Of a stretch of DNA of 64,000 bases, positions 1-64,000 are shown piece by piece. Position numbers and translations under genes: made by a program. The notes under the pieces are model-generated. The model did no database searches. It was given only the letters and a program-made list of their open reading frames with translations, and had not been told where the DNA came from. The stretch is from Herpetosiphon aurantiacus DSM 785 (GTDB lineage Bacteria; Chloroflexota; Chloroflexia; Chloroflexales; Herpetosiphonaceae). The number at the start of each line of letters is the position of its first letter. Positions within the stretch are counted from its first letter, which is position 1. Where the stretch lies: assembly GCA_000018565.1 (NCBI GenBank), contig CP000875.1, positions 249,199-313,198 of the forward strand, read 5' to 3'.

Positions 1-212
1 CAATCCAATACAAATTCTCAACAGGATTGTTGGCTGTTCGTGCTTGTAGCACTAGACCTTGATCAAGCCAAGCTAGCCCTGAATAAATTCCCGCAGGGAC
101 GGCTAATTGGGTTGGTGTAATCGGTGTAGTTGGGATCTGAGTCATAGGTGTTTGCATAGTACATCCACTAGCTATTAATAAAAAAGCTGTAAACATAAAA
201 AGTTGTTTCATT
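1..212 (-). CDS. Partial lipoprotein (N-terminus only; gene runs off left edge of window)
   Basis: The reverse complement starts with ATG near 212 and encodes MKQLFMFTAFLLIASGC..., a signal peptide with a lipobox (LIASGC). The region is AT-rich relative to the rest of the window. There is no in-window stop. Confidence 0.4.
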
Positions 213-278
213 TGGCAAGTGTTCCATCGCTTAAGGTATACGATCCATCATGGTTCATTCGAGTTCCGGCGGCCTGGA

Positions 279-620
279 TCAAGCGGCCATCAATCGATAA
301 AAGTTGCCATACGCCACAAACTGAGGAATAAGATCGCCGGCAGTTGTTCCAGGAGCCGGAACTCCAGCCCGTAGATTTGCTGCATCCGAGCCATAGGTTA
401 CCCCTAATTGCTCTGCCATAGCCCAACATGGGATAAGTTTTTCTTGTTCTAGTCCACTTGCCTGTTGAAAAAAGAACTCTTTCCATGCAGATGCTGCCCC
501 AGCACAATCATTGAATCCAGCTGGAATTGGACTTCCCTCATTCTGAAATAAGAAAAATCCATTCTGAATAGCCTCTAAAACCCCAGCATCGGCCCATGAA
601 GCCCATGTACCTGGCCCCAT
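279..620 (-). CDS. Hypothetical protein (possibly the 3-prime part of a frameshifted larger gene spanning about 279-775)
   Basis: A 113 aa ORF lies directly downstream of the WXG100-like gene. A second 55 aa ORF in another frame (about 621-775) abuts it, which suggests a frameshift or pseudogene. I recognise no confident family. Confidence 0.3.
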   Translation of the reverse strand: MGPGTWASWADAGVLEAIQNGFFLFQNEGSPIPAGFNDCAGAASAWKEFFFQQASGLEQEKLIPCWAMAEQLGVTYGSDAANLRAGVPAPGTTAGDLIPQFVAYGNFYRLMAA

Positions 621-785
621 ATGTCCAAGCGCTGATGATTCATCAAAAAATGCAATAATATCTTGAATGTTATGGAAGGAATTGGGATAGCCTGTCGCTC
701 TAGGGCTTCAACCCATTGAATCCGTTCGCTAGCCGTCAGCATTTCAAATTCATCTAAGGTTAGGTCGAAACGAATAAGCTTGCCA

Positions 786-1223
786 TCAGAGCATCGAAGA
801 CGGCCCGCCAGGCAGGTTGGCTGAGCCTAGCCGTGGAGCAGGCGGAGCCGTGCGCAGGCCAATGGTTGTGCCAAGGGCTGCTCCCAAGCCCGCTGCGACT
901 GCCTCAGTAGCAATATCGCCAAAATTGCCCTTGAAAAGTGCGGCAGCCGCTTCTTCGGCACTACGCATTCCTGTATGAATGGCCATGGCAACGTCGCGAG
1001 CAGTTTCAAGAGCTTCACGTAAACGCTCAAGCGCCGGATCAACTTCAGCCTGAAATTCATGGAAAAAGGCTGTCGCGGCTATGCCACTCCAATCGTTGCG
1101 CAATTGGCCAACTGTAGCCCGTAGCTGTTGACGTAGGCTAACGACTGCCTCAGCCTTGGTTCGAAAACGCTGGGCAACTTGAAGAAGGTGGTTGTATTCC
1201 ACCTGAATAATCGGGGCTGGCAT
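786..1223 (-). CDS. WXG100-like (ESAT-6-like) helical protein with Gly/Ala-rich C-terminal extension
   Basis: A W-S-G turn motif sits at about residue 45 (LRNDWSGIAATAFF), flanked by predicted helices. The protein is 145 aa. A GGGAGG RBS lies 5 nt upstream of the ATG at 1223. Confidence 0.5.
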   Translation of the reverse strand: MPAPIIQVEYNHLLQVAQRFRTKAEAVVSLRQQLRATVGQLRNDWSGIAATAFFHEFQAEVDPALERLREALETARDVAMAIHTGMRSAEEAAAALFKGNFGDIATEAVAAGLGAALGTTIGLRTAPPAPRLGSANLPGGPSSML

Positions 1224-1419
1224 AGTTCCTCCCGTACCAAAAATTGTTGTTTGGATGATTCTCTCAGTTAAAAAGGGGGATAAAAAGTACGATCCCTCAT
1301 CCGTCGTTGCGTAGTATAGGTGATCGGCTGATTAAAAACCTCACCCAAAAAGGGGGGATTTGGGCTTTAATCAACAACCATCCCCAAATTGCTGAGGATG
1401 GTTGCTGAATCAACTTAAT

Positions 1420-2493
1420 TTAGTTGTGGAAGCGCACGACGTTGAAGGGCAAATCATCAAGGCCGCGCAAAATCAGGGTTTCGTTGGCCAAATCGCTGGG
1501 GAGAATTTCGGCCACACCTGGCGCTTCGAGCACTTGCTGGGTTACTACCAACTCGGCATAATTGGCACTTGATTGTACGCGGGCAGCGGCATTGACGGTT
1601 GTGCCAAAGTAATCAAGCCGATCGTTCAAGGTTACGGCCAGTGTTGGGCCAGCATGCACGCCAACTTTGAGCGTTAAGCGTTCATCATCGCCTAATTCAC
1701 GGTCGATATTAAATTGCTCAATGGCCGCCAAGGCATTTTGGCCAGCCTTGACTGCCGCCGCGCCATCAACGAACACCGCCATAATGGCATCGCCAATGGT
1801 TTTGACCACCGCACCACCAGCTTGATCGACCACAGCAAACAAGATGTTGAAGTGTTCGCGCACCAAGCTGTAGGCCCGTGGATCGCCTTTGCGAGCATAT
1901 AAGGCGGTTGAGCCACCAAGATCGGTGAACATCAAGGCAGCCCATTTGATTTGGAAGCTTTCGCCATCGGGCAATGGTTCATCGATAAACAAATCGCGGA
2001 AGGCTTGCACGGTCAGCAATTCATGCGAGGTTGTTACGCCTAAACGTTGATCAATTGCTTCGCGCCATGTGTCGTTGTCGATGCCTGCTGGCAAACTGCG
2101 CACCTGCGCTGCCACCGTGAAGGTCACATGAATGCCTTCATCGAGCTTGGCGGGGAAATTATCGCGGCACATCGCACAATATTGTTGCGAATGGGCTTGG
2201 GTTAATTTATCAAAAGCATGGGCTTGATAGCCACAATAAATACAACGTGCTTCCCAATTCAAGTCGAATAAGCCAACACGCACTGCTGCGGCCATCAATT
2301 GTAAGCCCGCCCGCCGCGAAAGCCCCAACTCTTCGGCCAAGTACGCTGGATTAAAGCGATAGAGCATCGCCCCTGGTGCTGTATCCAATATGCTGGTGAG
2401 GGCCGTGCGAACCGTTGCGGCTACGCCATAGTTAGCCAATTCTGCGACCAACGCGCTACTTGATGTTGAATGTTGTTCTTCGTTCAAAGCCAT
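1420..2493 (-). CDS. Class III adenylate/guanylate cyclase with N-terminal zinc-ribbon-like Cys cluster
   Basis: The cyclase homology domain motifs are present (FTDLGGSTALY ... VKTIGDAIMAVF ... GVHAGP). An N-terminal CxxC...CxxC cluster is present. The start is set at the ATG preceded by AGGAGG (residue 13 of the track ORF). Confidence 0.8.
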   Translation of the reverse strand: MALNEEQHSTSSSALVAELANYGVAATVRTALTSILDTAPGAMLYRFNPAYLAEELGLSRRAGLQLMAAAVRVGLFDLNWEARCIYCGYQAHAFDKLTQAHSQQYCAMCRDNFPAKLDEGIHVTFTVAAQVRSLPAGIDNDTWREAIDQRLGVTTSHELLTVQAFRDLFIDEPLPDGESFQIKWAALMFTDLGGSTALYARKGDPRAYSLVREHFNILFAVVDQAGGAVVKTIGDAIMAVFVDGAAAVKAGQNALAAIEQFNIDRELGDDERLTLKVGVHAGPTLAVTLNDRLDYFGTTVNAAARVQSSANYAELVVTQQVLEAPGVAEILPSDLANETLILRGLDDLPFNVVRFHN

Positions 2494-2567
2494 ACCATAG
2501 CCTCCTAGATACCTATAAAATTGTAGCACTGTCTGGTCGCAATGGGCAGCCCAAATCGAAATATTTG

Positions 2568-4385
2568 CTAAACGCTGCGTACTGCCCCGCGCGATTCGAT
2601 GTAGCTCAACGATTGATGGCGGAAGTAGGTATCATATAAATCGGCATAATGCCCGCCTTGCTGCATCAGCTGATCGTGGTTGCCTTCTTCGATAATTTGG
2701 CCTTGATTCAACACAATAATTCGATCCGCCGAGCGCACGGTCGAAAGGCGGTGGGCAATCAAAATTGCCGTCGAGCGCGAAAGAATCAAATCCATGGCTT
2801 GCTGAATTTGGGTTTCAGTAAATGGGTCGATGCTGGCAGTTGCTTCATCGAGAATAAAAATCGCTGGTTGCGCCGCCAAGACCCGCGTCAAAGCTACCAG
2901 CTGGCGTTGCCCAAGCGAAAGTTTATTGCCGCGCTCGCCAACTTGCGATTGCAAGCCTTGGGGCAAGGTTTCCAGCCATTCGCCGCCGCCAATTTGGTTG
3001 GCAACTGCTTCAAGCTCGGCATCGCTCAGTTGGGGCGCTGCATAGCGAATGTTATCGGCAACTGTGCCATCAAACAAAAATGGAGTTTGGGTCACAATTC
3101 CCAATTGCTGACGATAGCTGCGCAAATCCAAGCTGCGAATATCATGGCTATCGACCGTAATCTTGCCTGATTGAAACTCATAGAAACGGGTGATCAATTT
3201 GGCGATACTCGATTTGCCAGCGCCCGTATGCCCAACTAAGGCGATGCTCTCGCCTGGAGCAATATTGAGGCTAAAATCGTTCAGCACCGGCTCTTTGCGC
3301 CCATAGCGAAACTCAACATGATCGAACACAATTTCGCCGCGCAGGCGTTTGGTGGTTTGCTGATCGTGTTGTTTGACGCTATGTTCGGCATCAATCAAGG
3401 CAAAAATGCGCTCAGCCGCCGCCAAGCCAGCTTGAAATTGGCTCCAAAAAGCCGAGATATTCAGCAATGGAAACCAAAACAGATCAACCGAGCGCACAAA
3501 GACATACCAAGCTGCCAAACTAATTGTGAGATCGATCACCGACAAGCCGCCCCAATAAATTAAGGCCGCCGTGCCAAAGCCTGAAACAATGTTCAAGGTT
3601 GGGAACACATTCGAGAGCACAAAACCACGTCGTAGGTTAACTCCATACGATTGTTGGTTGATCTCGCTGAATTCACCATAAATGCGGGCTTCTTGGCGAA
3701 AATTCTTGGCGATGCTAATCCCCGTTACCGCTTCTTGAATTGAGCTATTGACCTCGCCCAGCACCTGAAAGCCTTTGCGGGTGACGAAACGCGCCAAACG
3801 CCGAAAGCCTAAAGCCAAGCCAATCACAATCGGGGTGAAGCCAATAATCCCCAAGCTGAGCGGCACTGAAACGCTGAGCAAATAGACTAACAGCGCAATC
3901 ACCGTTAGCACTTGGCTGACAATTTCGATGATCAAGCGTGAAACTTGGGCAAATTCTTGGGTATCTGAGGTGATGCGGCTAATAATTCGACCTGACCGCA
4001 GTTCATCAAAAAACGAGAGATCATGGCTAATGGCTGCGTTAAAGGCATCATTGCGTAAAGCACTAATCACATCGGCCACAATTTGAGCGGTCATGCGTTG
4101 GCGCAACCAGCCCATGGCCCATTGCAGCACTCCAAAAACCACCCCACCACTGGCAAGCAACCAGATAAAATTCCAATCGGGGTTGGCTTCACCAATCCGC
4201 TGAACGGCTTGAGCGACCAAAAATGGCGGAATTGTATTGAGCAAGCCCAAGCCACAAATCAGGGCTATCGTCCAAAATGCGGTGCGCCGATGAGCACGAA
4301 AATAGCTCAACATGCGCCCCATTAATTCGCGGTCGCCATACTGACGATCATAATTTTCGGTATCTAATCCTGCAAACATAAGCAC
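2568..4385 (-). CDS. ABC exporter, fused permease/ATP-binding subunit
   Basis: A six-TM N-terminal half is followed by Walker A (GHTGAGKSS), the LSLGQRQ signature and Walker B (ILDEATASID). It sits next to a second half-transporter, consistent with a heterodimeric exporter. Confidence 0.85.
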   Translation of the reverse strand: MLMFAGLDTENYDRQYGDRELMGRMLSYFRAHRRTAFWTIALICGLGLLNTIPPFLVAQAVQRIGEANPDWNFIWLLASGGVVFGVLQWAMGWLRQRMTAQIVADVISALRNDAFNAAISHDLSFFDELRSGRIISRITSDTQEFAQVSRLIIEIVSQVLTVIALLVYLLSVSVPLSLGIIGFTPIVIGLALGFRRLARFVTRKGFQVLGEVNSSIQEAVTGISIAKNFRQEARIYGEFSEINQQSYGVNLRRGFVLSNVFPTLNIVSGFGTAALIYWGGLSVIDLTISLAAWYVFVRSVDLFWFPLLNISAFWSQFQAGLAAAERIFALIDAEHSVKQHDQQTTKRLRGEIVFDHVEFRYGRKEPVLNDFSLNIAPGESIALVGHTGAGKSSIAKLITRFYEFQSGKITVDSHDIRSLDLRSYRQQLGIVTQTPFLFDGTVADNIRYAAPQLSDAELEAVANQIGGGEWLETLPQGLQSQVGERGNKLSLGQRQLVALTRVLAAQPAIFILDEATASIDPFTETQIQQAMDLILSRSTAILIAHRLSTVRSADRIIVLNQGQIIEEGNHDQLMQQGGHYADLYDTYFRHQSLSYIESRGAVRSV

Positions 4386-4393
4386 CCTTTTGG

Positions 4394-4433
4394 AAAGTCA
4401 AAAGTCAAAAGTCAAAGGTCAAAGGTCAAAATA
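4394..4433. repeat. Tandem heptamer repeat (AAAAGTC/AAAGGTC) x5 between the two ABC exporter genes
   Basis: The sequence aaagtcaaaagtcaaaagtcaaaggtcaaaggtcaaaat is seen directly. It lies immediately upstream of the start of the 2568..4385 gene. Confidence 0.7.
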
Positions 4434-4496
4434 GGATAGTTGGAATAGGCCAACATTTTGTAAATTAACAAACGTTTTGTTTTTTGACTTCTGCCT

Positions 4497-6245
4497 TCAT
4501 AATTTGGCAAAGATTGCCCGATAGGCTTCGGATTGCTGCATGAGATCTTCGTGCGTGCCAACGGCGCTAATTGTGCCTTTGCGAATCACGATGATCAGGT
4601 CGGCCCAGCGAATTTGTGAAAGCCGATGGGTAATCAAAATCGTGGTGCGGTCTTGCGAGGCTTGTTCAATCGCTTGTTGAATCCGATCTTCAGTCGCGCT
4701 GTCGATCGCGCTGGTCGAATCATCAAGCACCAAAATTGTGGGATCGGTCAAGAAGGCCCGCGCCAAAGCTAGGCGTTGGCGTTGCCCACCGGAAAGCGTC
4801 ACGCCACGTTCGCCGATGATCGTATCGTAGCCATCGGCGAGTCGCCCGATAAAATCGTGGGCTTGCGCCGCTTTGGCGGCTTCGATAATTTGCTCACGGG
4901 TAGCGTTGGGCACACCAAAGCCAATATTATCGGCAATTGAGCGCGAAAACAGGAAAATATCTTGCTCGATGATTGAGATTTGGCGACGCAAGGCTGCTAA
5001 ATTCCAATCGCGTACATCAACGCCATCAATCAAAATGCGACCTTCGCGGGTATCGTAGGTGCGGTTGAGCAATTTGGTAAGCGTTGTTTTGCCAGCGCCA
5101 GTTTGGCCAACTAAGGCTACTGTTTGGCCAGGTGCAATTCGAAAACTGACTTTTTGCACGGCATCAACATCGCTATGATAGCCAAAGGCCACGTTTTCAA
5201 AGATAATTTCGCCGCGCATTGGCTCGGCATAGCCTTGGGCATTTTCGTCAAGCTCGGTTTCTGTGGTAATTAATTCCAAAATACGCCGTCCGCCTGCGAG
5301 GCCGCTCGAAAGCTGCGAGTAGGCAAATTGGGCGGTGAAGGTTGGGAAGCCAAACAACAGCAACAAGCCATTGAATGAAACGACATCACCAACATTAATC
5401 AGGCCATTGCGAAACAGAATCAGGCTATGGATAAAGCCCAAGCCTTGACCTAAACCAAGCAATAAGACTGGTAAAAAGACCGCTTCCACATTGCCTTGAG
5501 CCACAAATGCGTTGCGCCATTTGCTGACGGCAGTTCGAAATCGGTTGCGCTCACGCTCTTCTTGGGCGGTGGCTTTGACCGTTTCTACGCCGTCGATTGC
5601 CTCGGCCAAGGTGGCGTTGAGTTCACCAAAACTTTGGCGCACCGCCGTGGTGACAGGCTTGAGTTGACGTAAATAATGCCAAACCAACAACCCATAAAAC
5701 ACCAAATACAGAATTGGCACAACCAACAGTTGGGGGTGGGGCGAGGCGATCAGCGGCATAATTAAAAACATTGCCGAACCAACTACCAAGTTGACCCCAG
5801 GATTGAGCATCAAGTTCATTTCGCGCACATCATTGGTGGCGCGGGCCATCACATCACCCGTTGGTTGGCTATCGTGGAAGGCCATACTTTTGCCCAATAA
5901 ACTGGTGTAGAGTTCATCGCGCACATCGCGTTCGAGCCGTTGGCCGATCACTTCTGAGGAGAAATTGCGCAATAGCTGGACAAATGCCCTCAAAAATTGC
6001 CCGCCAACAATCAGCAAAGCTGCCCACCACAAGCCATTTTTATCGCCAGCCTTAACTGCTTCGAAGGCTTGGCCCGTGACGACTGGCACTTGAGCGGCGA
6101 ATAATGCGTTGCCAAATGCCCCAATAAATAGCCCAATAATCCACCAAAGATTGCGCCGCGCATGCGACCAAACCCAGCGCAACGGCGTTGAACGATTGAT
6201 CTTCCACGATCGTTCAACCACAAATTCACTATTCGAAAGCGCCAT
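4497..6245 (-). CDS. ABC exporter, fused permease/ATP-binding subunit (partner of 2568..4385)
   Basis: A TM domain is followed by Walker A (GQTGAGKTT), the LSGGQRQR signature and Walker B ([11 protein letters not shown]). Confidence 0.85.
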
Positions 6246-6382
6246 GAAATCCCTTTCCAGTTGGAAGCGTCTGCTGGATATTTTACCATTGAAACACCGT
6301 TGCTACCGCCATACTTATGACCGATTGCACATAAGCAGATAGATTTTGGAGATCGGTTGTTGGGGATTGGGGATCGGGTTTT

Positions 6383-6511
6383 GATCCACGAAGCGCACGA
6401 AGGACACAAAGGGTAACGCAGAGGTGCAGGGCAACAATGGCTATCGGAGTATTTTGGGGCGGTTCAAACAATAGCCTACTCCCTTCGTGCCCTTCGTGTT
6501 CTTCGTGGATC
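6383..6511. repeat. Inverted pair of GATCCACGAAG(N)CACGAAGGACAC repeat units flanking a spacer of about 73 bp
   Basis: gatccacgaagcgcacgaaggacac at 6383-6407 is matched by its reverse complement cttcgtgcccttcgtgttcttcgtggatc at 6484-6511. The same family recurs at 7867, 16845, 20520 and 40621. Confidence 0.7.
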
Positions 6512-6525
6512 GGTATTTCGGCGGA

Positions 6526-6554
6526 TTGACAAGCAAACACAGGCTGAATAGAAT
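6526..6554 (+). promoter_or_regulatory. Sigma-70-type promoter for the trpS T-box leader (TTGACA-17 bp-TAGAAT)
   Basis: TTGACA lies at 6526-6531, followed by a 17 nt spacer and TAGAAT at 6549-6554. This is about 300 nt upstream of the trpS ATG. Confidence 0.45.
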
Positions 6555-6559
6555 AGCCA

Positions 6560-6840
6560 ACAATTGAAAACAACGTTGACGCGGAAGAGTATGCAAAAGC
6601 GCACTTGTCCAGAGAGTTATCCATTAGCTGCGAGGATAATCAAGCTGTCTTTGCTGAATGGCCCGCTGAGTTGCTCACCGAATCTGGGTTGCTACCTGGT
6701 AGTAGGCTGAGCCGTGATTGCCTCCGTTAGCGGGCTGCGAGCGCGTAACCATTGTGATGGTTGCGAATTCGGGTGGTACCGCGAGAATCAAGCCGTCTCT
6801 CGTCCCGTATGTGGATTCGAGAGACGGCCTTGTTTTAGTT
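6560..6840 (+). promoter_or_regulatory. T-box riboswitch leader (tryptophan-specific) upstream of trpS
   Basis: The conserved T-box sequence GAATTCGGGTGGTACCGCGAG lies at about 6764-6785. A terminator hairpin follows (GCCGTCTCTCG...CGAGAGACGGC, 6792-6828) and then CTTGTTTT. The 5-prime 47 codons of the track ORF 6718..7845 are this leader, not protein. Confidence 0.75.
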
Positions 6841-6858
6841 AGACGGAGTGTTGCCATT

Positions 6859-7845
6859 ATGGGTTCGTTACCACGGGTTTTTTCGGGCATTCAACCATCA
6901 GGCAATTTGCACCTTGGCAACTATTTGGGGGCGATTCATACCTGGGTGCAAGAGCAAAATCAATACGATAATTTCTTCTGTATTGTCGATCTGCATGCGA
7001 TCACCGTGCCACAAGATCCAGCCGAGTTGCGCAAAAATGTGCGCGATTTGGCCGCGCTGTATCTGGCCGCAGGCATTAGCCTTGAGCATGCCACGATTTT
7101 TGTCCAATCGCATGTGCCAGCTCACGTTGAGCTAGGCTGGATTTTAAATTGTCAAACGCCCTTGGGCTGGTTGAATCGCATGACCCAATTTAAGGATAAA
7201 TCGCAAAAGCAAGAAACCGTAGCGGCTGGCTTGATGAATTATCCAACGCTGATGGCTGCTGATATTTTGCTCTACGACACCCAAGTTGTGCCAGTGGGCG
7301 ACGATCAACGTCAGCATATTGAGCTAACTCGCGATATTGCCGAGCGTTTTAATCATCTTTATGGCGAAACCTTTGTCATCCCCGAGGCCTTGATTCGGCC
7401 TGTGGCGGCGCGGGTGATGGGCCTCGACGACCCAACCCAGAAGATGAGCAAGAGCAACAAAGCAGCCAATCATTCAATTCCTTTGTTGGGCGATTTGAAG
7501 GCAACGCGCAAGGCCATGATGCGGGCAGTCACCGATTCGGGCAGCGAAATCAAATTCGACGAAACCCGACCTGGGGTCAACAATCTTTTGGGGATTTATC
7601 AAGCCTTGACTGGCAAAGACAAAGCCACGATTGAGGCTGAATTTGAAGGCCAAGGCTATGGCAAACTCAAAGGTGCAGTTGCCGATGTGGTGATCGCTAC
7701 CTTGGAGCCATTGCAACAACGCTACAATCAACTCACCGCTGATCCAGCTGAACTCGATGGGATTCTCAAACGTGGCGCTGAACGCGCTGCCGAAGTTGCT
7801 AACGCTACCTTGTTACGGGCTTATCAACAACTTGGGCTGCGCTAA
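6859..7845 (+). CDS. trpS: Tryptophan--tRNA ligase
   Basis: Class I aaRS motifs are present: the HIGH-type GNLHLGNYLGAI and KMSKS. The start is taken at ATG 6859 (MGSLPRVFSGIQPSGNLHLGNY). Confidence 0.9.
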   Translation: MGSLPRVFSGIQPSGNLHLGNYLGAIHTWVQEQNQYDNFFCIVDLHAITVPQDPAELRKNVRDLAALYLAAGISLEHATIFVQSHVPAHVELGWILNCQTPLGWLNRMTQFKDKSQKQETVAAGLMNYPTLMAADILLYDTQVVPVGDDQRQHIELTRDIAERFNHLYGETFVIPEALIRPVAARVMGLDDPTQKMSKSNKAANHSIPLLGDLKATRKAMMRAVTDSGSEIKFDETRPGVNNLLGIYQALTGKDKATIEAEFEGQGYGKLKGAVADVVIATLEPLQQRYNQLTADPAELDGILKRGAERAAEVANATLLRAYQQLGLR

Positions 7846-7866
7846 TTCTTAACGAGGTCAGTTTTT

Positions 7867-7938
7867 GATCCACGAAGGACACGAAGAGCACGAAGACTGC
7901 TTTTTAGCCACAGATTGGCACAGATTGGCACAGATTTT
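7867..7938. repeat. GATCCACGAAGGACACGAAGAGCACGAAG repeat unit followed by (CACAGATTGG)x2.6 tandem repeat
   Basis: Seen directly. It is of the same family as 6383-6511. Confidence 0.65.
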
Positions 7939-7976
7939 TGTGATTATGCTTCTGTGGATCGCGACCTAAATTTAAA

Positions 7977-8010
7977 CAGCAGGCTATAGCTTAGATCCTA
8001 TAGCCTGCTG
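7977..8010. terminator. Perfect 13-bp inverted repeat hairpin (CAGCAGGCTATAG-N8-CTATAGCCTGCTG) between convergent trpS and the PD40 gene
   Basis: The palindrome is seen directly. Its location between convergent 3-prime ends suggests a bidirectional terminator. No strong U-tract follows. Confidence 0.45.
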
Positions 8011-8040
8011 TTCATCCTTCATCCCTCATCCTTCATATTT

Positions 8041-9654
8041 TTATGGCAGCCACTCCATAATTGAGCCATTGACGAAAGGTGCGGCGGCTTGGCCCGAGCC
8101 AATTTCATAGATAAACGTGCCTTGGCCAATCGTTTCGTAGGTGACATAACGTCCATCGGGTGACCACTTGCCCCACACCCGAACTTCGTAGGAACCGCCG
8201 CTGCTTGGTGGCGCAACTAATTCTTTATCGCCAGTATCGGCATTGATCAGCAGCAACGAGCCATCGTTATAATTATCGAGCATATACCAATTGGCATCGG
8301 GCGAAATTCCGCTCAGATAAAAATCGCCAATTTTTTGCAATGTTTCAACCTCGCCCGTGGCTGGGTCGAGCAAACAAACCCCACGATCAAAGTTTGAACG
8401 ATCGCAAAAATCGTCGTAGATGATTTTGCTATCCTTGGTCCACCATGCATCAGAAGTAAACACATCGGCAAGTTTGGCGAGATTGCTGCCATCAGCATTA
8501 ATCACATTGAATTCGATACCATCCTGACCAGCAGCAAACAAAATCGTTTGATTATCAGGCGACCAACTCAACGGATCAAAATCGATCAAGCCGGTGGTTG
8601 TCAGTTGTTTTTCGTTATTACTGGCCAGATCATAAACATATAGATTTTGATCTTCCTTGGTTTCAAAATCGATATCGCTGGTGATAAAGGCAAATTTGCT
8701 GCTATCAGGCGACCAGCTCAAGCTTTGGGGAGCCATATTCTGCAATTCAATCACGCTGCGGCTATTACTGCCATCACCATCGGCTAAATAAATGTTGGTT
8801 TTTGCGCCGTCGCGTACAAAAAAGGCCATAGTTTTGCCATCAGGCGACCAACTCAGTAAATCGTTGTAATAGGCTTGTCCGCCAAGATCAAGCGGGCTGA
8901 CTGAGCCAGTGCTCATGGTTTGGCGCACCAATTCAAAGCTATCATCAAGATAAATCAGCTCGCCAGTGAGATCAGTTGGGGCGCTACCACCAGCCGCTTG
9001 AGTTGGCAAATCGTTGGATTCATTGGTTGGCGTTGGTTGATCGGCCGGATCACTTTGGCCTTGAGTTGGCTCAACAGTTGGCTCGCTGGTTGGCTCAACC
9101 AGTGGATCGCCAGCTGCTTGTTCGGTTGGCTCGGCGATTTTGGTTGGAATCGGAGTCCAGGTTGGGCCAGTCGCAACATTGCCACTTTCGCCATTGTTTG
9201 AATCGTTGTTGCCGAGGAAATAATAAGCCCCTGCGCCGCCGCCAATCAACAGCAAGGCCAAGCCACCACCAATCAACCAATGCCCAAGGTTCTTCGATTT
9301 TGCAGTAGGTTGGGCATAGTTGGGTGGGGTCGGCGGGGTATATTGAGGTAACGGAAAATTGGGTTGGGTTGATGGCCCTTGCCCAAAGCCACCAACATTG
9401 CTGGTTGAGCTAGGGCTTTGGTAGTTGTTGACGACTTGGGTTGGTGGATCATTTAGCGGTTGCGTGCCGCTCCGCCGTGGCGCATACGGCGAATCATCAT
9501 GATCGCTGCTGCTTGGTAAGGGCTGCGAACCGAAAACCGCGCTGCCCAACACTTGGGTTGATTGACCTGCGGCGGGCTGCCGCGAGCCACATTCAGAACA
9601 ATAGACCGAGCCATCGGCAAGCGCGGCTCGACAAACGACACACGATTGAGCCAT
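8041..9654 (-). CDS. Zinc-ribbon / single-TM / PD40 (TolB-like) beta-propeller repeat protein
   Basis: An N-terminal CVVCRAALADGSVYCSECGS zinc ribbon is followed by a Pro-rich linker and a TM helix (WLIGGGLALLLIGGGAGAYYF). Repeated (L)SWSPDG-type PD40 motifs follow (WSPDGK, WSPDSS, WSPDNQ, KWSPDGR). Confidence 0.6.
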   Translation of the reverse strand: MAQSCVVCRAALADGSVYCSECGSRQPAAGQSTQVLGSAVFGSQPLPSSSDHDDSPYAPRRSGTQPLNDPPTQVVNNYQSPSSTSNVGGFGQGPSTQPNFPLPQYTPPTPPNYAQPTAKSKNLGHWLIGGGLALLLIGGGAGAYYFLGNNDSNNGESGNVATGPTWTPIPTKIAEPTEQAAGDPLVEPTSEPTVEPTQGQSDPADQPTPTNESNDLPTQAAGGSAPTDLTGELIYLDDSFELVRQTMSTGSVSPLDLGGQAYYNDLLSWSPDGKTMAFFVRDGAKTNIYLADGDGSNSRSVIELQNMAPQSLSWSPDSSKFAFITSDIDFETKEDQNLYVYDLASNNEKQLTTTGLIDFDPLSWSPDNQTILFAAGQDGIEFNVINADGSNLAKLADVFTSDAWWTKDSKIIYDDFCDRSNFDRGVCLLDPATGEVETLQKIGDFYLSGISPDANWYMLDNYNDGSLLLINADTGDKELVAPPSSGGSYEVRVWGKWSPDGRYVTYETIGQGTFIYEIGSGQAAAPFVNGSIMEWLP

Positions 9655-9694
9655 AACTACTCCTTACACATTGGCTTCGCTCGAAGCCATTCCG

Positions 9695-10894
9695 CTACAT
9701 TTGCACTCCCAATACATCTGCAACGGTGAAAATATCTTTATCGCCACGCCCCGACAGATTGACCAAAATAATGCTTTCTTTGCTCATGGTTGGGGCTAAA
9801 CGTACAGCTTCGGCAATCGCATGCGACGATTCTAAGGCTGGGATAATGCCTTCAGTTCGACAGAGCATTTGAAAACCATTCAAGGCCTCTTCGTCGGTGG
9901 CATAGGTATAGAAAGCCCGTTCCTCGTCGTGGAGCCAAGCGTGCTCTGGGCCTACAGCAGCATAATCGAGACCAGCAGAAATGCTATGGGTATTGGCAAT
10001 TTGGCCATCGCTATTTTGCAGCACATACGAACGGGTGCCTTGGAAAACGCCCAAGCGCCCGCCTGCAAACCGCGCTGCATGGCGACCAAGCTCAATTCCA
10101 TGACCACCAGCTTCAACTCCTCGCAAATCAACATGTTCATCGTTGATAAAGGCGTGGAACATCCCGATTGCGTTCGAGCCACCCCCAACGCAAGCAATAA
10201 TCGTGTTGGGCAATTTGCCAGTTGCTGCTAAAATTTGCTCGCGGGCTTCAATTCCGATGATGCTTTGAAATTCGCGTACCATCAATGGATAAGGGTGTGG
10301 GCCAAGCGCCGAGCCAAGCAAATAGTACGAATCGGGGTTGCTGACCCAATCGCGCATGGCTTCGTTAACTGCATCTTTGAGGGTTTTCGAGCCAGTGCTG
10401 ACTCCACGCACATCGGCTCCCAGCAAGCGCATACGAAAGACATTGGGCTTTTGGCGCTCCATATCTTCGGTGCCCATATAGACCACACATTGCAGCCCAA
10501 GCAGGGCACAAACGGCAGCGGTAGCAACGCCATGCTGGCCAGCGCCAGTTTCAGCGATGATCCGCTGTTTGCCCATGCGTTTGGCCAACAAGCCTTGCCC
10601 TAAGGCATTATTGATTTTATGTGCGCCAGTGTGGGTCAGGTCTTCGCGTTTGAGCCAAATTTGAGCACCACCCAATTCCTCGGTCAAGCGGCGGGCATAG
10701 GTGAGGGCAGTTGGTCGGCCCGTATAGGTCTGGTGCAAATGTTGGAGTTCAGCCTGAAACTCAGGGTCGGTGCGAATCCGAAAAAAGGCTTCGGTTAATT
10801 CTTCGATCGCGGCCATCAAGGTTTCTGGCACATAGCGTCCACCGAAATCCCCATAGCGGCCATTTAATTCATCAAGAACAGCGTGATCGGTCAT
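9695..10894 (-). CDS. trpB: Tryptophan synthase beta chain
   Basis: The PLP-lysine region [13 protein letters not shown], the GGGSNAIG loop and the length of about 400 aa are typical of TrpB1. The start is taken at the ATG encoding [24 protein letters not shown]. Confidence 0.9.
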
Positions 10895-10904
10895 AATTGT
10901 TCCT

Positions 10905-11447
10905 TTAGCGTGCTTGAATAAAATCTTCAGCAACCCAACCTTGGCCAATTGCCGATTCGATCAGCCACCAAGTGTAATCATCGCCTTGGCGTGGCCCATC
11001 GATGATCGTAATCAGCTCGCCTGGATCAAGCGCCCCAATCGGCTCACCTTGAATACTGGGATCAGGCCGGATGCGCACTTGTTCGAGGGTGATCGCCTCG
11101 CCACCAATTTCAATCACCAATTGGGTTGGGGTTGGTGGGGCAGGAGTGGCAATCGCAAAAGGTGGAAAGGTTGGCGAAGCAGTCACCGGAGTTACCGTCA
11201 CCATCACAACTAGCGGAGTTGGTGGCGTGCTCAAAACGCCGCGATCGCGCAAAAACCAACCACCAGCCAGCCCCACCAGCAACAGCGCCGGAATCAAGAA
11301 AAAGAGAAAATTTGGCTTTGGTTTGGGTGGGCCATTCACAATTTCATCATAGCCACGTTTATAATCGTGGTAGGTGTGATAAAACAATTGATTCAGCGTG
11401 CCATTTTCCGCATCACGCCGCCCCTGATCATAATATGGCGAAGGCAT
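10905..11447 (-). CDS. Membrane-anchored Pro-rich protein with C-terminal SH3b-like domain
   Basis: A single TM ([19 protein letters not shown]) is followed by a Pro/Thr-rich linker. The C-terminal block [30 protein letters not shown] resembles bacterial SH3_3 domains. Confidence 0.4.
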
Positions 11448-11502
11448 ATCAACACTCCATAAAAGCCATGTTTGACCTTAGTATCATTCTCTGGCGATTT
11501 TG

Positions 11503-12126
11503 TCAATCAACGAAGGCTGCTAGTGGCTTGAACGAGCGTCGATGTAAGCCCGATGGGCCGTGGGCTGCCAAGGCTCGTTGATGCTGGGCTGTGCCATAGC
11601 CTTTATGCGCGGCCCAGCCATAACGCGGGTCACGTTGGTCGTATTCGTGCATCAAGTTATCGCGATAGACTTTGGCGATAATTGAGGCCGCTGCCACCGA
11701 AATGCTGATTGCATCGCCTTTGGGCAGCGAGCGTTGCAATAATGGCAATTCGGGCAATTTAACCCAATCGATCACTAATCCATCGGGCAAGCTTGGCAGG
11801 CTTAAAACCGCATGCATCATAGCCCATTTGGTAGCTTCGGCAATCCCAAATAAATCGATCAGATGGGCCGAAACCACGCCGAGGCCAATCCCGCTGGCCA
11901 AGTGGCGAATCTGTTGGGCCATCGCCTGACGAGCTTCGGCACTCAAGGTTTTCGAATCGTTGATGCCTGCCAAGGCCACAGGGTCGTTGAGCAAATGGGT
12001 TGGGAAGCTGACGGCTGCGGCGACAACTGGGCCAGCCCAGCAGCCTCGACCAACTTCATCGACTCCTGCGACGATTCGCGCACCGTTGCGCCAAAGTTGT
12101 TGTTCTTCGTGAATTCCAATTGTCAT
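11503..12126 (-). CDS. rnhB: Ribonuclease HII
   Basis: VAGVDEVGRGCWAGPVVAAAV is the RNase HII N-terminal catalytic motif (DEVGRG). Confidence 0.85.
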   Translation of the reverse strand: MTIGIHEEQQLWRNGARIVAGVDEVGRGCWAGPVVAAAVSFPTHLLNDPVALAGINDSKTLSAEARQAMAQQIRHLASGIGLGVVSAHLIDLFGIAEATKWAMMHAVLSLPSLPDGLVIDWVKLPELPLLQRSLPKGDAISISVAAASIIAKVYRDNLMHEYDQRDPRYGWAAHKGYGTAQHQRALAAHGPSGLHRRSFKPLAAFVD

Positions 12127-12174
12127 AGGTTGGTTGTTGGGGGCTGGGGATTGGGGGCTGGGTTGAGTCAGACC

Positions 12175-12891
12175 CTAATCCAGTCTAATATCAATTAATT
12201 GGTTAGCTTTTTCGGCGATGAAGATTTGGACTTGCGAGCGCCCAACCTGTTTGATGTGAGTGTTGACGCGAAAGCCTGCTTCTTGCAAACGCTGGATGCG
12301 TGGGTCAAGTTGGCTGGTTGGCGCTTCAGGGTTGCTGTGTCGCCCAAACACTAGCCGATAGATTAACCCGATGATCATGGCATACAGGCTATTGGGAATA
12401 CTGCCGCCATCGACAATATACAATTTGCCATCGCTGGTCAGTACCCGTTGCAATTCGGCCAAGGTACGTCGATCAAATAAATAAGGCGCTGGAAAGGTCG
12501 AAAGCACCGCCGACCAACTGGCATCAGCATAGGGCAAGGCTTGGGCAACTGCCCGAACCAGCGTGGCTTGGGGCGCTCGGCGGCGGCTCAAACCCAACAT
12601 TTGGCGTGATTCATCAAGGCCAATTGTAAGGCTTGGTTGATCTTGGCGAGCTTGTTGGACATAGCCCGTGCCACAGCCAAGCTCCAGCAAGTGCTGATCA
12701 GCAACGTCAGGCAATGCTGCCAGCACCCATTGGCTCCAATAGCCCTGCGACATCAGCCACGCGACCAAATCATAGGTAAAGGCAGCTTCATGATAAAAGC
12801 GCTCAAAGGCCCAAATGACCAACGCTTGCATTCGTTGCAGCATCGCCAATGCTCCCAAAAATACAAACGCGAGTGCAGGCTTGGCCCACAC
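12175..12891 (-). CDS. Class I SAM-dependent methyltransferase
   Basis: Motif I LELGCGTGY is present. Confidence 0.6.
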   Translation of the reverse strand: MWAKPALAFVFLGALAMLQRMQALVIWAFERFYHEAAFTYDLVAWLMSQGYWSQWVLAALPDVADQHLLELGCGTGYVQQARQDQPSLTIGLDESRQMLGLSRRRAPQATLVRAVAQALPYADASWSAVLSTFPAPYLFDRRTLAELQRVLTSDGKLYIVDGGSIPNSLYAMIIGLIYRLVFGRHSNPEAPTSQLDPRIQRLQEAGFRVNTHIKQVGRSQVQIFIAEKANQLIDIRLD

Positions 12892-12924
12892 CCGCGCAGG
12901 GTTTTGCAGCTATAACGAAAACGA

Positions 12925-13281
12925 TTAACCGCGGCGTTCTTTGATCCGAGCGGCTTTACCAGTGCGACCGCGCAGGTAGTACAGGTTGGCTTGGCGAACT
13001 TTACCAGTCCGTACCAATTTCACGCCGTCGATCCGTGGTGAGTGCAGCAAGAATGTCCGCTCAACACCAATACCGTGTGAGGCAATCCGGCGCACGGTGA
13101 AGTTTTCGTTGACACCCATGCGGCGGCGGCGAATCACGACACCTTCAAAGTCTTGAATCCGTTCGCGGGTACCTTCAACAACTTTGACGCTAACGCGAAC
13201 CGTGTCGCCAACGCGGAATTCTGGCACATCTTTGCGCAGATATTCGTTTTCAATTTCGTGAATAACGGGAGCCTGTTGCAT
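12925..13281 (-). CDS. rplS: 50S ribosomal protein L19
   Basis: The full-length L19 signature is present ([27 protein letters not shown] ... GVERTF ... YYLRGR). Confidence 0.9.
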
Positions 13282-13384
13282 TGCTCTGCCTTTATTTCTA
13301 GTGCGTAGAGCCGTATCTCTCGGCGCTGATTAATCGCTAAAGTTCATTGGCATACAGCGGATACGGTCGCTGGACAAACAACAA

Positions 13385-13415
13385 GCGTGTGAACTTCACA
13401 CGCCGTTTCTTTTCG
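13385..13415. promoter_or_regulatory. Perfect palindrome GCGTGTGAAGTTCACACGC followed by CGTTTCTTTTCG in the rplS / 13533-gene divergent intergenic region
   Basis: Seen directly. It could be a leader hairpin or terminator. The function is unknown. Confidence 0.3.
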
Positions 13416-13532
13416 TGCCAATCAATTGACCGCGCGATTATAGCATAGCTGGTTAGTTATGGCAACTGCACAGATCACACAGCAATGCTATACTTTACCA
13501 ATTCTCAGCCCAGTTAATCTAGGATCAAAGCT

Positions 13533-14447
13533 ATGCGTGCACTGTTGTTAGGCTTGTTGGCCTCGCTCTTTTTTGCTTCGACCTTTGTGCTCAATCGCTT
13601 GATGGAGTTGGCGGGAGGCCATTGGCTGTGGAGTGCCAGCCTGCGTTATTTGTTTATGCTGGTTCCGTTATTGGCGATTGTGGTATGGCGCGGCAAGCTC
13701 GGTTTGGTGTTGCAAGAGTTGCGTCAACAGCCTTGGCAATGGCTATGCTGGAGCACGATTGGCTTTGGTTTATTTTATGCGCCGCTCTGTTTTGCCGCCA
13801 AATATGCTCCAGCGTGGTTGGTTGCCAGCACTTGGCAGATCACCATTATTGCTGGAGCCTTGGTTGCGCCGTTGTTGCAAACCAAAGCTGCCCCCAGCCA
13901 ACCTGCTTGGCATTGGCGCAGTTTAGCGATTTCGAGCCTGATTTTGTTGGGTGTGGCAGTGATTCAATTGCAACATGCAGCGGCGATTGGCTGGCGTGAA
14001 GTTCTTTTGGGCTTTGTGCCAGTTGTCATCGCCGCATTTGCCTATCCGCTGGGCAATCGCGCCATGATGCAACTCTGTGGCCAGCGCTTGGCAACCTTTG
14101 AACGCGTGCTGGGCATGACAATTGCCAGCCTACCGTTTTGGCTGATTTTGGCAGGCGTGGCGGCAACCACGGTTGGTTGGCCGAGCACAAGCCAAATCTT
14201 CCAATCGTTGTTGGTTGCGCTATTGGCAGGCGTAATCGCAACCGTGCTATTTTTCAAAGCGACTGATTTAGCTCAGCACCATCAAGGCCAATTGGCGGCA
14301 GTTGAGGCAACCCAAGCAGGCGAAGTCGTCTTTGCCTTGGTTGGCGAGATTGTGCTTTTGCATAGCCCTGCGCCAACAGCACTGACATTGGCAGGCCTTG
14401 GCGTGATTATTTTAGGCATGATTTTGCACAGTTGGTTCAGTCACTAA
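13533..14447 (+). CDS. Polytopic membrane protein (about 10 TM; DMT/EamA-like fold possible)
   Basis: The hydrophobicity pattern shows about 10 helices. There are no soluble domains. A possible extended -10 element TGCTATACT lies at 13486-13494. Confidence 0.5.
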   Translation: MRALLLGLLASLFFASTFVLNRLMELAGGHWLWSASLRYLFMLVPLLAIVVWRGKLGLVLQELRQQPWQWLCWSTIGFGLFYAPLCFAAKYAPAWLVASTWQITIIAGALVAPLLQTKAAPSQPAWHWRSLAISSLILLGVAVIQLQHAAAIGWREVLLGFVPVVIAAFAYPLGNRAMMQLCGQRLATFERVLGMTIASLPFWLILAGVAATTVGWPSTSQIFQSLLVALLAGVIATVLFFKATDLAQHHQGQLAAVEATQAGEVVFALVGEIVLLHSPAPTALTLAGLGVIILGMILHSWFSH

Positions 14448-14511
14448 CGCCATTTAATATCCATTTAGCTTTGCTATGCTACTTCTATTACGATTTAGAA
14501 GGAGCAAGGCT

Positions 14512-15615
14512 ATGCTACGGCGCTTATTATTGGCTGGAATGGTGCTGCTGTTGGTTGGTTGCCAAGAGCCACTAGCGCAACTTGATTGCTTTCGTCCACT
14601 CATAAATACCCCAACCACCCAACTGCCAACAGGTCAACGTTTGGTGATGATTGATCGGATTCTGGCGATTGAACCAGCCCCGACTAAACCAATCACCTTA
14701 CAATTTGCCTTAGTGAATAATCCATCGACCCAATTTAGTTTCAATTTCAATCAAAAAAATAACCATGTTAAGTTTGTTGATCTAGAAAACTTTTTTGGCA
14801 TTAAGCCTATTGCAACGCTTGAATGCCAAGATAGTTTTGCGCCACAGCATTATTCATTTGTATTAGAAGTTATTGCCAGCACTAAAACCTATACTCAACC
14901 ATTTGATGTTGAATACAAAGCCGATATTAACGACTTTAATTATTATGGTTTTCAATTTACGCAATCAATAGATGGAATATTAATGACTGTAACTATTATT
15001 GGCATTGGATTAATCTTTTTATCGATCATGTATGGTGTGATTTTGGTTATTCTATTTAGAAATAAATTATATACCAAAAAATTAGTAGTAGCCATATTAT
15101 TAAGTAAATTATTTTTAATAATAGTTATTTTTCATATTGATTTTTATAATTTCAATCAAAAACCGCCGCTTTATTGCTACTCAATGATTATAGTTGCTAA
15201 TGAAACATATCAACCATTAGGCGAAGGCATAAAAATGTTTCCTAATGCGATTCAAAGCCAAACTACTGATCTTGAATTTTACCCAATGTATACCGATCTC
15301 TATAATGATAGTGAACGCTACATATATAACAATGATATATATAGGTATCGATTTTACCTCAAACATATGCCAGCCCTGCATTCTGTTCCCACCTATCCTA
15401 ATTGTGAGCGAGAGTTTGATTTTACCTATATTGATATGTATAAGTTTAAGCAAAACAACGAAGTTAGCACTATTCCAATAATCATTAAGCCATTTTATAA
15501 AGATCAACTTGATAATAATGCCGATTTTATTCTTGCCTATGATTTTGCGGGAGCAATATTAACCTTATCAATCCTTGCAATTCCAATGCTGCTGTTTATC
15601 CGCTCGCAGCGCTAA
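14512..15615 (+). CDS. Lipoprotein / membrane protein with abrupt intragenic GC drop (N-terminal part about 50% GC, remainder about 32% GC)
   Basis: GGAGCAAGG lies upstream of ATG 14512. A signal peptide with lipobox LLVGC is present. Three predicted TM helices follow. The second half is extremely Asn/Tyr/Ile/Lys/Phe-rich. Confidence 0.5.
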   Translation: MLRRLLLAGMVLLLVGCQEPLAQLDCFRPLINTPTTQLPTGQRLVMIDRILAIEPAPTKPITLQFALVNNPSTQFSFNFNQKNNHVKFVDLENFFGIKPIATLECQDSFAPQHYSFVLEVIASTKTYTQPFDVEYKADINDFNYYGFQFTQSIDGILMTVTIIGIGLIFLSIMYGVILVILFRNKLYTKKLVVAILLSKLFLIIVIFHIDFYNFNQKPPLYCYSMIIVANETYQPLGEGIKMFPNAIQSQTTDLEFYPMYTDLYNDSERYIYNNDIYRYRFYLKHMPALHSVPTYPNCEREFDFTYIDMYKFKQNNEVSTIPIIIKPFYKDQLDNNADFILAYDFAGAILTLSILAIPMLLFIRSQR

Positions 15616-15705
15616 CGATTGGCTCAATTGTGCTACTGAAATTGGCTTGAGCATCTGCTACACTAGAGCCACCGGATTATTTCAGGCTGCGAAAGGATCG
15701 CTGCA

Positions 15706-16800
15706 ATGAGCAAGCCGATTAATCTCCACGAGTATGAGCAACAGGCAATGACGCTGTTGGATGGCCCAACCTGCGATTATTATGCAGGTGGCTGCGAGGA
15801 TGAAGTGACTTTGCGAGCGAATCTGCTTTCGTTTGAGCAGGTACGTTTGCGCCCACGCTTTTTGGTCGATGTGCGTGAAGTCTCAACCGCTACAACTCTG
15901 CTAGGCAAGCCGCTTGATTCGCCAATTTTGGTTGCACCATCGGCCTACCATGGCTTGGCCCATGCTGAGGGCGAATGTGAAACTGCACGCGGTGTGGCTC
16001 AAGCTGGCTCAATTTTCACCGTAAGCACGCTCGCCACCCGCTCGTTGGAAGAAGTTGCGGCTGCCGCCGAATGCCCGCTCTGGTTTCAATTGTATGTCTA
16101 TCGTGATCGCAGCGTGTCGGAGCGTTTGATTGCTCGCGCCGAAGCTGCTGGCTATCAAGCTTTGATGTTGACGATTGATCGCCCGTGGCTTGGGCGGCGC
16201 GAGCGTGAGTTACGCAGTGGTTTTGGCGTGCCTGCTCATCTGAGTATGGCCAATTTTCGCGATGTGCCTGCCGCTCAGAACTATCGGCGTGCTGGCCCGA
16301 ATGCCTTGCCCGACCCCAAAGCCGATATGTTCGATGCTGGGTTAACTTGGGAATCGATCGCTTGGTTGCGCTCAGTGACCAGTTTGCCCATCATCGTCAA
16401 AGGGATTTTGACCGCTGAGGATGCGCTGTTGGCGGCAGAGGCAGGCGCGGCGGCGATCGTGGTGTCAAATCATGGTGGCCGCCAAATTGATGGTACAGTT
16501 ACCACGCTTGAAGCCTTGCCCGAAGTTGTCGCAGCATTGGCGCAAAGCCCGTGCGAAATTTATATCGATGGCGGGATTCGCCGCGGCAGCGATGCGCTTA
16601 AAGCCTTGGCCTTAGGAGCGCAGGCAATTATGCTTGGGCGGCCAGTCTTATGGGGCTTGGCAGTGGCGGGTAGTGCTGGGGTTGCCGATGTGCTGACGAC
16701 CATGCAGCGTGAATTGCAACGCTCGATGGCGCTATGTGGCCGCCCCAATTTAGCCAGCATCGATCGCAGCTTAGTGCGACCAAGCGGCATGGTTTTCTAA
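15706..16800 (+). CDS. FMN-dependent alpha-hydroxy-acid dehydrogenase/oxidase (LldD / glycolate oxidase family)
   Basis: The family motifs are present: LTIDRPWLGRRERELRSGF, SNHGGRQIDG and the GGIRRG FMN-binding loop. Confidence 0.8.
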   Translation: MSKPINLHEYEQQAMTLLDGPTCDYYAGGCEDEVTLRANLLSFEQVRLRPRFLVDVREVSTATTLLGKPLDSPILVAPSAYHGLAHAEGECETARGVAQAGSIFTVSTLATRSLEEVAAAAECPLWFQLYVYRDRSVSERLIARAEAAGYQALMLTIDRPWLGRRERELRSGFGVPAHLSMANFRDVPAAQNYRRAGPNALPDPKADMFDAGLTWESIAWLRSVTSLPIIVKGILTAEDALLAAEAGAAAIVVSNHGGRQIDGTVTTLEALPEVVAALAQSPCEIYIDGGIRRGSDALKALALGAQAIMLGRPVLWGLAVAGSAGVADVLTTMQRELQRSMALCGRPNLASIDRSLVRPSGMVF

Positions 16801-16806
16801 AATAGA

Positions 16807-16890
16807 GGGGTCAGGGGCTAGTGTTCAGTCCATACGACAGGAGTCCTTCGTGGCCTTCGTGGATCAAAACCTGGCCATGACCCCTGACCC
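16807..16890. repeat. Composite hairpin element: GGGGTCAGGGG ... TCCTTCGTGGCCTTCGTGGATC ... CCCCTGACCC
   Basis: An inverted repeat GGGGTCAGGGG (16807-16817) / CCCCTGACCC (16881-16890) encloses an inverted copy of the GATCCACGAAGG unit. It lies immediately downstream of the oxidase gene's stop codon. Confidence 0.6.
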
Positions 16891-16935
16891 TTCGATCGCA
16901 ATGGTATAATTCATGATTACTAGGAGGTCGTACTC

Positions 16936-17187
16936 ATGAATGGTTTTGTGATTGGTTTGACCCTAACGATGATCGTTGGTGGCTTGGTCTTGATAATTGG
17001 GCCAATCTATTTGCGCCGCCGTTGGGATAATGAGACCCAGCGCAATTGGGAGCACGATGAATTTGATCGTAAGGTCAAGCGCTATAACGACGATATCGCC
17101 AATCGTCAGCGCGATTATGATATTGTCAATGTGCTGAGTGGCCGCGAAACGCCGACCGTGGTTGATCGCTATCGTGATAAAGATTGA
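16936..17187 (+). CDS. Small single-TM protein
   Basis: This 83 aa ORF has an N-terminal TM (FVIGLTLTMIVGGLVLIIGPIYL) and a charged C-terminus. An AGGAGG RBS precedes it. Confidence 0.35.
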   Translation: MNGFVIGLTLTMIVGGLVLIIGPIYLRRRWDNETQRNWEHDEFDRKVKRYNDDIANRQRDYDIVNVLSGRETPTVVDRYRDKD

Positions 17188-17205
17188 GCCTGAATTGAGC
17201 GTGGC

Positions 17206-18801
17206 GTGATTGATTTTCAACAGGTTTGCTATTACTATCCCCAAGCCACTGCGCCAGCACTCGATCGCTGTACCTTGCAGATTGCCGAAGGCGAGTTTGT
17301 ATTGGTTTGTGGTGCTTCAGGCAGCGGCAAATCAAGCCTGCTTCGCGCGATCAACGGCTTAATTCCGCATTTTCATGGTGGCACATGGCAAGGCCAATTA
17401 AAAGTCTGTGGCCGTGATACCCGCCGCAACTCGCCGCGCGATTTGGCTGAATTGGTCGGTTTTGTGTTTCAAGACCCCGATGCTCAGTTTGTGGTCGAAA
17501 TTGTCGAGGATGAACTGGCTTTTGCCATGGAAAACGCTGGTTTGCCGCAAGCGATTATGCGCCGCCGAATTGAAGAAGCGCTCGATCAGCTTGAAATTGC
17601 CCATTTGCGCCATCGTTCATTGACTAGCTTGTCTGGCGGCGAACGCCAGCGCGTGGCAATTGCTGCTGCATTAACCGTTCAGCCGCAAATTTTGGTGCTC
17701 GATGAACCAACCTCACAGCTCGACCCCCACACTGCTGAAGAAGTATTGACTGCCCTGCAAAAGCTCAACGCCGATTTGGGCTTGACGATTGTGCTCTCGG
17801 AGCATCGTTTAGAGCGGGTGGTGCAATATGTCGATCGAATTATCTGGATGCATGCGGGCAAAATTGGCTTAGCCGATACACCACAGGTAGTTTTGGCCCA
17901 GATGCCATTTGCCCCGCCATTGGTCGAAGTTGCCCGCCATTTCAATTGGCAGCCCTTGCCGCTGACGATCAAGCAAGGTCGTGCTGCCGCGCGTCAACAG
18001 CTAATTACACCCCAAGCCCAACCAAAGCCGGTTACCACAGTTGGCCCAGAACTCTTGCGCTCCGAAGCGTTAGATGCCAGTTATGCCGATCAACCTGCCC
18101 TGCAAGGCGTAAATGTGCGTTTGTACGCTGGCGAAATTGTGGCAATTATGGGTCGTAACGGCTCCGGCAAAACCACCTTATTGCGCCATTTGGTGGGCTT
18201 GCAACAACCAATTCGTGGGCGGGTGCTACTACAACAACAGCCGATCACCAATCGCCCAGTTGAGCAATTGGCCCAGCAGATTGGCTTTGTGCCGCAAAAC
18301 CCAAGTGATATTCTGTTTCACCCCAGTTTGGAGCAAGAATTAGCGTGGACGCTTACCAACCATGGTCAAGCGGCTGATCCAGCGCAGATTGAACAAACCT
18401 TGCAACGCTTGAATTTGCTGCATCTGCGTGAGCGTCACCCGCGTGATCTTTCGGGTGGCGAGGCTCAACGAGCTGCCTTTGCTGCAATTGTGGTGGCTCG
18501 CCCGCAAATTCTCTTGCTCGATGAACCAACTCGGGGCTTGGATTACGCTGCCAAACAGCAATTAGCCAATTTTCTACAAAGCTTGGCCAGCGAGCAACAT
18601 GGCATCATCGTGGTAACCCACGATGTGGAATTTGTGGCGTTGTGTGCCCAACGAGTGGTCCTGTTGGGCGAAGGCGAGGTCGTGGTTGAAGGCACGCCCC
18701 AAGTGGTTTTGGGTGATTCACTGCTGTTTTCAACCCAGGTTGGCAAGCTATTCCCCAAATTTGGCTGGCTGAGCGTGGCCGATGTACTGGCTGGCACGTA
18801 A
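17206..18801 (+). CDS. ABC transporter ATP-binding protein with two fused ATPase domains (ECF/CbiO-like)
   Basis: Two Walker A motifs (GASGSGKSS, GRNGSGKTT), two signature-like motifs (LSGGERQR, LSGGEAQR) and two Walker B motifs (LVLDEPTS, LLLDEPTRGLD) are present. Confidence 0.8.
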   Translation: MIDFQQVCYYYPQATAPALDRCTLQIAEGEFVLVCGASGSGKSSLLRAINGLIPHFHGGTWQGQLKVCGRDTRRNSPRDLAELVGFVFQDPDAQFVVEIVEDELAFAMENAGLPQAIMRRRIEEALDQLEIAHLRHRSLTSLSGGERQRVAIAAALTVQPQILVLDEPTSQLDPHTAEEVLTALQKLNADLGLTIVLSEHRLERVVQYVDRIIWMHAGKIGLADTPQVVLAQMPFAPPLVEVARHFNWQPLPLTIKQGRAAARQQLITPQAQPKPVTTVGPELLRSEALDASYADQPALQGVNVRLYAGEIVAIMGRNGSGKTTLLRHLVGLQQPIRGRVLLQQQPITNRPVEQLAQQIGFVPQNPSDILFHPSLEQELAWTLTNHGQAADPAQIEQTLQRLNLLHLRERHPRDLSGGEAQRAAFAAIVVARPQILLLDEPTRGLDYAAKQQLANFLQSLASEQHGIIVVTHDVEFVALCAQRVVLLGEGEVVVEGTPQVVLGDSLLFSTQVGKLFPKFGWLSVADVLAGT

Positions 18802-18810
18802 CAATAATTA

Positions 18811-18846
18811 AAAACCCTCTGCGATCAACAAACAGAGGGTTTTGTG
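18811..18846. terminator. Bidirectional intrinsic terminator (AAAACCCTCTG-N11-CAGAGGGTTTT) between convergent ABC ATPase and pspA
   Basis: A stem flanked by an A-run and a T-run is seen directly. It is positioned between the two 3-prime ends. Confidence 0.7.
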
Positions 18847-18865
18847 CTCAATCAAATTAACAGAT

Positions 18866-19525
18866 TTAGCTTTGATTGACTTTAGCTTTGAGCGCTGCCA
18901 ATTCTGATTCGAGCGAGGTTTCTTGCTCCAAATTGCGAAATTTATTTTCCAACGAATCGCCTTCTAATTTGGCCATGGCTTCAGCTTTGTACAACCGATC
19001 ATCAATTCGTTCTTCCATTGCTCCCAAGCGATCGCCCAATTCGCCACTGCCTTGCATATTTTGCAGCGCACGAGTGGCGGCTTCTTGCGAATCGGCACGG
19101 CTAGTTTTAGCTTTGATCAAATCGCGTTTGGCGCGAGCTTCATTAATTTGCAGTTCCAAACGGCTGATCGAATTCCGAAAATCTTTAACTTGGGCATTTT
19201 GAGTTTCCGATTGGGTTGCATATTCGCTGGCGGCAGCGCTGAAGTGGCGCTTGCGTTCCAAAGCTGAACGAGCCAATTCTTCGTCGCCACGTTCAAGCGC
19301 ATTGACAGCTTTGCGTTCCCAATCCTCGGCTTGCTTACGGTTTTCATCGCGCTTTTGCTCCATACGTGTGGCCTGACCCATGGCCATAGCCGTTGCACGT
19401 TTGGCCTCGCCATATTGCGCCTCAAGCTGGCGAATATACTCATCGGCCATGGTTACGGGGTTTTCAGCGCGATCAAACAAGGCGTGCAACCAAGCGCGGA
19501 TAAGGTCTTTGATTCGTTTCCACAT
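18866..19525 (-). CDS. pspA: PspA/IM30 (phage-shock protein A / Vipp1) family protein
   Basis: The PspA N-terminus (MWKRIKDLIRAWLHALFDRAENPV...MADEYIRQLEAQ) and a coiled-coil-rich sequence over the full length. Confidence 0.8.
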   Translation of the reverse strand: MWKRIKDLIRAWLHALFDRAENPVTMADEYIRQLEAQYGEAKRATAMAMGQATRMEQKRDENRKQAEDWERKAVNALERGDEELARSALERKRHFSAAASEYATQSETQNAQVKDFRNSISRLELQINEARAKRDLIKAKTSRADSQEAATRALQNMQGSGELGDRLGAMEERIDDRLYKAEAMAKLEGDSLENKFRNLEQETSLESELAALKAKVNQS

Positions 19526-19700
19526 AGCGTTTTGCTCCTACTGACTACTGTTGGGTAGTACGGGCCAGCCTTTGGAATGTTGCTTAAGCATACCTGATCT
19601 GCAAGAGCAAACGCAAGGATCAACCATTGCATTGTGCCCGTTGGCATCTATAATGCTTATATATGCCTGCGTGACAACCGCTTGCTAAAGGAGTTGAACC

Positions 19701-20429
19701 ATGGCCGACAAGGAAAAGAAGGGTTTGTTTGGTAATTTGGCTGATCAAATGAAGGATGCAATTGAGCAAAGCCGCGAGAGTGCCGAAGCCAAGCCCACTG
19801 CCCCAGCCCCTGGTAACGTGATTGGCCAAATGATGGAGCGCTTGCACGATATTCAAGAGAAACAGGAAGAAGCAGCCTCATCATCAGTCTCCAATGCAGT
19901 AAATGTGATCAAAGATGCTCAAGAAGCAGCCAAAGAAGCTCGTGAAAAGGCCGAAGCTCAGTCGGCTGCAACCAACAATGCGGTTGCAGATGCGTTGCGT
20001 CAAGCTCAAGAAGCTGCCAAAGCCCAAGAAGTCGCTAAAGCCGAGGCTGCCAAAGCCGAAGCAGCTAAGGCTGAAGCTGCCGCTGAACAACGCTACACGG
20101 TTCAAGGTGGTGATACCTTGGGCAAAATTTCAGCCCGCTTCTATGGCGATGCAGCTCAATGGCGACGAATTTATGAAGCCAATCGGGCAATTATTGGCAA
20201 TAATCCCGATGTGATTAGCGTTGGCCAAGAATTTGTGATTCCCGATGCAAGCACCCCACTACCAGTTCAACGCACCTATACTGTGCGGTCTGGTGACACC
20301 ATGCGAGCGATTGCCCAACGCTTTTATGGCGATGAAATGCAGTGGAAACGAATTTATCAAGCCAATCGCGACCGCATTCCCAACCCTGATGTAATTCACG
20401 TCGGCCAAGAATTTATCATCCCCGAATAG
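19701..20429 (+). CDS. LysM-domain protein (two LysM repeats) with Ala/Glu-rich N-terminal region
   Basis: Two LysM units are present (YTVQGGDTLGKISARFYGD...VISVGQEFVIP and YTVRSGDTMRAIAQRFYGD...VIHVGQEFIIP). Confidence 0.75.
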   Translation: MADKEKKGLFGNLADQMKDAIEQSRESAEAKPTAPAPGNVIGQMMERLHDIQEKQEEAASSSVSNAVNVIKDAQEAAKEAREKAEAQSAATNNAVADALRQAQEAAKAQEVAKAEAAKAEAAKAEAAAEQRYTVQGGDTLGKISARFYGDAAQWRRIYEANRAIIGNNPDVISVGQEFVIPDASTPLPVQRTYTVRSGDTMRAIAQRFYGDEMQWKRIYQANRDRIPNPDVIHVGQEFIIPE

Positions 20430-20444
20430 CACCTAAGGTAATCA

Positions 20445-20690
20445 GGCTATAGGCTATAGGCTATGGGCTTTTGGTATTCCGACCAATTTCCGATAGCCCA
20501 TAGCCTATGGTTAAAGCTTGATCCACGAAGGACACGAAGCACACGAAGGTTTCGTAGCGTATGGGCTGACCCCTAGCCCCTGAACCCTAATCTCTGTTCT
20601 TTGCGCCGCTGCGTTAAACCTGCCTACGATCCCTCGACCCTTCCCTCCCATTTCATCCTTCATCCCTCATCCCTCATCCTTTTCTCAATG
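20445..20690. repeat. Cluster of dispersed repeat modules: GGCTATAGG hairpin, GATCCACGAAGGACACGAAG unit, GGGGCTAGGGGTCAG unit, CATCCYT heptamers
   Basis: GGCTATAGGCTATAGGCTATGGGC (20445-20468) pairs with GCCCATAGCCTATGG (20496-20510). gatccacgaaggacacgaagcacacgaagg lies at 20520-20549. ctgacccctagcccctgaaccc lies at 20576-20597. (catccyt)n lies at 20654-20680. Confidence 0.65.
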
Positions 20691-20738
20691 TTCTATAATG
20701 TGCTCAGCAATTATTTGAGCGCGAGTATCACCCTAGCA

Positions 20739-21845
20739 ATGCATATTCTTCATGTCTATAAAGATTATTTTCCAGTGCTTGGTGGCATGGAAAACCATAT
20801 TCGGGTAGTGGCTGAGGGCTTGGCTGAACGCGGCCATCAAGTTACGGTGGCAGTCAGCAATACCTACCCAAAAACCGAAATCGAGCGCCGTAATGGTGTA
20901 GCGATTATTAAAGCAGCCCAATGGTTGCGCAAGGCATCAACCCCGATTAGCCCGATGAGTTTGCCATTAAGTTGGCGTGTACCCGCCGATATTATCCATT
21001 TGCATCATCCCTTCCCACCTGGCGATTTGCTGTATTGGCTGCGTGGTGGCAAGGCTAAATTGGTGATTACTTATCAAAGCGATATTGTGCGCCAACGCCG
21101 TTTGTTGCAACTCTATCGACCATTGCTTACCCGTACTTTGAACGCCGCCGATCGAATTATCGCGGCCAGCCCGCAGTATATCCAAACCTCGCCATGGTTG
21201 GCTCCTCATGCCGCCAAATGCCGCGTAATTCCCTTGAGCGTCGATACCGAGCGCTTCAATCAACTTGATCATGCGGCGATTCAGGCGTTGCGTGAGCAGG
21301 TTGCAGCACCCATGGTGTTGTTTGTTGGGCGCTTCCGCCATTACAAAGGCCTGCACTTTTTGCTCGAAGCCTTGCCAAAAATTCCCAAGGCCAAATTGGT
21401 GTTGGTCGGCATTGGCCCTGAGGAAGCTCGTTTGCGCGAGTTGGCGCAACGCTTGGGTGTTGGCGAACGTATTATATGGGCTGGCGAAGTCCCGGATCAA
21501 GCCTTACCAAATTACTATGCCGCTGCCGATGTATTTGTGCTACCATCTCATTTACGAGCAGAAGCATTTGGCATCGTGCAACTCGAAGCATTAGCCGCTG
21601 GAATTCCAATTGTCAGCACTGAGTTGGGCACTGGCACAAGTTTTGTCAACGCCCACGGCCAAACTGGGTTTGTTGTGCCACCAGCCGATCCGGCGGCACT
21701 GGCGCGGGCAATCACTGTGCTGTTGGAAAATCCAGGCTTGCGGGCGCAATTTGGAGCTAACGGTCGTCAACGCGCGAGCAGCACGTTCAGTCCACAGCGC
21801 ATGCTCGATCAGATTGAAGAACTTTATCGTGAGATTGTGAGTTAG
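20739..21845 (+). CDS. Glycosyltransferase family 4 (GT-B fold)
   Basis: The EX7E-type C-terminal motif region (EAFGIVQLEALAAGIPIVSTELGTG) is present. The start is taken at ATG 20739 (MHILHVYKDYFPVLGGMENH). Confidence 0.75.
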   Translation: MHILHVYKDYFPVLGGMENHIRVVAEGLAERGHQVTVAVSNTYPKTEIERRNGVAIIKAAQWLRKASTPISPMSLPLSWRVPADIIHLHHPFPPGDLLYWLRGGKAKLVITYQSDIVRQRRLLQLYRPLLTRTLNAADRIIAASPQYIQTSPWLAPHAAKCRVIPLSVDTERFNQLDHAAIQALREQVAAPMVLFVGRFRHYKGLHFLLEALPKIPKAKLVLVGIGPEEARLRELAQRLGVGERIIWAGEVPDQALPNYYAAADVFVLPSHLRAEAFGIVQLEALAAGIPIVSTELGTGTSFVNAHGQTGFVVPPADPAALARAITVLLENPGLRAQFGANGRQRASSTFSPQRMLDQIEELYREIVS

Positions 21846-21847
21846 GT

Positions 21848-23095
21848 ATGTTGCTTCAAGCAGGAACCGAATTGTTGGGGCGTTATCACATCGTGCGGGC
21901 AATCGGCCAAGGCGGTATGAGCGCTGTCTATGCAGCGTTTGATCGCCAATTGAATACGCCTGTCGCGATTAAACACTTTCGCAATCACGATCCTGCTTTG
22001 CACGCCAGCCTCGACCGCGAAGCCCAAATTTTGGCGCGGTTGCAACACTCCGCCTTGCCCCGCGTCTATGATATTCGCCGCGAGAACGATGATGCCTATT
22101 TAATCATGGATTTGATCGAGGGCGAAACCCTTGGCACGTTGCTAAGCCAACGCGGCAGCGGCTTCGAGCCTGCAACCGTGGTGGCGTGGGCAGCAACCTT
22201 GGCCGAGCCATTGAGCTACCTGCATCAACAAACGCCGCCCGTGATTCATCGCGATATCAAGCCGCATAATGTGATGCGTACACCTGCTGGCAAATTGATT
22301 TTGCTCGATTTTGGCTTGGCCAAACAATGGTCAACCGGCCAGCAAAGCGTGATTGCCTATACCCTGCCCTATGCTTCGTTGGAGCAGATTCAGGGCACGA
22401 ACACGCTGGATCAACGCAGCGATGTCTATGGCTTTGGCGCAACGCTCTATCATTTGCTAACCAATCGCGAGCCAGTTGATGCCTTGACTCGGGCCAGTGC
22501 CCAAATTTATGCCAACCCTGACCCGTTGCCCTTGCCAAGTAGCCTAAATAACACAGTTACGCCAGCGCTTGATCGGGTGCTGATGGATAGTTTGGCGTTA
22601 CGCGCTGATGCCCGCCCAGCAAGCATTAGTGCGGTCGTCAGTTTATTGCAAGCAGCGCAATCAGCAACAGTCAGCGTGCCCTTGATTGCGGCTAACAGTG
22701 CTGGGCAGCCGACAATTCGGGTTGATTCGCAGTTGCCTGATGGGGTGAGTTATGCCACGCCACGGCGCTTCGAGCCACGTCCGGCTCCGGCTTCAACTCC
22801 GGCTGCTCCACCGCGTCCACGCCGCTCGATCTCGCGCTGGAGTGCGGCTGAGCAGATGAGTCGCGCCCAATGGAGTATGCCCAATTATCAGCAACTGTAC
22901 CAAGACCGCGAAGATCCTAAGCCATTTAGCCCGCTTAATAATCCGCAATGGATGATTGCTCAAGATGCAACCAAGAGCAGAATTAACGCAGCACTTGACG
23001 ATGATGACGACGTGATCAGCCCAAGCCAGGTTATGAATGTATTGTTTTTTCTGCTGATTATCATTTTTATTGGAGCATGTCAATATTTGGGTTAG
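21848..23095 (+). CDS. Ser/Thr protein kinase with single C-terminal TM anchor
   Basis: Hanks motifs are present: GQGGMSAVY, VAIK, HRDIKPHN and DFGLAK. A Pro-rich tail ends in the hydrophobic segment VMNVLFFLLIIIFIGACQYLG. Confidence 0.8.
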   Translation: MLLQAGTELLGRYHIVRAIGQGGMSAVYAAFDRQLNTPVAIKHFRNHDPALHASLDREAQILARLQHSALPRVYDIRRENDDAYLIMDLIEGETLGTLLSQRGSGFEPATVVAWAATLAEPLSYLHQQTPPVIHRDIKPHNVMRTPAGKLILLDFGLAKQWSTGQQSVIAYTLPYASLEQIQGTNTLDQRSDVYGFGATLYHLLTNREPVDALTRASAQIYANPDPLPLPSSLNNTVTPALDRVLMDSLALRADARPASISAVVSLLQAAQSATVSVPLIAANSAGQPTIRVDSQLPDGVSYATPRRFEPRPAPASTPAAPPRPRRSISRWSAAEQMSRAQWSMPNYQQLYQDREDPKPFSPLNNPQWMIAQDATKSRINAALDDDDDVISPSQVMNVLFFLLIIIFIGACQYLG

Positions 23096-23104
23096 GGAGC
23101 AGTT

Positions 23105-24178
23105 ATGAGTTTAGGGGTTGGTTCAGTTTTACTTGGGCGCTACCAAATTTTGCGCTTAATTGGCCAAGGTGGTATGGGCACGGTCTATGCCGCCTTCGAT
23201 CAACAGCTTAATCATCAGGTCGCAATCAAATATTTTCGTGGTCAGGATGCCACGTTTCAGAGCAATTTGCAGCGCGAAGCCCAAATTTTGGCCCGTTTGC
23301 GCCATCCATCATTGCCACGAGTTTACGATTTACAGCGAGTTGGCGATGCCGCCTTTTTGATCATGGATTTGATCGAAGGTGAGAATCTTGATACGTTGCT
23401 ATTCCAACGTGGCGCTGCTTTTGAGCCAGATGTGGTGCTGGCGTGGGCCAAGGCACTTGCTCCAGCGCTCAGCTATTTGCATTATCAAACGCCGCCTGTC
23501 ATTCATCGTGATATTAAACCGCAAAATATTATTCGTACCCCCGATGGCCAATTGATCTTGGTCGATTTTGGCTTGGCTAAACAATGGGCTTCCTCAAACC
23601 AAAGTGTCGTGGCCTATACCTTGGCTTACGCCGCCTTAGAGCAAATTCAAGCCACCAGCCCAGTCAATCAGCGCAGCGATGTCTATAGTTTTGCTGCAAC
23701 CCTTTATCATTTGTTGACCAATTGCGAGCCAGCCGATGCGCTCACTCGCGCCAGCAGCTTGATTAATGGCCAGCCAGATCCGTTGGTCAATCCAGTTAAT
23801 TTAAATCCAGCGGTTTCGCCTGCAATGGCAGCAGTTTTAGCCCAAGCCATGGCGTTGCCAGCCCACGAACGGCCTGCGAGCATCGATCAATTTATCCAGC
23901 AATTGCAACAAAGTTTTTACAATCAGCCAAGCCTGATGAGCAGCGCCGGCCAACCAACAATCGTCCAACGCCCAGCAGTTGCGACAATCGTCTTGCCGAC
24001 AGCGACCAAGCCTGCACTATCAGCCCAGCAAATCTTGCAACCGCAAGTGCCACCCCAACAGATCACCTATCAAGAAAAAAGTGAATCATCCCTCAATTTA
24101 GAGCAGCTATGGACATTTTTGATGGTACTGTTATTTCTTGTTGGCTTGATGGTTTGGATAACCAATGCTATGAATTAG
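23105..24178 (+). CDS. Ser/Thr protein kinase paralog (tandem duplicate of 21848..23095) with C-terminal TM anchor
   Basis: GQGGMGTVY, VAIK, HRDIKPQN and DFGLAK motifs are present. The kinase domain is highly similar to the upstream gene. A C-terminal TM (LWTFLMVLLFLVGLMVWI) is present. Confidence 0.8.
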   Translation: MSLGVGSVLLGRYQILRLIGQGGMGTVYAAFDQQLNHQVAIKYFRGQDATFQSNLQREAQILARLRHPSLPRVYDLQRVGDAAFLIMDLIEGENLDTLLFQRGAAFEPDVVLAWAKALAPALSYLHYQTPPVIHRDIKPQNIIRTPDGQLILVDFGLAKQWASSNQSVVAYTLAYAALEQIQATSPVNQRSDVYSFAATLYHLLTNCEPADALTRASSLINGQPDPLVNPVNLNPAVSPAMAAVLAQAMALPAHERPASIDQFIQQLQQSFYNQPSLMSSAGQPTIVQRPAVATIVLPTATKPALSAQQILQPQVPPQQITYQEKSESSLNLEQLWTFLMVLLFLVGLMVWITNAMN

Positions 24179-24271
24179 TTCGTCATAATCCACATAGTGA
24201 TAATCTGCGCTGAGCAAGATTTTGTGGTATGCTTGGCGTATTTGAGCTTTAAAATCAAAGGAGTCGCTTCC

Positions 24272-24853
24272 GTGGCTGATTACAGCGCCTATATTGAAAA
24301 AAGTTTTCGTGAACATATTGCGATGGCCGAGCGCGTCTTGGCCGAACAATCAGCAACGATTAATACCATGGCTAATGTGTTGATCGCGTGTTATCAACAG
24401 GGCCACAAGGCTATTTTTTGTGGCAATGGTGGCAGCGCCGCCGATGCTCAACACTTGGCCGCCGAATTTGTCGGGCGCTATTTGATCGATCGCCGCCCTA
24501 TTCCGGCCTTGGCCTTGCATACCGATACTTCAACCTTAACCGCTGTGGGCAACGATTATGGCTATGATCAGGTGTTTTCGCGCCAAGTCAAAGCCCATAT
24601 GAACCCAGGGGATGTCTTGGTTTGTCTGACCACCAGTGGCAATTCAGTCAATGTGATCAAGGCTGCCGAAGTTGCTCGTGAACTGGGCAACCCCGTTCTG
24701 GCCTTGCTTGGTGGCGATGGTGGCAAGATTTTGCCATTGTGCGATCATGCTTTGGTTGTGCCATTCAAGTTGCCCTATTTGGTGCAAGAAATTTCGATGG
24801 TCGTCGGCCATTTGTTATGCGACCTGACTGAACAAGCTTTATTTGCCAAATAA
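24272..24853 (+). CDS. gmhA: D-sedoheptulose-7-phosphate isomerase (SIS domain)
   Basis: The GmhA-type block FCGNGGSAADAQHLAAEFVGRY is present. The start is estimated at GTG 24272, which has AAGGAG 8 nt upstream. The track ORF begins earlier at 24197. Confidence 0.75.
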   Translation: MADYSAYIEKSFREHIAMAERVLAEQSATINTMANVLIACYQQGHKAIFCGNGGSAADAQHLAAEFVGRYLIDRRPIPALALHTDTSTLTAVGNDYGYDQVFSRQVKAHMNPGDVLVCLTTSGNSVNVIKAAEVARELGNPVLALLGGDGGKILPLCDHALVVPFKLPYLVQEISMVVGHLLCDLTEQALFAK

Positions 24854-24883
24854 CGAGCTTGATCGACGCAATGGCGCAGAGAT

Positions 24884-24916
24884 TGTGATGATCTCTGCGT
24901 TTTTTAATTAAATTTT
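24884..24916 (+). terminator. Intrinsic terminator after gmhA (GCGCAGAGAT-N7-ATCTCTGCG + TTTTTT)
   Basis: A stem-loop followed by a T6 run is seen directly. Confidence 0.7.
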
Positions 24917-24933
24917 ATAGTTGAGATAGACCA

Positions 24934-25473
24934 ATGAGCCAACCAGCCGTGTTTATTGATCGTGATGGTACGATCAATGTTGAAGTTAATTATCTGCATC
25001 AGCCCGAATTGGTTCAGCTTGAGCAAACTGTTGGTCAAGCGATCGCTCGTTTGAATCAAGCTGGATTTTTGGTGTTGGTCGTGACCAATCAATCAGGAAT
25101 TGCTCGTGGCTATTATCGCGCTGAGGATATGCATTTGGTCCATCAGCGGATTAGTGAATTGTTACAGCCCTTTAATGCCCATATTGATGCTTGGTATTAT
25201 TGCCCGCATCATCCTGAGGTAACGGGCGATTGTGCTTGTCGCAAACCCAATTTGGGTATGTTCGAGCAAGCTCAAGCCGAATTCGCGATCGATCTCAGTC
25301 GTTCGTGGATGATTGGCGATAAGCTGCTCGATGTGCAAGCAGGCATCAATTTGGGCGTACCCGCAATTATGGTGGCAACTGGCTACGGCACACAGCATCA
25401 ACACGATTTGCCTGAGCATGCTATGCTGGTCGCAAATCTTAATGCTGCTGTCGATTTGATTGTGCAGGAGTAA
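24934..25473 (+). CDS. gmhB: D-glycero-D-manno-heptose 1,7-bisphosphate phosphatase (HAD superfamily)
   Basis: HAD motif I FIDRDGTIN, motif II VVTNQSG, and the GmhB zinc-binding CPHHP...CxCRKP are present. Confidence 0.8.
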   Translation: MSQPAVFIDRDGTINVEVNYLHQPELVQLEQTVGQAIARLNQAGFLVLVVTNQSGIARGYYRAEDMHLVHQRISELLQPFNAHIDAWYYCPHHPEVTGDCACRKPNLGMFEQAQAEFAIDLSRSWMIGDKLLDVQAGINLGVPAIMVATGYGTQHQHDLPEHAMLVANLNAAVDLIVQE

Positions 25474-25475
25474 GT

Positions 25476-25856
25476 ATGCAACCCCAAGCACCGCAACCAC
25501 TTCAACCACCACCAGTTCAAATCGTACCACCATGGATGATCTCAGCCACCTTCGATTTGCCAGGCTTCCGAGTTGTGCAAAATCGTGGGATTGTACGGGG
25601 CATTGTGGTACGTTCGCGCTCGGTTTTTGGCACAATTGGCGCATCATTTCAAACCCTGGTTGGCGGCAATATTACCATTTGGTCGAAGCTATGTGAGCAA
25701 ACTCGCATGGAAGCCTTCGAAATTATGTCGTTGCATGCCGCCGAAATTGGGGCAAACGCGATTATTGCGATGCGCTACGATGCCACCGAAATTAGCACTG
25801 GCGTGACTGAAGTGCTGGCCTATGGTAGTGCCGTAATTGTTGAACCAATTCGTTAA
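25476..25856 (+). CDS. YbjQ/UPF0145 family protein
   Basis: Family-typical sequence is present (GIVRGIVVRSRSVFG ... ANAIIAMRYDATEI). AGGAG precedes the ATG. Confidence 0.7.
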   Translation: MQPQAPQPLQPPPVQIVPPWMISATFDLPGFRVVQNRGIVRGIVVRSRSVFGTIGASFQTLVGGNITIWSKLCEQTRMEAFEIMSLHAAEIGANAIIAMRYDATEISTGVTEVLAYGSAVIVEPIR

Positions 25857-25884
25857 GCCAAAATCAGCCAAGCTATTGCTCATG

Positions 25885-26706
25885 CTAGCTTGGCTTTTTT
25901 GTAAATAATTGCTTAAGCGTATTCCAAAGCAGCTCGGCTCCCACAAAGATGAAAAATGGCACAGCCCATATCCCATTAACGAACAACCATGTAGACCGCC
26001 AAATAAAGCGGTGGTCGGCCATCAAGCTCTCAACGCTGCTGCCAACATACAGACGCGGGGCATTTTCGATTGCGCTATAGCCATGAGTATCAAGGTTTTT
26101 GGTGATCGCGGTCTGTTGTGGATTTTGATTGGTTGGTTTTGAGATCAGCGCTGCCTTGATTGGTTGCTGCCACTCTTCACATTCATATTCAAAATAGCCA
26201 CCACAGACGGCCCATGCTGGAACTGGCTGGTCGGGCTGCCAATCGGGGCTGGTCAGCGGCGCAACGCTAATCGCATGCCAGGTTGTGCTTGAGCGGCGAG
26301 CATCGCTGGTAGTGTAAGCAAAGGTTACACCATATTCATGTTGCACAACTGCTTGCTCCAACGTGAAGATCATGGCTTCGGGATGTTGGCTGATTTGCTC
26401 AGCCCGAATGTTGTCAATTTGAACTTGACCATAATACAGGCGTTCGCTACTTGTACCAATCGCTGTGCCGATCAGCGTGCCAATATTCAACAAACAGATC
26501 ACGCCCAACAGTGTATGATTGATCCAGCGATGGCTGAGGCGAACAAACAGGAAAATACTGGCGATTCCAGCAATAACACCGAGTAGATAGGACGCTGACT
26601 CGCCCAGCCAAAAACCAATTGCCCCACCCAGAACTGCACACCACAAACCAAACAGTATCCCTACTATCAACGTGCGCCCAAAGTTTAGCCATTGAATTTT
26701 CATCAT
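25885..26706 (-). CDS. Membrane protein, paralog 1 of a tandem pair (3 N-terminal TM, extracytoplasmic Cys-containing domain, C-terminal TM)
   Basis: This gene shares conserved blocks with 26718..27572: SxxWxxxxVAPLTSPDWQxxxPVPAWAxCxxxYxxxCxxWxxPI and a C-terminal WLFVxxIxxVP. I recognise no family. Confidence 0.5.
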   Translation of the reverse strand: MMKIQWLNFGRTLIVGILFGLWCAVLGGAIGFWLGESASYLLGVIAGIASIFLFVRLSHRWINHTLLGVICLLNIGTLIGTAIGTSSERLYYGQVQIDNIRAEQISQHPEAMIFTLEQAVVQHEYGVTFAYTTSDARRSSTTWHAISVAPLTSPDWQPDQPVPAWAVCGGYFEYECEEWQQPIKAALISKPTNQNPQQTAITKNLDTHGYSAIENAPRLYVGSSVESLMADHRFIWRSTWLFVNGIWAVPFFIFVGAELLWNTLKQLFTKKPS

Positions 26707-26717
26707 TTGTTCCTTAT

Positions 26718-27572
26718 CTATTTATTGCGCAACCAACGCCATGTAAAGCGTACACAACCGATCAGCACAATTGGCACGGCCCAGACCAAAACCATGATGA
26801 TCCACACGAATAGCCATTGCCAGCGTTTGGCGGTGTTGAAGCTATTCGAGCCTGAGCCAACTTCTAGCATTGAAGCGTTGTTTAGCTCTACATAATCGTA
26901 TGTGGCAAGGTTTGTGAGCTTGGCAACGGTGTATTTATCAAGGTACAGTTCTTCGGGCAACGCGCCATTACGAATCGGCTCATCCCAATCGTAGCAAGCG
27001 ATGTTGTAATCGGCATTGCAAGCGGCCCAAGCAGGCACAGGGTCACCATATTGCCAATCGCTGGTGGTCAGTGGCGCAAGACTGTAGTAACTGTAGGTGA
27101 TGCGTGAGCTTTTGCGATCTTTGCTGGCAACTTTGTGGACGGTGGCATAGTTGGTTTGTACCACAGCATCATTGAAGTAAAAGATTGCACCATTTGGATA
27201 ATAGGGGATTTCGGCAGCAGTAATGTTGTTGATAGTTTCTTTGCCAGCGGTATAGCGCATATAGCGCCAGCCCATGCCTGCAAACATCAAAATAACCACA
27301 TGCCAGATAATAATCATGCCTGCGAAACTACTACTAATACGGCCATCAGTAGCGCCAGCCCAATAGGCACTAATGCCCAGCCAAGCGATGCCAAGCAGCG
27401 CAAATGACCATGGCGGTGGCGTAAGAAACCCCAGAATTCCGCCGATAACCACGCATAAAACGCTGTTGTAAAACCCTGCCGCTAGATGAAAGCCTAAACT
27501 GCGCCATGAATCAAACATGCTCTGGCTCCTTTCGCTGCATTGCTGTGTGCTAGGTACGCAGCTAGCTAGCAA
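26718..27572 (-). CDS. Membrane protein, paralog 2 of a tandem pair
   Basis: Same architecture as 25885..26706. The track ORF starts at a TTG. A more likely ATG lies about 18 codons in (MFDSWRSLGF...). Confidence 0.5.
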   Translation of the reverse strand: MLASCVPSTQQCSERSQSMFDSWRSLGFHLAAGFYNSVLCVVIGGILGFLTPPPWSFALLGIAWLGISAYWAGATDGRISSSFAGMIIIWHVVILMFAGMGWRYMRYTAGKETINNITAAEIPYYPNGAIFYFNDAVVQTNYATVHKVASKDRKSSRITYSYYSLAPLTTSDWQYGDPVPAWAACNADYNIACYDWDEPIRNGALPEELYLDKYTVAKLTNLATYDYVELNNASMLEVGSGSNSFNTAKRWQWLFVWIIMVLVWAVPIVLIGCVRFTWRWLRNK

Positions 27573-27615
27573 GGGTTTTAGTGTACTAGGCGATCACTGG
27601 TTGGGGGAATAGCAC

Positions 27616-27650
27616 AAAAACACCGTTGGAATGGCTCCAACGGTGTTTTG
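27616..27650 (-). terminator. Intrinsic terminator downstream of rpoC (CACCGTTGGA-N5-TCCAACGGTG flanked by A/T runs)
   Basis: Seen directly, 25 nt after the rpoC stop. The minus-strand reading gives a stem followed by a UUUUUG tract. Confidence 0.7.
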
Positions 27651-27674
27651 TTGATTGAACTTTTGGGCTATTGC

Positions 27675-30600
27675 TTAGACGTTTTCCTCGTCTTCGTCGG
27701 TGCCTAAGAGTTCGCTCAGGGTTGGTTTACGACCTTCTTCAGCTTGCAAACGAGCCATGGCTTGGGCAAACAAGTCATCCTTTGGTCCATTGCCACTGTC
27801 GATGTTGGTGACAGCGTTCAAGGCTTCGTCGAATGAGCGTGGTGGCGCGGGCTTGGGTTCGCTCATCACTGCTGGCGCAGGCGTTGCTGCTGGAACTTCG
27901 CGATCAGCGGGAGTGCTGGTGATTTGGGCAACCCGCAAGGCGGCTTCTTCAGCCAATTTGCGCCGTTGCTCCATCCCCGTACCAGCTGGAATCAGCTTGC
28001 CGATAACCACGTTTTCTTTCAAGCCACGCAGGTAATCGATCTTGCCATTGACGGCAGCTTCAGTCAGCACGCGCGTGGTTTCTTGGAACGAGGCCGCCGA
28101 CAAGAATGAGTCGGTTGACAACGAGGCCTTGGTAATCCCCAACAAAACTGGCACTGCCAATGCTGGGTCACCACCTTGGCTCACAATCGAAGCATTGATC
28201 CGATTGAGTTCGTGGAGTTCGACCAATTCGCCTGGCAAGAGTTCAGTATCGCCTGGCTCTTCGATGCGTACCCGTCGCAACATTTGGCGCACAATCACTT
28301 CAATGTGCTTATCGTTGATCCCCACACCTTGCGAACGATAGACCTTTTGGGCTTCGTTGGTCAGGTATTCTTGAACTGCTTCGCGACCACGCAATTGCAG
28401 CATTTCTTGAGGGTCAGATGAGCCTTCGGTCATTTGTTGGCCAACTTGCACCAAATCGCCATCTTTGACCCGCAAACGAGCAGCGTGGGCAATCACTTCT
28501 TCATGTTCTTCGATGTCTTTGGCTTGAATTACCAAGCGATCATCGTCAACATAGACGTTGCCAGCTAGGCCTGCGACCAATGGTGCACGACCATCGCCAT
28601 CGACATTGCTTTCGGCCAAGAGGTTGCCAATTTCGACAGCATCGCCGTTTTTGACCACCACGCGGTAATCTTTGGGCAACATTTGCTCGTCGGTATAGAC
28701 TTCCTCAGAGACGATCCGCAAGCGCCGAATGCCTTCTTCTTCGCGCACAATCTGGACACGGCCAGCAATCTGAGCCAGCACCGCTTTCCCTTTCGGAATC
28801 CGGGCTTCGAAGATTTCTTGCACCCGTGGCAAACCTTGGGTGATGTCGGTATCAGTTGCCACACCACCAGTGTGGAACGTCCGCAGGGTCAGCTGCGTCC
28901 CTGGCTCACCAATCGATTGCGCCGCGATAATCCCGACAGCTTCGCCAATTTCGACCATCTTGCCAGTGGCAAGGTTGCGGCCATAGCACTTGCGACAAAT
29001 GCCATAATCGGCGTTACAGGTCAGTACCGAACGGACATAAATGCCAAATTCAGCTTGAGCCTCTTTGTCCAACGATTTCAGCACATTCGCAATGTGCTTG
29101 CCATCGTCTTCTAAGATTTCGCTATCGGTATCGAAAATGACTTCACCAGTCACGGGATTAGTGACCGGAGCCACCGTCACGCGGCCAACGATCCGATCTT
29201 CGACCGAGGCCAAAATATCGCGACTGACCCGAATCCACATACCTTCGGTTGTGCCACAATCTTCGATCGTCACGATCACATCTTGGGCCACGTCCACCAA
29301 ACGGCGGGTCAAGTAACCAGCGTCGGCTGTCCGCAAGGCGGTATCAGCCAAACCTTTCCGACCACCGTGGGTTGAGATGAAGTACTCGATAACGCTCAAG
29401 CCTTCGCGGAAGTTGGCGGTAATCGGCAATTCGATAATCCGTCCGGTTGGGTCAGTGGTCAAGCCCCGCATCCCCGCCATCTGGCGAATTTGCTCGACGT
29501 TACCACGCGCACCCGAGGTTGACATCATCGAAACTGGCCCGAATGGATTCAATGAGCGTTGAACTTCAACCTTGATTTGGTTGGTAGCATCGAGCCACGC
29601 CGTAACCACTTCACGATAGCGCTCGTCGTCGGTAATCAAACCACGACGTTGCATCTTTTCGATGTCTTGCACTTTCTTGTAGGTTTCTTGCACAATTGCA
29701 TCTTTGGTATCAGGCACTTCTACGTCCGAAGCCGAGAAGGTCATCCCGCCCAAGGTCGCGTGCTTGAAGCCCAAGGCCTTGATCCGGTCGGCCAAACGCG
29801 CCGTCCGTTCTGAGGCATAGAAACGCAACAGCGATTCTTCCGAGGTTTCAGGGCCGAAACGTTCAATTAATTCTTGATACACGTCGGCGATGATGTTCTC
29901 GCGCTGTGAGTGGAAGCGATAGCAGTCGGCGATCAAGGCTTTCAATCCCGATTTGCCAACCAAGAAGTTGCGATAGTGCAATGGTGAGCGATAGCCGTTT
30001 TCGCCAGCTTTTGGCTCGCCTTGGTAGCGCAACGCATTGTTGAAGATGATCCGCCCAACGCTGGTTTCGATCAAAACGCGTGGCGTAACGCCATCCAACG
30101 ATGGCAATTCCTTTTCACGCAAATCGCTGCCTGGCAGAATGTAATCTTCGATCACAATCCAAACAGGTGCTTGAATATGTACAACACCATTGGTGTAGGC
30201 CAACAAAGCTTCGTCAATTGACCCAAAGCGCTTGCCGCCACCCTTAGCCCCAGGTCGAACTTGGGTCAGGTAGAAACAACCCAACACGATGTCTTGCGAT
30301 GGCGTAATAATTGGGTCGCCAGTTGCCGGTGACAACAGGTTGTAGGTTGAAATCATACGACGACGGGCTTCTTCTTGGGCTTTGCGCGACAATGGTACGT
30401 GCACAGCCATTTGGTCGCCGTCAAAGTCGGCGTTGAATGCGGCACACACCAAGGGGTGCAATTGAATCGCCGAGCCTTCGATCAGCTTGGCTTCAAAGGC
30501 TTGAATCGACAAACGGTGCAGCGAAGGCGCACGGTTCAGCAATACCAAGTAGTCTTTGATGACTTCTTCGAGCACATCCCACACTTCGGGGCGAACCCGC

Positions 30601-32306
30601 TCAACGAAGCGCTTGGCTGATTTGATGTTGTGGGCAAAGCCTTTATCGACCAAGCGGCGCATGACGAATGGCTTGAACAATTCCAAGGCCATTTTCTTGG
30701 GCAAACCACATTGGTGCAATTGCAGGGTTGGTCCGACCACAATCACCGAACGGCCTGAGTAGTCAACCCGCTTACCCAAGAGGTTTTGGCGGAAGCGGCC
30801 TTGCTTGCCTTTGAGCATATCGCTCAGGCTCTTAAGGCGATGCTTGCCCTTGCCACTGACTGGGCGGCCACGGCGACCGTTGTCGATCAAGGCATCAACC
30901 GCTTCTTGCAACATACGTTTTTCGTTGCGCACGATGATTTCAGGAGCGTTCAACTCCATCAAGCGCTTGAGCCGGTTGTTGCGGTTGATCACCCGTCGAT
31001 ACAGGTCGTTCAAGTCAGAGGTCGCAAACCGACCACCATCAAGCTGGACCATCGGGCGCAAATCTGGTGGAATCACTGGCAAGACGGTCATAATCATCCA
31101 TTCAGGACGATTGCCGCTCTTGCGGAATGCTTCAACCACGCGCAGCCGTTTGGTGGCTTTCTTGCGGCGTTGACCCGATGAGCTTTGGACTTCGGCTTGC
31201 ATTTGGTTCGACAATTCGTCGAGATCAACCATCGATACGATGTCGCGCACCGCGCCAGCACCCATATCAGCCTTGAAGGTGTAGGGCGCTAAATCACGCA
31301 GAATCCGATATTCGTTTTCCGAAATAATCCGGTGCAACTGAATATCATCCAAGCGATCAAGCTTGTCTTTTTCTTCTTTGTTGAGATCTTCAAGCTGTTT
31401 GATCAAGGCCGTGGTTAGCCGTTCTTGTTCAGCATCAGCCACCGATTGGCGTTGATCACGCTCGCCGTCGGCCAACAAGCGCACGTTTTCAATCTCGTAT
31501 TCGCGGCGTTGTTCAAGCTTTTCGCGCTCTTGATCGATCAGTTGTTCGAGCTGTTCCAAGCTGCGTTCGCGCACTGGCTCGTTTTCTTCGAGCAGCACCG
31601 TGCCACGATAAACAATATCTTCATCGGCTAGTGCGTCGATGCCGATCAGTTCTTCGAGGTGTTCGCGCAATGCATTGGCTTCATCTTCGATTTCTTGGCG
31701 TTGGCGGGCAAATTGTTCATGCGTTCGCTCCAACGTGCCTTCCATGGCATTATCCATCGCCGCAAGGTCTTTGCTTAAACGGGTTGCCTTTTCGCCACGT
31801 TGTTCGATAATTTTTTCTTCGAGATCTTTGCGCCGCACGCCAAAGTCGGTCTTCATTTGCTCACGTACATTGCCCAATGCCAGATCATCGACATCGGTGA
31901 TAATATACGAGGCAAAATAAAGCACTCGCTCAAGATTACGTGGCGAGATATCTAAAAGTAAACCCAAACGCGATGGTGTGCCTTTAACAAACCAAATATG
32001 CGATACAGGCGAGGCAAGTTTGATATGACCCATGCGATCGCGTCGCACTTTGGATCGGGTGACTTCTACGCCACATTTATCGCATACAATGCCCTTATAA
32101 CGCACACGTTTGTACTTCCCACAGTAACATTCCCAATCGCGGGTAGGTCCGAAGATTTTTTCACAGAACAAGCCATCGCGTTCAGGACGCAGAGTTCTAT
32201 AATTAATCGTCTCTGGTTTGGTTACTTCACCGTGCGACCAGCTCAGGATATCTTCTGGTGAAGCGAGACTGATACGAATTGCATTGAATTCATTGATTTC
32301 GAGCAT
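27675..32306 (-). CDS. rpoC: DNA-directed RNA polymerase subunit beta-prime
   Basis: The canonical N-terminus ([24 protein letters not shown], the CxxC zinc finger), the NADFDGDQM catalytic loop and trigger-loop regions are present. The 1543 aa length indicates lineage-specific insertions. Confidence 0.95.
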
Positions 32307-32323
32307 GGTTGAACGCTCCTCGG

Positions 32324-33025
32324 TTAAGGAAGATAGTTTGCAAAATGCAAGCGCATCTTCTCGGTAATTGTTCCCCGCTCAGGCGACTTCTTTGGTTGCC
32401 ATTGCTCAAATTGCTGCGCGATAGCAGCCTTACGTGCTAGCATCAGGCTATTATTATGATACAGCCATATTGCTAAACACTTAGCACGAATTGTGCTCCA
32501 CTTGATGTAATAATTATTGCGATTATGGCTAATATTTGGTGCTGGAATTCCAGTCATTAATTCAATACATCTACCTGTTTCCAGCAGTAACTGCTGAGAA
32601 CCAGAGTAAATTTGAATGACAGGCCGATCTCCATTCCAAACTAAGGTACCGTCACCATCAATAAACCCACGAATAAAATCCACGAGATATTCGGTTGGTA
32701 CATTAGGAAAGCCTATAACATGCGATTTATTTGGAATTCCCCCAAGATTGAGTAGATCGTGATACAAGCCTTGATTGCAAATAACCATTTCGTGACAGGT
32801 TGATTCTTTACGTACTTGACGCAAAGCTGTTGTCGCACCCATAGCATCGGCAATTGCTTGTAAGTGTTCTATATCAATACTAGCGATCTGAACAAAATGA
32901 CCACCAGTGTTGGAATGAATTCGCATATATCCATCAGCCCACCAATAGCCTAGAACATAGGCCATGGTTGGTGACCATGTGCGAAAGAAAGGATTGCTAG
33001 CAGCAGGTCGAGCCATGGTTAGCAC
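32324..33025 (-). mobile_element. Free-standing double-motif LAGLIDADG homing endonuclease ORF between rpoB and rpoC
   Basis: Two LAGLIDADG-type motifs are present (VLGYWWADGYM and FIRGFIDGDGTL) about 95 residues apart. GC is about 42% against about 55% in the flanks. It is a separate ORF with its own stop, 17 nt upstream of rpoC and 70 nt downstream of rpoB. Confidence 0.75.
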
Positions 33026-33094
33026 CGTGCGATAGAGAGGCGGTAGTTCACGTCATTGGGAACTACCGCGAGAGCAATGGATCGCAACCGAAGT

Positions 33095-36000
33095 TTAGAG
33101 TTCGCCTTTTTCCATCCCCGACAGGTTGATGCCGTCGAGTGAGATTAAGTCATCGGCTTCGCTATCGGTTAGCTCAACCGGGCGTTCATCAGCGGTCAAC
33201 ACATCGACCGACAGACCAAGCGATTGCAACTCTTTGATCAAGACCTTGAACGATTCAGGTACGCCGGCTTCGTTGATTGGATCGCCCTTGACGATCGCCT
33301 CATACGTTTTGACCCGACCAACCACGTCGTCGGACTTGACCGTGAGCATTTCTTGGAGAATGTAAGCAGCGCCATAGGCTTCGAGCGCCCAAACTTCCAT
33401 TTCACCAAAGCGCTGACCACCGAACTGAGCCTTACCGCCGAGTGGCTGTTGAGTCACCAAGCTGTAAGGGCCAGTTGAGCGAGCGTGGATCTTATCTTCC
33501 ACCAAGTGCGCCAACTTGAGCATATATTTGTAACCGACGGTCACTGGATTATCGAATTTCTCGCCAGTGCGGCCATCGTAGAGATCGATCTTGGCATCGG
33601 ATGGCAGGCCTGATTCAGCGAGAGCTTTGATAATATCCTCATCGCGTGCGCCGTCGAAGACTGGCGTGGCGATACGGAAGCCCAAGCGTGAAGCAGCCCA
33701 ACCCAAGTGAGTTTCCAAAATCTGGCCGATGTTCATGCGGCTTGGCACCGCCAACGGATTCAAGACGATATCAACAGGCGTGCCATCGGGTAAGAATGGC
33801 ATATCTTCGATTGGCAGCACGCGGCTGACCACGCCTTTATTGCCGTGGCGGCCTGCCATCTTATCGCCTGGGCTGATTTTGCGCTTTTGACAGAGCATCA
33901 CCCGCACCGTTTGATTGACACCGACAGGCATTTCAGTTGTTTCGTCGCGGGTAAAGACCTTGACATCAATGACTTTACCTTTGACCCCGTTGGGAACGCG
34001 CAAGCTACTATCTTTAACTTCGCGGGCCTTTTCACCGAAGATAGCTCGCAAGAGCCGTTCTTCAGCGGTCAGGTCAGTTTCGCCCTTGGGTGTGATTTTG
34101 CCAACCAAAATATCGTTTGGCTGAACATCAGCACCAACATAGATAATCCCGCGTTCGTCCAAGTTTTTAAGGCTATCTTGGCCGACGTTAGGAATATCGC
34201 GGGTAATTTCTTCGGGGCCAAGTTTGGTATCGCGAGCTTCGACTTCATATTTTTCAATGTGAATCGAAGTGAAAATATCTTCGCGTACCAAGCGTTCGCT
34301 AACCAAAATCGCGTCTTCGAAGTTCCCACCTTCCCAAGGCATGTAGGCCACGAGAATATTTTGGCCAAGCGCTAGCTCGCCATTTTGGGTCGAAGAACTA
34401 TCGGCAATTACCTCGCCAGCCCGAATTTTATCGCCAATAAAGACGCTTGGGCGTTGGTTGATACAGGTATCTTGGTTCGAGCGCAAGAACTTGAGCAATG
34501 GATAGGTGCGTTCAGTGCCATCGTTTTCGCGAACCAAAATGCGTTCGCTATTCGATGAAAGCACCACAGCATCGGCACGAGCCACAACCACCTGACCTGA
34601 GTCGCGGGCGGCTTTGTGCTCCATGCCAGTACCGATAATTGGCGCATCAGGGCGCAACAACGGCACAGCTTGGCGCTGCATGTTCGAACCCATCAAGGCA
34701 CGGTTTGCGTCGTCGTGTTCCAAGAACGGAATCAACGCGGTTGAAACACTGACCACCTGCTTGGGCGAAACGTCCATATAATCGACCGAGGCGATTGGAG
34801 CTTGGACGAAATCTTCAGCATGGCGGCATGAAACCGTTGGGTCGATAAAGCGGAAGCGTTCGTCAAGCAAAGCGTTAGCTTGGGCAATGATGAACTTATC
34901 TTCTTCATCGGCTGGCAAATAGTCGGTTTCATTGGTGACAACTGGGTGAATTTTGATTGCACGTAAGGGCAAATCGGCAATTTTGGTTGCCAAGGCGCGG
35001 TCAATTTCTGAACCAGCTTCGGCAATCAAATCGCCAGTCGCTGGGTTGACAATATCTTCACGCAGCAATTGTCCATTGAGCACACCGATCGCAATGATTT
35101 TGGCTAATTCAGCATCGACCCGTGCCCCAGCGCGAGCGATCAACTCGCCAGTGCTGAGGTGGCGCACATCGCGGGTAGTCATGCCACGTTCAAGCCAGAG
35201 CGGGGCATTATCAACTTCGCGATAGACACGGCGATAGGGCGTTTCAAGGAAGCCCATTTCGTTAACCCGTGCAAAGGTTGACATCGTACCGATCAGACCG
35301 ATGTTTGGACCTTCAGGCGTTTCAACCGGGCAGATCCGGCCATAGTGCGAGTGGTGAACGTCGCGAACCTCAAAGCCTGCACGGTCGCGGCTCAGACCAC
35401 CAGGGCCAAGCGCTGAAAGGCGGCGTTTGTGGGTCAACTCAGCCAATGGATTGGTTTGATCCATGAACTGGGAAAGTTGCGAACCGCCGAAGAACTCGCG
35501 CATAGCGGCAACCACAGGCCGGATATTGATCAAGCCATTGGGAGTTGCAGCTTCTGGTTCTTGCAACGACATGCGTTCTTTGATCACCCGTTCCATACGC
35601 AGCAAACCGACGCGGAATTGGGTTTGAATCAATTCGCCGACAGTCCGCACGCGGCGGTTACCGAGGTGGTCAATATCATCGGGGTTGCCAATCCCATTAT
35701 TGAGATCGATCAAGCGCTCGACGATTTTGAACAAATCGGCTTTGCTGAGCACGCGCATGGTTAGGCTGGGAATTTCTTGGCCTTCGAAGAGGCGGCTTTT
35801 TTCCCACAGATTGCGATTTAATTTATAGCGACCGACTTTGCCCAAGTCGTAGCGGCGGGCGTTGAACAGCAAGGTTTCCAATAACGAACGGGCGTTATCG
35901 ACAGTTGCTGGATCGCCTGGGCGCAAGCGCTTGTACAATTCCATAATCGCTTCTTTGGCATTGGTTGATGGATCTTTATCCAAGGTTGAAGCGATATATT

Positions 36001-36748
36001 GGTGGTCGCGGTTAACATCGACATTGGCGAATAAGGCGATAACGTCTTCATTCAGCCCACATTGATCGAGTGGTTTATCGCCAAATAAGCCGAGCACCGC
36101 GCGGATCAAGATCGTGACTGGCAACTTACGTTTGCGGTCAACCTTGACCGAAAGCACATCGCGCTTATTCGTTTCAAACTCCAGCCAAGCACCACGGTTG
36201 GGGATCAACTTAGCACTGTGGAGCGAACGACCGCTGGTTGGCTCTTTTTCTTCCTTGAAATACACGCCAGGTGAGCGAATCAACTGCGACACAACAACCC
36301 GTTCTGCGCCGTTGATCACAAACGTCCCATTATTGGTCATCAATGGGAAGTCACCAAGGAAGATATCGCTTTCCTTGATTTCACCGGTAGTTTTGACCTT
36401 CAAGCGCACGCGAACCCGCAGGGGGGCGGCGTAGGTCATATCACGTTCACGGCACTCAAATTCGTTATAGCGGGGTTCGCCGAACTCATAATCGCTAAAC
36501 GAAAGCTCTAGGTTTTTGCCCGTGAAATCGTCGATGGGATTAATTTCATCGAACAATTCACGTAGCCCTTCACGTTGAAACCAGCGAAACGAATCGATCT
36601 GGGTTTCGATCAACTTCGGTAATTCAATCGCATCGGTAATGCGAGCAAAACTCCGACGTGATGCGATCATCGCACGACCTTGGTCATCGCGGAAGATACT
36701 GGACGTGATCAGCGGTGGCAGGATAACAGTTGACTGAACTTGCGGCAT
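33095..36748 (-). CDS. rpoB: DNA-directed RNA polymerase subunit beta
   Basis: rpoB hallmark blocks are present: the rifampicin-cluster region GPNIGLIG...[14 protein letters not shown] and the C-terminal [15 protein letters not shown]. The length is 1217 aa. A GGGAG RBS lies upstream. Confidence 0.95.
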
Positions 36749-37046
36749 CAGCTTCGCTCCCTAGCCCCGCAAAAGCACAAAATGCTCACCTCCAAACACC
36801 CGTAGTCAAAAATGCGACTTGTGGTTGTCCGGCTGCGAGTTTGACTGCTTTTGGCGGCAGCGCAACGAAAAATACGCCCAATGGCGTGGTATTGGTTTAA
36901 GTTCTTGGCGTGGATCGAAAGCCTCGTCCAAACACTACGAAAAGCTATTTTTGCAAAAGGAGATTATAGCACCAACGGTTGGAGGTGTCAAGAGACAATA
37001 CGAGGTTTAAACTTGCGGGCATTATACTCTCGCGCTCGGTAGAAGT

Positions 37047-37108
37047 CAACCCCTTTTTTTAGAAATTCGCACAAATGTTTTGAATTCTAAAAAAGGGGTT
37101 GGTTTTTT
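37047..37108. terminator. 17-bp-stem palindrome (CAACCCCTTTTTTAGAA ... TTCTAAAAAAGGGGTTG) followed on the + strand by TTTTTT, directly after the ribF stop
   Basis: Seen directly. On the minus strand it sits immediately 3-prime of ribF. On the plus strand it is a canonical stem plus T6. Confidence 0.6.
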
Positions 37109-38051
37109 AGGCGTTGGCAAGCCATTCACGGGCAAATTGGGCATCGCGGCCAATCTGGGCCACCAGTTGTTCGATGCCAGCAAATTTTTGTTCGCCGCGA
37201 ATATGTTGTAAAAAGCTAACTCGCAACGGGCGACCATAAATATCTTCGTTGAAATCAAATAAATGAGCTTCAACTGCGCGACCAAGCACGCCAAAAGTTG
37301 GCCGCACGCCGATGTTGGTCACAGCGCCAAAACTACGCCGATCATCAAGCAACTGAACCTTGCAAACATAAACACCATCAGCGGGCAACGTATGATTACT
37401 GGCAATTTGCACATTGGCGGTTGGAAAGCCAATCTTGCGCCCACGCTGATCGCCTGGTATAACCGTGCCTTGCAAGCTAAATGCCCGCCCAAGATAATGA
37501 TTGGCAGTTTGGACATCGCCAGCAGCTAAACTAGTGCGAATCGCAGTTGAGCTAACAATCTCGCCATCAAGCGTCCAGTAGGGAATTGGCTCGACCGTAA
37601 ATCCCAACTCTTGGCCAAACTCCTGCAAAACCGGAATTGTGCCAGTGCCGCGATGACCAAGCTTGAAATCTGGGCCAACCCACAATTCACGAACTGGCAC
37701 ATGATTCAAGAGCAATTGTAAAAAAGCCTTGGGGCTAAGCTGCGAGGTAGCATGGGTGAACGGCAACACCGCCAGCAAATCGATGCCTAGCTCTTGCATT
37801 AATGCTGCTCGCTCATTGATTGTGGTTAAGTAGCGAATCTCACGCTCAGGCCGCAAAATCTCATCAGGATGCGGATCGAAGGTCAAGACCGCGCTATGGC
37901 AATTGTGCTGGCGAGCGCGTTCGACCAAACGGCGCAGGAGTTGTTGATGGGCTTGATGCACGCCATCAAATTTGCCAATAGTTAAGAGCGTTGGAGTTTG
38001 ATAGTGCACGCTGGCAAGTTCAGCAAAATGCATGGCCTGGTTCCAATTCAT
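37107..38051 (-). CDS. ribF: Bifunctional riboflavin kinase / FMN adenylyltransferase
   Basis: The N-terminal nucleotidyltransferase motif TIGKFDGVHQAHQQLL and the C-terminal riboflavin kinase domain (PTANV ... GVY) are present. Confidence 0.85.
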   Translation of the reverse strand: MNWNQAMHFAELASVHYQTPTLLTIGKFDGVHQAHQQLLRRLVERARQHNCHSAVLTFDPHPDEILRPEREIRYLTTINERAALMQELGIDLLAVLPFTHATSQLSPKAFLQLLLNHVPVRELWVGPDFKLGHRGTGTIPVLQEFGQELGFTVEPIPYWTLDGEIVSSTAIRTSLAAGDVQTANHYLGRAFSLQGTVIPGDQRGRKIGFPTANVQIASNHTLPADGVYVCKVQLLDDRRSFGAVTNIGVRPTFGVLGRAVEAHLFDFNEDIYGRPLRVSFLQHIRGEQKFAGIEQLVAQIGRDAQFAREWLANA

Positions 38052-38111
38052 AAAGTTGCCAATATCGCCTCACAAGATACCATTGTCATTGGTAAATAGC
38101 AAAGGTTGCGA

Positions 38112-38200
38112 GGGATCAGGGGGTTAGGGATCAGGGGCTAGGATGTTTTAACCCAGAGGCGCAGAGTTGGCGAAGGATGAAGGATGAAGGATGCGGGGAT
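38112..38200. repeat. GGGATCAGGGGGTTAGGGATCAGGGGCTAGG module plus (GAAGGAT)x3 heptamer run
   Basis: Seen directly. The heptamers are the reverse complement of the CATCCTT runs at 8011-8037 and 20654-20680. Confidence 0.6.
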
Positions 38201-38250
38201 GAAAATAGGTGAGTTTGGGTAAGGTTTTAGGGGTAAGGATTGTCAGCGAT

Positions 38251-38363
38251 CCCTCACCCCCTAGCCCCCGCTCCCGCACGCGAGGCGAGGGGGAACCGTC
38301 CATCATGATGATAGGGAACGCCCCTCGCCCGCCGCAGTGGGCGAGGGGTTGGGGGTGAGGGAC
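38251..38363. repeat. GC-rich nested-palindrome element, copy A (CCCTCACCCCC ... GGGGGTGAGGG with internal CCCCTCGCCC-N8-GGGCGAGGGG)
   Basis: 11-bp terminal inverted repeats and two internal hairpins are seen directly. Five related copies are in the window. Confidence 0.8.
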
Positions 38364-38403
38364 TATACCTTCAATTTCCTTAATAATAGTTGTAAGAATA
38401 AGT

Positions 38404-39135
38404 TTATGCTTTGGATTTATGGCGCAACAACATACCACCAAGCGTAATCAGCCAAAATTGCCAAAGGCTGCCGCTGACCGTCAACATTGGCCCAGCACTA
38501 ATACCGTAGAGTTCGATTAGCGAAACCAACACACTGGCGGCGGCGATCAGCCCGCTATAGCCCAGCCAGCGCGGCAATGTTGTTTGGCGTAGAATCGTCA
38601 AGGCTACGCCCGCCGTCCATAAACCACCAAACAAGGCCACGCCAATTTGCTCGCCAACACCGCCAGCATAATTATTGAAACTAGTGTAAATCACTTCGAT
38701 GGTGGCGCGTAGGTTAGGATCGCTGGTGGCGCTATATTGTTCGGCAAGGGTTGGCATCATCAACAACCAGCGCCCAATCCCCAGCAATTTGGCAAAGCCT
38801 GCCAACATACCCAAGCCAGCCGTAACCCGCATCAAGGCGCTTTCGCTCGCCAGAATTTGCCATAGTAGCAAAGCGATCGGAATAAGCATAGTTGCCGAAA
38901 GGAAATAGGCCGTATAGCCGAGTGCAACTGCCGAGCGTTCTTGTAGAATCAAGGGCAACGATTGCGAAGCTGGATTATCGAGACTGGCAGGCCAATCGAT
39001 TGCGCTGCTGAGCACCAAAAAGGCAACTAGAAACACGCTAAATTGAGCGAAAAGTAATCCGGCTGCCCAGCGATAGGTGCTGGTCATGCTTCGTTCAGTT
39101 TGGTTGGTTGTAGGATAGGCTTTGGTGGCGATCAT
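38404..39135 (-). CDS. Polytopic membrane protein (DUF4386-like), translationally coupled to upstream MerR regulator
   Basis: The protein is hydrophobic and multi-TM. The ATG at 39135 has AAGGAA 5 nt upstream and lies 1 nt after the MerR stop. Confidence 0.45.
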   Translation of the reverse strand: MIATKAYPTTNQTERSMTSTYRWAAGLLFAQFSVFLVAFLVLSSAIDWPASLDNPASQSLPLILQERSAVALGYTAYFLSATMLIPIALLLWQILASESALMRVTAGLGMLAGFAKLLGIGRWLLMMPTLAEQYSATSDPNLRATIEVIYTSFNNYAGGVGEQIGVALFGGLWTAGVALTILRQTTLPRWLGYSGLIAAASVLVSLIELYGISAGPMLTVSGSLWQFWLITLGGMLLRHKSKA

Positions 39136-39136
39136 C

Positions 39137-40000
39137 TTAATTCCTTTCATTATCTCGTAGTTTGATTGGTAGTTGTAATTCAATTACCGCTGGCTCTTGA
39201 ATGCCGCCTTGAGCATTGTGGGCTGGCCCTGAACGATGAAATTCGCGCAGTGGCCCAATCATTTCGTAGTTGTGCAAGCCAACCCAGCCCAACAGCGCCA
39301 AAGCGGCGGCGTGAATTTCGCTAAAACTGCCTTCGAAAGCGAGGGTTGCGGCCAATTCGAGGCTAGGCAGGGTTTGAAACTTGATGTTGCTATCGGGCAA
39401 TTGAGCCATATTGTGCTCGGCCAAACTGACTGCTACTTCGACTCCAATATCGGTTTCGATAAACTCCTCGTTGTGATAGATCGTAATTTCTTGGGCAAGG
39501 ATTGGAATGCGCTGCTGTTGCACTTGTTGATACAGCGATGCATAAAGCCGATGACAGTAATAACCCATTTGATCAAGGCTTGGTACAATCGCTCGCATGC
39601 TGACAATCGGCTCAGCAGCGGTCGATTTGAGCATCATGGCATAGGGCCATGGCTCTTGTTCATGTTCAATTTGGGCCAAGCGAGCACTGACTTCGGCTAG
39701 TTGGGCTTGCTTTTTGGCCAGTTCAGCAGTTAAGCGGGCTTCTTGCAGGCGCAACATCCCACGCAGTTGATCAGCCGAAAGATCATCGTGGTTCAATAAT
39801 TCGCCGATTTGTTGGAGACTTAGCCCCAGGCCATTGAGTGCCACAATGCGATGCAGCCGTGGCAATTGCTCAACTGAGTAGTAACGATAGCCAGTCCATT
39901 GATCAATTTGGTTGGGAATGAGCAAGCCTAATTTGTCGTAATGGCGTAGCATCCGCACCGAAACTTGAGCCAAACGCGAAAATTCACCAATCTTGAACAT
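39137..40000 (-). CDS. MerR-family transcriptional regulator with C-terminal effector-binding (GyrI-like) domain
   Basis: The N-terminal HTH MFKIGEFSRLAQVSVRMLRHYDKLGLL is present. The start is taken at this Met, residue 24 of the track ORF. Confidence 0.75.
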   Translation of the reverse strand: MFKIGEFSRLAQVSVRMLRHYDKLGLLIPNQIDQWTGYRYYSVEQLPRLHRIVALNGLGLSLQQIGELLNHDDLSADQLRGMLRLQEARLTAELAKKQAQLAEVSARLAQIEHEQEPWPYAMMLKSTAAEPIVSMRAIVPSLDQMGYYCHRLYASLYQQVQQQRIPILAQEITIYHNEEFIETDIGVEVAVSLAEHNMAQLPDSNIKFQTLPSLELAATLAFEGSFSEIHAAALALLGWVGLHNYEMIGPLREFHRSGPAHNAQGGIQEPAVIELQLPIKLRDNERN

Positions 40001-40106
40001 AGCAACCATCCTTGTAAATCTGATGTCGTTGATGCTACACCCTATCACAGTGGCAGAGTCAAGCAGCAATTTTTAAAATAGATTTACAGTGTAAGGAGTT
40101 TGAATT

Positions 40107-40616
40107 ATGGCAATCACTATCGATCGGCTGGGGGTTGGCGACGAGGCGATTATTCAACAATTGGCTTTGGATGATGCGCTATTTGGGCTTGAACCTGAAA
40201 CTGATGAACCACTGACCGCGCTTGATGATCAAGCGGCACGCCAATTTTTGGCCAATCCAGCGGTGTTATATTGGGTCGCGCGTGAGGCTGAAATCATTAC
40301 GGGCTTTTTGTACTGTGTGGTTGTGCCGTTGCGCTCAGGCGAAGGTAGTGAGGTCTTGCTCTACGAAATTGGCGTGCATCACCACTGGCGGCGTAAAGGC
40401 ATCGGTCAAGCCCTCTTGCAAACAATGGAAGCATGGATGCGCGAACAGACGATAAGCGCGGTTTGGGTGCTAGCTGATAATCCTGAAGCCGCAAGTTTTT
40501 ATCAGGCCTGCGGCTTTGAGGTTGAGCATGAGCAACCCACATACTTGGTTAAGAACGTAAAGTCTGGGGAGCGGTTGTTGGGGAGCGGGGATCGGAATTT
40601 CACGCAGAATGAATAA
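40107..40616 (+). CDS. GNAT-family N-acetyltransferase
   Basis: The acetyl-CoA binding motif HHHWRRKGIGQALL is present. Confidence 0.7.
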   Translation: MAITIDRLGVGDEAIIQQLALDDALFGLEPETDEPLTALDDQAARQFLANPAVLYWVAREAEIITGFLYCVVVPLRSGEGSEVLLYEIGVHHHWRRKGIGQALLQTMEAWMREQTISAVWVLADNPEAASFYQACGFEVEHEQPTYLVKNVKSGERLLGSGDRNFTQNE

Positions 40617-40620
40617 TATT

Positions 40621-40676
40621 GGCCACGAAGAAACACAAAGAATAGTTCTTCGTGCTCTTCGTGGCCTTCGTGGATC
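40621..40676. repeat. Inverted pair of CACGAAG-type repeat units
   Basis: ggccacgaagaaacacaaag (40621-40640) and cttcgtgctcttcgtggccttcgtggatc (40648-40676) are seen directly. Confidence 0.6.
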
Positions 40677-40681
40677 AAAGC

Positions 40682-43534
40682 TTATTGCCTGCGGGCACGA
40701 TTTTTGGCGGCGCGGAGCCGTTCGAGTGGATCTTCGGCTTCATCAACGGCTTTGGTTGGATTGTTTGGTGTACTTGGTAATGGCGTAGTTGCTGGGTTTT
40801 CTTTGGGCTTAACTTCGCGCTCGCTCTTATCGCTGAACATTTGCTGGCGGGCACGCCCCTTGGCTCCCTGCAAACTGTTCATTGTGGCAGTTGGGGCGGC
40901 AGCAATCGTTTGGCGCTCTTTGCGAGCTGCTTGCAAGGCGGCAAAATCTTTGCGGCGCAAGTTGAGGCGGCGAATTGCGATATCAAGCAACAGCAACACC
41001 AAAGCTGCAAACAACAAGCCCAAATCAATAGGCGTAGCGCGGCGCACTGCATCCAGCGTATGATCAAACGCTTGCATTGGTTGGCTCAAGCTGCGGCCCG
41101 CAGTGGCTTTGGCCAAAGTGCTCAGCAATTCAGGGTTAGATTGGCCTTGGCGATATTCTGGCGAGTAGGGAACAATCAAGCCCAAGGTGCGGGCAAAGGC
41201 TGGCTTGCCGTTTGCATCATTGCCGATCACCTGAATCAAATAGGTGCCAGCAATTGGGCTAGCCACCCGTGCGCGATATTGGCCAGGCCCAACTTCAGCC
41301 AAGGTTGCATCAATCGCCTCGCCAGTTGGCCCGATCAAACGAGCATTGACGTTCATCGCAGTTTGTGGATTGCCCTTCTCGTCGTTGGCAACAATATCAA
41401 TTTGCACGTCGCTGCCAATTAACGAGGCCTCACCACTGACATTATCGTTGCTGATACGTGGCAAAAGCCAACCAACCAACTGCGCCGTGAAGCGTGGAAA
41501 TTCTTCCCATGTGACCCAGTTTGAGGCCCATTTGCCCTTGAGATCGCTCGTCCAAGCGATGCTCCGGCCAAGCCCATATTGCCATTGGGCCAAAATGGGA
41601 GAGCCATCGCTGGCAGTCAAAATAACTTGAGCGTTATCTTTTTCGACTGTGCCGTTATAGCCCAACAAGCTTGGCAAGCCTTCTTGCAAATCGGCCAGCA
41701 CCGGGCTATCGCCAGCATAAGCCGGGGTAAATTGTTCTTCAACGATATAAGTGCCAACCGCCTGAATCGTTTCTTGCAAGAAGATTTGCGGCACTTCTTC
41801 CATCACGCGGGCTGGATAATAACGTCCACCACCCAGCTCAGCATAGCGTTGCAAAGCGTTATCCGAGCCATTACCTGCTGCAACCACCGAGAGCGTAATG
41901 CCATCTTTGTTCATATTTTCGGCGATTGATCCGATATCGGTAGCATGGCCCCAACCATCGGTCAGCAAAATCGCATGTTTGATTTTAGCATCGCTCTGGC
42001 GCAATTGCTCATAGGCAGCGTTCATGCCACTAACCACGTTAGTTTGGCCGCTTGGTGGCACAGGAGCCAAAGCCGCGACAACATCATCTTGGCTGGGCAC
42101 TTTATCGAGTTCAATCGTCCAATGCGCCGAATCATCAAAGGTCACGACACCCAATTTATCGTCTTTGCCCAGCACCGCAGCGGCTTGAGCCACCGCTTCT
42201 TTGGCAATATCGATTTTGCGCGTGCCACCACCTTCACGCGCCGCCATATCGCCACCGTTACAGTGACAAGCATCCATACTGCCCGATTTGTCGATGATAA
42301 ACACCAAAGCAATATCAGGGCGTTGTTGGCGATTGCGCACATCCATATTGACGGGCAAGGCTTCTTCGATGGGGGTGGCCGTGTAGCCACCCACGCCAAA
42401 ACTTTGGCGACCGCCGATCATTGCCAAGCCACGCCCAAGGTCGCCAACATACGAGCGTAATAATTTTTGGGTATCTTGATCGATATCGCGCGACGGCACA
42501 TTCAGCAACAAGACTGCTTCATAATCGCTCAATGCTGCTAAATCGGTGGGCAAGCCAGTGGCTGGAACAACGACTGGTACAAGGTTGGCAGCTTCGAGTG
42601 CTGGCTTGAGCGCACTTGCATCGCCGACTTCGCCTTCAACCAGCAGCACCTTGGGCGGGCCACCAATTTGCACCAACGAAGCCGCCACATTATTTTGGGC
42701 ACGCGTATCGCTGGTTGGCACAACTTGGGCACTATAGCGATGGAAGCCTTGATCGTTGACAACGAGCGTTGTGGTAAAGCTACTCGTGCCAACTGGTAGA
42801 TTGATCGCTTCTTCCAGTACAATTTGCTCATCGGCTCGCCAGCGCAATTGGGCTGATTGGGCGGTATTACTTTCAATCGTGGCGATCAACTGAATTTCTT
42901 GGCCTGAACGGGCGGCTGATGGTGCCCGAAAGGCACTAATTGCCACTTCGGGGTTGCCTTGGCCAATGCCTGTTGGCACAATATCAATTGGCACATTGCG
43001 GCGTTGCGCCAGTGGGATCATCTCCAAGGCGCGGCCACTGTTCTCGCCACCATCAGAGAGCAACACCAAACGTTTTTGGGTATCGGCGGGAAACAGCGCC
43101 AAACCAAGCTGAATTGCTTCGCTAATATCGGTACGCGCAGCAATTGGCACCGATTGAATTGTGCCTAAGCGCTGAATTTCAGAGGGAACCCGCTCAACCA
43201 AAGCGTTTTCGCCAAACACCACGACGGCAGCTTTATCGCCTTCTTGCATGGTTTCGAGCGCTTGGGCAATAAATTGCTCGTTGTTAGAGCGTTGGCCCGG
43301 GGCAATTGAGTCGGAGCTATCGAGCAAAAATACCGTGGTTAGGTTTTGAACTGGTTGGCGTACTTGGGTTCCGGCAAGGCTGCCGATCAAACACAGCAGC
43401 AATAGCGTGCGTAAGCCCAAGGCCCACCAACGGCGTTGGCCTGTGCGACCACGGTTATTGAGCCAGCCCAACAGCCAGACCAGTGGCAGCGCCAGCAAAA
43501 ACCAGAGATATTCTGGTCGGACGAACGATAGCAT
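40682..43534 (-). CDS. Large membrane-anchored protein with two von Willebrand factor A domains (BatB-like)
   Basis: An N-terminal TM, two VWA MIDAS-containing segments (VFLLDSSDSIAP, VFIIDKSGSMD) and a C-terminal TM are present. It sits in a MoxR/DUF58 operon. Confidence 0.7.
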   Translation of the reverse strand: MLSFVRPEYLWFLLALPLVWLLGWLNNRGRTGQRRWWALGLRTLLLLCLIGSLAGTQVRQPVQNLTTVFLLDSSDSIAPGQRSNNEQFIAQALETMQEGDKAAVVVFGENALVERVPSEIQRLGTIQSVPIAARTDISEAIQLGLALFPADTQKRLVLLSDGGENSGRALEMIPLAQRRNVPIDIVPTGIGQGNPEVAISAFRAPSAARSGQEIQLIATIESNTAQSAQLRWRADEQIVLEEAINLPVGTSSFTTTLVVNDQGFHRYSAQVVPTSDTRAQNNVAASLVQIGGPPKVLLVEGEVGDASALKPALEAANLVPVVVPATGLPTDLAALSDYEAVLLLNVPSRDIDQDTQKLLRSYVGDLGRGLAMIGGRQSFGVGGYTATPIEEALPVNMDVRNRQQRPDIALVFIIDKSGSMDACHCNGGDMAAREGGGTRKIDIAKEAVAQAAAVLGKDDKLGVVTFDDSAHWTIELDKVPSQDDVVAALAPVPPSGQTNVVSGMNAAYEQLRQSDAKIKHAILLTDGWGHATDIGSIAENMNKDGITLSVVAAGNGSDNALQRYAELGGGRYYPARVMEEVPQIFLQETIQAVGTYIVEEQFTPAYAGDSPVLADLQEGLPSLLGYNGTVEKDNAQVILTASDGSPILAQWQYGLGRSIAWTSDLKGKWASNWVTWEEFPRFTAQLVGWLLPRISNDNVSGEASLIGSDVQIDIVANDEKGNPQTAMNVNARLIGPTGEAIDATLAEVGPGQYRARVASPIAGTYLIQVIGNDANGKPAFARTLGLIVPYSPEYRQGQSNPELLSTLAKATAGRSLSQPMQAFDHTLDAVRRATPIDLGLLFAALVLLLLDIAIRRLNLRRKDFAALQAARKERQTIAAAPTATMNSLQGAKGRARQQMFSDKSEREVKPKENPATTPLPSTPNNPTKAVDEAEDPLERLRAAKNRARRQ

Positions 43535-43676
43535 AACTTCATCCTAGCAAGGCCAAATGCCAATGGCATCGGGAACCTCTCCATGAACAGCTTGCGCCAG
43601 CAAACGCCGAACTGTTGAACGTTTCGATTTAGACTTCAACTGAATAGCATGAACGCTAAATCATCAGATTGGGTTC

Positions 43677-43757
43677 CCTCACCCCATTTTTCGTGTGAAA
43701 CCCTTGCGCTAAACTCCCCTCTCCCGCCGCAGTGGGAGAGGGGTTGGGGGTGAGGGA
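43677..43757. repeat. GC-rich nested-palindrome element, copy B
   Basis: ccctcacccc...cccctctcccgccgcagtgggagagggg...gggggtgaggg. It is preceded by TCATCAGATTG, as is copy C. Confidence 0.75.
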
Positions 43758-43762
43758 ATTCT

Positions 43763-45667
43763 TTATGCCGCGCTGCGCCGCGCATTCCACCACAGTTTGA
43801 GCCGTGTGAAGGCGCTGCGTTGAGCAAAAACCCATTCGATCAACACAAAAATTAATGCGGCCAAAGCTAACCAACGCCACCACTCTTCACGGCCTGCTTT
43901 GGCTTGGGTGGTTTCACTTGAGCCAACTTGACCACCACCAATTTGGGCAACATCGAGCACCTGAACTGGGGTGATTTTGGCTTCGCTTTCGCGATAGGCA
44001 TTGACCACGTAGCGCTGGGTTTTACTGACCACGCCATCGCGTAGCAATTCGACGCTGTAAATGCCAGCTTGGTTCATCAAACTGCCATCAAAACTAATCA
44101 AGCCATTGTTTGGCGTGGCTTCGTGGGTTTCGCCATCGGGCTGAATCAAGCGCACGCCGCTAATATCATTGGTTACTGCAAAGGCTAATTCTTGATCAGG
44201 CGGCAAAATCGCTGAATCGCCACCAGTGCCAGGTGCTAAATAGCCCACCAAATTGGCAATCAACAAGGGAAATGAAATATTCAACGGCAAATCGGAATCA
44301 TGGGTGTCGAAGCCGAGCACTGCAATTCGTCGCCCATCAACTTCGCCTGCAATTAGCAACGGGCCAGCCGCACTATCGATCACCGTATGCGCCCAAGGGG
44401 CATTTTCGATCCGTGCCGATTTCAAAATATTGACTTCGCCAAGCTCAACATTGCGCAACAATGGATCATCGGTTGGCGCTGGGCGGGGCACTGGTCGATC
44501 CAAACTTCCAGTCACTGAGAAATATTCGGTTGAGCGATAGGGCGCGATAAACAGCAAATTACCAGCGGGTAATGGCTCTGGTAAACTGGCATCGAGTACC
44601 GTCAACAAGGCTGTATCAGTAAAGGTGGCAGTTTCAGTCAGATAGGCGGAAACTTGTACCCGTGGCATCAATCCCAAGGCTGTAGCCAGAAAACGATTGC
44701 CTGGCGTGACAAAACGCACCGGAATTGCATCGCTTGATGGGCGAATTGCCCAAGCCACATCGTCGCTGGGCAGGCTATCACTCCCATCAAGTCGTGCCTC
44801 AACCGTGGTGGCGGTGGCTGGCACATCGATATTGACGGTTTGATCTTGGCCCGGCAAAATTTCGAGATCATAGGCATTGAACAAGGTGCCATCGAGGTTT
44901 ACCAACAAACGCCGTGTAACCCGCTCTTGGCCTTCGTTGGTAACGCGGGCAAAAAAGGTCAACGTGCCTGGCGCTAGTTCGTTCAAGGCAATTGCCGCGA
45001 TCGCTTGATTGTTGTTGCTCGTGCCAACTGGGAAATAGCGAATTTTGGCGGGCAAGGTGGCGCTCATTGGCACGGTTACCTGACCATCGGTCAAAATTGC
45101 CACTTCCGACTCTTCTTCGCGAGCCGCCAATGCCCCAGCCAAACTCAAGGCTTGCGACATATCCGAGCCGCCGCCCAAGCGCAATTCAATGCCTTCGATT
45201 GCATCGCGAATTTCACGGCGATCAGTGGTGGCAGCAGCCGGCACATCAAGCTCGCCGCCAATTGCCATAATTGTGGCGCGTGCGCCATCGGGCAACTGAT
45301 CGACCAAGCGAATTGCTTCAGCTTTAGCGGCCTCAAGCCGATTGGCGGCAACATCGGTTGCGCCCATCGAAGCCGAGCGATCGATAATTACAATGAGATT
45401 TTGCCCACTAACCCCAACGGTTGGACTGAACGGTCGGGCCAGTGCAAACGCCAAAAGCAGGGCAATGAGCAATTGCAGCCAGAGCAACCAATTATGGCGG
45501 AGGCGTTGCCACGGCGCGTTGGCCTCAACATCGCGAACCAATTGATTCCATAAAAAGGTTGACGAAACCGTGCGTTCCTCGCGGCGGAGGCGCAAGATGT
45601 ACATGGCCACAATTCCTGCGAGAACCGTGCCGCCTGCGATAAACATTAATGGTGCAATAAATCCCAT
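43763..45667 (-). CDS. BatA-like VWA-domain membrane protein
   Basis: A BatA-type N-terminus (two TM helices, LRLRREERTVSSTFLWNQL) and a VWA domain (LIVIIDRSASMGATD) are present. Confidence 0.7.
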   Translation of the reverse strand: MGFIAPLMFIAGGTVLAGIVAMYILRLRREERTVSSTFLWNQLVRDVEANAPWQRLRHNWLLWLQLLIALLLAFALARPFSPTVGVSGQNLIVIIDRSASMGATDVAANRLEAAKAEAIRLVDQLPDGARATIMAIGGELDVPAAATTDRREIRDAIEGIELRLGGGSDMSQALSLAGALAAREEESEVAILTDGQVTVPMSATLPAKIRYFPVGTSNNNQAIAAIALNELAPGTLTFFARVTNEGQERVTRRLLVNLDGTLFNAYDLEILPGQDQTVNIDVPATATTVEARLDGSDSLPSDDVAWAIRPSSDAIPVRFVTPGNRFLATALGLMPRVQVSAYLTETATFTDTALLTVLDASLPEPLPAGNLLFIAPYRSTEYFSVTGSLDRPVPRPAPTDDPLLRNVELGEVNILKSARIENAPWAHTVIDSAAGPLLIAGEVDGRRIAVLGFDTHDSDLPLNISFPLLIANLVGYLAPGTGGDSAILPPDQELAFAVTNDISGVRLIQPDGETHEATPNNGLISFDGSLMNQAGIYSVELLRDGVVSKTQRYVVNAYRESEAKITPVQVLDVAQIGGGQVGSSETTQAKAGREEWWRWLALAALIFVLIEWVFAQRSAFTRLKLWWNARRSAA

Positions 45668-45676
45668 ACAATCTAC

Positions 45677-46237
45677 TCACTCTGCTAGCTGTGCGTCAGC
45701 ATGATATTGGGCGAATTGTTGCAACGCTATCTGCTGATCGGCTGGCGATTTAAATGCTCGCTTGGGTATAACAACTACTCGATTGTTGTGAGTAACCAAA
45801 ATAATATGTTCGGCCTCATCTAAAATAGCCTGAATAAAGAGCCATTTAAATTCAACACTCGAAAATGCGTTTATTTGCTGCACATAGGTCGGATAAACTG
45901 TTAATCTGACTGGCGATTCAAAATTGGCTTTTTCAAGCTGATAACTTTTTTTGAAATAATCTAAAGTGAATTCGCGCATGTCGCGATTGGTATAAATTAC
46001 CCAAATTCCAATTAAGATTAAGCCGAATACAATCAACCATACTGATAGTCGATCGAATTGAAACAATGCAGCAACGAAAAATGCTAACATACCTATACCT
46101 AAAACATAGAGTAATAGCACATAATAGCGATTTAAATTAAGTGCTTCTTGATATTTTGGTATATGCTTAAAGATTGATAAATTAGCTTCCTGATAATCGT
46201 TAAAATTAAGTTGATAATTTAATTCAGTTGGTTGCAT
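45677..46237 (-). CDS. YcxB-like small membrane protein, AT-rich (about 35% GC)
   Basis: Two TM helices are followed by a soluble domain. Strongly AT-biased codons make it inconsistent with neighbouring genes. Confidence 0.45.
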   Translation of the reverse strand: MQPTELNYQLNFNDYQEANLSIFKHIPKYQEALNLNRYYVLLLYVLGIGMLAFFVAALFQFDRLSVWLIVFGLILIGIWVIYTNRDMREFTLDYFKKSYQLEKANFESPVRLTVYPTYVQQINAFSSVEFKWLFIQAILDEAEHIILVTHNNRVVVIPKRAFKSPADQQIALQQFAQYHADAQLAE

Positions 46238-46266
46238 CGAATAACTTTCAAGCTGAAATATATAAT

Positions 46267-47151
46267 TTAACGAACAATTTGCCGTTCGCGTAGCACTGAA
46301 ACCAGCAATGATTCCAAAGGCAAGCTGGTATCAACAAAAATATAGTTGATGCCACGAGTTGTACAAAAATGCTCAACTTCTTCGCGCCATGCCTGCAAAC
46401 GTTCAACATAACGCTGCAATAAATCGAGATCAGCGCTGACATCGAGCGATTCGCCACCCTCAACATCGAGCAATTTCAAATCGCCCTCGAATGGCGGGTT
46501 CAGCTCATCAGGCGAGAGCACATGCAGCACGGTAATTTCAAATGGGCGGCGGCCAAGCGTGCGCAAGGCTTCTTCCCAATCGGGCGTGAGCAAATCGCTG
46601 CATAACAACAATGGCCCAGCTACCCGCGCCGTTTGAATATAGCGGCGGCTGGCTTGCAACAAACTAGTATTGCCGTTGCCTTTGAGTCGATTCAGCAAAT
46701 TGAATAATGGCGGCACGCCTGCCCGCCCACGCCCTGCCGGAATCCGCTGCTCGTTGCCACCGCCAAAACTGGTGACTTGCGCCCGATCAAGGCTGGCTAA
46801 GGCGATATAGCCTAACGCGCCCGCTGCCTGAGCGGCATAGCGCAACTTGTTTGGCTCGCCCCAATCCATCGAAGCACTGGTATCGATCAGCAGGTGCAGG
46901 GTAATTTCTTCTTCGGCTACAAACAGCTTGAGAAAGAATTTCTCCAAACGCGCATATAAATTCCAGTCGATCTGGCGAAAATCATCGCCAGGCGTGTAGG
47001 GCTTGAAGTCGGCATATTCAACCGATGAGCCACGGCGGGGCGAACGGCGTTCGCCCTGCATCTGGCCAGCAATATTGCGGCGCGTCAGCAGCGCCAAACG
47101 ATCCAATTGTTTTAAGAATTGTGGTTCAAATAGCGCTGCTTGTTCGCTCAT
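46267..47151 (-). CDS. DUF58-domain protein (MoxR-associated)
   Basis: The DUF58 core GERRSPRRGSSVEYADFKPYTPGDDFRQIDWN is present. The start is taken at MSEQAALFEP, which has GGAGAT upstream. Confidence 0.75.
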   Translation of the reverse strand: MSEQAALFEPQFLKQLDRLALLTRRNIAGQMQGERRSPRRGSSVEYADFKPYTPGDDFRQIDWNLYARLEKFFLKLFVAEEEITLHLLIDTSASMDWGEPNKLRYAAQAAGALGYIALASLDRAQVTSFGGGNEQRIPAGRGRAGVPPLFNLLNRLKGNGNTSLLQASRRYIQTARVAGPLLLCSDLLTPDWEEALRTLGRRPFEITVLHVLSPDELNPPFEGDLKLLDVEGGESLDVSADLDLLQRYVERLQAWREEVEHFCTTRGINYIFVDTSLPLESLLVSVLRERQIVR

Positions 47152-47178
47152 TGCAACATCTCCACACTCAACCAACGA

Positions 47179-47904
47179 TTATTGATTTTGGTTTGCCAAG
47201 GCAATTGCGGCATCGAAACCTGCGAGTGGGTAAGCCCCAGGAATGATGTAGTTGCCGATAAAGAAGGCTGGCGTGCCAGTTGCTTGGGCGGCCACGGCTT
47301 CAGCAGTTTCAGCATTGACTTTGGCCAAAACTTCTGGGTCGGCTTGGCATTTGGCAAAGGCTGCCGTATCTAAATCCAATTCTTCGGCATACTTGAGCAT
47401 CACGGTTGGCGCGAGATTGGGATCAACGCCCCATTCGCTGGCCCGTACAAACAACATGTCGTACATTTCCCAGAACTTGTTTTGATCCATAGCGCAGAAG
47501 CTGGCAACTCCGGCGGCTGGTGCAGACGTATGGCTTTCCACAGCGATATAGTTGCGGAATACGTAACGAACCATGCCCGTATCAATATATTTGGCCTTCA
47601 GTTCAGGGAAAACCGACACATGATGGCGTTGGCAGAAGGGGCATTGGAAATCGCTATATTCAACAATTGTTACAGGCGCGTTAGGATCGCCCATTGAGCG
47701 TTGATCGTCAGCCGGAATTTGAGCTGGTTTTGCTAACGGAATAAATTCGCTGGCAATGCCCAACGGATCTTGGGTTGCTGGCGGAGCTGGGGTTGATGGC
47801 ACAATCGTTGGACGAATGCTGACTTGGCGGCTACTATCGGATGCGTAGCTACCGCAACTGGCCAGAGCAAGGGCTAACACGATTAGGGCAATACGGCGGG
47901 TCAT
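47179..47904 (-). CDS. DsbA-family thiol:disulfide oxidoreductase lipoprotein
   Basis: Lipobox LASCG and the thioredoxin active site FQCPFCQRHH are present. Confidence 0.7.
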   Translation of the reverse strand: MTRRIALIVLALALASCGSYASDSSRQVSIRPTIVPSTPAPPATQDPLGIASEFIPLAKPAQIPADDQRSMGDPNAPVTIVEYSDFQCPFCQRHHVSVFPELKAKYIDTGMVRYVFRNYIAVESHTSAPAAGVASFCAMDQNKFWEMYDMLFVRASEWGVDPNLAPTVMLKYAEELDLDTAAFAKCQADPEVLAKVNAETAEAVAAQATGTPAFFIGNYIIPGAYPLAGFDAAIALANQNQ

Positions 47905-48890
47905 GCTTCTTCCTTAATTGATTCCAAAATGCTATTGACAATACTTTCGCTGTTAACTCCCTCAGCTTGACCCTCAAACGACAAGATAATTCGGTGGCGC
48001 AGGGTTGGCGTGGCCATTTCGCGCAAATCGCGGAAGGCGACGTTGGTGCGGCCATCGAGTAAGGCCGCAATTTTGCCTGCCAAAATCAAAGCCTGCATCC
48101 CACGAGGGCTGGAGCCATAGCTCACATAGCGCTTAACTTGCTCGGGGGCAAGTGGGCTATCAGGGTGCGTTGCGCTGATAATTCGCGCAGCATAGCTCAA
48201 GACGTGGGTCGCCACTGGCACCGAACGCGCCATCTGTTGCAACTGAATCAAGGTAGCGCCATTAATCACCTTTTGTGGCTTCGCTTGATCAGTTCCTGTG
48301 GTGCGTTGCGCAATTTCTACTAACTCTTGCGGTGATGGAAACGGCACATTGATTTTGAAGAAGAAACGGTCGAGTTGTGCTTCAGGTAATGGATAGGTGC
48401 CTTCCATTTCAAGCGGGTTTTGGGTTGCTAGCACAAAGAATGGCTCTTCGAGCTTGTAACTGGTGCGGGCAACACTGACCGTATGTTCTTGCATGGCTTC
48501 GAGTAGCGCCGATTGGGTTTTGGGTGTAGCACGGTTAATTTCATCGGCTAGCACCAAGTTGGAGAAAATCGGCCCACGTTGGAAGCGAAACTCTTTTTGA
48601 CCTTGCTCATCTTCGGCGATAATCGTTGTGCCGATGATATCAGCAGGCATCAAGTCGGGGGTAAACTGAATTCGGCTAAATTGGCAATCGACCGCTTCGG
48701 AAAGCGTGCGAATCAAGGTTGTTTTGGCCAAACCTGGCACACCTTCAAGCAACGCATTACCACCAGCGATCAAGGTAATTAATGTTTGGCGGATCAAGGC
48801 GCGTTGCCCGACAATCACCTTGCCAATTTCAGCCTCAATGGCAGCAGCAGTGCGCCGGAACATTTCAGCATCGCGTTCAGTGTATTGCAT
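47901..48890 (-). CDS. MoxR-family AAA+ ATPase
   Basis: Walker A GVPGLAKTT, Walker B LADEINRA and the MoxR-type length of about 330 aa. Confidence 0.85.
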   Translation of the reverse strand: MQYTERDAEMFRRTAAAIEAEIGKVIVGQRALIRQTLITLIAGGNALLEGVPGLAKTTLIRTLSEAVDCQFSRIQFTPDLMPADIIGTTIIAEDEQGQKEFRFQRGPIFSNLVLADEINRATPKTQSALLEAMQEHTVSVARTSYKLEEPFFVLATQNPLEMEGTYPLPEAQLDRFFFKINVPFPSPQELVEIAQRTTGTDQAKPQKVINGATLIQLQQMARSVPVATHVLSYAARIISATHPDSPLAPEQVKRYVSYGSSPRGMQALILAGKIAALLDGRTNVAFRDLREMATPTLRHRIILSFEGQAEGVNSESIVNSILESIKEEA

Positions 48891-48910
48891 CCAAACTCCT
48901 TATCAACAAA

Positions 48911-57192: not shown

Positions 57193-58353
57193 GTGAAACG
57201 TTGGTTACTGAGTTTTTTAACAATTGGTTCGTTGGTTTTGACTGGCTGTGGTGCGGCGGCTACGCCAACCGCTGAAACCGCGATTCAGCCTACTCCGGCC
57301 ACCACGGCTGCCGCTGATGTTACGCCTGCAGCAACCCAAGCCACCCAAGCGCCGACCGATAGCGGCCAGTTTGCCGGCCAAACCTTGGTGGTGGTTTCGC
57401 ACGATAGTTTTGCAATCAGCAGCGAAGTTATCTCAGGCTTTGAGCAAATGACTGGCGCGACCGTCCAAATTCTAGAATCGGGCGATGCTGGCGAGGCGCT
57501 CAATAAGAGCATTTTGGCCAAAGGCGCACCCTTGGGCGATGTGTTGTATGGGGTCGATAATACCTTTTTGAGTCGGGCGCTTGATGCTGATATTTTCGAG
57601 GCCTACGCTGCCAAGAATCTCGAGCAAATTCCTGCTGAATTGAAGCTCGATAGCCAAAATCGGGTTTCGCCCGTTGATGTTGGCTATGTCACGATCAATT
57701 ACGATAAAGCTGCCTTGGCCGAGGCTGGCCTGAGCTTGCCAACCGATTTGCGCGATTTAACCAAGCCTGAGTGGAAAGGCAAGTTGGTGGTTGAAAATCC
57801 GGCAACGTCATCGCCTGGCTTATCATTTATGTTGGCGACGATTGCCCACTTTGGCGAGAGCAGCGATTATACCTGGCGCAACTTCTGGAGCGACCTGCGA
57901 GCCAATGAGATCAAAGTGGCTAGCGGTTGGGAAGAAGCCTACTATGGCGATTTTAGCGGAGCCAGTGATGGTCAATATCCGTTGGTCGTCAGCTATGCGA
58001 CCAGCCCTGCTGCCGAAGTTATCTTTGCGACAACGCCCTTGACCGATGCACCGACTGGCAATTTGTTGTTACCTGGTGGCGCATTCCAGCAAATTGAATT
58101 TGTGGGCTTGCTAAAAGATGCCAAAAACCCTGAATTGGGCAAAGCTTGGATTGACTATATGCTGAGCGACACCTTCCAGAGCGATATTGGCGGACAGATG
58201 TTTGTGTACCCAGCCCTGCCTAGCGCTAAAGTGCCAGCTGAATTTACTCAATATGCCCAAGTGCCTAGCAATGTAACGACGCTTGCGCCAGCCGAGATTG
58301 CTGCCAACCGCGAGCGCTGGCTCAACGAATGGCAAGAAACCGTCCTACGCTAA
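57193..58353 (+). CDS. thiB: ABC transporter substrate-binding lipoprotein, thiamine/TPP-binding (ThiB/TbpA-like)
   Basis: Lipobox LTGCGA is present. It is a periplasmic-binding-protein fold of the ThiB / iron(III)-binding family and is controlled by a TPP riboswitch. The GTG start has AAGGAG 9 nt upstream. Confidence 0.7.
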   Translation: MKRWLLSFLTIGSLVLTGCGAAATPTAETAIQPTPATTAAADVTPAATQATQAPTDSGQFAGQTLVVVSHDSFAISSEVISGFEQMTGATVQILESGDAGEALNKSILAKGAPLGDVLYGVDNTFLSRALDADIFEAYAAKNLEQIPAELKLDSQNRVSPVDVGYVTINYDKAALAEAGLSLPTDLRDLTKPEWKGKLVVENPATSSPGLSFMLATIAHFGESSDYTWRNFWSDLRANEIKVASGWEEAYYGDFSGASDGQYPLVVSYATSPAAEVIFATTPLTDAPTGNLLLPGGAFQQIEFVGLLKDAKNPELGKAWIDYMLSDTFQSDIGGQMFVYPALPSAKVPAEFTQYAQVPSNVTTLAPAEIAANRERWLNEWQETVLR

Positions 58354-58356
58354 ACC

Positions 58357-58402
58357 AAAACATCCCCTGCAACTTTAATTAAGTGTTGCAGGGGATGTTT
58401 AT
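58357..58402. terminator. Bidirectional terminator hairpin (AACATCCCCTGCAAC-N10-GTTGCAGGGGATGTT) between convergent thiB and the 58418 gene
   Basis: A 15-bp perfect stem with A-rich and T-rich flanks is seen directly. Confidence 0.65.
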
Positions 58403-58417
58403 GAGCAAAAATGCAGT

Positions 58418-58990
58418 TTAGTCGCCAGTGGTTTTGACTGCTGGCCAATCGCCAACCATCAACCCGCCAACAACTCCAATTAATGCACCGAAGCCACCAC
58501 CGAGCAAATATTCGCCAGTGACCGTGGCCAAACCCAAGCCGATCAACACACAGAAGGCAACCCCCGCAACAATTCGCTTGAGCCGACCAAGCATAGTCAG
58601 CGAAATAATCGAATTTGCGGTGATCAAATCGTTGCCATTGCTGGCGGGAGCAGCTGGTTTTGGGGCAACAGGTGCAGCCGGAGCAGCAGCAGGCGTGGCG
58701 GCAACCACAGGTGCAGCAGCAGGAGTTGGGGTTGCAGCAACAGCGACTGGGGCAACAGGTGCATCGCTTGCAGCAGCTTTTTTGGCAGCCCGAATTGCTT
58801 CCAACCGAGCCTTTTTATCATCCGACATATTAGCGCCAACCGCAGCGCTGGCTGGAGCCTCGGTTGTTGCCGCTACGACCGGCGCAGCAGGTGCAGGTGC
58901 AGGCTCTTCGCCCGCAGCAGCCTTTTTGGCGGCATTGGCTGCGCGAATCGCATCGAGCCGCGCCTTTTTTTCATCGCTTGTATCAGCCAT
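58418..58990 (-). CDS. Ala/Pro-rich protein with internally duplicated KKARL(D/E)AIRAA motif and C-terminal TM anchor
   Basis: Two copies of DEKKARLDAIRAANAAKKAAA / DDKKARLEAIRAAKKAAA are separated by Ala/Pro-rich linkers. A C-terminal hydrophobic helix is followed by KTTGD. Confidence 0.45.
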   Translation of the reverse strand: MADTSDEKKARLDAIRAANAAKKAAAGEEPAPAPAAPVVAATTEAPASAAVGANMSDDKKARLEAIRAAKKAAASDAPVAPVAVAATPTPAAAPVVAATPAAAPAAPVAPKPAAPASNGNDLITANSIISLTMLGRLKRIVAGVAFCVLIGLGLATVTGEYLLGGGFGALIGVVGGLMVGDWPAVKTTGD

Positions 58991-59372
58991 GTGCGTCCCT
59001 CAGATAGCAAAGATTAAATTGATCGACATTATTCCGATAGCACGGTATTCCCAATCGCAAACAAGCCAGTAATCCTCAACTCAATGAGTTAAGGCTTCCA
59101 ACTCGCGCTGTATTGTATCATGCTTGGTTGGTCTTGGTGCAGCAATTTGGCGAGGAAAATGAGTTCCGTTGAGCCAGCCGTGCCGTTCCACCCAAGAGCA
59201 CGGCTGACCTTTTCGGATTGAGAGGAAACGCACCTGTAGTATGCCGCCAACAGATGAGTATTAGGTGAGGATGATGTCAATAAGCGATTAACGTTAATCG
59301 CCATTTGTTTAACCAAATTCTCACCATCTGAGCTATACTTGGGCGGTTGTGGTTCGTCAAAGGAGACATTCA

Positions 59373-60860
59373 ATGGGCTTGGTCGAAAGTATTATGAATT
59401 TCAGCGAAGGTCGGCGCACCGAAGTTGTGCACGCCATTCGTGATGCAATTACGGCTGTTGCCGGCGTGCAATTGCTCGATGTTCAATCCGACGCTGATCA
59501 TAATCGCACGGTGATTAGTTTTGCGGGCGAGGCTGAAGCAGTTGGCGAAGCTGCTTTCCAAGCAACCCGCACCGCCCAAGGCTTAATTAATTTGGATACC
59601 CATCGCGGCGAACACCCACGCATCGGCGCGACCGATGTCTTGCCATTTGTGCCACTTGGCCAAACCACGATGAAACAGTGTGTGGCCTTGGCTCGCAAAG
59701 TTGGCAAGCGCATTGGTGATGAATTGGGGATTGCGGTTTATTTGTATGAAGAGGCTGCGACCCGCCCCGAACGTCAAAATTTGGCCGATGTGCGTAAGGG
59801 CGAATATGAGGCTTGGCGCAAAGCCATTGGGGTTGATCCGGCGCGGGAGCCAGATTTTGGCCCAGCCGTGGCGACACCTGCAGGCGCAACCGTGGTTGGG
59901 GCACGCCAGCCATTGATTGCCTACAACATCTATTTAAATACCACCGATGTAGAAATTGCCAAAAAAATCGCTAAATCGATTCGCTATCTTGGCGGTGGCT
60001 TGCGCTATGTCAAAGCTTTGGGCTTGTTGGTCGATGGTCGCGCTCAAATCTCGATGAACTTGGTTAATTTCCGTGGAACGCCAATTCATCGAGTGCAGGA
60101 GTTAGTACGCGCCGAGGCCATGCGCTATGGCGTGACGATTACTGAGGGCGAAGTTATTGGGCTTGTGCCGCAAGATGCGCTGGTTGATGCTGCTGAGCAT
60201 TATCTGCAACTCAATCGTTTTCGCCGCGACCAAGTGCTTGAATCGAAGTTGGCCGCGCCAAGTGCTGGCGATGACTGGTTGCCAACCAACACGTTCCAAG
60301 CCTTTGCAGCTGGGACACCAACGCCTGGTGGTGGTTCGGCGGCGGCCTTAGCTGGGGCTTTGGCTGGCTCGTTGGGCCAAATGGTGGCTAATTTAACCGT
60401 CAGCCGCAAAAAATATGCAGCGGTCAAGCCCAGCATGCAAGCGGCCTTGGAGCGCTTGAGCGAAGCAACCACCAGCTTGGGCAAATTGGCTTTGTCCGAT
60501 AGTGCCGCATTTAACGCCATCAGCGTCACGCGTAAATTGCCTGAAGAGCAGGCTGACCGAGCGCAACAATTGGCGGCGGCGATTGTGCATGCCTGTGAAG
60601 TTCCCTTGCAAGTGGCCCAACAAGCTGCCAGTTTGTTTGATGATTTATATCTGTTGGCGACCCAAGGCAACGTCAATGCCCGCACCGATGCCCAAGTCGG
60701 CGGCTATTTGGCCTATGCCGCCGTCAATGGGGCTGGCTTAAATGTGTTGGTCAATCTTGGCGATTTAAGCGATGCTCAATTGCGTGAACAATTCAGCGCG
60801 GCGGTTGCCAAGCTGCGCCAACAAGCTGAGCAAGGCTTGCAAAAACTGACGACACTCTAG
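59373..60860 (+). CDS. ftcD: Bifunctional glutamate formimidoyltransferase / formimidoyl-THF cyclodeaminase
   Basis: The N-terminal formiminotransferase domain (ESIMNFSEGRR ... ) and the C-terminal cyclodeaminase domain (PTPGGGSAAALAGALAGSLGQMVANLT) are present. AAGGAG lies 7 nt upstream of ATG 59373. Confidence 0.8.
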   Translation: MGLVESIMNFSEGRRTEVVHAIRDAITAVAGVQLLDVQSDADHNRTVISFAGEAEAVGEAAFQATRTAQGLINLDTHRGEHPRIGATDVLPFVPLGQTTMKQCVALARKVGKRIGDELGIAVYLYEEAATRPERQNLADVRKGEYEAWRKAIGVDPAREPDFGPAVATPAGATVVGARQPLIAYNIYLNTTDVEIAKKIAKSIRYLGGGLRYVKALGLLVDGRAQISMNLVNFRGTPIHRVQELVRAEAMRYGVTITEGEVIGLVPQDALVDAAEHYLQLNRFRRDQVLESKLAAPSAGDDWLPTNTFQAFAAGTPTPGGGSAAALAGALAGSLGQMVANLTVSRKKYAAVKPSMQAALERLSEATTSLGKLALSDSAAFNAISVTRKLPEEQADRAQQLAAAIVHACEVPLQVAQQAASLFDDLYLLATQGNVNARTDAQVGGYLAYAAVNGAGLNVLVNLGDLSDAQLREQFSAAVAKLRQQAEQGLQKLTTL

Positions 60861-60921
60861 GCAGGGTTATGCTACAATGAGCACATAGATCAACTTCTGC
60901 GTATCGCGAGGAGATTTTTCA

Positions 60922-61080
60922 ATGGCTCGTTGGCTTCTGATTGTCGTTGGCTTAGCTGCTTTGGTGCGCGTCATCGACTTACAACGTAAACTTGATGCCG
61001 CCCGCTCACGTGGCGATATGTACCGCGACATCTCAGCCCGCCTTGATCGTCAATTGGCGGATTTGCAAAAGCAAGCGTAA
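60922..61080 (+). CDS. Small (52 aa) single-TM protein, not in the ORF track (below length cutoff)
   Basis: The ATG has GAGGAG 9 nt upstream. The encoded MARWLLIVVGLAALVRVIDLQRKLDAARSRGDMYRDISARLDRQLADLQKQA has a TM followed by an amphipathic helix. Confidence 0.3.
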   Translation: MARWLLIVVGLAALVRVIDLQRKLDAARSRGDMYRDISARLDRQLADLQKQA

Positions 61081-61120
61081 GCTTAAATGGCATGGTTCGT
61101 TGGATTAGCAACGATTCCAT

Positions 61121-61220
61121 CCCTCACCCCCTAGCCCCCTCTCCCGCACACGAGGCGAGGGGGAACCACTGTGTCGAACTCCCTTCTCCTGCTTGGTGGG
61201 AGAAGGGTTGGGGATGAGGG
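61121..61220. repeat. GC-rich nested-palindrome element, copy E (degenerate right arm GGGGATGAGGG)
   Basis: ccctcaccccctagccccctctcccgcacacgaggcgagggggaacc ... cccttctcctgcttggtgggagaagggttggggatgaggg is seen directly. Confidence 0.7.
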
Positions 61221-61441
61221 AACACAGGCAGAGCGTAATTCAATCCACCATGCCACCTTCGTTCTTGGCAATTATCAGCCGCTCAATAATCCTTGTTTGG
61301 ATTGTTGAGCGGCTGGTGGTTTAATCGGTCTTGCGGCGGAGCTATCAGTCGGCCATCAGGCGCTCGTCAGATCGGCATACTGGCTTAGCATGGAGTTATT
61401 AAGTACGCTGCCTCTGGAAACACAAGCCCATGGAGGTCGCC

Positions 61442-61579
61442 ATGCTGACGACACTATTTTTTGTTGCGCTCCTGCTTGTGGCATTAGCCGCATTGCCGTA
61501 TGTCTCACGCTCAACGCCAGTGGTCGAGGATGATTCCGACGAGCCACAATTACGTATGAAGCCGACGCGCCAACGCTAA
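61442..61579 (+). CDS. Small (45 aa) putative TM peptide overlapping the 3-prime end of the CCA-enzyme gene on the opposite strand
   Basis: GGAGG lies 5 nt upstream of the ATG. The encoded MLTTLFFVALLLVALAALPYVSRSTPVVEDDSDEPQLRMKPTRQR has one TM. This is a weak call. Confidence 0.2.
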   Translation: MLTTLFFVALLLVALAALPYVSRSTPVVEDDSDEPQLRMKPTRQR

Positions 61580-63103
61580 GGCGCTCTCACGGTCGGTCAC
61601 TTCGCCAGCCGCTTGAGCTTCACGAATTGCCTCAAGCAACAGCCCAATCTGTGGGCCGGCTGCTAAACCTAGCTCTTGCATCAGCGTGTGTCCATCGAGT
61701 AAGGGCACACGTTTTTGTTCGGCCTCAGCATCCCAATAAAACCCAAGCATCGCATCTGTCCAAGCGGCTTGGTAGGCCCAATGATGTTCTTGGAGCAACG
61801 GCCCGCGCGTCGCCATATGGTCGGCCAAGGCGTGCAGTAAGGTATCGACGGCGCTTTCTTTTAAATCGCGAAAGAAGCGATAGGCCGCTTTGGCCGTGGT
61901 TTCAGGCTGCGAGTAAAGCTGACCAGGCCGCATATGCCCCGCAATCACCTTGCACATATACTCAATCTCTTGGTTGCTAAATCGCAGCCGCTGATACACT
62001 GCTCGGGCAATGTCTGCCCCAATCGTTTGATGTTCATGAAACGAGACGCTGCCATCGGGCTTATCAACTCGTGTCGCTGGCTTCGCACAATCGTGCAGCA
62101 GAATCGCCATTTTCCAGAGGGCGCGATTGCTGGCAGTGTGGCCAATTGGCTGTTGCATTTGGGCAACAACCTGCTCGGCCCATTGCAGTTGCAGGGTCAA
62201 GTTGGGTAGCATGCGCAAGGTTGCGGGTTGCTGAAAAAAGGCTGGTGGATGCCAATCGTCGGCAAGTGCTGGCGGTGCTGGTGGCACTGGCTGTTGATCA
62301 TGTTCCAACTGGGCAAGCAGCCATTCGCCAGCAGTAATCGTTTCGAGCGAATGCTCCCACACATCCAAAAAATGAATATTGGGCTGGGTGTGGTGGTACA
62401 TTGGGCGAATCTCAGGAATTAAGCTTGGCAAAAGATTAACCCGATCTAAATAACGCAGCCAGCTAGCACTCCAACGAGTGGCTAAAATTGCCAATAGCTC
62501 AACTCGTACCCGTTCAACCGCCACTTGGTTGATCAATTCGGCGTGGGCTATGATCGCCTGATCGGTTGCTGGATCAAGTTGCCAGCCGAGTTGAGCAGCG
62601 ATCCGCACCGCTCGCAGCATACGCAATGGATCGTTGGCTAGGGCATTGGCTTGCACCATGCGCAGCGTACCAGTCGCAATATCGTTCAATCCAGCATGAG
62701 GATCGATGATTTGGCCAAGTTGCGCTTGCTCGTAAAGCGGCGCGGCCATGGCATTAATCGTAAAATCGCGGTCGGTCAAATCGCTGGTTAAATCAGCAGC
62801 CCGCAAATGAGCAAGATCAAGATACTTGCCATCGGCCAAGACCACCCGCCCAATATCACGCTCAGCATCGAGCACCACCAAACTGGCGTTGAGTTGCTTG
62901 GCAAGGCTTTGGGCTAAGCCAATCGCTGGTTGATTGACCACCAAATCGACATCATGCAACGGGCGGCCAATCACTAAATCGCGCAATGTACCGCCGACGA
63001 CCCAGGCTGGTTGAGAACCTAAAAGGTGTTTAAGCACGCTCAAGGCTTGGCGTAAACTAAGATAGGCCGAGCTTTGGGGCAACTGAATATGACTAATCTT
63101 CAT
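61550..63103 (-). CDS. cca: CCA-adding tRNA nucleotidyltransferase (Pol-beta NTase head, HD domain)
   Basis: The NTase motif GGTLRDLVIGRPLHDVDLVV and an HD-domain region (HD...LLHDCAK) are present. Confidence 0.8.
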   Translation of the reverse strand: MKISHIQLPQSSAYLSLRQALSVLKHLLGSQPAWVVGGTLRDLVIGRPLHDVDLVVNQPAIGLAQSLAKQLNASLVVLDAERDIGRVVLADGKYLDLAHLRAADLTSDLTDRDFTINAMAAPLYEQAQLGQIIDPHAGLNDIATGTLRMVQANALANDPLRMLRAVRIAAQLGWQLDPATDQAIIAHAELINQVAVERVRVELLAILATRWSASWLRYLDRVNLLPSLIPEIRPMYHHTQPNIHFLDVWEHSLETITAGEWLLAQLEHDQQPVPPAPPALADDWHPPAFFQQPATLRMLPNLTLQLQWAEQVVAQMQQPIGHTASNRALWKMAILLHDCAKPATRVDKPDGSVSFHEHQTIGADIARAVYQRLRFSNQEIEYMCKVIAGHMRPGQLYSQPETTAKAAYRFFRDLKESAVDTLLHALADHMATRGPLLQEHHWAYQAAWTDAMLGFYWDAEAEQKRVPLLDGHTLMQELGLAAGPQIGLLLEAIREAQAAGEVTDRESALALARRLHT

Positions 63104-63180
63104 ACAAAACTCACGTTGGGCAGCTATGCTCTATAATTGTGGGATAATTGAACCCACCAATGGCGAAAGGACGAAAGGCA

Positions 63181-63747
63181 ATGAGTTTGACCGTAACGCA
63201 AACCGCGCTTGATGGCGTTGTCATTATTAAACCAAGCGTGTTTGCCGATGAACGCGGCTTCTTCCTTGAAACATACCATCAGATCAAGTTTGCTGACCTC
63301 GGTCTGCCTACCGATTTTGTGCAAGATAATCACTCCCGTTCCAAGCAAGGGGTACTGCGCGGGCTGCATTATCAAGATGAGCGCCAGCCAATGGCAAAAC
63401 TTGTGCGTTGTAGTGTTGGTAGCATTTTTGATGTTGCTGTTGATTTGCGCGTTGGCTCGCCGACCTTTGGCAAATGGGTTGGAGTTGAGCTAAGCGCCGA
63501 TAACTTTTTACAATTTCTGATTCCTTCGGGCTTTGGCCATGGCTTTGTGGTGCTTTCGGAGTTTGCCGAGGTGCAATATCGTTGTACAGGGTTGTATGCG
63601 CCCGAAACCGAGGGTGCGGTGCGCTGGAATGACCCACAAATTGGGATTGAGTGGCCAATCAGTGAGCCAACGCTCTCAGGTCGTGATCAAGCGGCAATGA
63701 GCCTCGCCGACTATCTTGAGAATCCTGCGTTTCGTTATCGTGGCTAG
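63181..63747 (+). CDS. rfbC: dTDP-4-dehydrorhamnose 3,5-epimerase
   Basis: The cupin-fold RmlC sequence is present (GVVIIKPSVFADERGFFLETY ... QDNHSRS ... LRGLHYQ). The start is taken at ATG 63181 (MSLTVTQ). Confidence 0.85.
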   Translation: MSLTVTQTALDGVVIIKPSVFADERGFFLETYHQIKFADLGLPTDFVQDNHSRSKQGVLRGLHYQDERQPMAKLVRCSVGSIFDVAVDLRVGSPTFGKWVGVELSADNFLQFLIPSGFGHGFVVLSEFAEVQYRCTGLYAPETEGAVRWNDPQIGIEWPISEPTLSGRDQAAMSLADYLENPAFRYRG

Positions 63748-63753
63748 ACGTTC

Positions 63754-63917
63754 CCTCACCCTCAACCCCTCTCCCACGGCGGCGGGAGAGGGGAGTTCCA
63801 GTCGTCAATGATGGCGGGTTCCCCCTCGCCTCGCGTGCGGGAGAGGGGACTAGGGGGTGAGGGCATGAACATCGACGGCGATTCCACCGTACCTTTGTTA
63901 AAAACCTACCCTTGTAA
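63754..63917. repeat. GC-rich nested-palindrome element, copy F (inverted orientation) plus 58-bp module shared with copy D
   Basis: ccctcaccctcaacccctctcccacggcggcgggagagggg ... ccccctcgcctcgcgtgcgggagaggggactagggggtgaggg is followed by catgaacatcgacgg...aaaacctacccttgtaa. The latter is the reverse complement of the ends of 56806-56863. Confidence 0.75.
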
Positions 63918-64000
63918 TGCTCGATGGTCGGGGGACTCAAATTTAGGTTTGCTCGACCAATTCGTGCACCAATTTGCGCACCAATTCTGGGTCAACGTGT

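Follow-up and report, generated by a model that had tools for sequence, protein, structure and literature searches.

A probable free-standing LAGLIDADG homing endonuclease gene in the rpoB-rpoC spacer of Chloroflexia

Results

Genes and features of the locus

In this study, the rpoB-rpoC junction of Herpetosiphon aurantiacus DSM 785 was analysed in a window of 64,000 nucleotides, the whole stretch of DNA considered here. Both polymerase genes are complete, and one ORF lies between them on the same strand. The features are given in Table 1.

Table 1. Features of the rpoB-rpoC junction (positions in the window)
Feature	Position	Strand	Description
LAGLIDADG endonuclease ORF	32324..33016	(-)	230 aa; probable start ATG 33016..33014, stop 32326..32324
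Mechanical ORF call	32324..33025	(-)	233 aa, begins at GTG 33025
First LAGLIDADG motif, VLGYWWADGYM	32924..32956	(-)	residues 24-34 (GTG numbering); putative catalytic Asp31 at 32933..32935
Second LAGLIDADG motif, FIRGFIDGDGTL	32642..32677	(-)	residues 117-128; putative catalytic Asp125 at 32651..32653
Exchangeable core cassette	32522..32929	(-)	codons 33-168; both beta-sheet DNA-binding regions and second motif
Conserved C-terminal part	32327..32521	(-)	codons 169-233; last core helix, two extra helices and basic stretch
rpoB, RNA polymerase beta subunit	33095..36748	(-)	complete, 1217 aa; upstream flank, likely homology arm
rpoC, RNA polymerase beta' subunit	27675..32306	(-)	complete, 1543 aa; downstream flank, likely homology arm
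rpoB-ORF spacer	33017..33094	(-)	78 nt; 10-bp hairpin 33040..33069 without T-run
ORF-rpoC spacer	32307..32323	(-)	17 nt; holds rpoC Shine-Dalgarno sequence (GAGGAG; CCGAGGAGCGTTCAACC)

An earlier note on this DNA had given the protein 233 aa. This length holds for the ORF read from GTG; the true start is probably the ATG (MARPAAS...), to judge from the homologues. Homologous proteins, including those of a 22-sequence alignment, all begin with M[AGP]R(P/x)A... where this ATG aligns, and the in-frame GTG is absent from loci L001-L003 and L005. The GTG lies 69 nt (23 codons) from the rpoB stop, where 70 nt had been counted. The gap before rpoC was counted correctly, but it had been placed before the rpoC ribosome-binding site, which it in fact contains. 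The end of the ORF leaves this site intact, and in nearly all occupied loci the ORF stop is 5-20 nt from the rpoC start.

The GC content of the ORF is 0.42 and its GC3 is 0.34, against 0.52/0.49 and 0.57/0.49 in the adjacent 1.2 kb of rpoB/rpoC, which bears out the earlier estimate of about 42% in a richer surrounding. GC3 is lower than in the flanks in every lineage and follows host GC. The low GC of the ORF is a stable AT shift in every host, not a sign of recent arrival.

The ORF had been described as in frame with neither polymerase gene. This was incorrect, for in the window it shares the rpoB frame, with the rpoB stop and one further stop between them. The frame relation is lost in sister genomes, where the spacer to the ATG is 77 nt instead of 78 nt. 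Since the shared frame is not kept in the sisters and stops lie between, it is irrelevant to the intein question. The view that the ORF is not an intein was upheld: RpoB and RpoC are complete, and the RpoB end and the RpoC start are unchanged across Chloroflexia at occupied and empty sites alike. A permissive Rfam scan of 31500-34000 (E ≤ 10) returned weak, unrelated chance matches and no group I or group II intron, in agreement with the earlier reading of the sequence as free of a group I intron.

Identification as a LAGLIDADG endonuclease

Both motifs reported earlier are present in one chain, and Pfam and fold searches agree with them. Their distance is about 93 residues; about 95 had been estimated, and the likeness to single-chain homing endonucleases holds. 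D31 and D125 are invariant in all 22 aligned sequences and at least 95% conserved among 145 sequences. The window allele departs from nearly invariant positions elsewhere, with C-N-Q-G-L in place of C-S-K-E-M at 83-87 and with H116D.

The profile and fold searches suggested in the earlier note were carried out, and they returned a double-motif LAGLIDADG enzyme. Pfam LAGLIDADG_3 (PF14528) matched in two stretches with an E-value of 1.9e-9 and 38.1 bits (cut-off 22.5). The Pfam scan of the ORF gave no Hint domain, no WhiA helix-turn-helix (HTH) and no domain beyond LAGLIDADG_3, and an NCBIfam search of the protein gave no meaningful family. The structure predicted by AlphaFold (pLDDT 80.4, pTM 0.82) consists of two alpha-beta-beta-alpha-beta-beta-alpha units, with D31 at the end of a predicted helix of residues 19-31. 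The best Foldseek matches were I-Tsp061I (E = 1e-8), I-DmoI and PI-PfuI, each with a probability of 1.00, and the Tli VMA intein endonuclease. Another of the best structural matches was an RNA polymerase-bound WhiA (8dy7_I, TMq 0.61). A PDB sequence search with the ORF gave a single weak match (2dch, E = 0.026), and the family profile matched no PDB sequence at E ≤ 0.01. Therefore, only fold-level comparison connects the ORF to solved enzymes.

The ORF has 416 homologues, many of them full-length at 55-97% identity; an identical protein was absent from the contig index searched. With the Pfam match, these homologues and a dN/dS of 0.03-0.11, it is not a chance ORF. By its motifs, profile, predicted fold and conserved acidic residues, the product is identified as a putative double-motif, single-chain LAGLIDADG homing endonuclease, and from the same features we infer nuclease activity.

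Occupied, decayed and empty junctions

The comparison of the junction in relatives, also suggested earlier, was made, and the exact site was found occupied, decayed or empty. The slot is intact in 31 of 42 sampled Chloroflexia junctions, decayed or reduced to a remnant in four and empty in seven. Intact orthologues occur in Herpetosiphon, Oscillochloris, Roseiflexaceae and others, in more than one order. The 29 genome loci that reach 52% identity are without exception located between the two polymerase genes, as are L089, L168 and L169; paralogues at no more than 42% identity lie in unrelated gene contexts. Within the class Chloroflexia, the ORF lineage is confined to this single slot of the chromosome.

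Empty junctions were found in Chloroflexus islandicus, Chloroflexus sp., Roseiflexus sp., Kallotenue, Kouleothrix, one Herpetosiphonaceae MAG (BPHZ01) and L088. The remnant in Ca. Viridilinea corresponds to gene nt 1-103 (E = 4e-27) and that in Ca. Chloroploca to gene nt 565-695 (E = 9e-24); L028 and L029 hold copies with an internal deletion or frameshift. A metagenome scan anchored on the RpoC N-terminus, which serves as a control and not as an estimate of occupancy, gave 43 of 43 outgroup rpoB-rpoC junctions empty among the matches listed, mostly from non-Chloroflexia.

A target would be expected within or close to the junction, or else in the bordering ends of rpoB or rpoC. When occupied and empty genomes were compared over the 3' end of rpoB, the 5' end of rpoC and the Shine-Dalgarno region, no systematic difference that would indicate a target or immunity polymorphism was found. 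The phage and plasmid collections held only relatives below 34% identity, and no vector was found in them. No description of an endonuclease gene between rpoB and rpoC was found in the literature searched.

Core cassette and gene termini

Purifying selection on intact copies is strong, with a dN/dS of 0.03-0.11 in within-class core comparisons. The core cassette has the lowest GC3 within the ORF (0.27). The C-terminal part evolves jointly with the host flanks, and its last ~35 codons show 0-1 nucleotide differences among Herpetosiphon species.

In three independent sister pairs, window/L005, L013/L024 and L008/L019, dS at the gene termini is 0.1-0.3, and identity in the rpoB/rpoC flanks is 93-95%. 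In the same pairs, codons 33-168 are saturated, with a dN of 0.36-0.43, and the breakpoints coincide. The pair L006/L009 shows the opposite pattern, and the tree of the endonuclease gene disagrees with that of the flanks. Since the genomes with swapped cores include cultured isolates, a binning artefact is not the explanation. The diverged cores inside near-identical backbones indicate that alleles are replaced in the manner of cassettes.

Recent import of a core from a compositionally foreign donor was rejected, as both cores of each pair have the same, AT-shifted GC3. A close donor for the swapped cores was not found, and the best core identity was 61%. The match in GC3 between swapped and replaced alleles and this low identity do not support recent long-distance transfer. 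From the sequence comparison we infer that the replacement is driven by the endonuclease rather than by general recombination; if alleles had co-existed for long and recombined in the ordinary way, the same pattern would arise with no endonuclease-driven conversion.

Alleles A and B were considered as two specificity types. This division was dropped, because only two positions separate them cleanly among 145 sequences and the bootstrap value is 0.68. A and B appear to be loose clades, with the H. llansteffanensis allele as an example of B.

Expression signals

In the window, the spacer upstream of the ORF has no sigma-70-like promoter, no hairpin sequestering a Shine-Dalgarno sequence and no obvious Shine-Dalgarno sequence; folding of the leader gave z = -0.07 against shuffles. 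Since the window copy has no promoter, its co-transcription with rpoB-rpoC is plausible. It is most likely translated at a low level from its poor ribosome-binding site.

A TTGACA-17-TAnnnT box lies 34-37 nt upstream in 16 loci, including many Chloroflexales copies. When leaders were folded one by one against shuffles, a hairpin covered the ribosome-binding site in 9 of 12 (z -3.7 to -7.1). RNAalifold found no consensus structure in the leaders, because the hairpins occupy different registers. An inverted repeat surrounds the -35 box, with pairing in 63% of cells and weak covariation; an operator or a stem was considered. In Chloroflexales copies, the promoter-like box and the hairpin over the ribosome-binding site are predicted to provide the tight control typical of nuclease genes; both are absent from the window copy.

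Discussion

Origin and maintenance of the gene

The results suggested that the rpoB-rpoC spacer probably holds a free-standing single-chain LAGLIDADG homing endonuclease gene kept by a long-lasting cycle of invasion, decay and loss. The enzyme would cut chromosomes that lack the gene, or that carry a different or decayed allele, by a site-specific double-strand break. This break would fall within or close to the junction, or else in the neighbouring ends of rpoB or rpoC, which are highly conserved. An incoming occupied copy would then serve as the template for repair by homologous recombination, with rpoB and rpoC as homology arms, and the gene would thereby be copied in. After fixation, the gene could decay and be deleted, and the empty sites would again be open to invasion.

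A more far-reaching reading is tentative, and we regard it as rather unlikely. It takes the slot as an ancient trans-species polymorphism, in which the A and B core cassettes would be older than the Herpetosiphonales-Chloroflexales split. The cassettes would replace each other by targeted conversion, with each allele or empty site as a substrate for another and with the gene ends and polymerase genes as fixed arms.

The earlier note had left open whether the endonuclease is domesticated or homes into empty junctions. Domestication is unlikely. In this reading, the gene would have been captured long ago as a DNA-binding regulator, an RNA polymerase-associated factor comparable to WhiA or a modulator of rpoC expression, and ordinary purifying selection rather than homing would maintain it. 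Domestication would account for the conservation of one slot across Chloroflexia orders at low dN/dS, for an ORF stop that is integrated, in nearly every locus, with the rpoC ribosome-binding site and for the polymerase-bound WhiA among the best structural matches. It would also account for the conserved C-terminal extension, in which two helices and a basic stretch lie beyond the nuclease core. A host-useful function is, moreover, one published explanation for long persistence (PMC3229294). However, the gene is dispensable: the seven empty sites are clean, one of them in Herpetosiphonaceae, and the four decayed copies belong to genomes closely related to occupied ones. A simple housekeeping role gives no reason to expect that sister genomes differ by cassette replacement of the DNA-binding core, and GC3 stays persistently under that of the flanks. 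Neither the WhiA HTH nor another extra Pfam domain was detected in the ORF. WhiA and maturases are domesticated forms in which the motif aspartates have been lost. In the ORF both are kept.

The earlier note had set against its own claim an ORF that is universal in the lineage, under purifying selection and free of presence/absence polymorphism. Selection is indeed strong and the gene very widespread, but empty and decayed junctions occur. To judge from these sequences, the evidence favours homing over domestication.

A selfish "addiction" nuclease without horizontal transfer, which would cut chromosomes that lose the gene (post-segregational killing), with mosaics from ordinary recombination of old alleles, is quite unlikely. 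Long persistence, purifying selection and the absence of a vector from the phage and plasmid collections searched are consistent with it. There is also little sign of recent long-range transfer, as the base composition of the swapped cores fits that of the alleles they replace and a close donor was not found. Models of Yahara et al., as far as they are discussed in PMC3229294, predict that empty, defective and functional alleles co-exist, either stably or in cycles. However, the gene has disappeared from many lineages, either cleanly or through stepwise decay, and therefore its loss is evidently survivable. This explanation overlaps with a homing endonuclease and differs mainly in the amount of inter-strain transfer, and sequence data alone cannot split the two.

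An endonuclease encoded by a missed intein or intron, or a sequencing frameshift hiding an rpoB/rpoC fusion, has next to no likelihood despite the rpoB frame of the window ORF and the intein endonuclease domains among its structural neighbours, and an intein or group I or II intron was ruled out by the two stops, the frame that varies in sisters, the conserved RpoB and RpoC termini, the lack of a Hint domain and ribozyme core, and an identical architecture in 31 independent assemblies.

Significance

If the gene is a free-standing homing endonuclease, a single defined site in the chromosome shows every state of the homing cycle, and it does so in cellular bacteria that include cultured ones (Herpetosiphon, Oscillochloris). 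The very long persistence of homing endonuclease genes and competition between alleles could be tested on this system. Repair-associated co-conversion could carry rpoB or rpoC sequence between species, which matters because both genes are widely used as phylogenetic markers. The family comprises hundreds of natural variants that share one LAGLIDADG scaffold, in which the exchangeable DNA-binding module is defined, and they may aid the engineering of endonuclease specificity. Should the slot be the trans-species polymorphism described above, its alleles would be engaged in a natural gene-drive contest of long standing, set within the core transcription operon of a class of free-living bacteria, and adjacent rpoB/rpoC sequence could pass between species.

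Comparison with known systems

I-DmoI and I-Tsp061I (PDB 2vs7, 2dch) are two-motif monomers of ~190-230 aa with an acidic residue ending each motif helix, like the Chloroflexia protein. They lie in archaeal rRNA introns, and their identity to the ORF is 16-21%. The Chloroflexia protein differs from them by an extra conserved C-terminal extension of ~45 residues.

WhiA is a LAGLIDADG-derived transcription factor without catalytic acidic residues and with a helix-turn-helix domain. WhiA (DUF199; PDB 3hyi, 8dy7) and the ORF share a double LAGLIDADG fold, a C-terminal extension and a place in bacterial chromosomes; the functional link of WhiA to RNA polymerase is a further likeness to an ORF in the rpoBC operon. 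WhiA is near-universal in its lineages, whereas the ORF is patchy, keeps the aspartates and has no HTH detected by Pfam.

F-CphI, found beside the psbA intron in cyanophage S-PM2, is also free-standing beside a highly conserved target gene ("collaborative homing", PMC6083498). It belongs to another nuclease family and depends on the intron next to it, by which the target is interrupted, whereas the rpoB-rpoC locus has no intron. As a separate observation, DPANN metK loci may be nearer to this collaborative-homing model.

The free-standing endonuclease genes of phage T4 are intergenic between conserved genes, such as mobE between nrdA and nrdB, and some have no promoter (PMC2988022). Those of T-even phages, especially mobE (PMC2988022, PMC2790892), resemble the Chloroflexia ORF as lone genes between the subunit genes of one essential enzyme, present or absent at one site among relatives. 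Some are promoter-less operon riders, like the window copy, and others have a promoter, like the Chloroflexales copies. In both systems, ribosome-binding sites are weak or masked, and the expression signals of the downstream essential gene are preserved or embedded. However, the T4 enzymes are GIY-YIG or HNH nucleases and the Chloroflexia ORF encodes a LAGLIDADG protein. The T4 hosts are phage genomes that recombine in co-infection, and the ORF resides in a cellular chromosome. The T4 enzymes have known cleavage sites at distances of hundreds to thousands of bp, whereas the activity of the Chloroflexia ORF product is predicted from its sequence. Persistence throughout a host lineage of class rank, as seen for the ORF, is not known for the T4 elements.

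The homing cycle (Goddard and Burt; Gogarten and Hilario) and the long-term persistence of homing endonuclease genes are described and modelled in PMC3229294. As in the cycle of intron and intein endonucleases, functional, defective and empty alleles occur at one site, the gene and host trees conflict and purifying selection acts. The rpoB-rpoC element differs by the lack of a splicing element and by an unusually high intact fraction. With 31 of 42 junctions intact across orders, persistence and conservation are far greater than the classic homing cycle would predict. Because the element lies between genes, its imprecise deletion is tolerated, and remnants of one end or the other occur. Turnover in Chloroflexia also includes replacement of the internal cassette, in contrast to the whole element only in the classic cycle.

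Position and Coding Sequence of the ORF

As an earlier note had claimed from the sequence, a LAGLIDADG ORF was present on the minus strand between rpoB and rpoC, and both of its motifs were found, VLGYWWADGYM at residues 24–34 and FIRGFIDGDGTL at residues 117–128. The GC content of the ORF was 0.42 (GC3 0.34) versus 0.52 and 0.49 in the adjoining parts of rpoB and rpoC (GC3 0.57 and 0.49), in line with the low value reported. The ORF was spaced 69 nt from the rpoB stop, essentially as noted, and 17 nt from the rpoC ATG. The 17-nt spacer, CCGAGGAGCGTTCAACC, had been placed before the rpoC ribosome-binding site but holds the rpoC Shine-Dalgarno (SD) sequence. The ORF had also been described as out of frame with both polymerase genes. 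In the window it shares the rpoB frame, but stops separate the two, so the rejection of an intein stood; the frame relation is lost in sister genomes. Because all homologues start with M-[A/G/P]-R where the window has ATG 33016 and the in-frame GTG is absent from sister genomes, the true product is probably a 230-aa protein (MARPAAS...).

Coordinates of the ORF and the adjacent polymerase genes in the window
Feature	Coordinates	Strand	Remark
LAGLIDADG ORF	32324..33025	-	233 aa counted from GTG
rpoB	33095..36748	-	upstream neighbour of the ORF
rpoC	27675..32306	-	downstream neighbour of the ORF

Protein Family and Predicted Structure

Profile search placed the protein in the LAGLIDADG family (Pfam LAGLIDADG_3, 38.1 bits against a gathering score of 22.5, E = 1.9e-9). 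The AlphaFold model, with 22 homologues as input, had a pLDDT of 80.4 and a pTM of 0.82. The predicted fold consisted of two alpha-beta-beta-alpha-beta-beta-alpha units, with two additional helices after them at the C-terminus. In the Foldseek search against the PDB, I-Tsp061I was the top match (E = 1.3e-8), and I-DmoI, PI-PfuI, the Tli VMA intein endonuclease, bI3 maturase, and WhiA came next. D31 and D125, at the end of each motif helix, showed no variation in the first alignment and were at least 95% conserved in 145 non-identical homologues.

A permissive Rfam scan of 31500–34000 gave no group I or II intron, in agreement with the earlier reading by eye. Pfam found no Hint domain in the protein, and the conserved residues at which RpoB ends and RpoC starts did not differ between occupied and empty genomes. 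The gene is therefore free-standing, neither an intein nor intron-encoded.

Distribution of Homologues

The database held 416 homologues, some of them named 'LAGLIDADG family homing endonuclease' or 'hypothetical protein'. The best 120 of the 416 were full-length, 53–97% identical, and came from Herpetosiphon, Oscillochloris, Chloroflexales, and Roseiflexaceae. Loci were surveyed with one genome per species (GTDB). At all loci with at least 52% identity (29/29), the rpoB end lay upstream and the rpoC start downstream, mostly 5–20 nt away; 3 further occupied loci were found via RpoB or RpoC. Closest to the window were Herpetosiphon sp. NSE202 (97%), H. geysericola, and H. giganteus (both 95%). 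Relatives of 42% identity or less had unrelated gene contexts; some were second copies within the same Chloroflexia MAGs, and others came from Ktedonobacteraceae, DPANN archaea, CPR bacteria, and Bacillaceae. All relatives in phages and plasmids were below 34% identity.

In one Chloroflexia MAG (L048:6001-8042), a paralogue of about 37% identity was directly followed by an RRXRR-HNH gene (PF14239 + PF01844), which puts two nuclease genes side by side. In Sporosarcina, Lederbergia, Lysinibacillus, and other Bacillaceae (L049-L080), ORFs of 261–364 aa matched the N-terminal half only, at 33–41% identity (e.g., L072:5809-6999 and L052:5803-6996); in these two loci, a 123-aa ORF without Pfam match came next. 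In DPANN and other archaeal MAGs (L037:5845-7833, L038:5761-7818, and L045:5857-7878), distant relatives (29–33%) lay directly upstream of the bacterial-type SAM synthetase gene metK. The apparent spacer of 57–69 nt codes for the true MetK N-terminus (...FTSESV.EGHPDK). metK is broken right after GHPDK, before ...CDQISD, by an insert of about 21–29 nt with a stop codon (L037 and L045) or by a 1-nt frameshift (L038). The break may represent a mini-intron or an interrupted target site next to a free-standing endonuclease (cf. 'collaborative homing').

Occupied, Decayed, and Empty Junctions

Junctions were fetched through the RpoB homologues of named genomes. Comparison of the exact site, as the earlier note had proposed, gave 31 intact, 4 decayed, and 7 empty Chloroflexia junctions under uneven sampling of genomes. 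No ORF remnant was found by nhmmer in any of the empty Chloroflexia junctions, and no such ORF occurred in 43 junctions of other lineages (spacers of at most 249 nt). Since empty and decayed junctions exist in Chloroflexia, the gene is dispensable. All stages of the published homing cycle of endonuclease genes (PMC3229294) are present among these junctions.

Empty and decayed rpoB-rpoC junctions in Chloroflexia
State	Genome or locus	Junction
Empty	Chloroflexus islandicus	146-nt spacer
Empty	Chloroflexus sp.	310-nt spacer
Empty	Roseiflexus sp.	86-nt spacer
Empty	Kallotenue papyrolyticum	79-nt spacer
Empty	Kouleothrix	79-nt spacer
Empty	Herpetosiphonaceae MAG	79-nt spacer
Empty	one metagenomic Chloroflexia contig	
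Remnant	Ca. Viridilinea mediisalina spacer	promoter, leader hairpin, and gene nt 1-103 (E = 4e-27)
Remnant	Ca. Chloroploca asiatica spacer	gene nt 565-695 (E = 9e-24)
Decayed	L028	internal deletion, frameshift, and in-frame stop
Decayed	L029	about 63 codons missing

Locus L028 (JAAUTF010000429.1) is labelled Candidatus Gracilibacteria; with rpoB and rpoC of Chloroflexia type, at 83% and 62% identity to those of the window, mis-binning is very likely. Its coverage is only 2.75x, and part of its lesions could be sequencing errors. In the long-read MAG MFD02840.bin.2.207 (L027:4731-6000), the true rpoB 3' end lies inside the apparent spacer and the endonuclease ORF is intact; the apparent rpoB frameshift is probably a long-read indel error.

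Selection and Mosaic Structure of the Core

dN/dS was calculated by Nei-Gojobori, with deep comparisons saturated, and trees were built by neighbour-joining with simple distances. Between close relatives with the same allele, the core had a dN/dS of 0.03–0.11 and is thus under strong purifying selection.

Compared in 150-nt windows, the rpoB and rpoC genes of Herpetosiphon species had 87–100% identity. The ORF ends of H. llansteffanensis (L005) and a related MAG (L004) were about 95% identical to the window, and the ORF middle just 61–69%. Per codon, divergence started at codon 33 (after WWADG) and ended at about codon 168. The same pattern and breakpoints were found in two other host lineages (Ca. 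Oscillochloris fontis and O. trichoides DG6; L008 and L019). In each of the three pairs, termini had a dS of 0.1–0.3, flanks had 93–95% identity, and the core had a dN of 0.36–0.43 with saturated synonymous sites. Because synonymous sites are saturated too, the core divergence is old and was joined by recombination; it is not the result of fast protein evolution. Core alleles have been replaced within conserved termini, and cleavage by the enzyme may drive this replacement. The pair L006 and L009 was reversed, with near-identical cores and different 3' tails. Chimeric assembly does not account for the pattern, as several of these genomes are from cultured isolates.

Two loose core clades were seen: class A (GG[MI]PNKS.VI and RGF[VI]DGDG) and class B (GGTPRKSRTI and RGV[IV]DGDG), both found within Herpetosiphon, Herpetosiphonaceae, and the Oscillochloris group. 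The clades do not count as two defined specificities, given a bootstrap of 0.68 and clean discrimination at only two positions (145 sequences). A close donor was found for neither Herpetosiphon core (best at most 61% identity). Both cores of each pair had the same strongly AT-shifted GC3, and GC3 increased from core to termini to flanks in every host. The alleles have thus long resided in similar genomes, either circulating among relatives or co-existing for long.

In six Herpetosiphon loci, the last 35 or so ORF codons (window 32327..32430) differed at 0–1 nt, and the final 150 nt of rpoB (33095..33244) were 99–100% identical, synonymous sites included; typical rpoB/rpoC windows had 87–97%. 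An rpoC translation-initiation constraint, a recent conversion tract, or a target site could explain this. The window RpoC (1543 aa) has a charged insertion after about residue 140, coiled-coil-like by eye. Across Chloroflexia, the first 140 aa of RpoC were 91–96% identical and the first 400 aa about 62%, the insertion being far less conserved.

Expression Signals

Sixteen Chloroflexales loci had a TTGACA-17-TAnnnT box 34–37 nt ahead of the start codon. A leader hairpin with its 3' arm over the GGAG of the ribosome-binding site was found in 9 of 12 leaders (z = -3.7 to -7.1; 0/200 shuffles as stable), with stem sequences varying by locus. The window copy had no promoter-like site, no evident SD, and no stable leader hairpin beyond shuffles (z = -0.07), and the hairpin after rpoB is without a T-run. 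Most likely, transcription of the window ORF runs together with that of rpoB-rpoC, and its translation is poor. Masked or low expression and cassettes with or without promoter resemble the free-standing endonucleases of T4, which show low, masked expression from promoter-less or promoter-bearing cassettes between conserved genes (PMC2988022).

At nearly all loci, the ORF stop and the rpoC start were 5–20 nt apart. The stop of the Chloroflexaceae ORFs overlaps the rpoC SD (CAGGAGTGA), and empty Chloroflexus junctions have the identical SD context (ACAGGAGTAAGCCCAC-ATG). Insertion therefore spares the rpoC translation signals.

An inverted repeat of 11–13 bp was also observed about 75–40 nt upstream of the ORF start (alignment A3 columns 4-37) in loci L007, L008, L010, L011, L014, L016, L017, L019, L086, and L089. 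The L011 repeat, for example, reads TCCGGTAGCGG ... CCGCTACCGGA. The repeat flanks the -35 box of the promoter-like element and extends into its -10 box. Co-variation of the two arms was apparent between some loci, but only 63% of cells pair overall. The repeat may act as an operator, may form a stem when rpoB transcripts read through, or may mean nothing.

Interpretation and Comparison with Known Systems

Judged from comparative sequence data, the ORF probably represents a free-standing LAGLIDADG homing endonuclease lineage specific to the Chloroflexia rpoB-rpoC spacer. The protein would be an active nuclease with a target of its own, the lineage would be kept by repeated invasion, decay, and loss, and the very conserved polymerase genes would serve as homology arms. 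Domestication of a LAGLIDADG protein would fit the unusual persistence of the gene, the C-terminal extension, and the WhiA resemblance, but is unlikely given the dispensability of the gene, the retained aspartates, and core swapping. A selfish nuclease of the addiction type, with horizontal transfer playing little part, overlaps with the homing reading and is quite improbable as a separate explanation. An intein or intron-borne enzyme is effectively refuted.

I-Tsp061I and I-DmoI, the closest in predicted structure, are encoded in archaeal rRNA introns. The literature search found no paper on an endonuclease gene in the rpoB-rpoC spacer of Chloroflexia; the mechanism class is already known. 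The closest analogue in behaviour and placement is T4 mobE, a free-standing endonuclease gene between nrdA and nrdB (PMC2988022, PMC2790892). Both lie between two subunit genes of one essential enzyme; however, mobE encodes an HNH enzyme of a phage, whereas the gene described here encodes a LAGLIDADG protein in a cellular chromosome. A LAGLIDADG enzyme in this role within cellular chromosomes, its persistence at a single position of the core transcription operon across a class, and the cassette-like turnover of its DNA-binding core would be new.

Follow-up and report, generated by a model that had tools for sequence, protein, structure and literature searches.

A family of GC-rich nested palindromes, 81-111 nt long, occurs as six intergenic copies at 38.2-63.9 kb of the 64-kb stretch of Herpetosiphon aurantiacus DSM 785 DNA analysed here (the window), which raises the question of what these elements are and how they arrived. 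That they form one family, as the original prediction had it, is borne out by their shared end motif, CCCTCACCCCC, which occurs 14 times in the window with at most one mismatch, compared to 0.57 expected from shuffled sequence; none of the shuffles reached 14. Only one match, a weak one at 38119, lies outside the six loci, and a search of positions 1-38 kb found no copy of the palindrome. The similarity survives proper alignment, with 47 invariant columns and a mean column identity of 76% over the six units. As single-stranded DNA, every unit folds far more strongly than its shuffles (z from -3.1 to -6.5, considering Watson-Crick folding only). All six loci are intergenic, again as predicted, and five adjoin gene 3' ends, either just past stop codons or between convergent genes; both orientations are represented, with no strand bias. 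Open reading frames across the copies are spurious-looking read-through of the repeats, and the frame yielding PHPQPLSHCGGRG can be read directly in the sequence. The two ends of these elements also account for 11 of the 16 canonical G4 motifs in the window (four G runs of at least 3, loops of 1-7 nt). The predicted loci were right, with boundaries off by 1-2 nt in places, and the individual features are as follows.

38217-38250, plus strand: possible diverged GGGTAGGTTTT module next to the C-tail of copy A, assigned with low confidence by direct reading against the module of loci D and F.
38251-38361, plus strand: copy A, complete core (C-tail, hairpin 1, spacer, hairpin 2, G-tail; single-stranded DNA fold z = -5.7), 43 nt 3' of the stop of a DUF4386 gene and upstream of ribF, with no recognisable MITE arms.
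43623-43645, minus strand: final ~20 nt of a gene for a 129-aa tautomerase, adjoining copy B (gene tables and alignment).
43647-43675, plus strand: remnant of one MITE outer arm at copy B, containing TCATCAGATTG (homology to the arm consensus).
43676-43756, plus strand: copy B, truncated core (C-tail with one mismatch, filler, hairpin 2, G-tail; hairpin 1, on the left, is missing), 7 nt 3' of the BatA gene stop.
51734-51901, plus strand: copy C, full-length decayed MITE by comparison with the arm consensus (left arm 51734-51764, first bases of its TIR missing; core 51765-51866; right arm 51867-51901, ending in AACCATTACA), between convergent FKBP and sulfate-permease genes.
56777-56804, plus strand: solo, tailless hairpin of the hairpin-2 type at locus D.
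56805-56863, plus strand: 59-nt module of locus D, CTAGCTTACAAGGGTAGGTTTT...CGATGTTCATG.
56864-56974, plus strand: copy D, complete core (single-stranded DNA fold z = -6.5), in a divergent promoter region 58 nt upstream of a TPP riboswitch (57032-57134).
61088-61255, plus strand: copy E, full-length decayed MITE by comparison with the arm consensus (arms 61088-61120 and 61221-61255, core 61121-61220, diverged TIR TGGCATGGT/ACCATGCCA), between convergent FTCD and CCA-adding-enzyme genes.
63753-63863, minus strand: copy F, complete inverted core (unit alignment and fold), starting 5 nt past the stop of a dTDP-4-dehydrorhamnose epimerase gene.
63864-63917, minus strand: second GGGTAGGTTTT...CGATGTTCATG module, on the C-tail side of the core at locus F; the common module with conserved ends that had been proposed for D and F is real.

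The core of these elements belongs to a repeat known for about 30 years. A unit consists of two half-units, each laid out as CCCTCNCCC-loop-GGGAGAGGG-NN-GGGTGAGGG and joined as an inverted pair with the "tails" pointing outward. Judged by sequence, each half-unit is the BoxC / PIT / TMECO intrastrand-triplex motif, described as BoxC by Bachellier and Hofnung in the 1990s, as PIT elements by Hoyne and Maher (2000) and as the G/C-rich intrastrand triplex motif TMECO by Holder et al. (2015, PMC4666352). The last of these studies gives the pattern as CCCTCNCCC-N3-6-GGGNGAGGG-N3-GGGNGAGGG, and all three 9-mer blocks are found in this order in every half-unit. Read in order, a C-rich arm and a loop lead into the homopurine arm GGGAGAGGG(G), from which 2-3 nt separate the near-mirror G-tail, GGGGGTGAGGG, so that a single 9-mer word builds the whole core. 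Stems in the window carry one or two extra G/C, and loop 2 therefore reads as 2-3 nt. The 11-nt CCCTCACCCCC/GGGGGTGAGGG repeat, previously taken for the terminal inverted repeat of a transposon, corresponds instead to the third-strand segment of this motif, and at that boundary no target duplication is present in 147 units from many genomes.

Set against the reversed GGGGTGAGGG, GGGAGAGGG(G) yields allowed triplets only (G*G-C, A*A-T and T*A-T), the Class II purine-motif geometry, in which the third block runs antiparallel to the homopurine middle block. The A of the purine block is retained in 236 of 246 unique motifs, whereas T changes to G in the pyrimidine block; the purine arm stays even where pairing is lost, and conservation of the 9-mer words extends across phyla. 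The core could fold as a hairpin or cruciform, as an intrastrand purine triplex or as a G-quadruplex. In the literature, the E. coli triplex was not detected in vivo, and the G4s with measured melting temperatures include an equivalent sequence from Klebsiella (PMC11170735). The motif is abundant in enterobacteria and cyanobacteria and has been tied to genome instability, and its main published survey found neither a mobile-element link nor a function for it (PMC4666352).

The 6-bp duplications of target DNA lie ~34 nt outside the boundary originally proposed, at the ends of a larger, non-coding unit of roughly 170 nt (164-196 nt). In this unit, two ~34-nt arms with outer TIRs TGTACTGGTTCATTG / CAATGAACCAGTACA, defined from nine Herpetosiphon copies, enclose the core. 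The nine full-length copies (164-172 nt, copies C and E of the window included) align end to end with a mean column identity of 84%. Of nine full-length copies from sister species, six are flanked by perfect 6-bp target duplications of the form NNTANN (CATAGC, ACTAAT, TCTAAC, TCTATG, CCTAAA and TTTATG), and two more have 6-bp duplications matching at five of six positions. None of the six window copies keeps a target duplication. In the window, C and E retain both arms with decayed TIRs, B retains one arm, and A, D and F have none. The TCATCAGATTG sequence preceding B and C, once suspected to be a target-site or insertion signature, is part of this outer arm.

Five proteins encoded in the window match H. 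aurantiacus DSM 785 proteins exactly. Comparison of five Herpetosiphon genomes reveals filled and empty orthologous sites at all six loci, along with rearrangements and indels. Locus A is empty in H. geysericola and H. giganteus, H. llansteffanensis has a variant in a comparable position, and copy C is absent from sister species. Locus E is empty in strain L121, H. geysericola and H. giganteus; H. llansteffanensis carries the element at exactly this position, flanked by a CCTAAA duplication. Its presence in two species could reflect ancestry plus loss rather than recent insertion. At locus D, the 59-nt module and the adjoining C-tail are inverted with respect to strain L121 (95% identity), whose module lacks its middle 32 nt. 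At locus B, a 390-nt deletion beside the copy has removed from H. aurantiacus the tautomerase gene that three sister species keep intact. In related metagenome contigs, the motif varies in tandem copy number.

Taken together, these observations make it probable that the genus Herpetosiphon has a non-autonomous mobile element, of which the six loci are copies or fragments. The ~170-nt unit of core and two ~34-nt arms would transpose as a MITE, duplicating 6 bp of an NNTANN target, and would be moved by a transposase encoded elsewhere, putatively of the DDE type. After insertion, the palindromic core may promote local rearrangement, with its structure as the likely driver: inversion between hairpin arms, deletion of neighbouring DNA, loss of the arms or of one hairpin, and change in tandem copy number. 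Such rearrangement is our proposed reason why most window copies are decayed (C and E), one-armed (B) or armless (A, D and F). Counting against the MITE reading, only C and E are two-armed in the window, and a different route of arrival is conceivable for A, D and F.

No transposase gene, Y1/RAYT included, was found among window ORFs of at least 120 aa or in the gene tables covering the rest of the 64 kb, so the cognate IS200/IS605-type (RAYT) enzyme envisaged earlier did not come to light there. Clustering of ORFs at 118 loci likewise returned no associated enzyme family and no Y1 transposase. The transposase is hypothetical because neither the window nor ~2 Mb of locus sequence contains a full-length insertion sequence bounded by TGTACTGGTTCATTG TIRs. 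We take an IS481-type (or IS21-type) insertion sequence to be a possible partner. The Herpetosiphon ends start with TGT, as in IS481-type elements, and the 6-bp duplication at a TA-centred site is similar to the NCTAGN target reported for IS481. The Herpetosiphon target is looser (NNTANN), and no insertion sequence with matching ends was found in the sequence searched.

The most serious alternative, which we nevertheless consider unlikely, is that the core spreads independently of its shells, by an HUH/Y1-type single-strand enzyme or by replication template-switching, inserting without duplication into hairpin loops or palindrome centres, and that it invaded the Herpetosiphon MITEs. The wider distribution of the core is relevant here. 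The motif is found in Chloroflexota and in no fewer than eight further phyla, for the most part as a tails-outward pair, and the same core occupies at least five different shells.

Herpetosiphon shell: ends TGTACTGG, 6-bp duplication.
Thiotrichaceae/Thiomargarita shell: ends GGTAGTGATG, 8-bp duplication.
Oscillatoria shell: 9-bp duplication.
Oscillochloris shells, of two types: 10-bp duplication.

This variety of shells favours independent spread, as do the 147 units lacking a duplication at the core boundary, the armless copies A, D and F, and the variable tandem copy number of the motif. The Herpetosiphon shell also occurs with an unrelated core, and that of Thiotrichaceae with both an unrelated core and a single-motif core. 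"Naked" cores without arms or duplications are common in many phyla, for example in Thermoanaerobaculia, and BoxC of E. coli is of this kind; the shell therefore cannot be the sole route by which the core spreads. Against independent movement, no conserved 4-5-nt target lies beside the core across phyla, the ORF clusters of the 118 loci contain no candidate enzyme family, and independent insertions of the 170-nt unit show the core travelling with its shell. A tentative synthesis, which we put forward at rather less than even chances, is that the BoxC-type pair is a portable palindromic core that unrelated MITE families have repeatedly recruited or been entered by. If so, the core either has its own insertion mechanism at palindrome centres or helps the MITE to transpose, for instance by folding back so that the two MITE ends meet. 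This would provide the first mechanistic handle on the cross-phylum spread of BoxC/PIT repeats, unexplained since the 1990s.

It is quite doubtful that the copies are not mobile DNA at all and instead serve as cis-acting RNA or DNA signals under selection (bidirectional terminators, stabilisers of mRNA 3' ends or protein-binding sites, for instance). The position of five of the six copies just past stop codons or between convergent genes would suit such a role, as would the very stable predicted hairpins and the cross-phylum conservation of the 9-mer words, with a purine arm kept despite lost pairing. However, sister species, and even a 95%-identical strain, differ in which copies they carry although the genes on either side are conserved, and the copies occur in both orientations. 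A terminator scan called no intrinsic terminators at the elements, whose flanks lack T runs, no Rfam family was matched, and in published tests the E. coli motif had neither promoter nor terminator activity. The copies may all the same influence mRNA 3' ends. A REP/BIME or REPIN family mobilised by RAYT is very improbable despite a similar architecture (~100-nt inverted doublets of GC-rich imperfect palindromes, mosaic with short modules, intergenic and at gene 3' ends), since the hairpin feet carry AACG, AACT or TAG before and GGTT or GGAA after rather than the GTAG or CGTC tetranucleotide that defines REPs at one end of a 20-40 nt palindrome (PMC3733652), full units in sister species have 6-bp target duplications, which RAYT/IS200-type transposition does not make, and neither the window ORFs nor the ORF clusters of the 118 loci include a RAYT gene or other Y1 transposase.

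The preferred reading, a Herpetosiphon MITE with a BoxC-type core, thus upholds the earlier view of a modular intergenic family with MITE-like behaviour and reduces its REP/BIME half to an analogy. The presence of this core inside a miniature transposon may explain how some copies of the repeat spread. In several lineages, the motif is carried within classical MITEs with clean target duplications, and at single loci it is tied to inversion (D) and gene deletion (B) between sister genomes; its spread is therefore directly testable. In practical terms, the units break assemblies, create spurious ORFs and supply most of the G4 motifs of the window.

Relative to BoxC/TMECO of E. coli, the Herpetosiphon motif has the same 9-mer blocks (CCCTC[T/G]CCC, GGGAGAGGG and GGGTGAGGG) in the same order and the same recurrent G.A-mismatch allele. 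Both are strictly intergenic and multi-copy, single or in inverted pairs, with loops less conserved than stems and an association with local genome rearrangement. They differ in stem length (10-11 nt in Herpetosiphon, 9 nt in E. coli), in loop 1 (8-9 nt versus 3-6 nt) and in the pairing of motifs, which is tails-outward with a 20-30 nt spacer in Herpetosiphon and tails-inward in E. coli. The host phylum here is Chloroflexota, and a MITE bearing TIRs and target duplications surrounds the motif; no mobile-element link emerged from the E. coli study. Like bacterial MITEs such as Nezha of Anabaena/Nostoc, Correia/NEMIS and ERIC, the full unit is a strongly folding, non-coding element of ~170 nt with a transposase-free interior, terminal inverted repeats, fixed-length target duplications (in Herpetosiphon, in the sister-species copies) and filled and empty sites among related species. 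Bacterial MITE clusters are ~98% genus-specific, and none is of mixed phylum at 95% identity (PMC11602168). What sets the Herpetosiphon element apart from these MITEs is its interior, which is not the remnant of a deleted insertion sequence but a motif pair common to unrelated shells of other phyla.

The window contains the 11-mer CCCTCACCCCC, with at most one mismatch, 14 times, where chance would give 0.57; apart from one weak match, these sites form pairs at six loci. Alignment of the six intergenic copies, A to F, yields 47 invariant columns, and a repeat finder returned the same families (listed as D3, D6, D8, D9 and I1-I9), confirming the six-copy repeat family of the original prediction. 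Hairpin words of the copy type are confined in the window to these loci, with none in 1-38 kb. Folding of each copy as single-stranded DNA gives z-scores of -3.1 to -6.5. The copies lie as follows.

38251-38361, copy A
43676-43756, copy B
51765-51866, core of copy C
56864-56974, copy D, with a solo hairpin (56777-56804) and then a 59-nt module ahead of it
61121-61220, core of copy E
63753-63863, copy F, inverted, then the module as in D

A full unit contains, in order, a C-tail (CCCTCACCCCC), 3 nt, hairpin 1 (CCCCCTCTCCC, loop, GGCGAGGGGG), a spacer of 20-30 nt, hairpin 2 (CCCCTCGCCC, GCCGCAGT, GGGAGAGGGG), TT and a G-tail (GGGGGTGAGGG); its two half-units form an inverted pair, the core of ~100 nt. 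A single mirror-symmetric word, GGGAGAGGG, underlies all words of the unit, which repeat it, complement it or differ from it by one A to T change. Because this word builds the unit, each half-unit is at once part of a long palindrome, a canonical four-run G-quadruplex motif and a sequence in keeping with the purine-motif triplex rule (G*G-C, A*A-T, T*A-T). Element ends supply 11 of the 16 canonical G-quadruplex motifs of the window. The window also has short G-rich repeats, GGGGATYGGGGMT / GGGGCTAGGG in type, at 6346-6380, 12123-12162, 38100-38137, 40564-40598, 16806-16830 and 20565-20588, and some of these are canonical G-quadruplex motifs. Full-text search with the unit words identified the half-unit as the TMECO motif, CCCTCNCCC-N3-6-GGGNGAGGG-N3-GGGNGAGGG, earlier named BoxC and PIT element (PMC4666352). 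Across all fetched loci, 246 unique motifs show the arm states T/A in 184, G/A in 45, G/C in 6 and T/C in 4; the purine arm is kept even where pairing is lost, which argues for a constraint that would act on the purine strand or the word itself and not on a simple hairpin.

The CCCTCACCCCC repeat had been proposed as an 11-nt terminal inverted repeat. As a transposon end it is ruled out, because target duplications at this boundary are at chance level over 147 units; the flanks lengthen the palindrome instead. A listing of the Herpetosiphon half-units, each extended outward by 70 nt, located a shell around the core, with conserved arms TGTACTGGTACATTGCGTTAACCACCGTCTGATC beside hairpin 1 and TGTACTGGTTCATTGGATTGGCAACCAAGGACATG beside hairpin 2. 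The full unit so bounded measures 164-196 nt and has 15-nt terminal inverted repeats, with outer ends TGTACTGGTTCATTG ... CAATGAACCAGTACA; nine copies, with C and E of the window among them, can be aligned over their whole length at 84% mean column identity. Perfect 6-bp direct repeats (CATAGC, ACTAAT, TCTAAC, TCTATG, CCTAAA, TTTATG) flank six of nine sister-species copies, and two further sister-species copies match at 5 of 6 positions, with TA central in all. Such terminal repeats and 6-bp duplications classically mark a MITE that a DDE transposase has moved. Junctions were checked and shells curated by hand, because automated detection of arms and duplications, which was set aside, had a contaminated shifted-boundary control and lost the outer ends in local alignment.

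None of the six window copies keeps a target duplication. Two are decayed MITEs:

51734-51901, MITE of copy C, target duplication gone
61088-61255, MITE of copy E, target duplication gone

Copy B retains part of one arm, and arms are absent in A, D and F. The word TCATCAGATTG, correctly observed ahead of copies B and C, lies within the arm remnant of B; the module common to D and F, likewise a sound observation, is a different segment, GGGTAGGTTTT, on the C-tail side, and is perhaps present at A too. The spurious reading frame PHPQPLSHCGGRG noted in translated copies is also there. AGAACAT / AGAGCAT heptamer tandem repeats flank many Herpetosiphon MITE copies and furnish NNTANN insertion sites (window 51716-51733; for example 1460-1477 and 1648-1670 of the Herpetosiphon locus L117). 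A MITE of ~220 nt in sister-species regions (L244 3497-3720, L248 3143-3367, L247 19135-19350) has the same ends, TGTACTGG, and another GC-hairpin core (CCACCCTTCCGTCCCGCC...GGCGGGAAACGCAGGGGG), which also stands alone at locus F of L245, L247 and L249.

Five window proteins have exact H. aurantiacus DSM 785 matches, and the six intergenic loci were compared with their syntenic counterparts in H. geysericola, H. llansteffanensis, H. giganteus and a 95%-identical strain (L121); a distant, non-syntenic homologue (L122) was left out. All six loci are polymorphic among the genomes compared. At A, C and F the element occurs only in H. aurantiacus, with a variant near A in H. llansteffanensis. At B, a 129-aa tautomerase-family gene is cut in H. 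aurantiacus to its last ~20 nt (43623-43645), with the element in its place; the gene is intact between BatA and VWA genes in three sister species (L244 11922-12311, L246 11917-12306, L248 11922-12311). At D, the segment between two hairpins (tail plus module, 56805-56877) is flipped between H. aurantiacus and the 95%-identical strain, with an additional 32-nt indel; this site holds a single motif in H. giganteus and another kind of repeat in the remaining genomes. Locus E is occupied at the identical site in H. aurantiacus and H. llansteffanensis and empty in three genomes; its indel of ~170 nt exceeds the tail-bounded unit. A second interspersed family, GATCCACGAAGnnCACGAAGnnCACGAAG, present in both orientations (window 6377-6413, 6481-6511, 7856-7896, 16837-16876, 20511-20549 and 40647-40679), is found at loci A, C and D of sister species as well. 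Assemblies break at repeats: a Logan contig (L002) ends inside element E at about window 61138, and the L249 contig ends after locus F within another repeat.

The Herpetosiphon family probably spreads as a MITE of ~170 nt with a BoxC-type core, which a putative DDE transposase would move in trans. The palindromic, triplex- and G-quadruplex-prone core may then drive inversion, deletion, truncation and tandem change, a course that would yield the armless and composite copies of the window. Rather less probable, though the strongest competitor, is that the core inserts by a route of its own and the MITEs are its invaded hosts. Other MITE shells enclose the same core, as listed below. Chance duplications of 8-10 bp are negligible, at an estimated ~0.01 over all armed units.

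Thiotrichaceae/Thiomargarita: ends GGTAGTGATGCAATGTGGGTGATAT; 8-bp duplications AATTTTTT, AAGACTTG, CAAAATTT
Oscillochloris and related: two shell types, ends CAGGGCTGTTGCAA... and CAATACTTTWCGAATAAG; 10-bp duplications AAAAGACAGC, ACATCTATCC, GCTTTAAGCG, GGGCTAAAGC, GATCTAAACC
Oscillatoria: ends GGGAGCATCCC; 9-bp duplication

In Herpetosiphon and in Thiotrichaceae the same shell is also found around an unrelated core, and in Thiotrichaceae around a single-motif core too; arms are absent from many cores, as in Thermoanaerobaculia and E. coli. One Thiotrichaceae MAG contig (L024) has four MITEs within 3 kb with identical GGTAGTGATGCAATG ends (1917-2081, 2125-2287, 3543-3638 and 4829-4993), of which two hold an unrelated core, one a motif pair and one a single motif.

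A scan for tail...tail at 59-89 nt spacing, with one genome per species, gave at least 118 stretches; such scans were seeded by our own patterns and their match numbers are lower bounds. Nearly all stretches have the two-hairpin architecture, a few being unrelated palindromes. Matches listed include Chloroflexota (Oscillochloris, Herpetosiphon, Roseiflexaceae, Thermomicrobiales, Anaerolineae, Ktedonobacterales), Acidobacteriota, Armatimonadota, Cyanobacteriota, Planctomycetota, Myxococcota, Bacteroidota, Spirochaetota, and Gamma- and Betaproteobacteria, Thiomargarita among them. Stems are conserved across taxa; loops and spacers differ by lineage. A metagenome sample with less bias contains at least 75 motifs standing singly, 30 pairs with tails outward (in 10 of which one hairpin bears both tails), 2 pairs with tails inward and ~10 tandem arrays, and in unrelated metagenome contigs tandem copies of the single motif vary from 1 to 4 between orthologous sites. 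Plasmid search with the full unit returned cores only, on Pseudanabaena and Cupriavidus plasmids, and no Herpetosiphon plasmid; viral contigs gave 7 matches, no sign that phages are main carriers. In an Oscillochloris MAG (L041 509-2836), a 776-codon stop-to-stop ORF crosses an element in frame (...PSPPAPLPHGERG...LPLSRSGRGGWGVRA...), possibly an in-gene insertion like the Rickettsia palindromic elements, for which insertion within genes is known.

The TGT ends and TA-centred 6-bp duplication of the Herpetosiphon shell resemble those of IS481 or IS21 types, which are possible partners. Among the fetched loci we found no full-length insertion sequence with Herpetosiphon shell ends, nor any bounded by the six TIR types searched for; long TIR pairs in Thiotrichaceae proved to be merely adjacent MITEs around ordinary genes. 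Clustering 3111 ORFs of 118 loci from many phyla gave no linked enzyme, the common clusters being kinases, ABC transporters and spurious repeat ORFs. ORFs of at least 120 aa and gene tables of the 64-kb window contain no transposase gene. Rfam matches across the full window are limited to a T-box and a TPP riboswitch, with no known RNA family over the elements. Other window features are:

6567-6810, T-box leader ahead of a tRNA synthetase gene of class I (Trp/Tyr)
27675-32306, rpoC
32324-33025 (-), 233-aa ORF with a LAGLIDADG_3 homing-endonuclease-like domain, between rpoC and rpoB
33095-36748, rpoB
49189-50901 (-), ORF of a 570-aa protein (no Pfam match recorded in precomputed gene tables of sister species), with in-frame 9-nt and 12-nt tandem repeats at 49556-49760
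57032-57134, TPP riboswitch upstream of a thiamine ABC binding protein, beginning 58 nt after the end of copy D

Selection of the elements as a terminator or RNA signal would suit the location of five copies at gene 3' ends, but is improbable given the gain and loss of these loci from one sister genome to the next and given that the E. coli motif is without such activity, neither promoter nor terminator function being associated with TMECO (PMC4666352); the terminator reading of the window copies was dropped because they have no T tracts. A REP/RAYT family is scarcely credible, as the GTAG/CGTC tag is absent, target duplications exist and no RAYT gene is seen in the window.

The BoxC-type core, and MITEs as such, are already known. 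Literature searched on BoxC, PIT, Herpetosiphon MITEs and Nezha contains no description of the core inside MITEs, nor did we find there the tails-outward pair as main form across many phyla or its occurrence within several mutually unrelated MITE shells that have clean target duplications. Holder et al. [quoted passage not shown] The motif was reported to be without association to transposons, phages or plasmids, a claim on which the core in MITE shells bears (PMC4666352). The window hairpins, too, most often show the E. coli "A mm" G.A mismatch (CCCTCGCCC opposite GGGAGAGGG), whereas pair orientation differs, E. coli BoxC being tails-inward and the Herpetosiphon window copies tails-outward.
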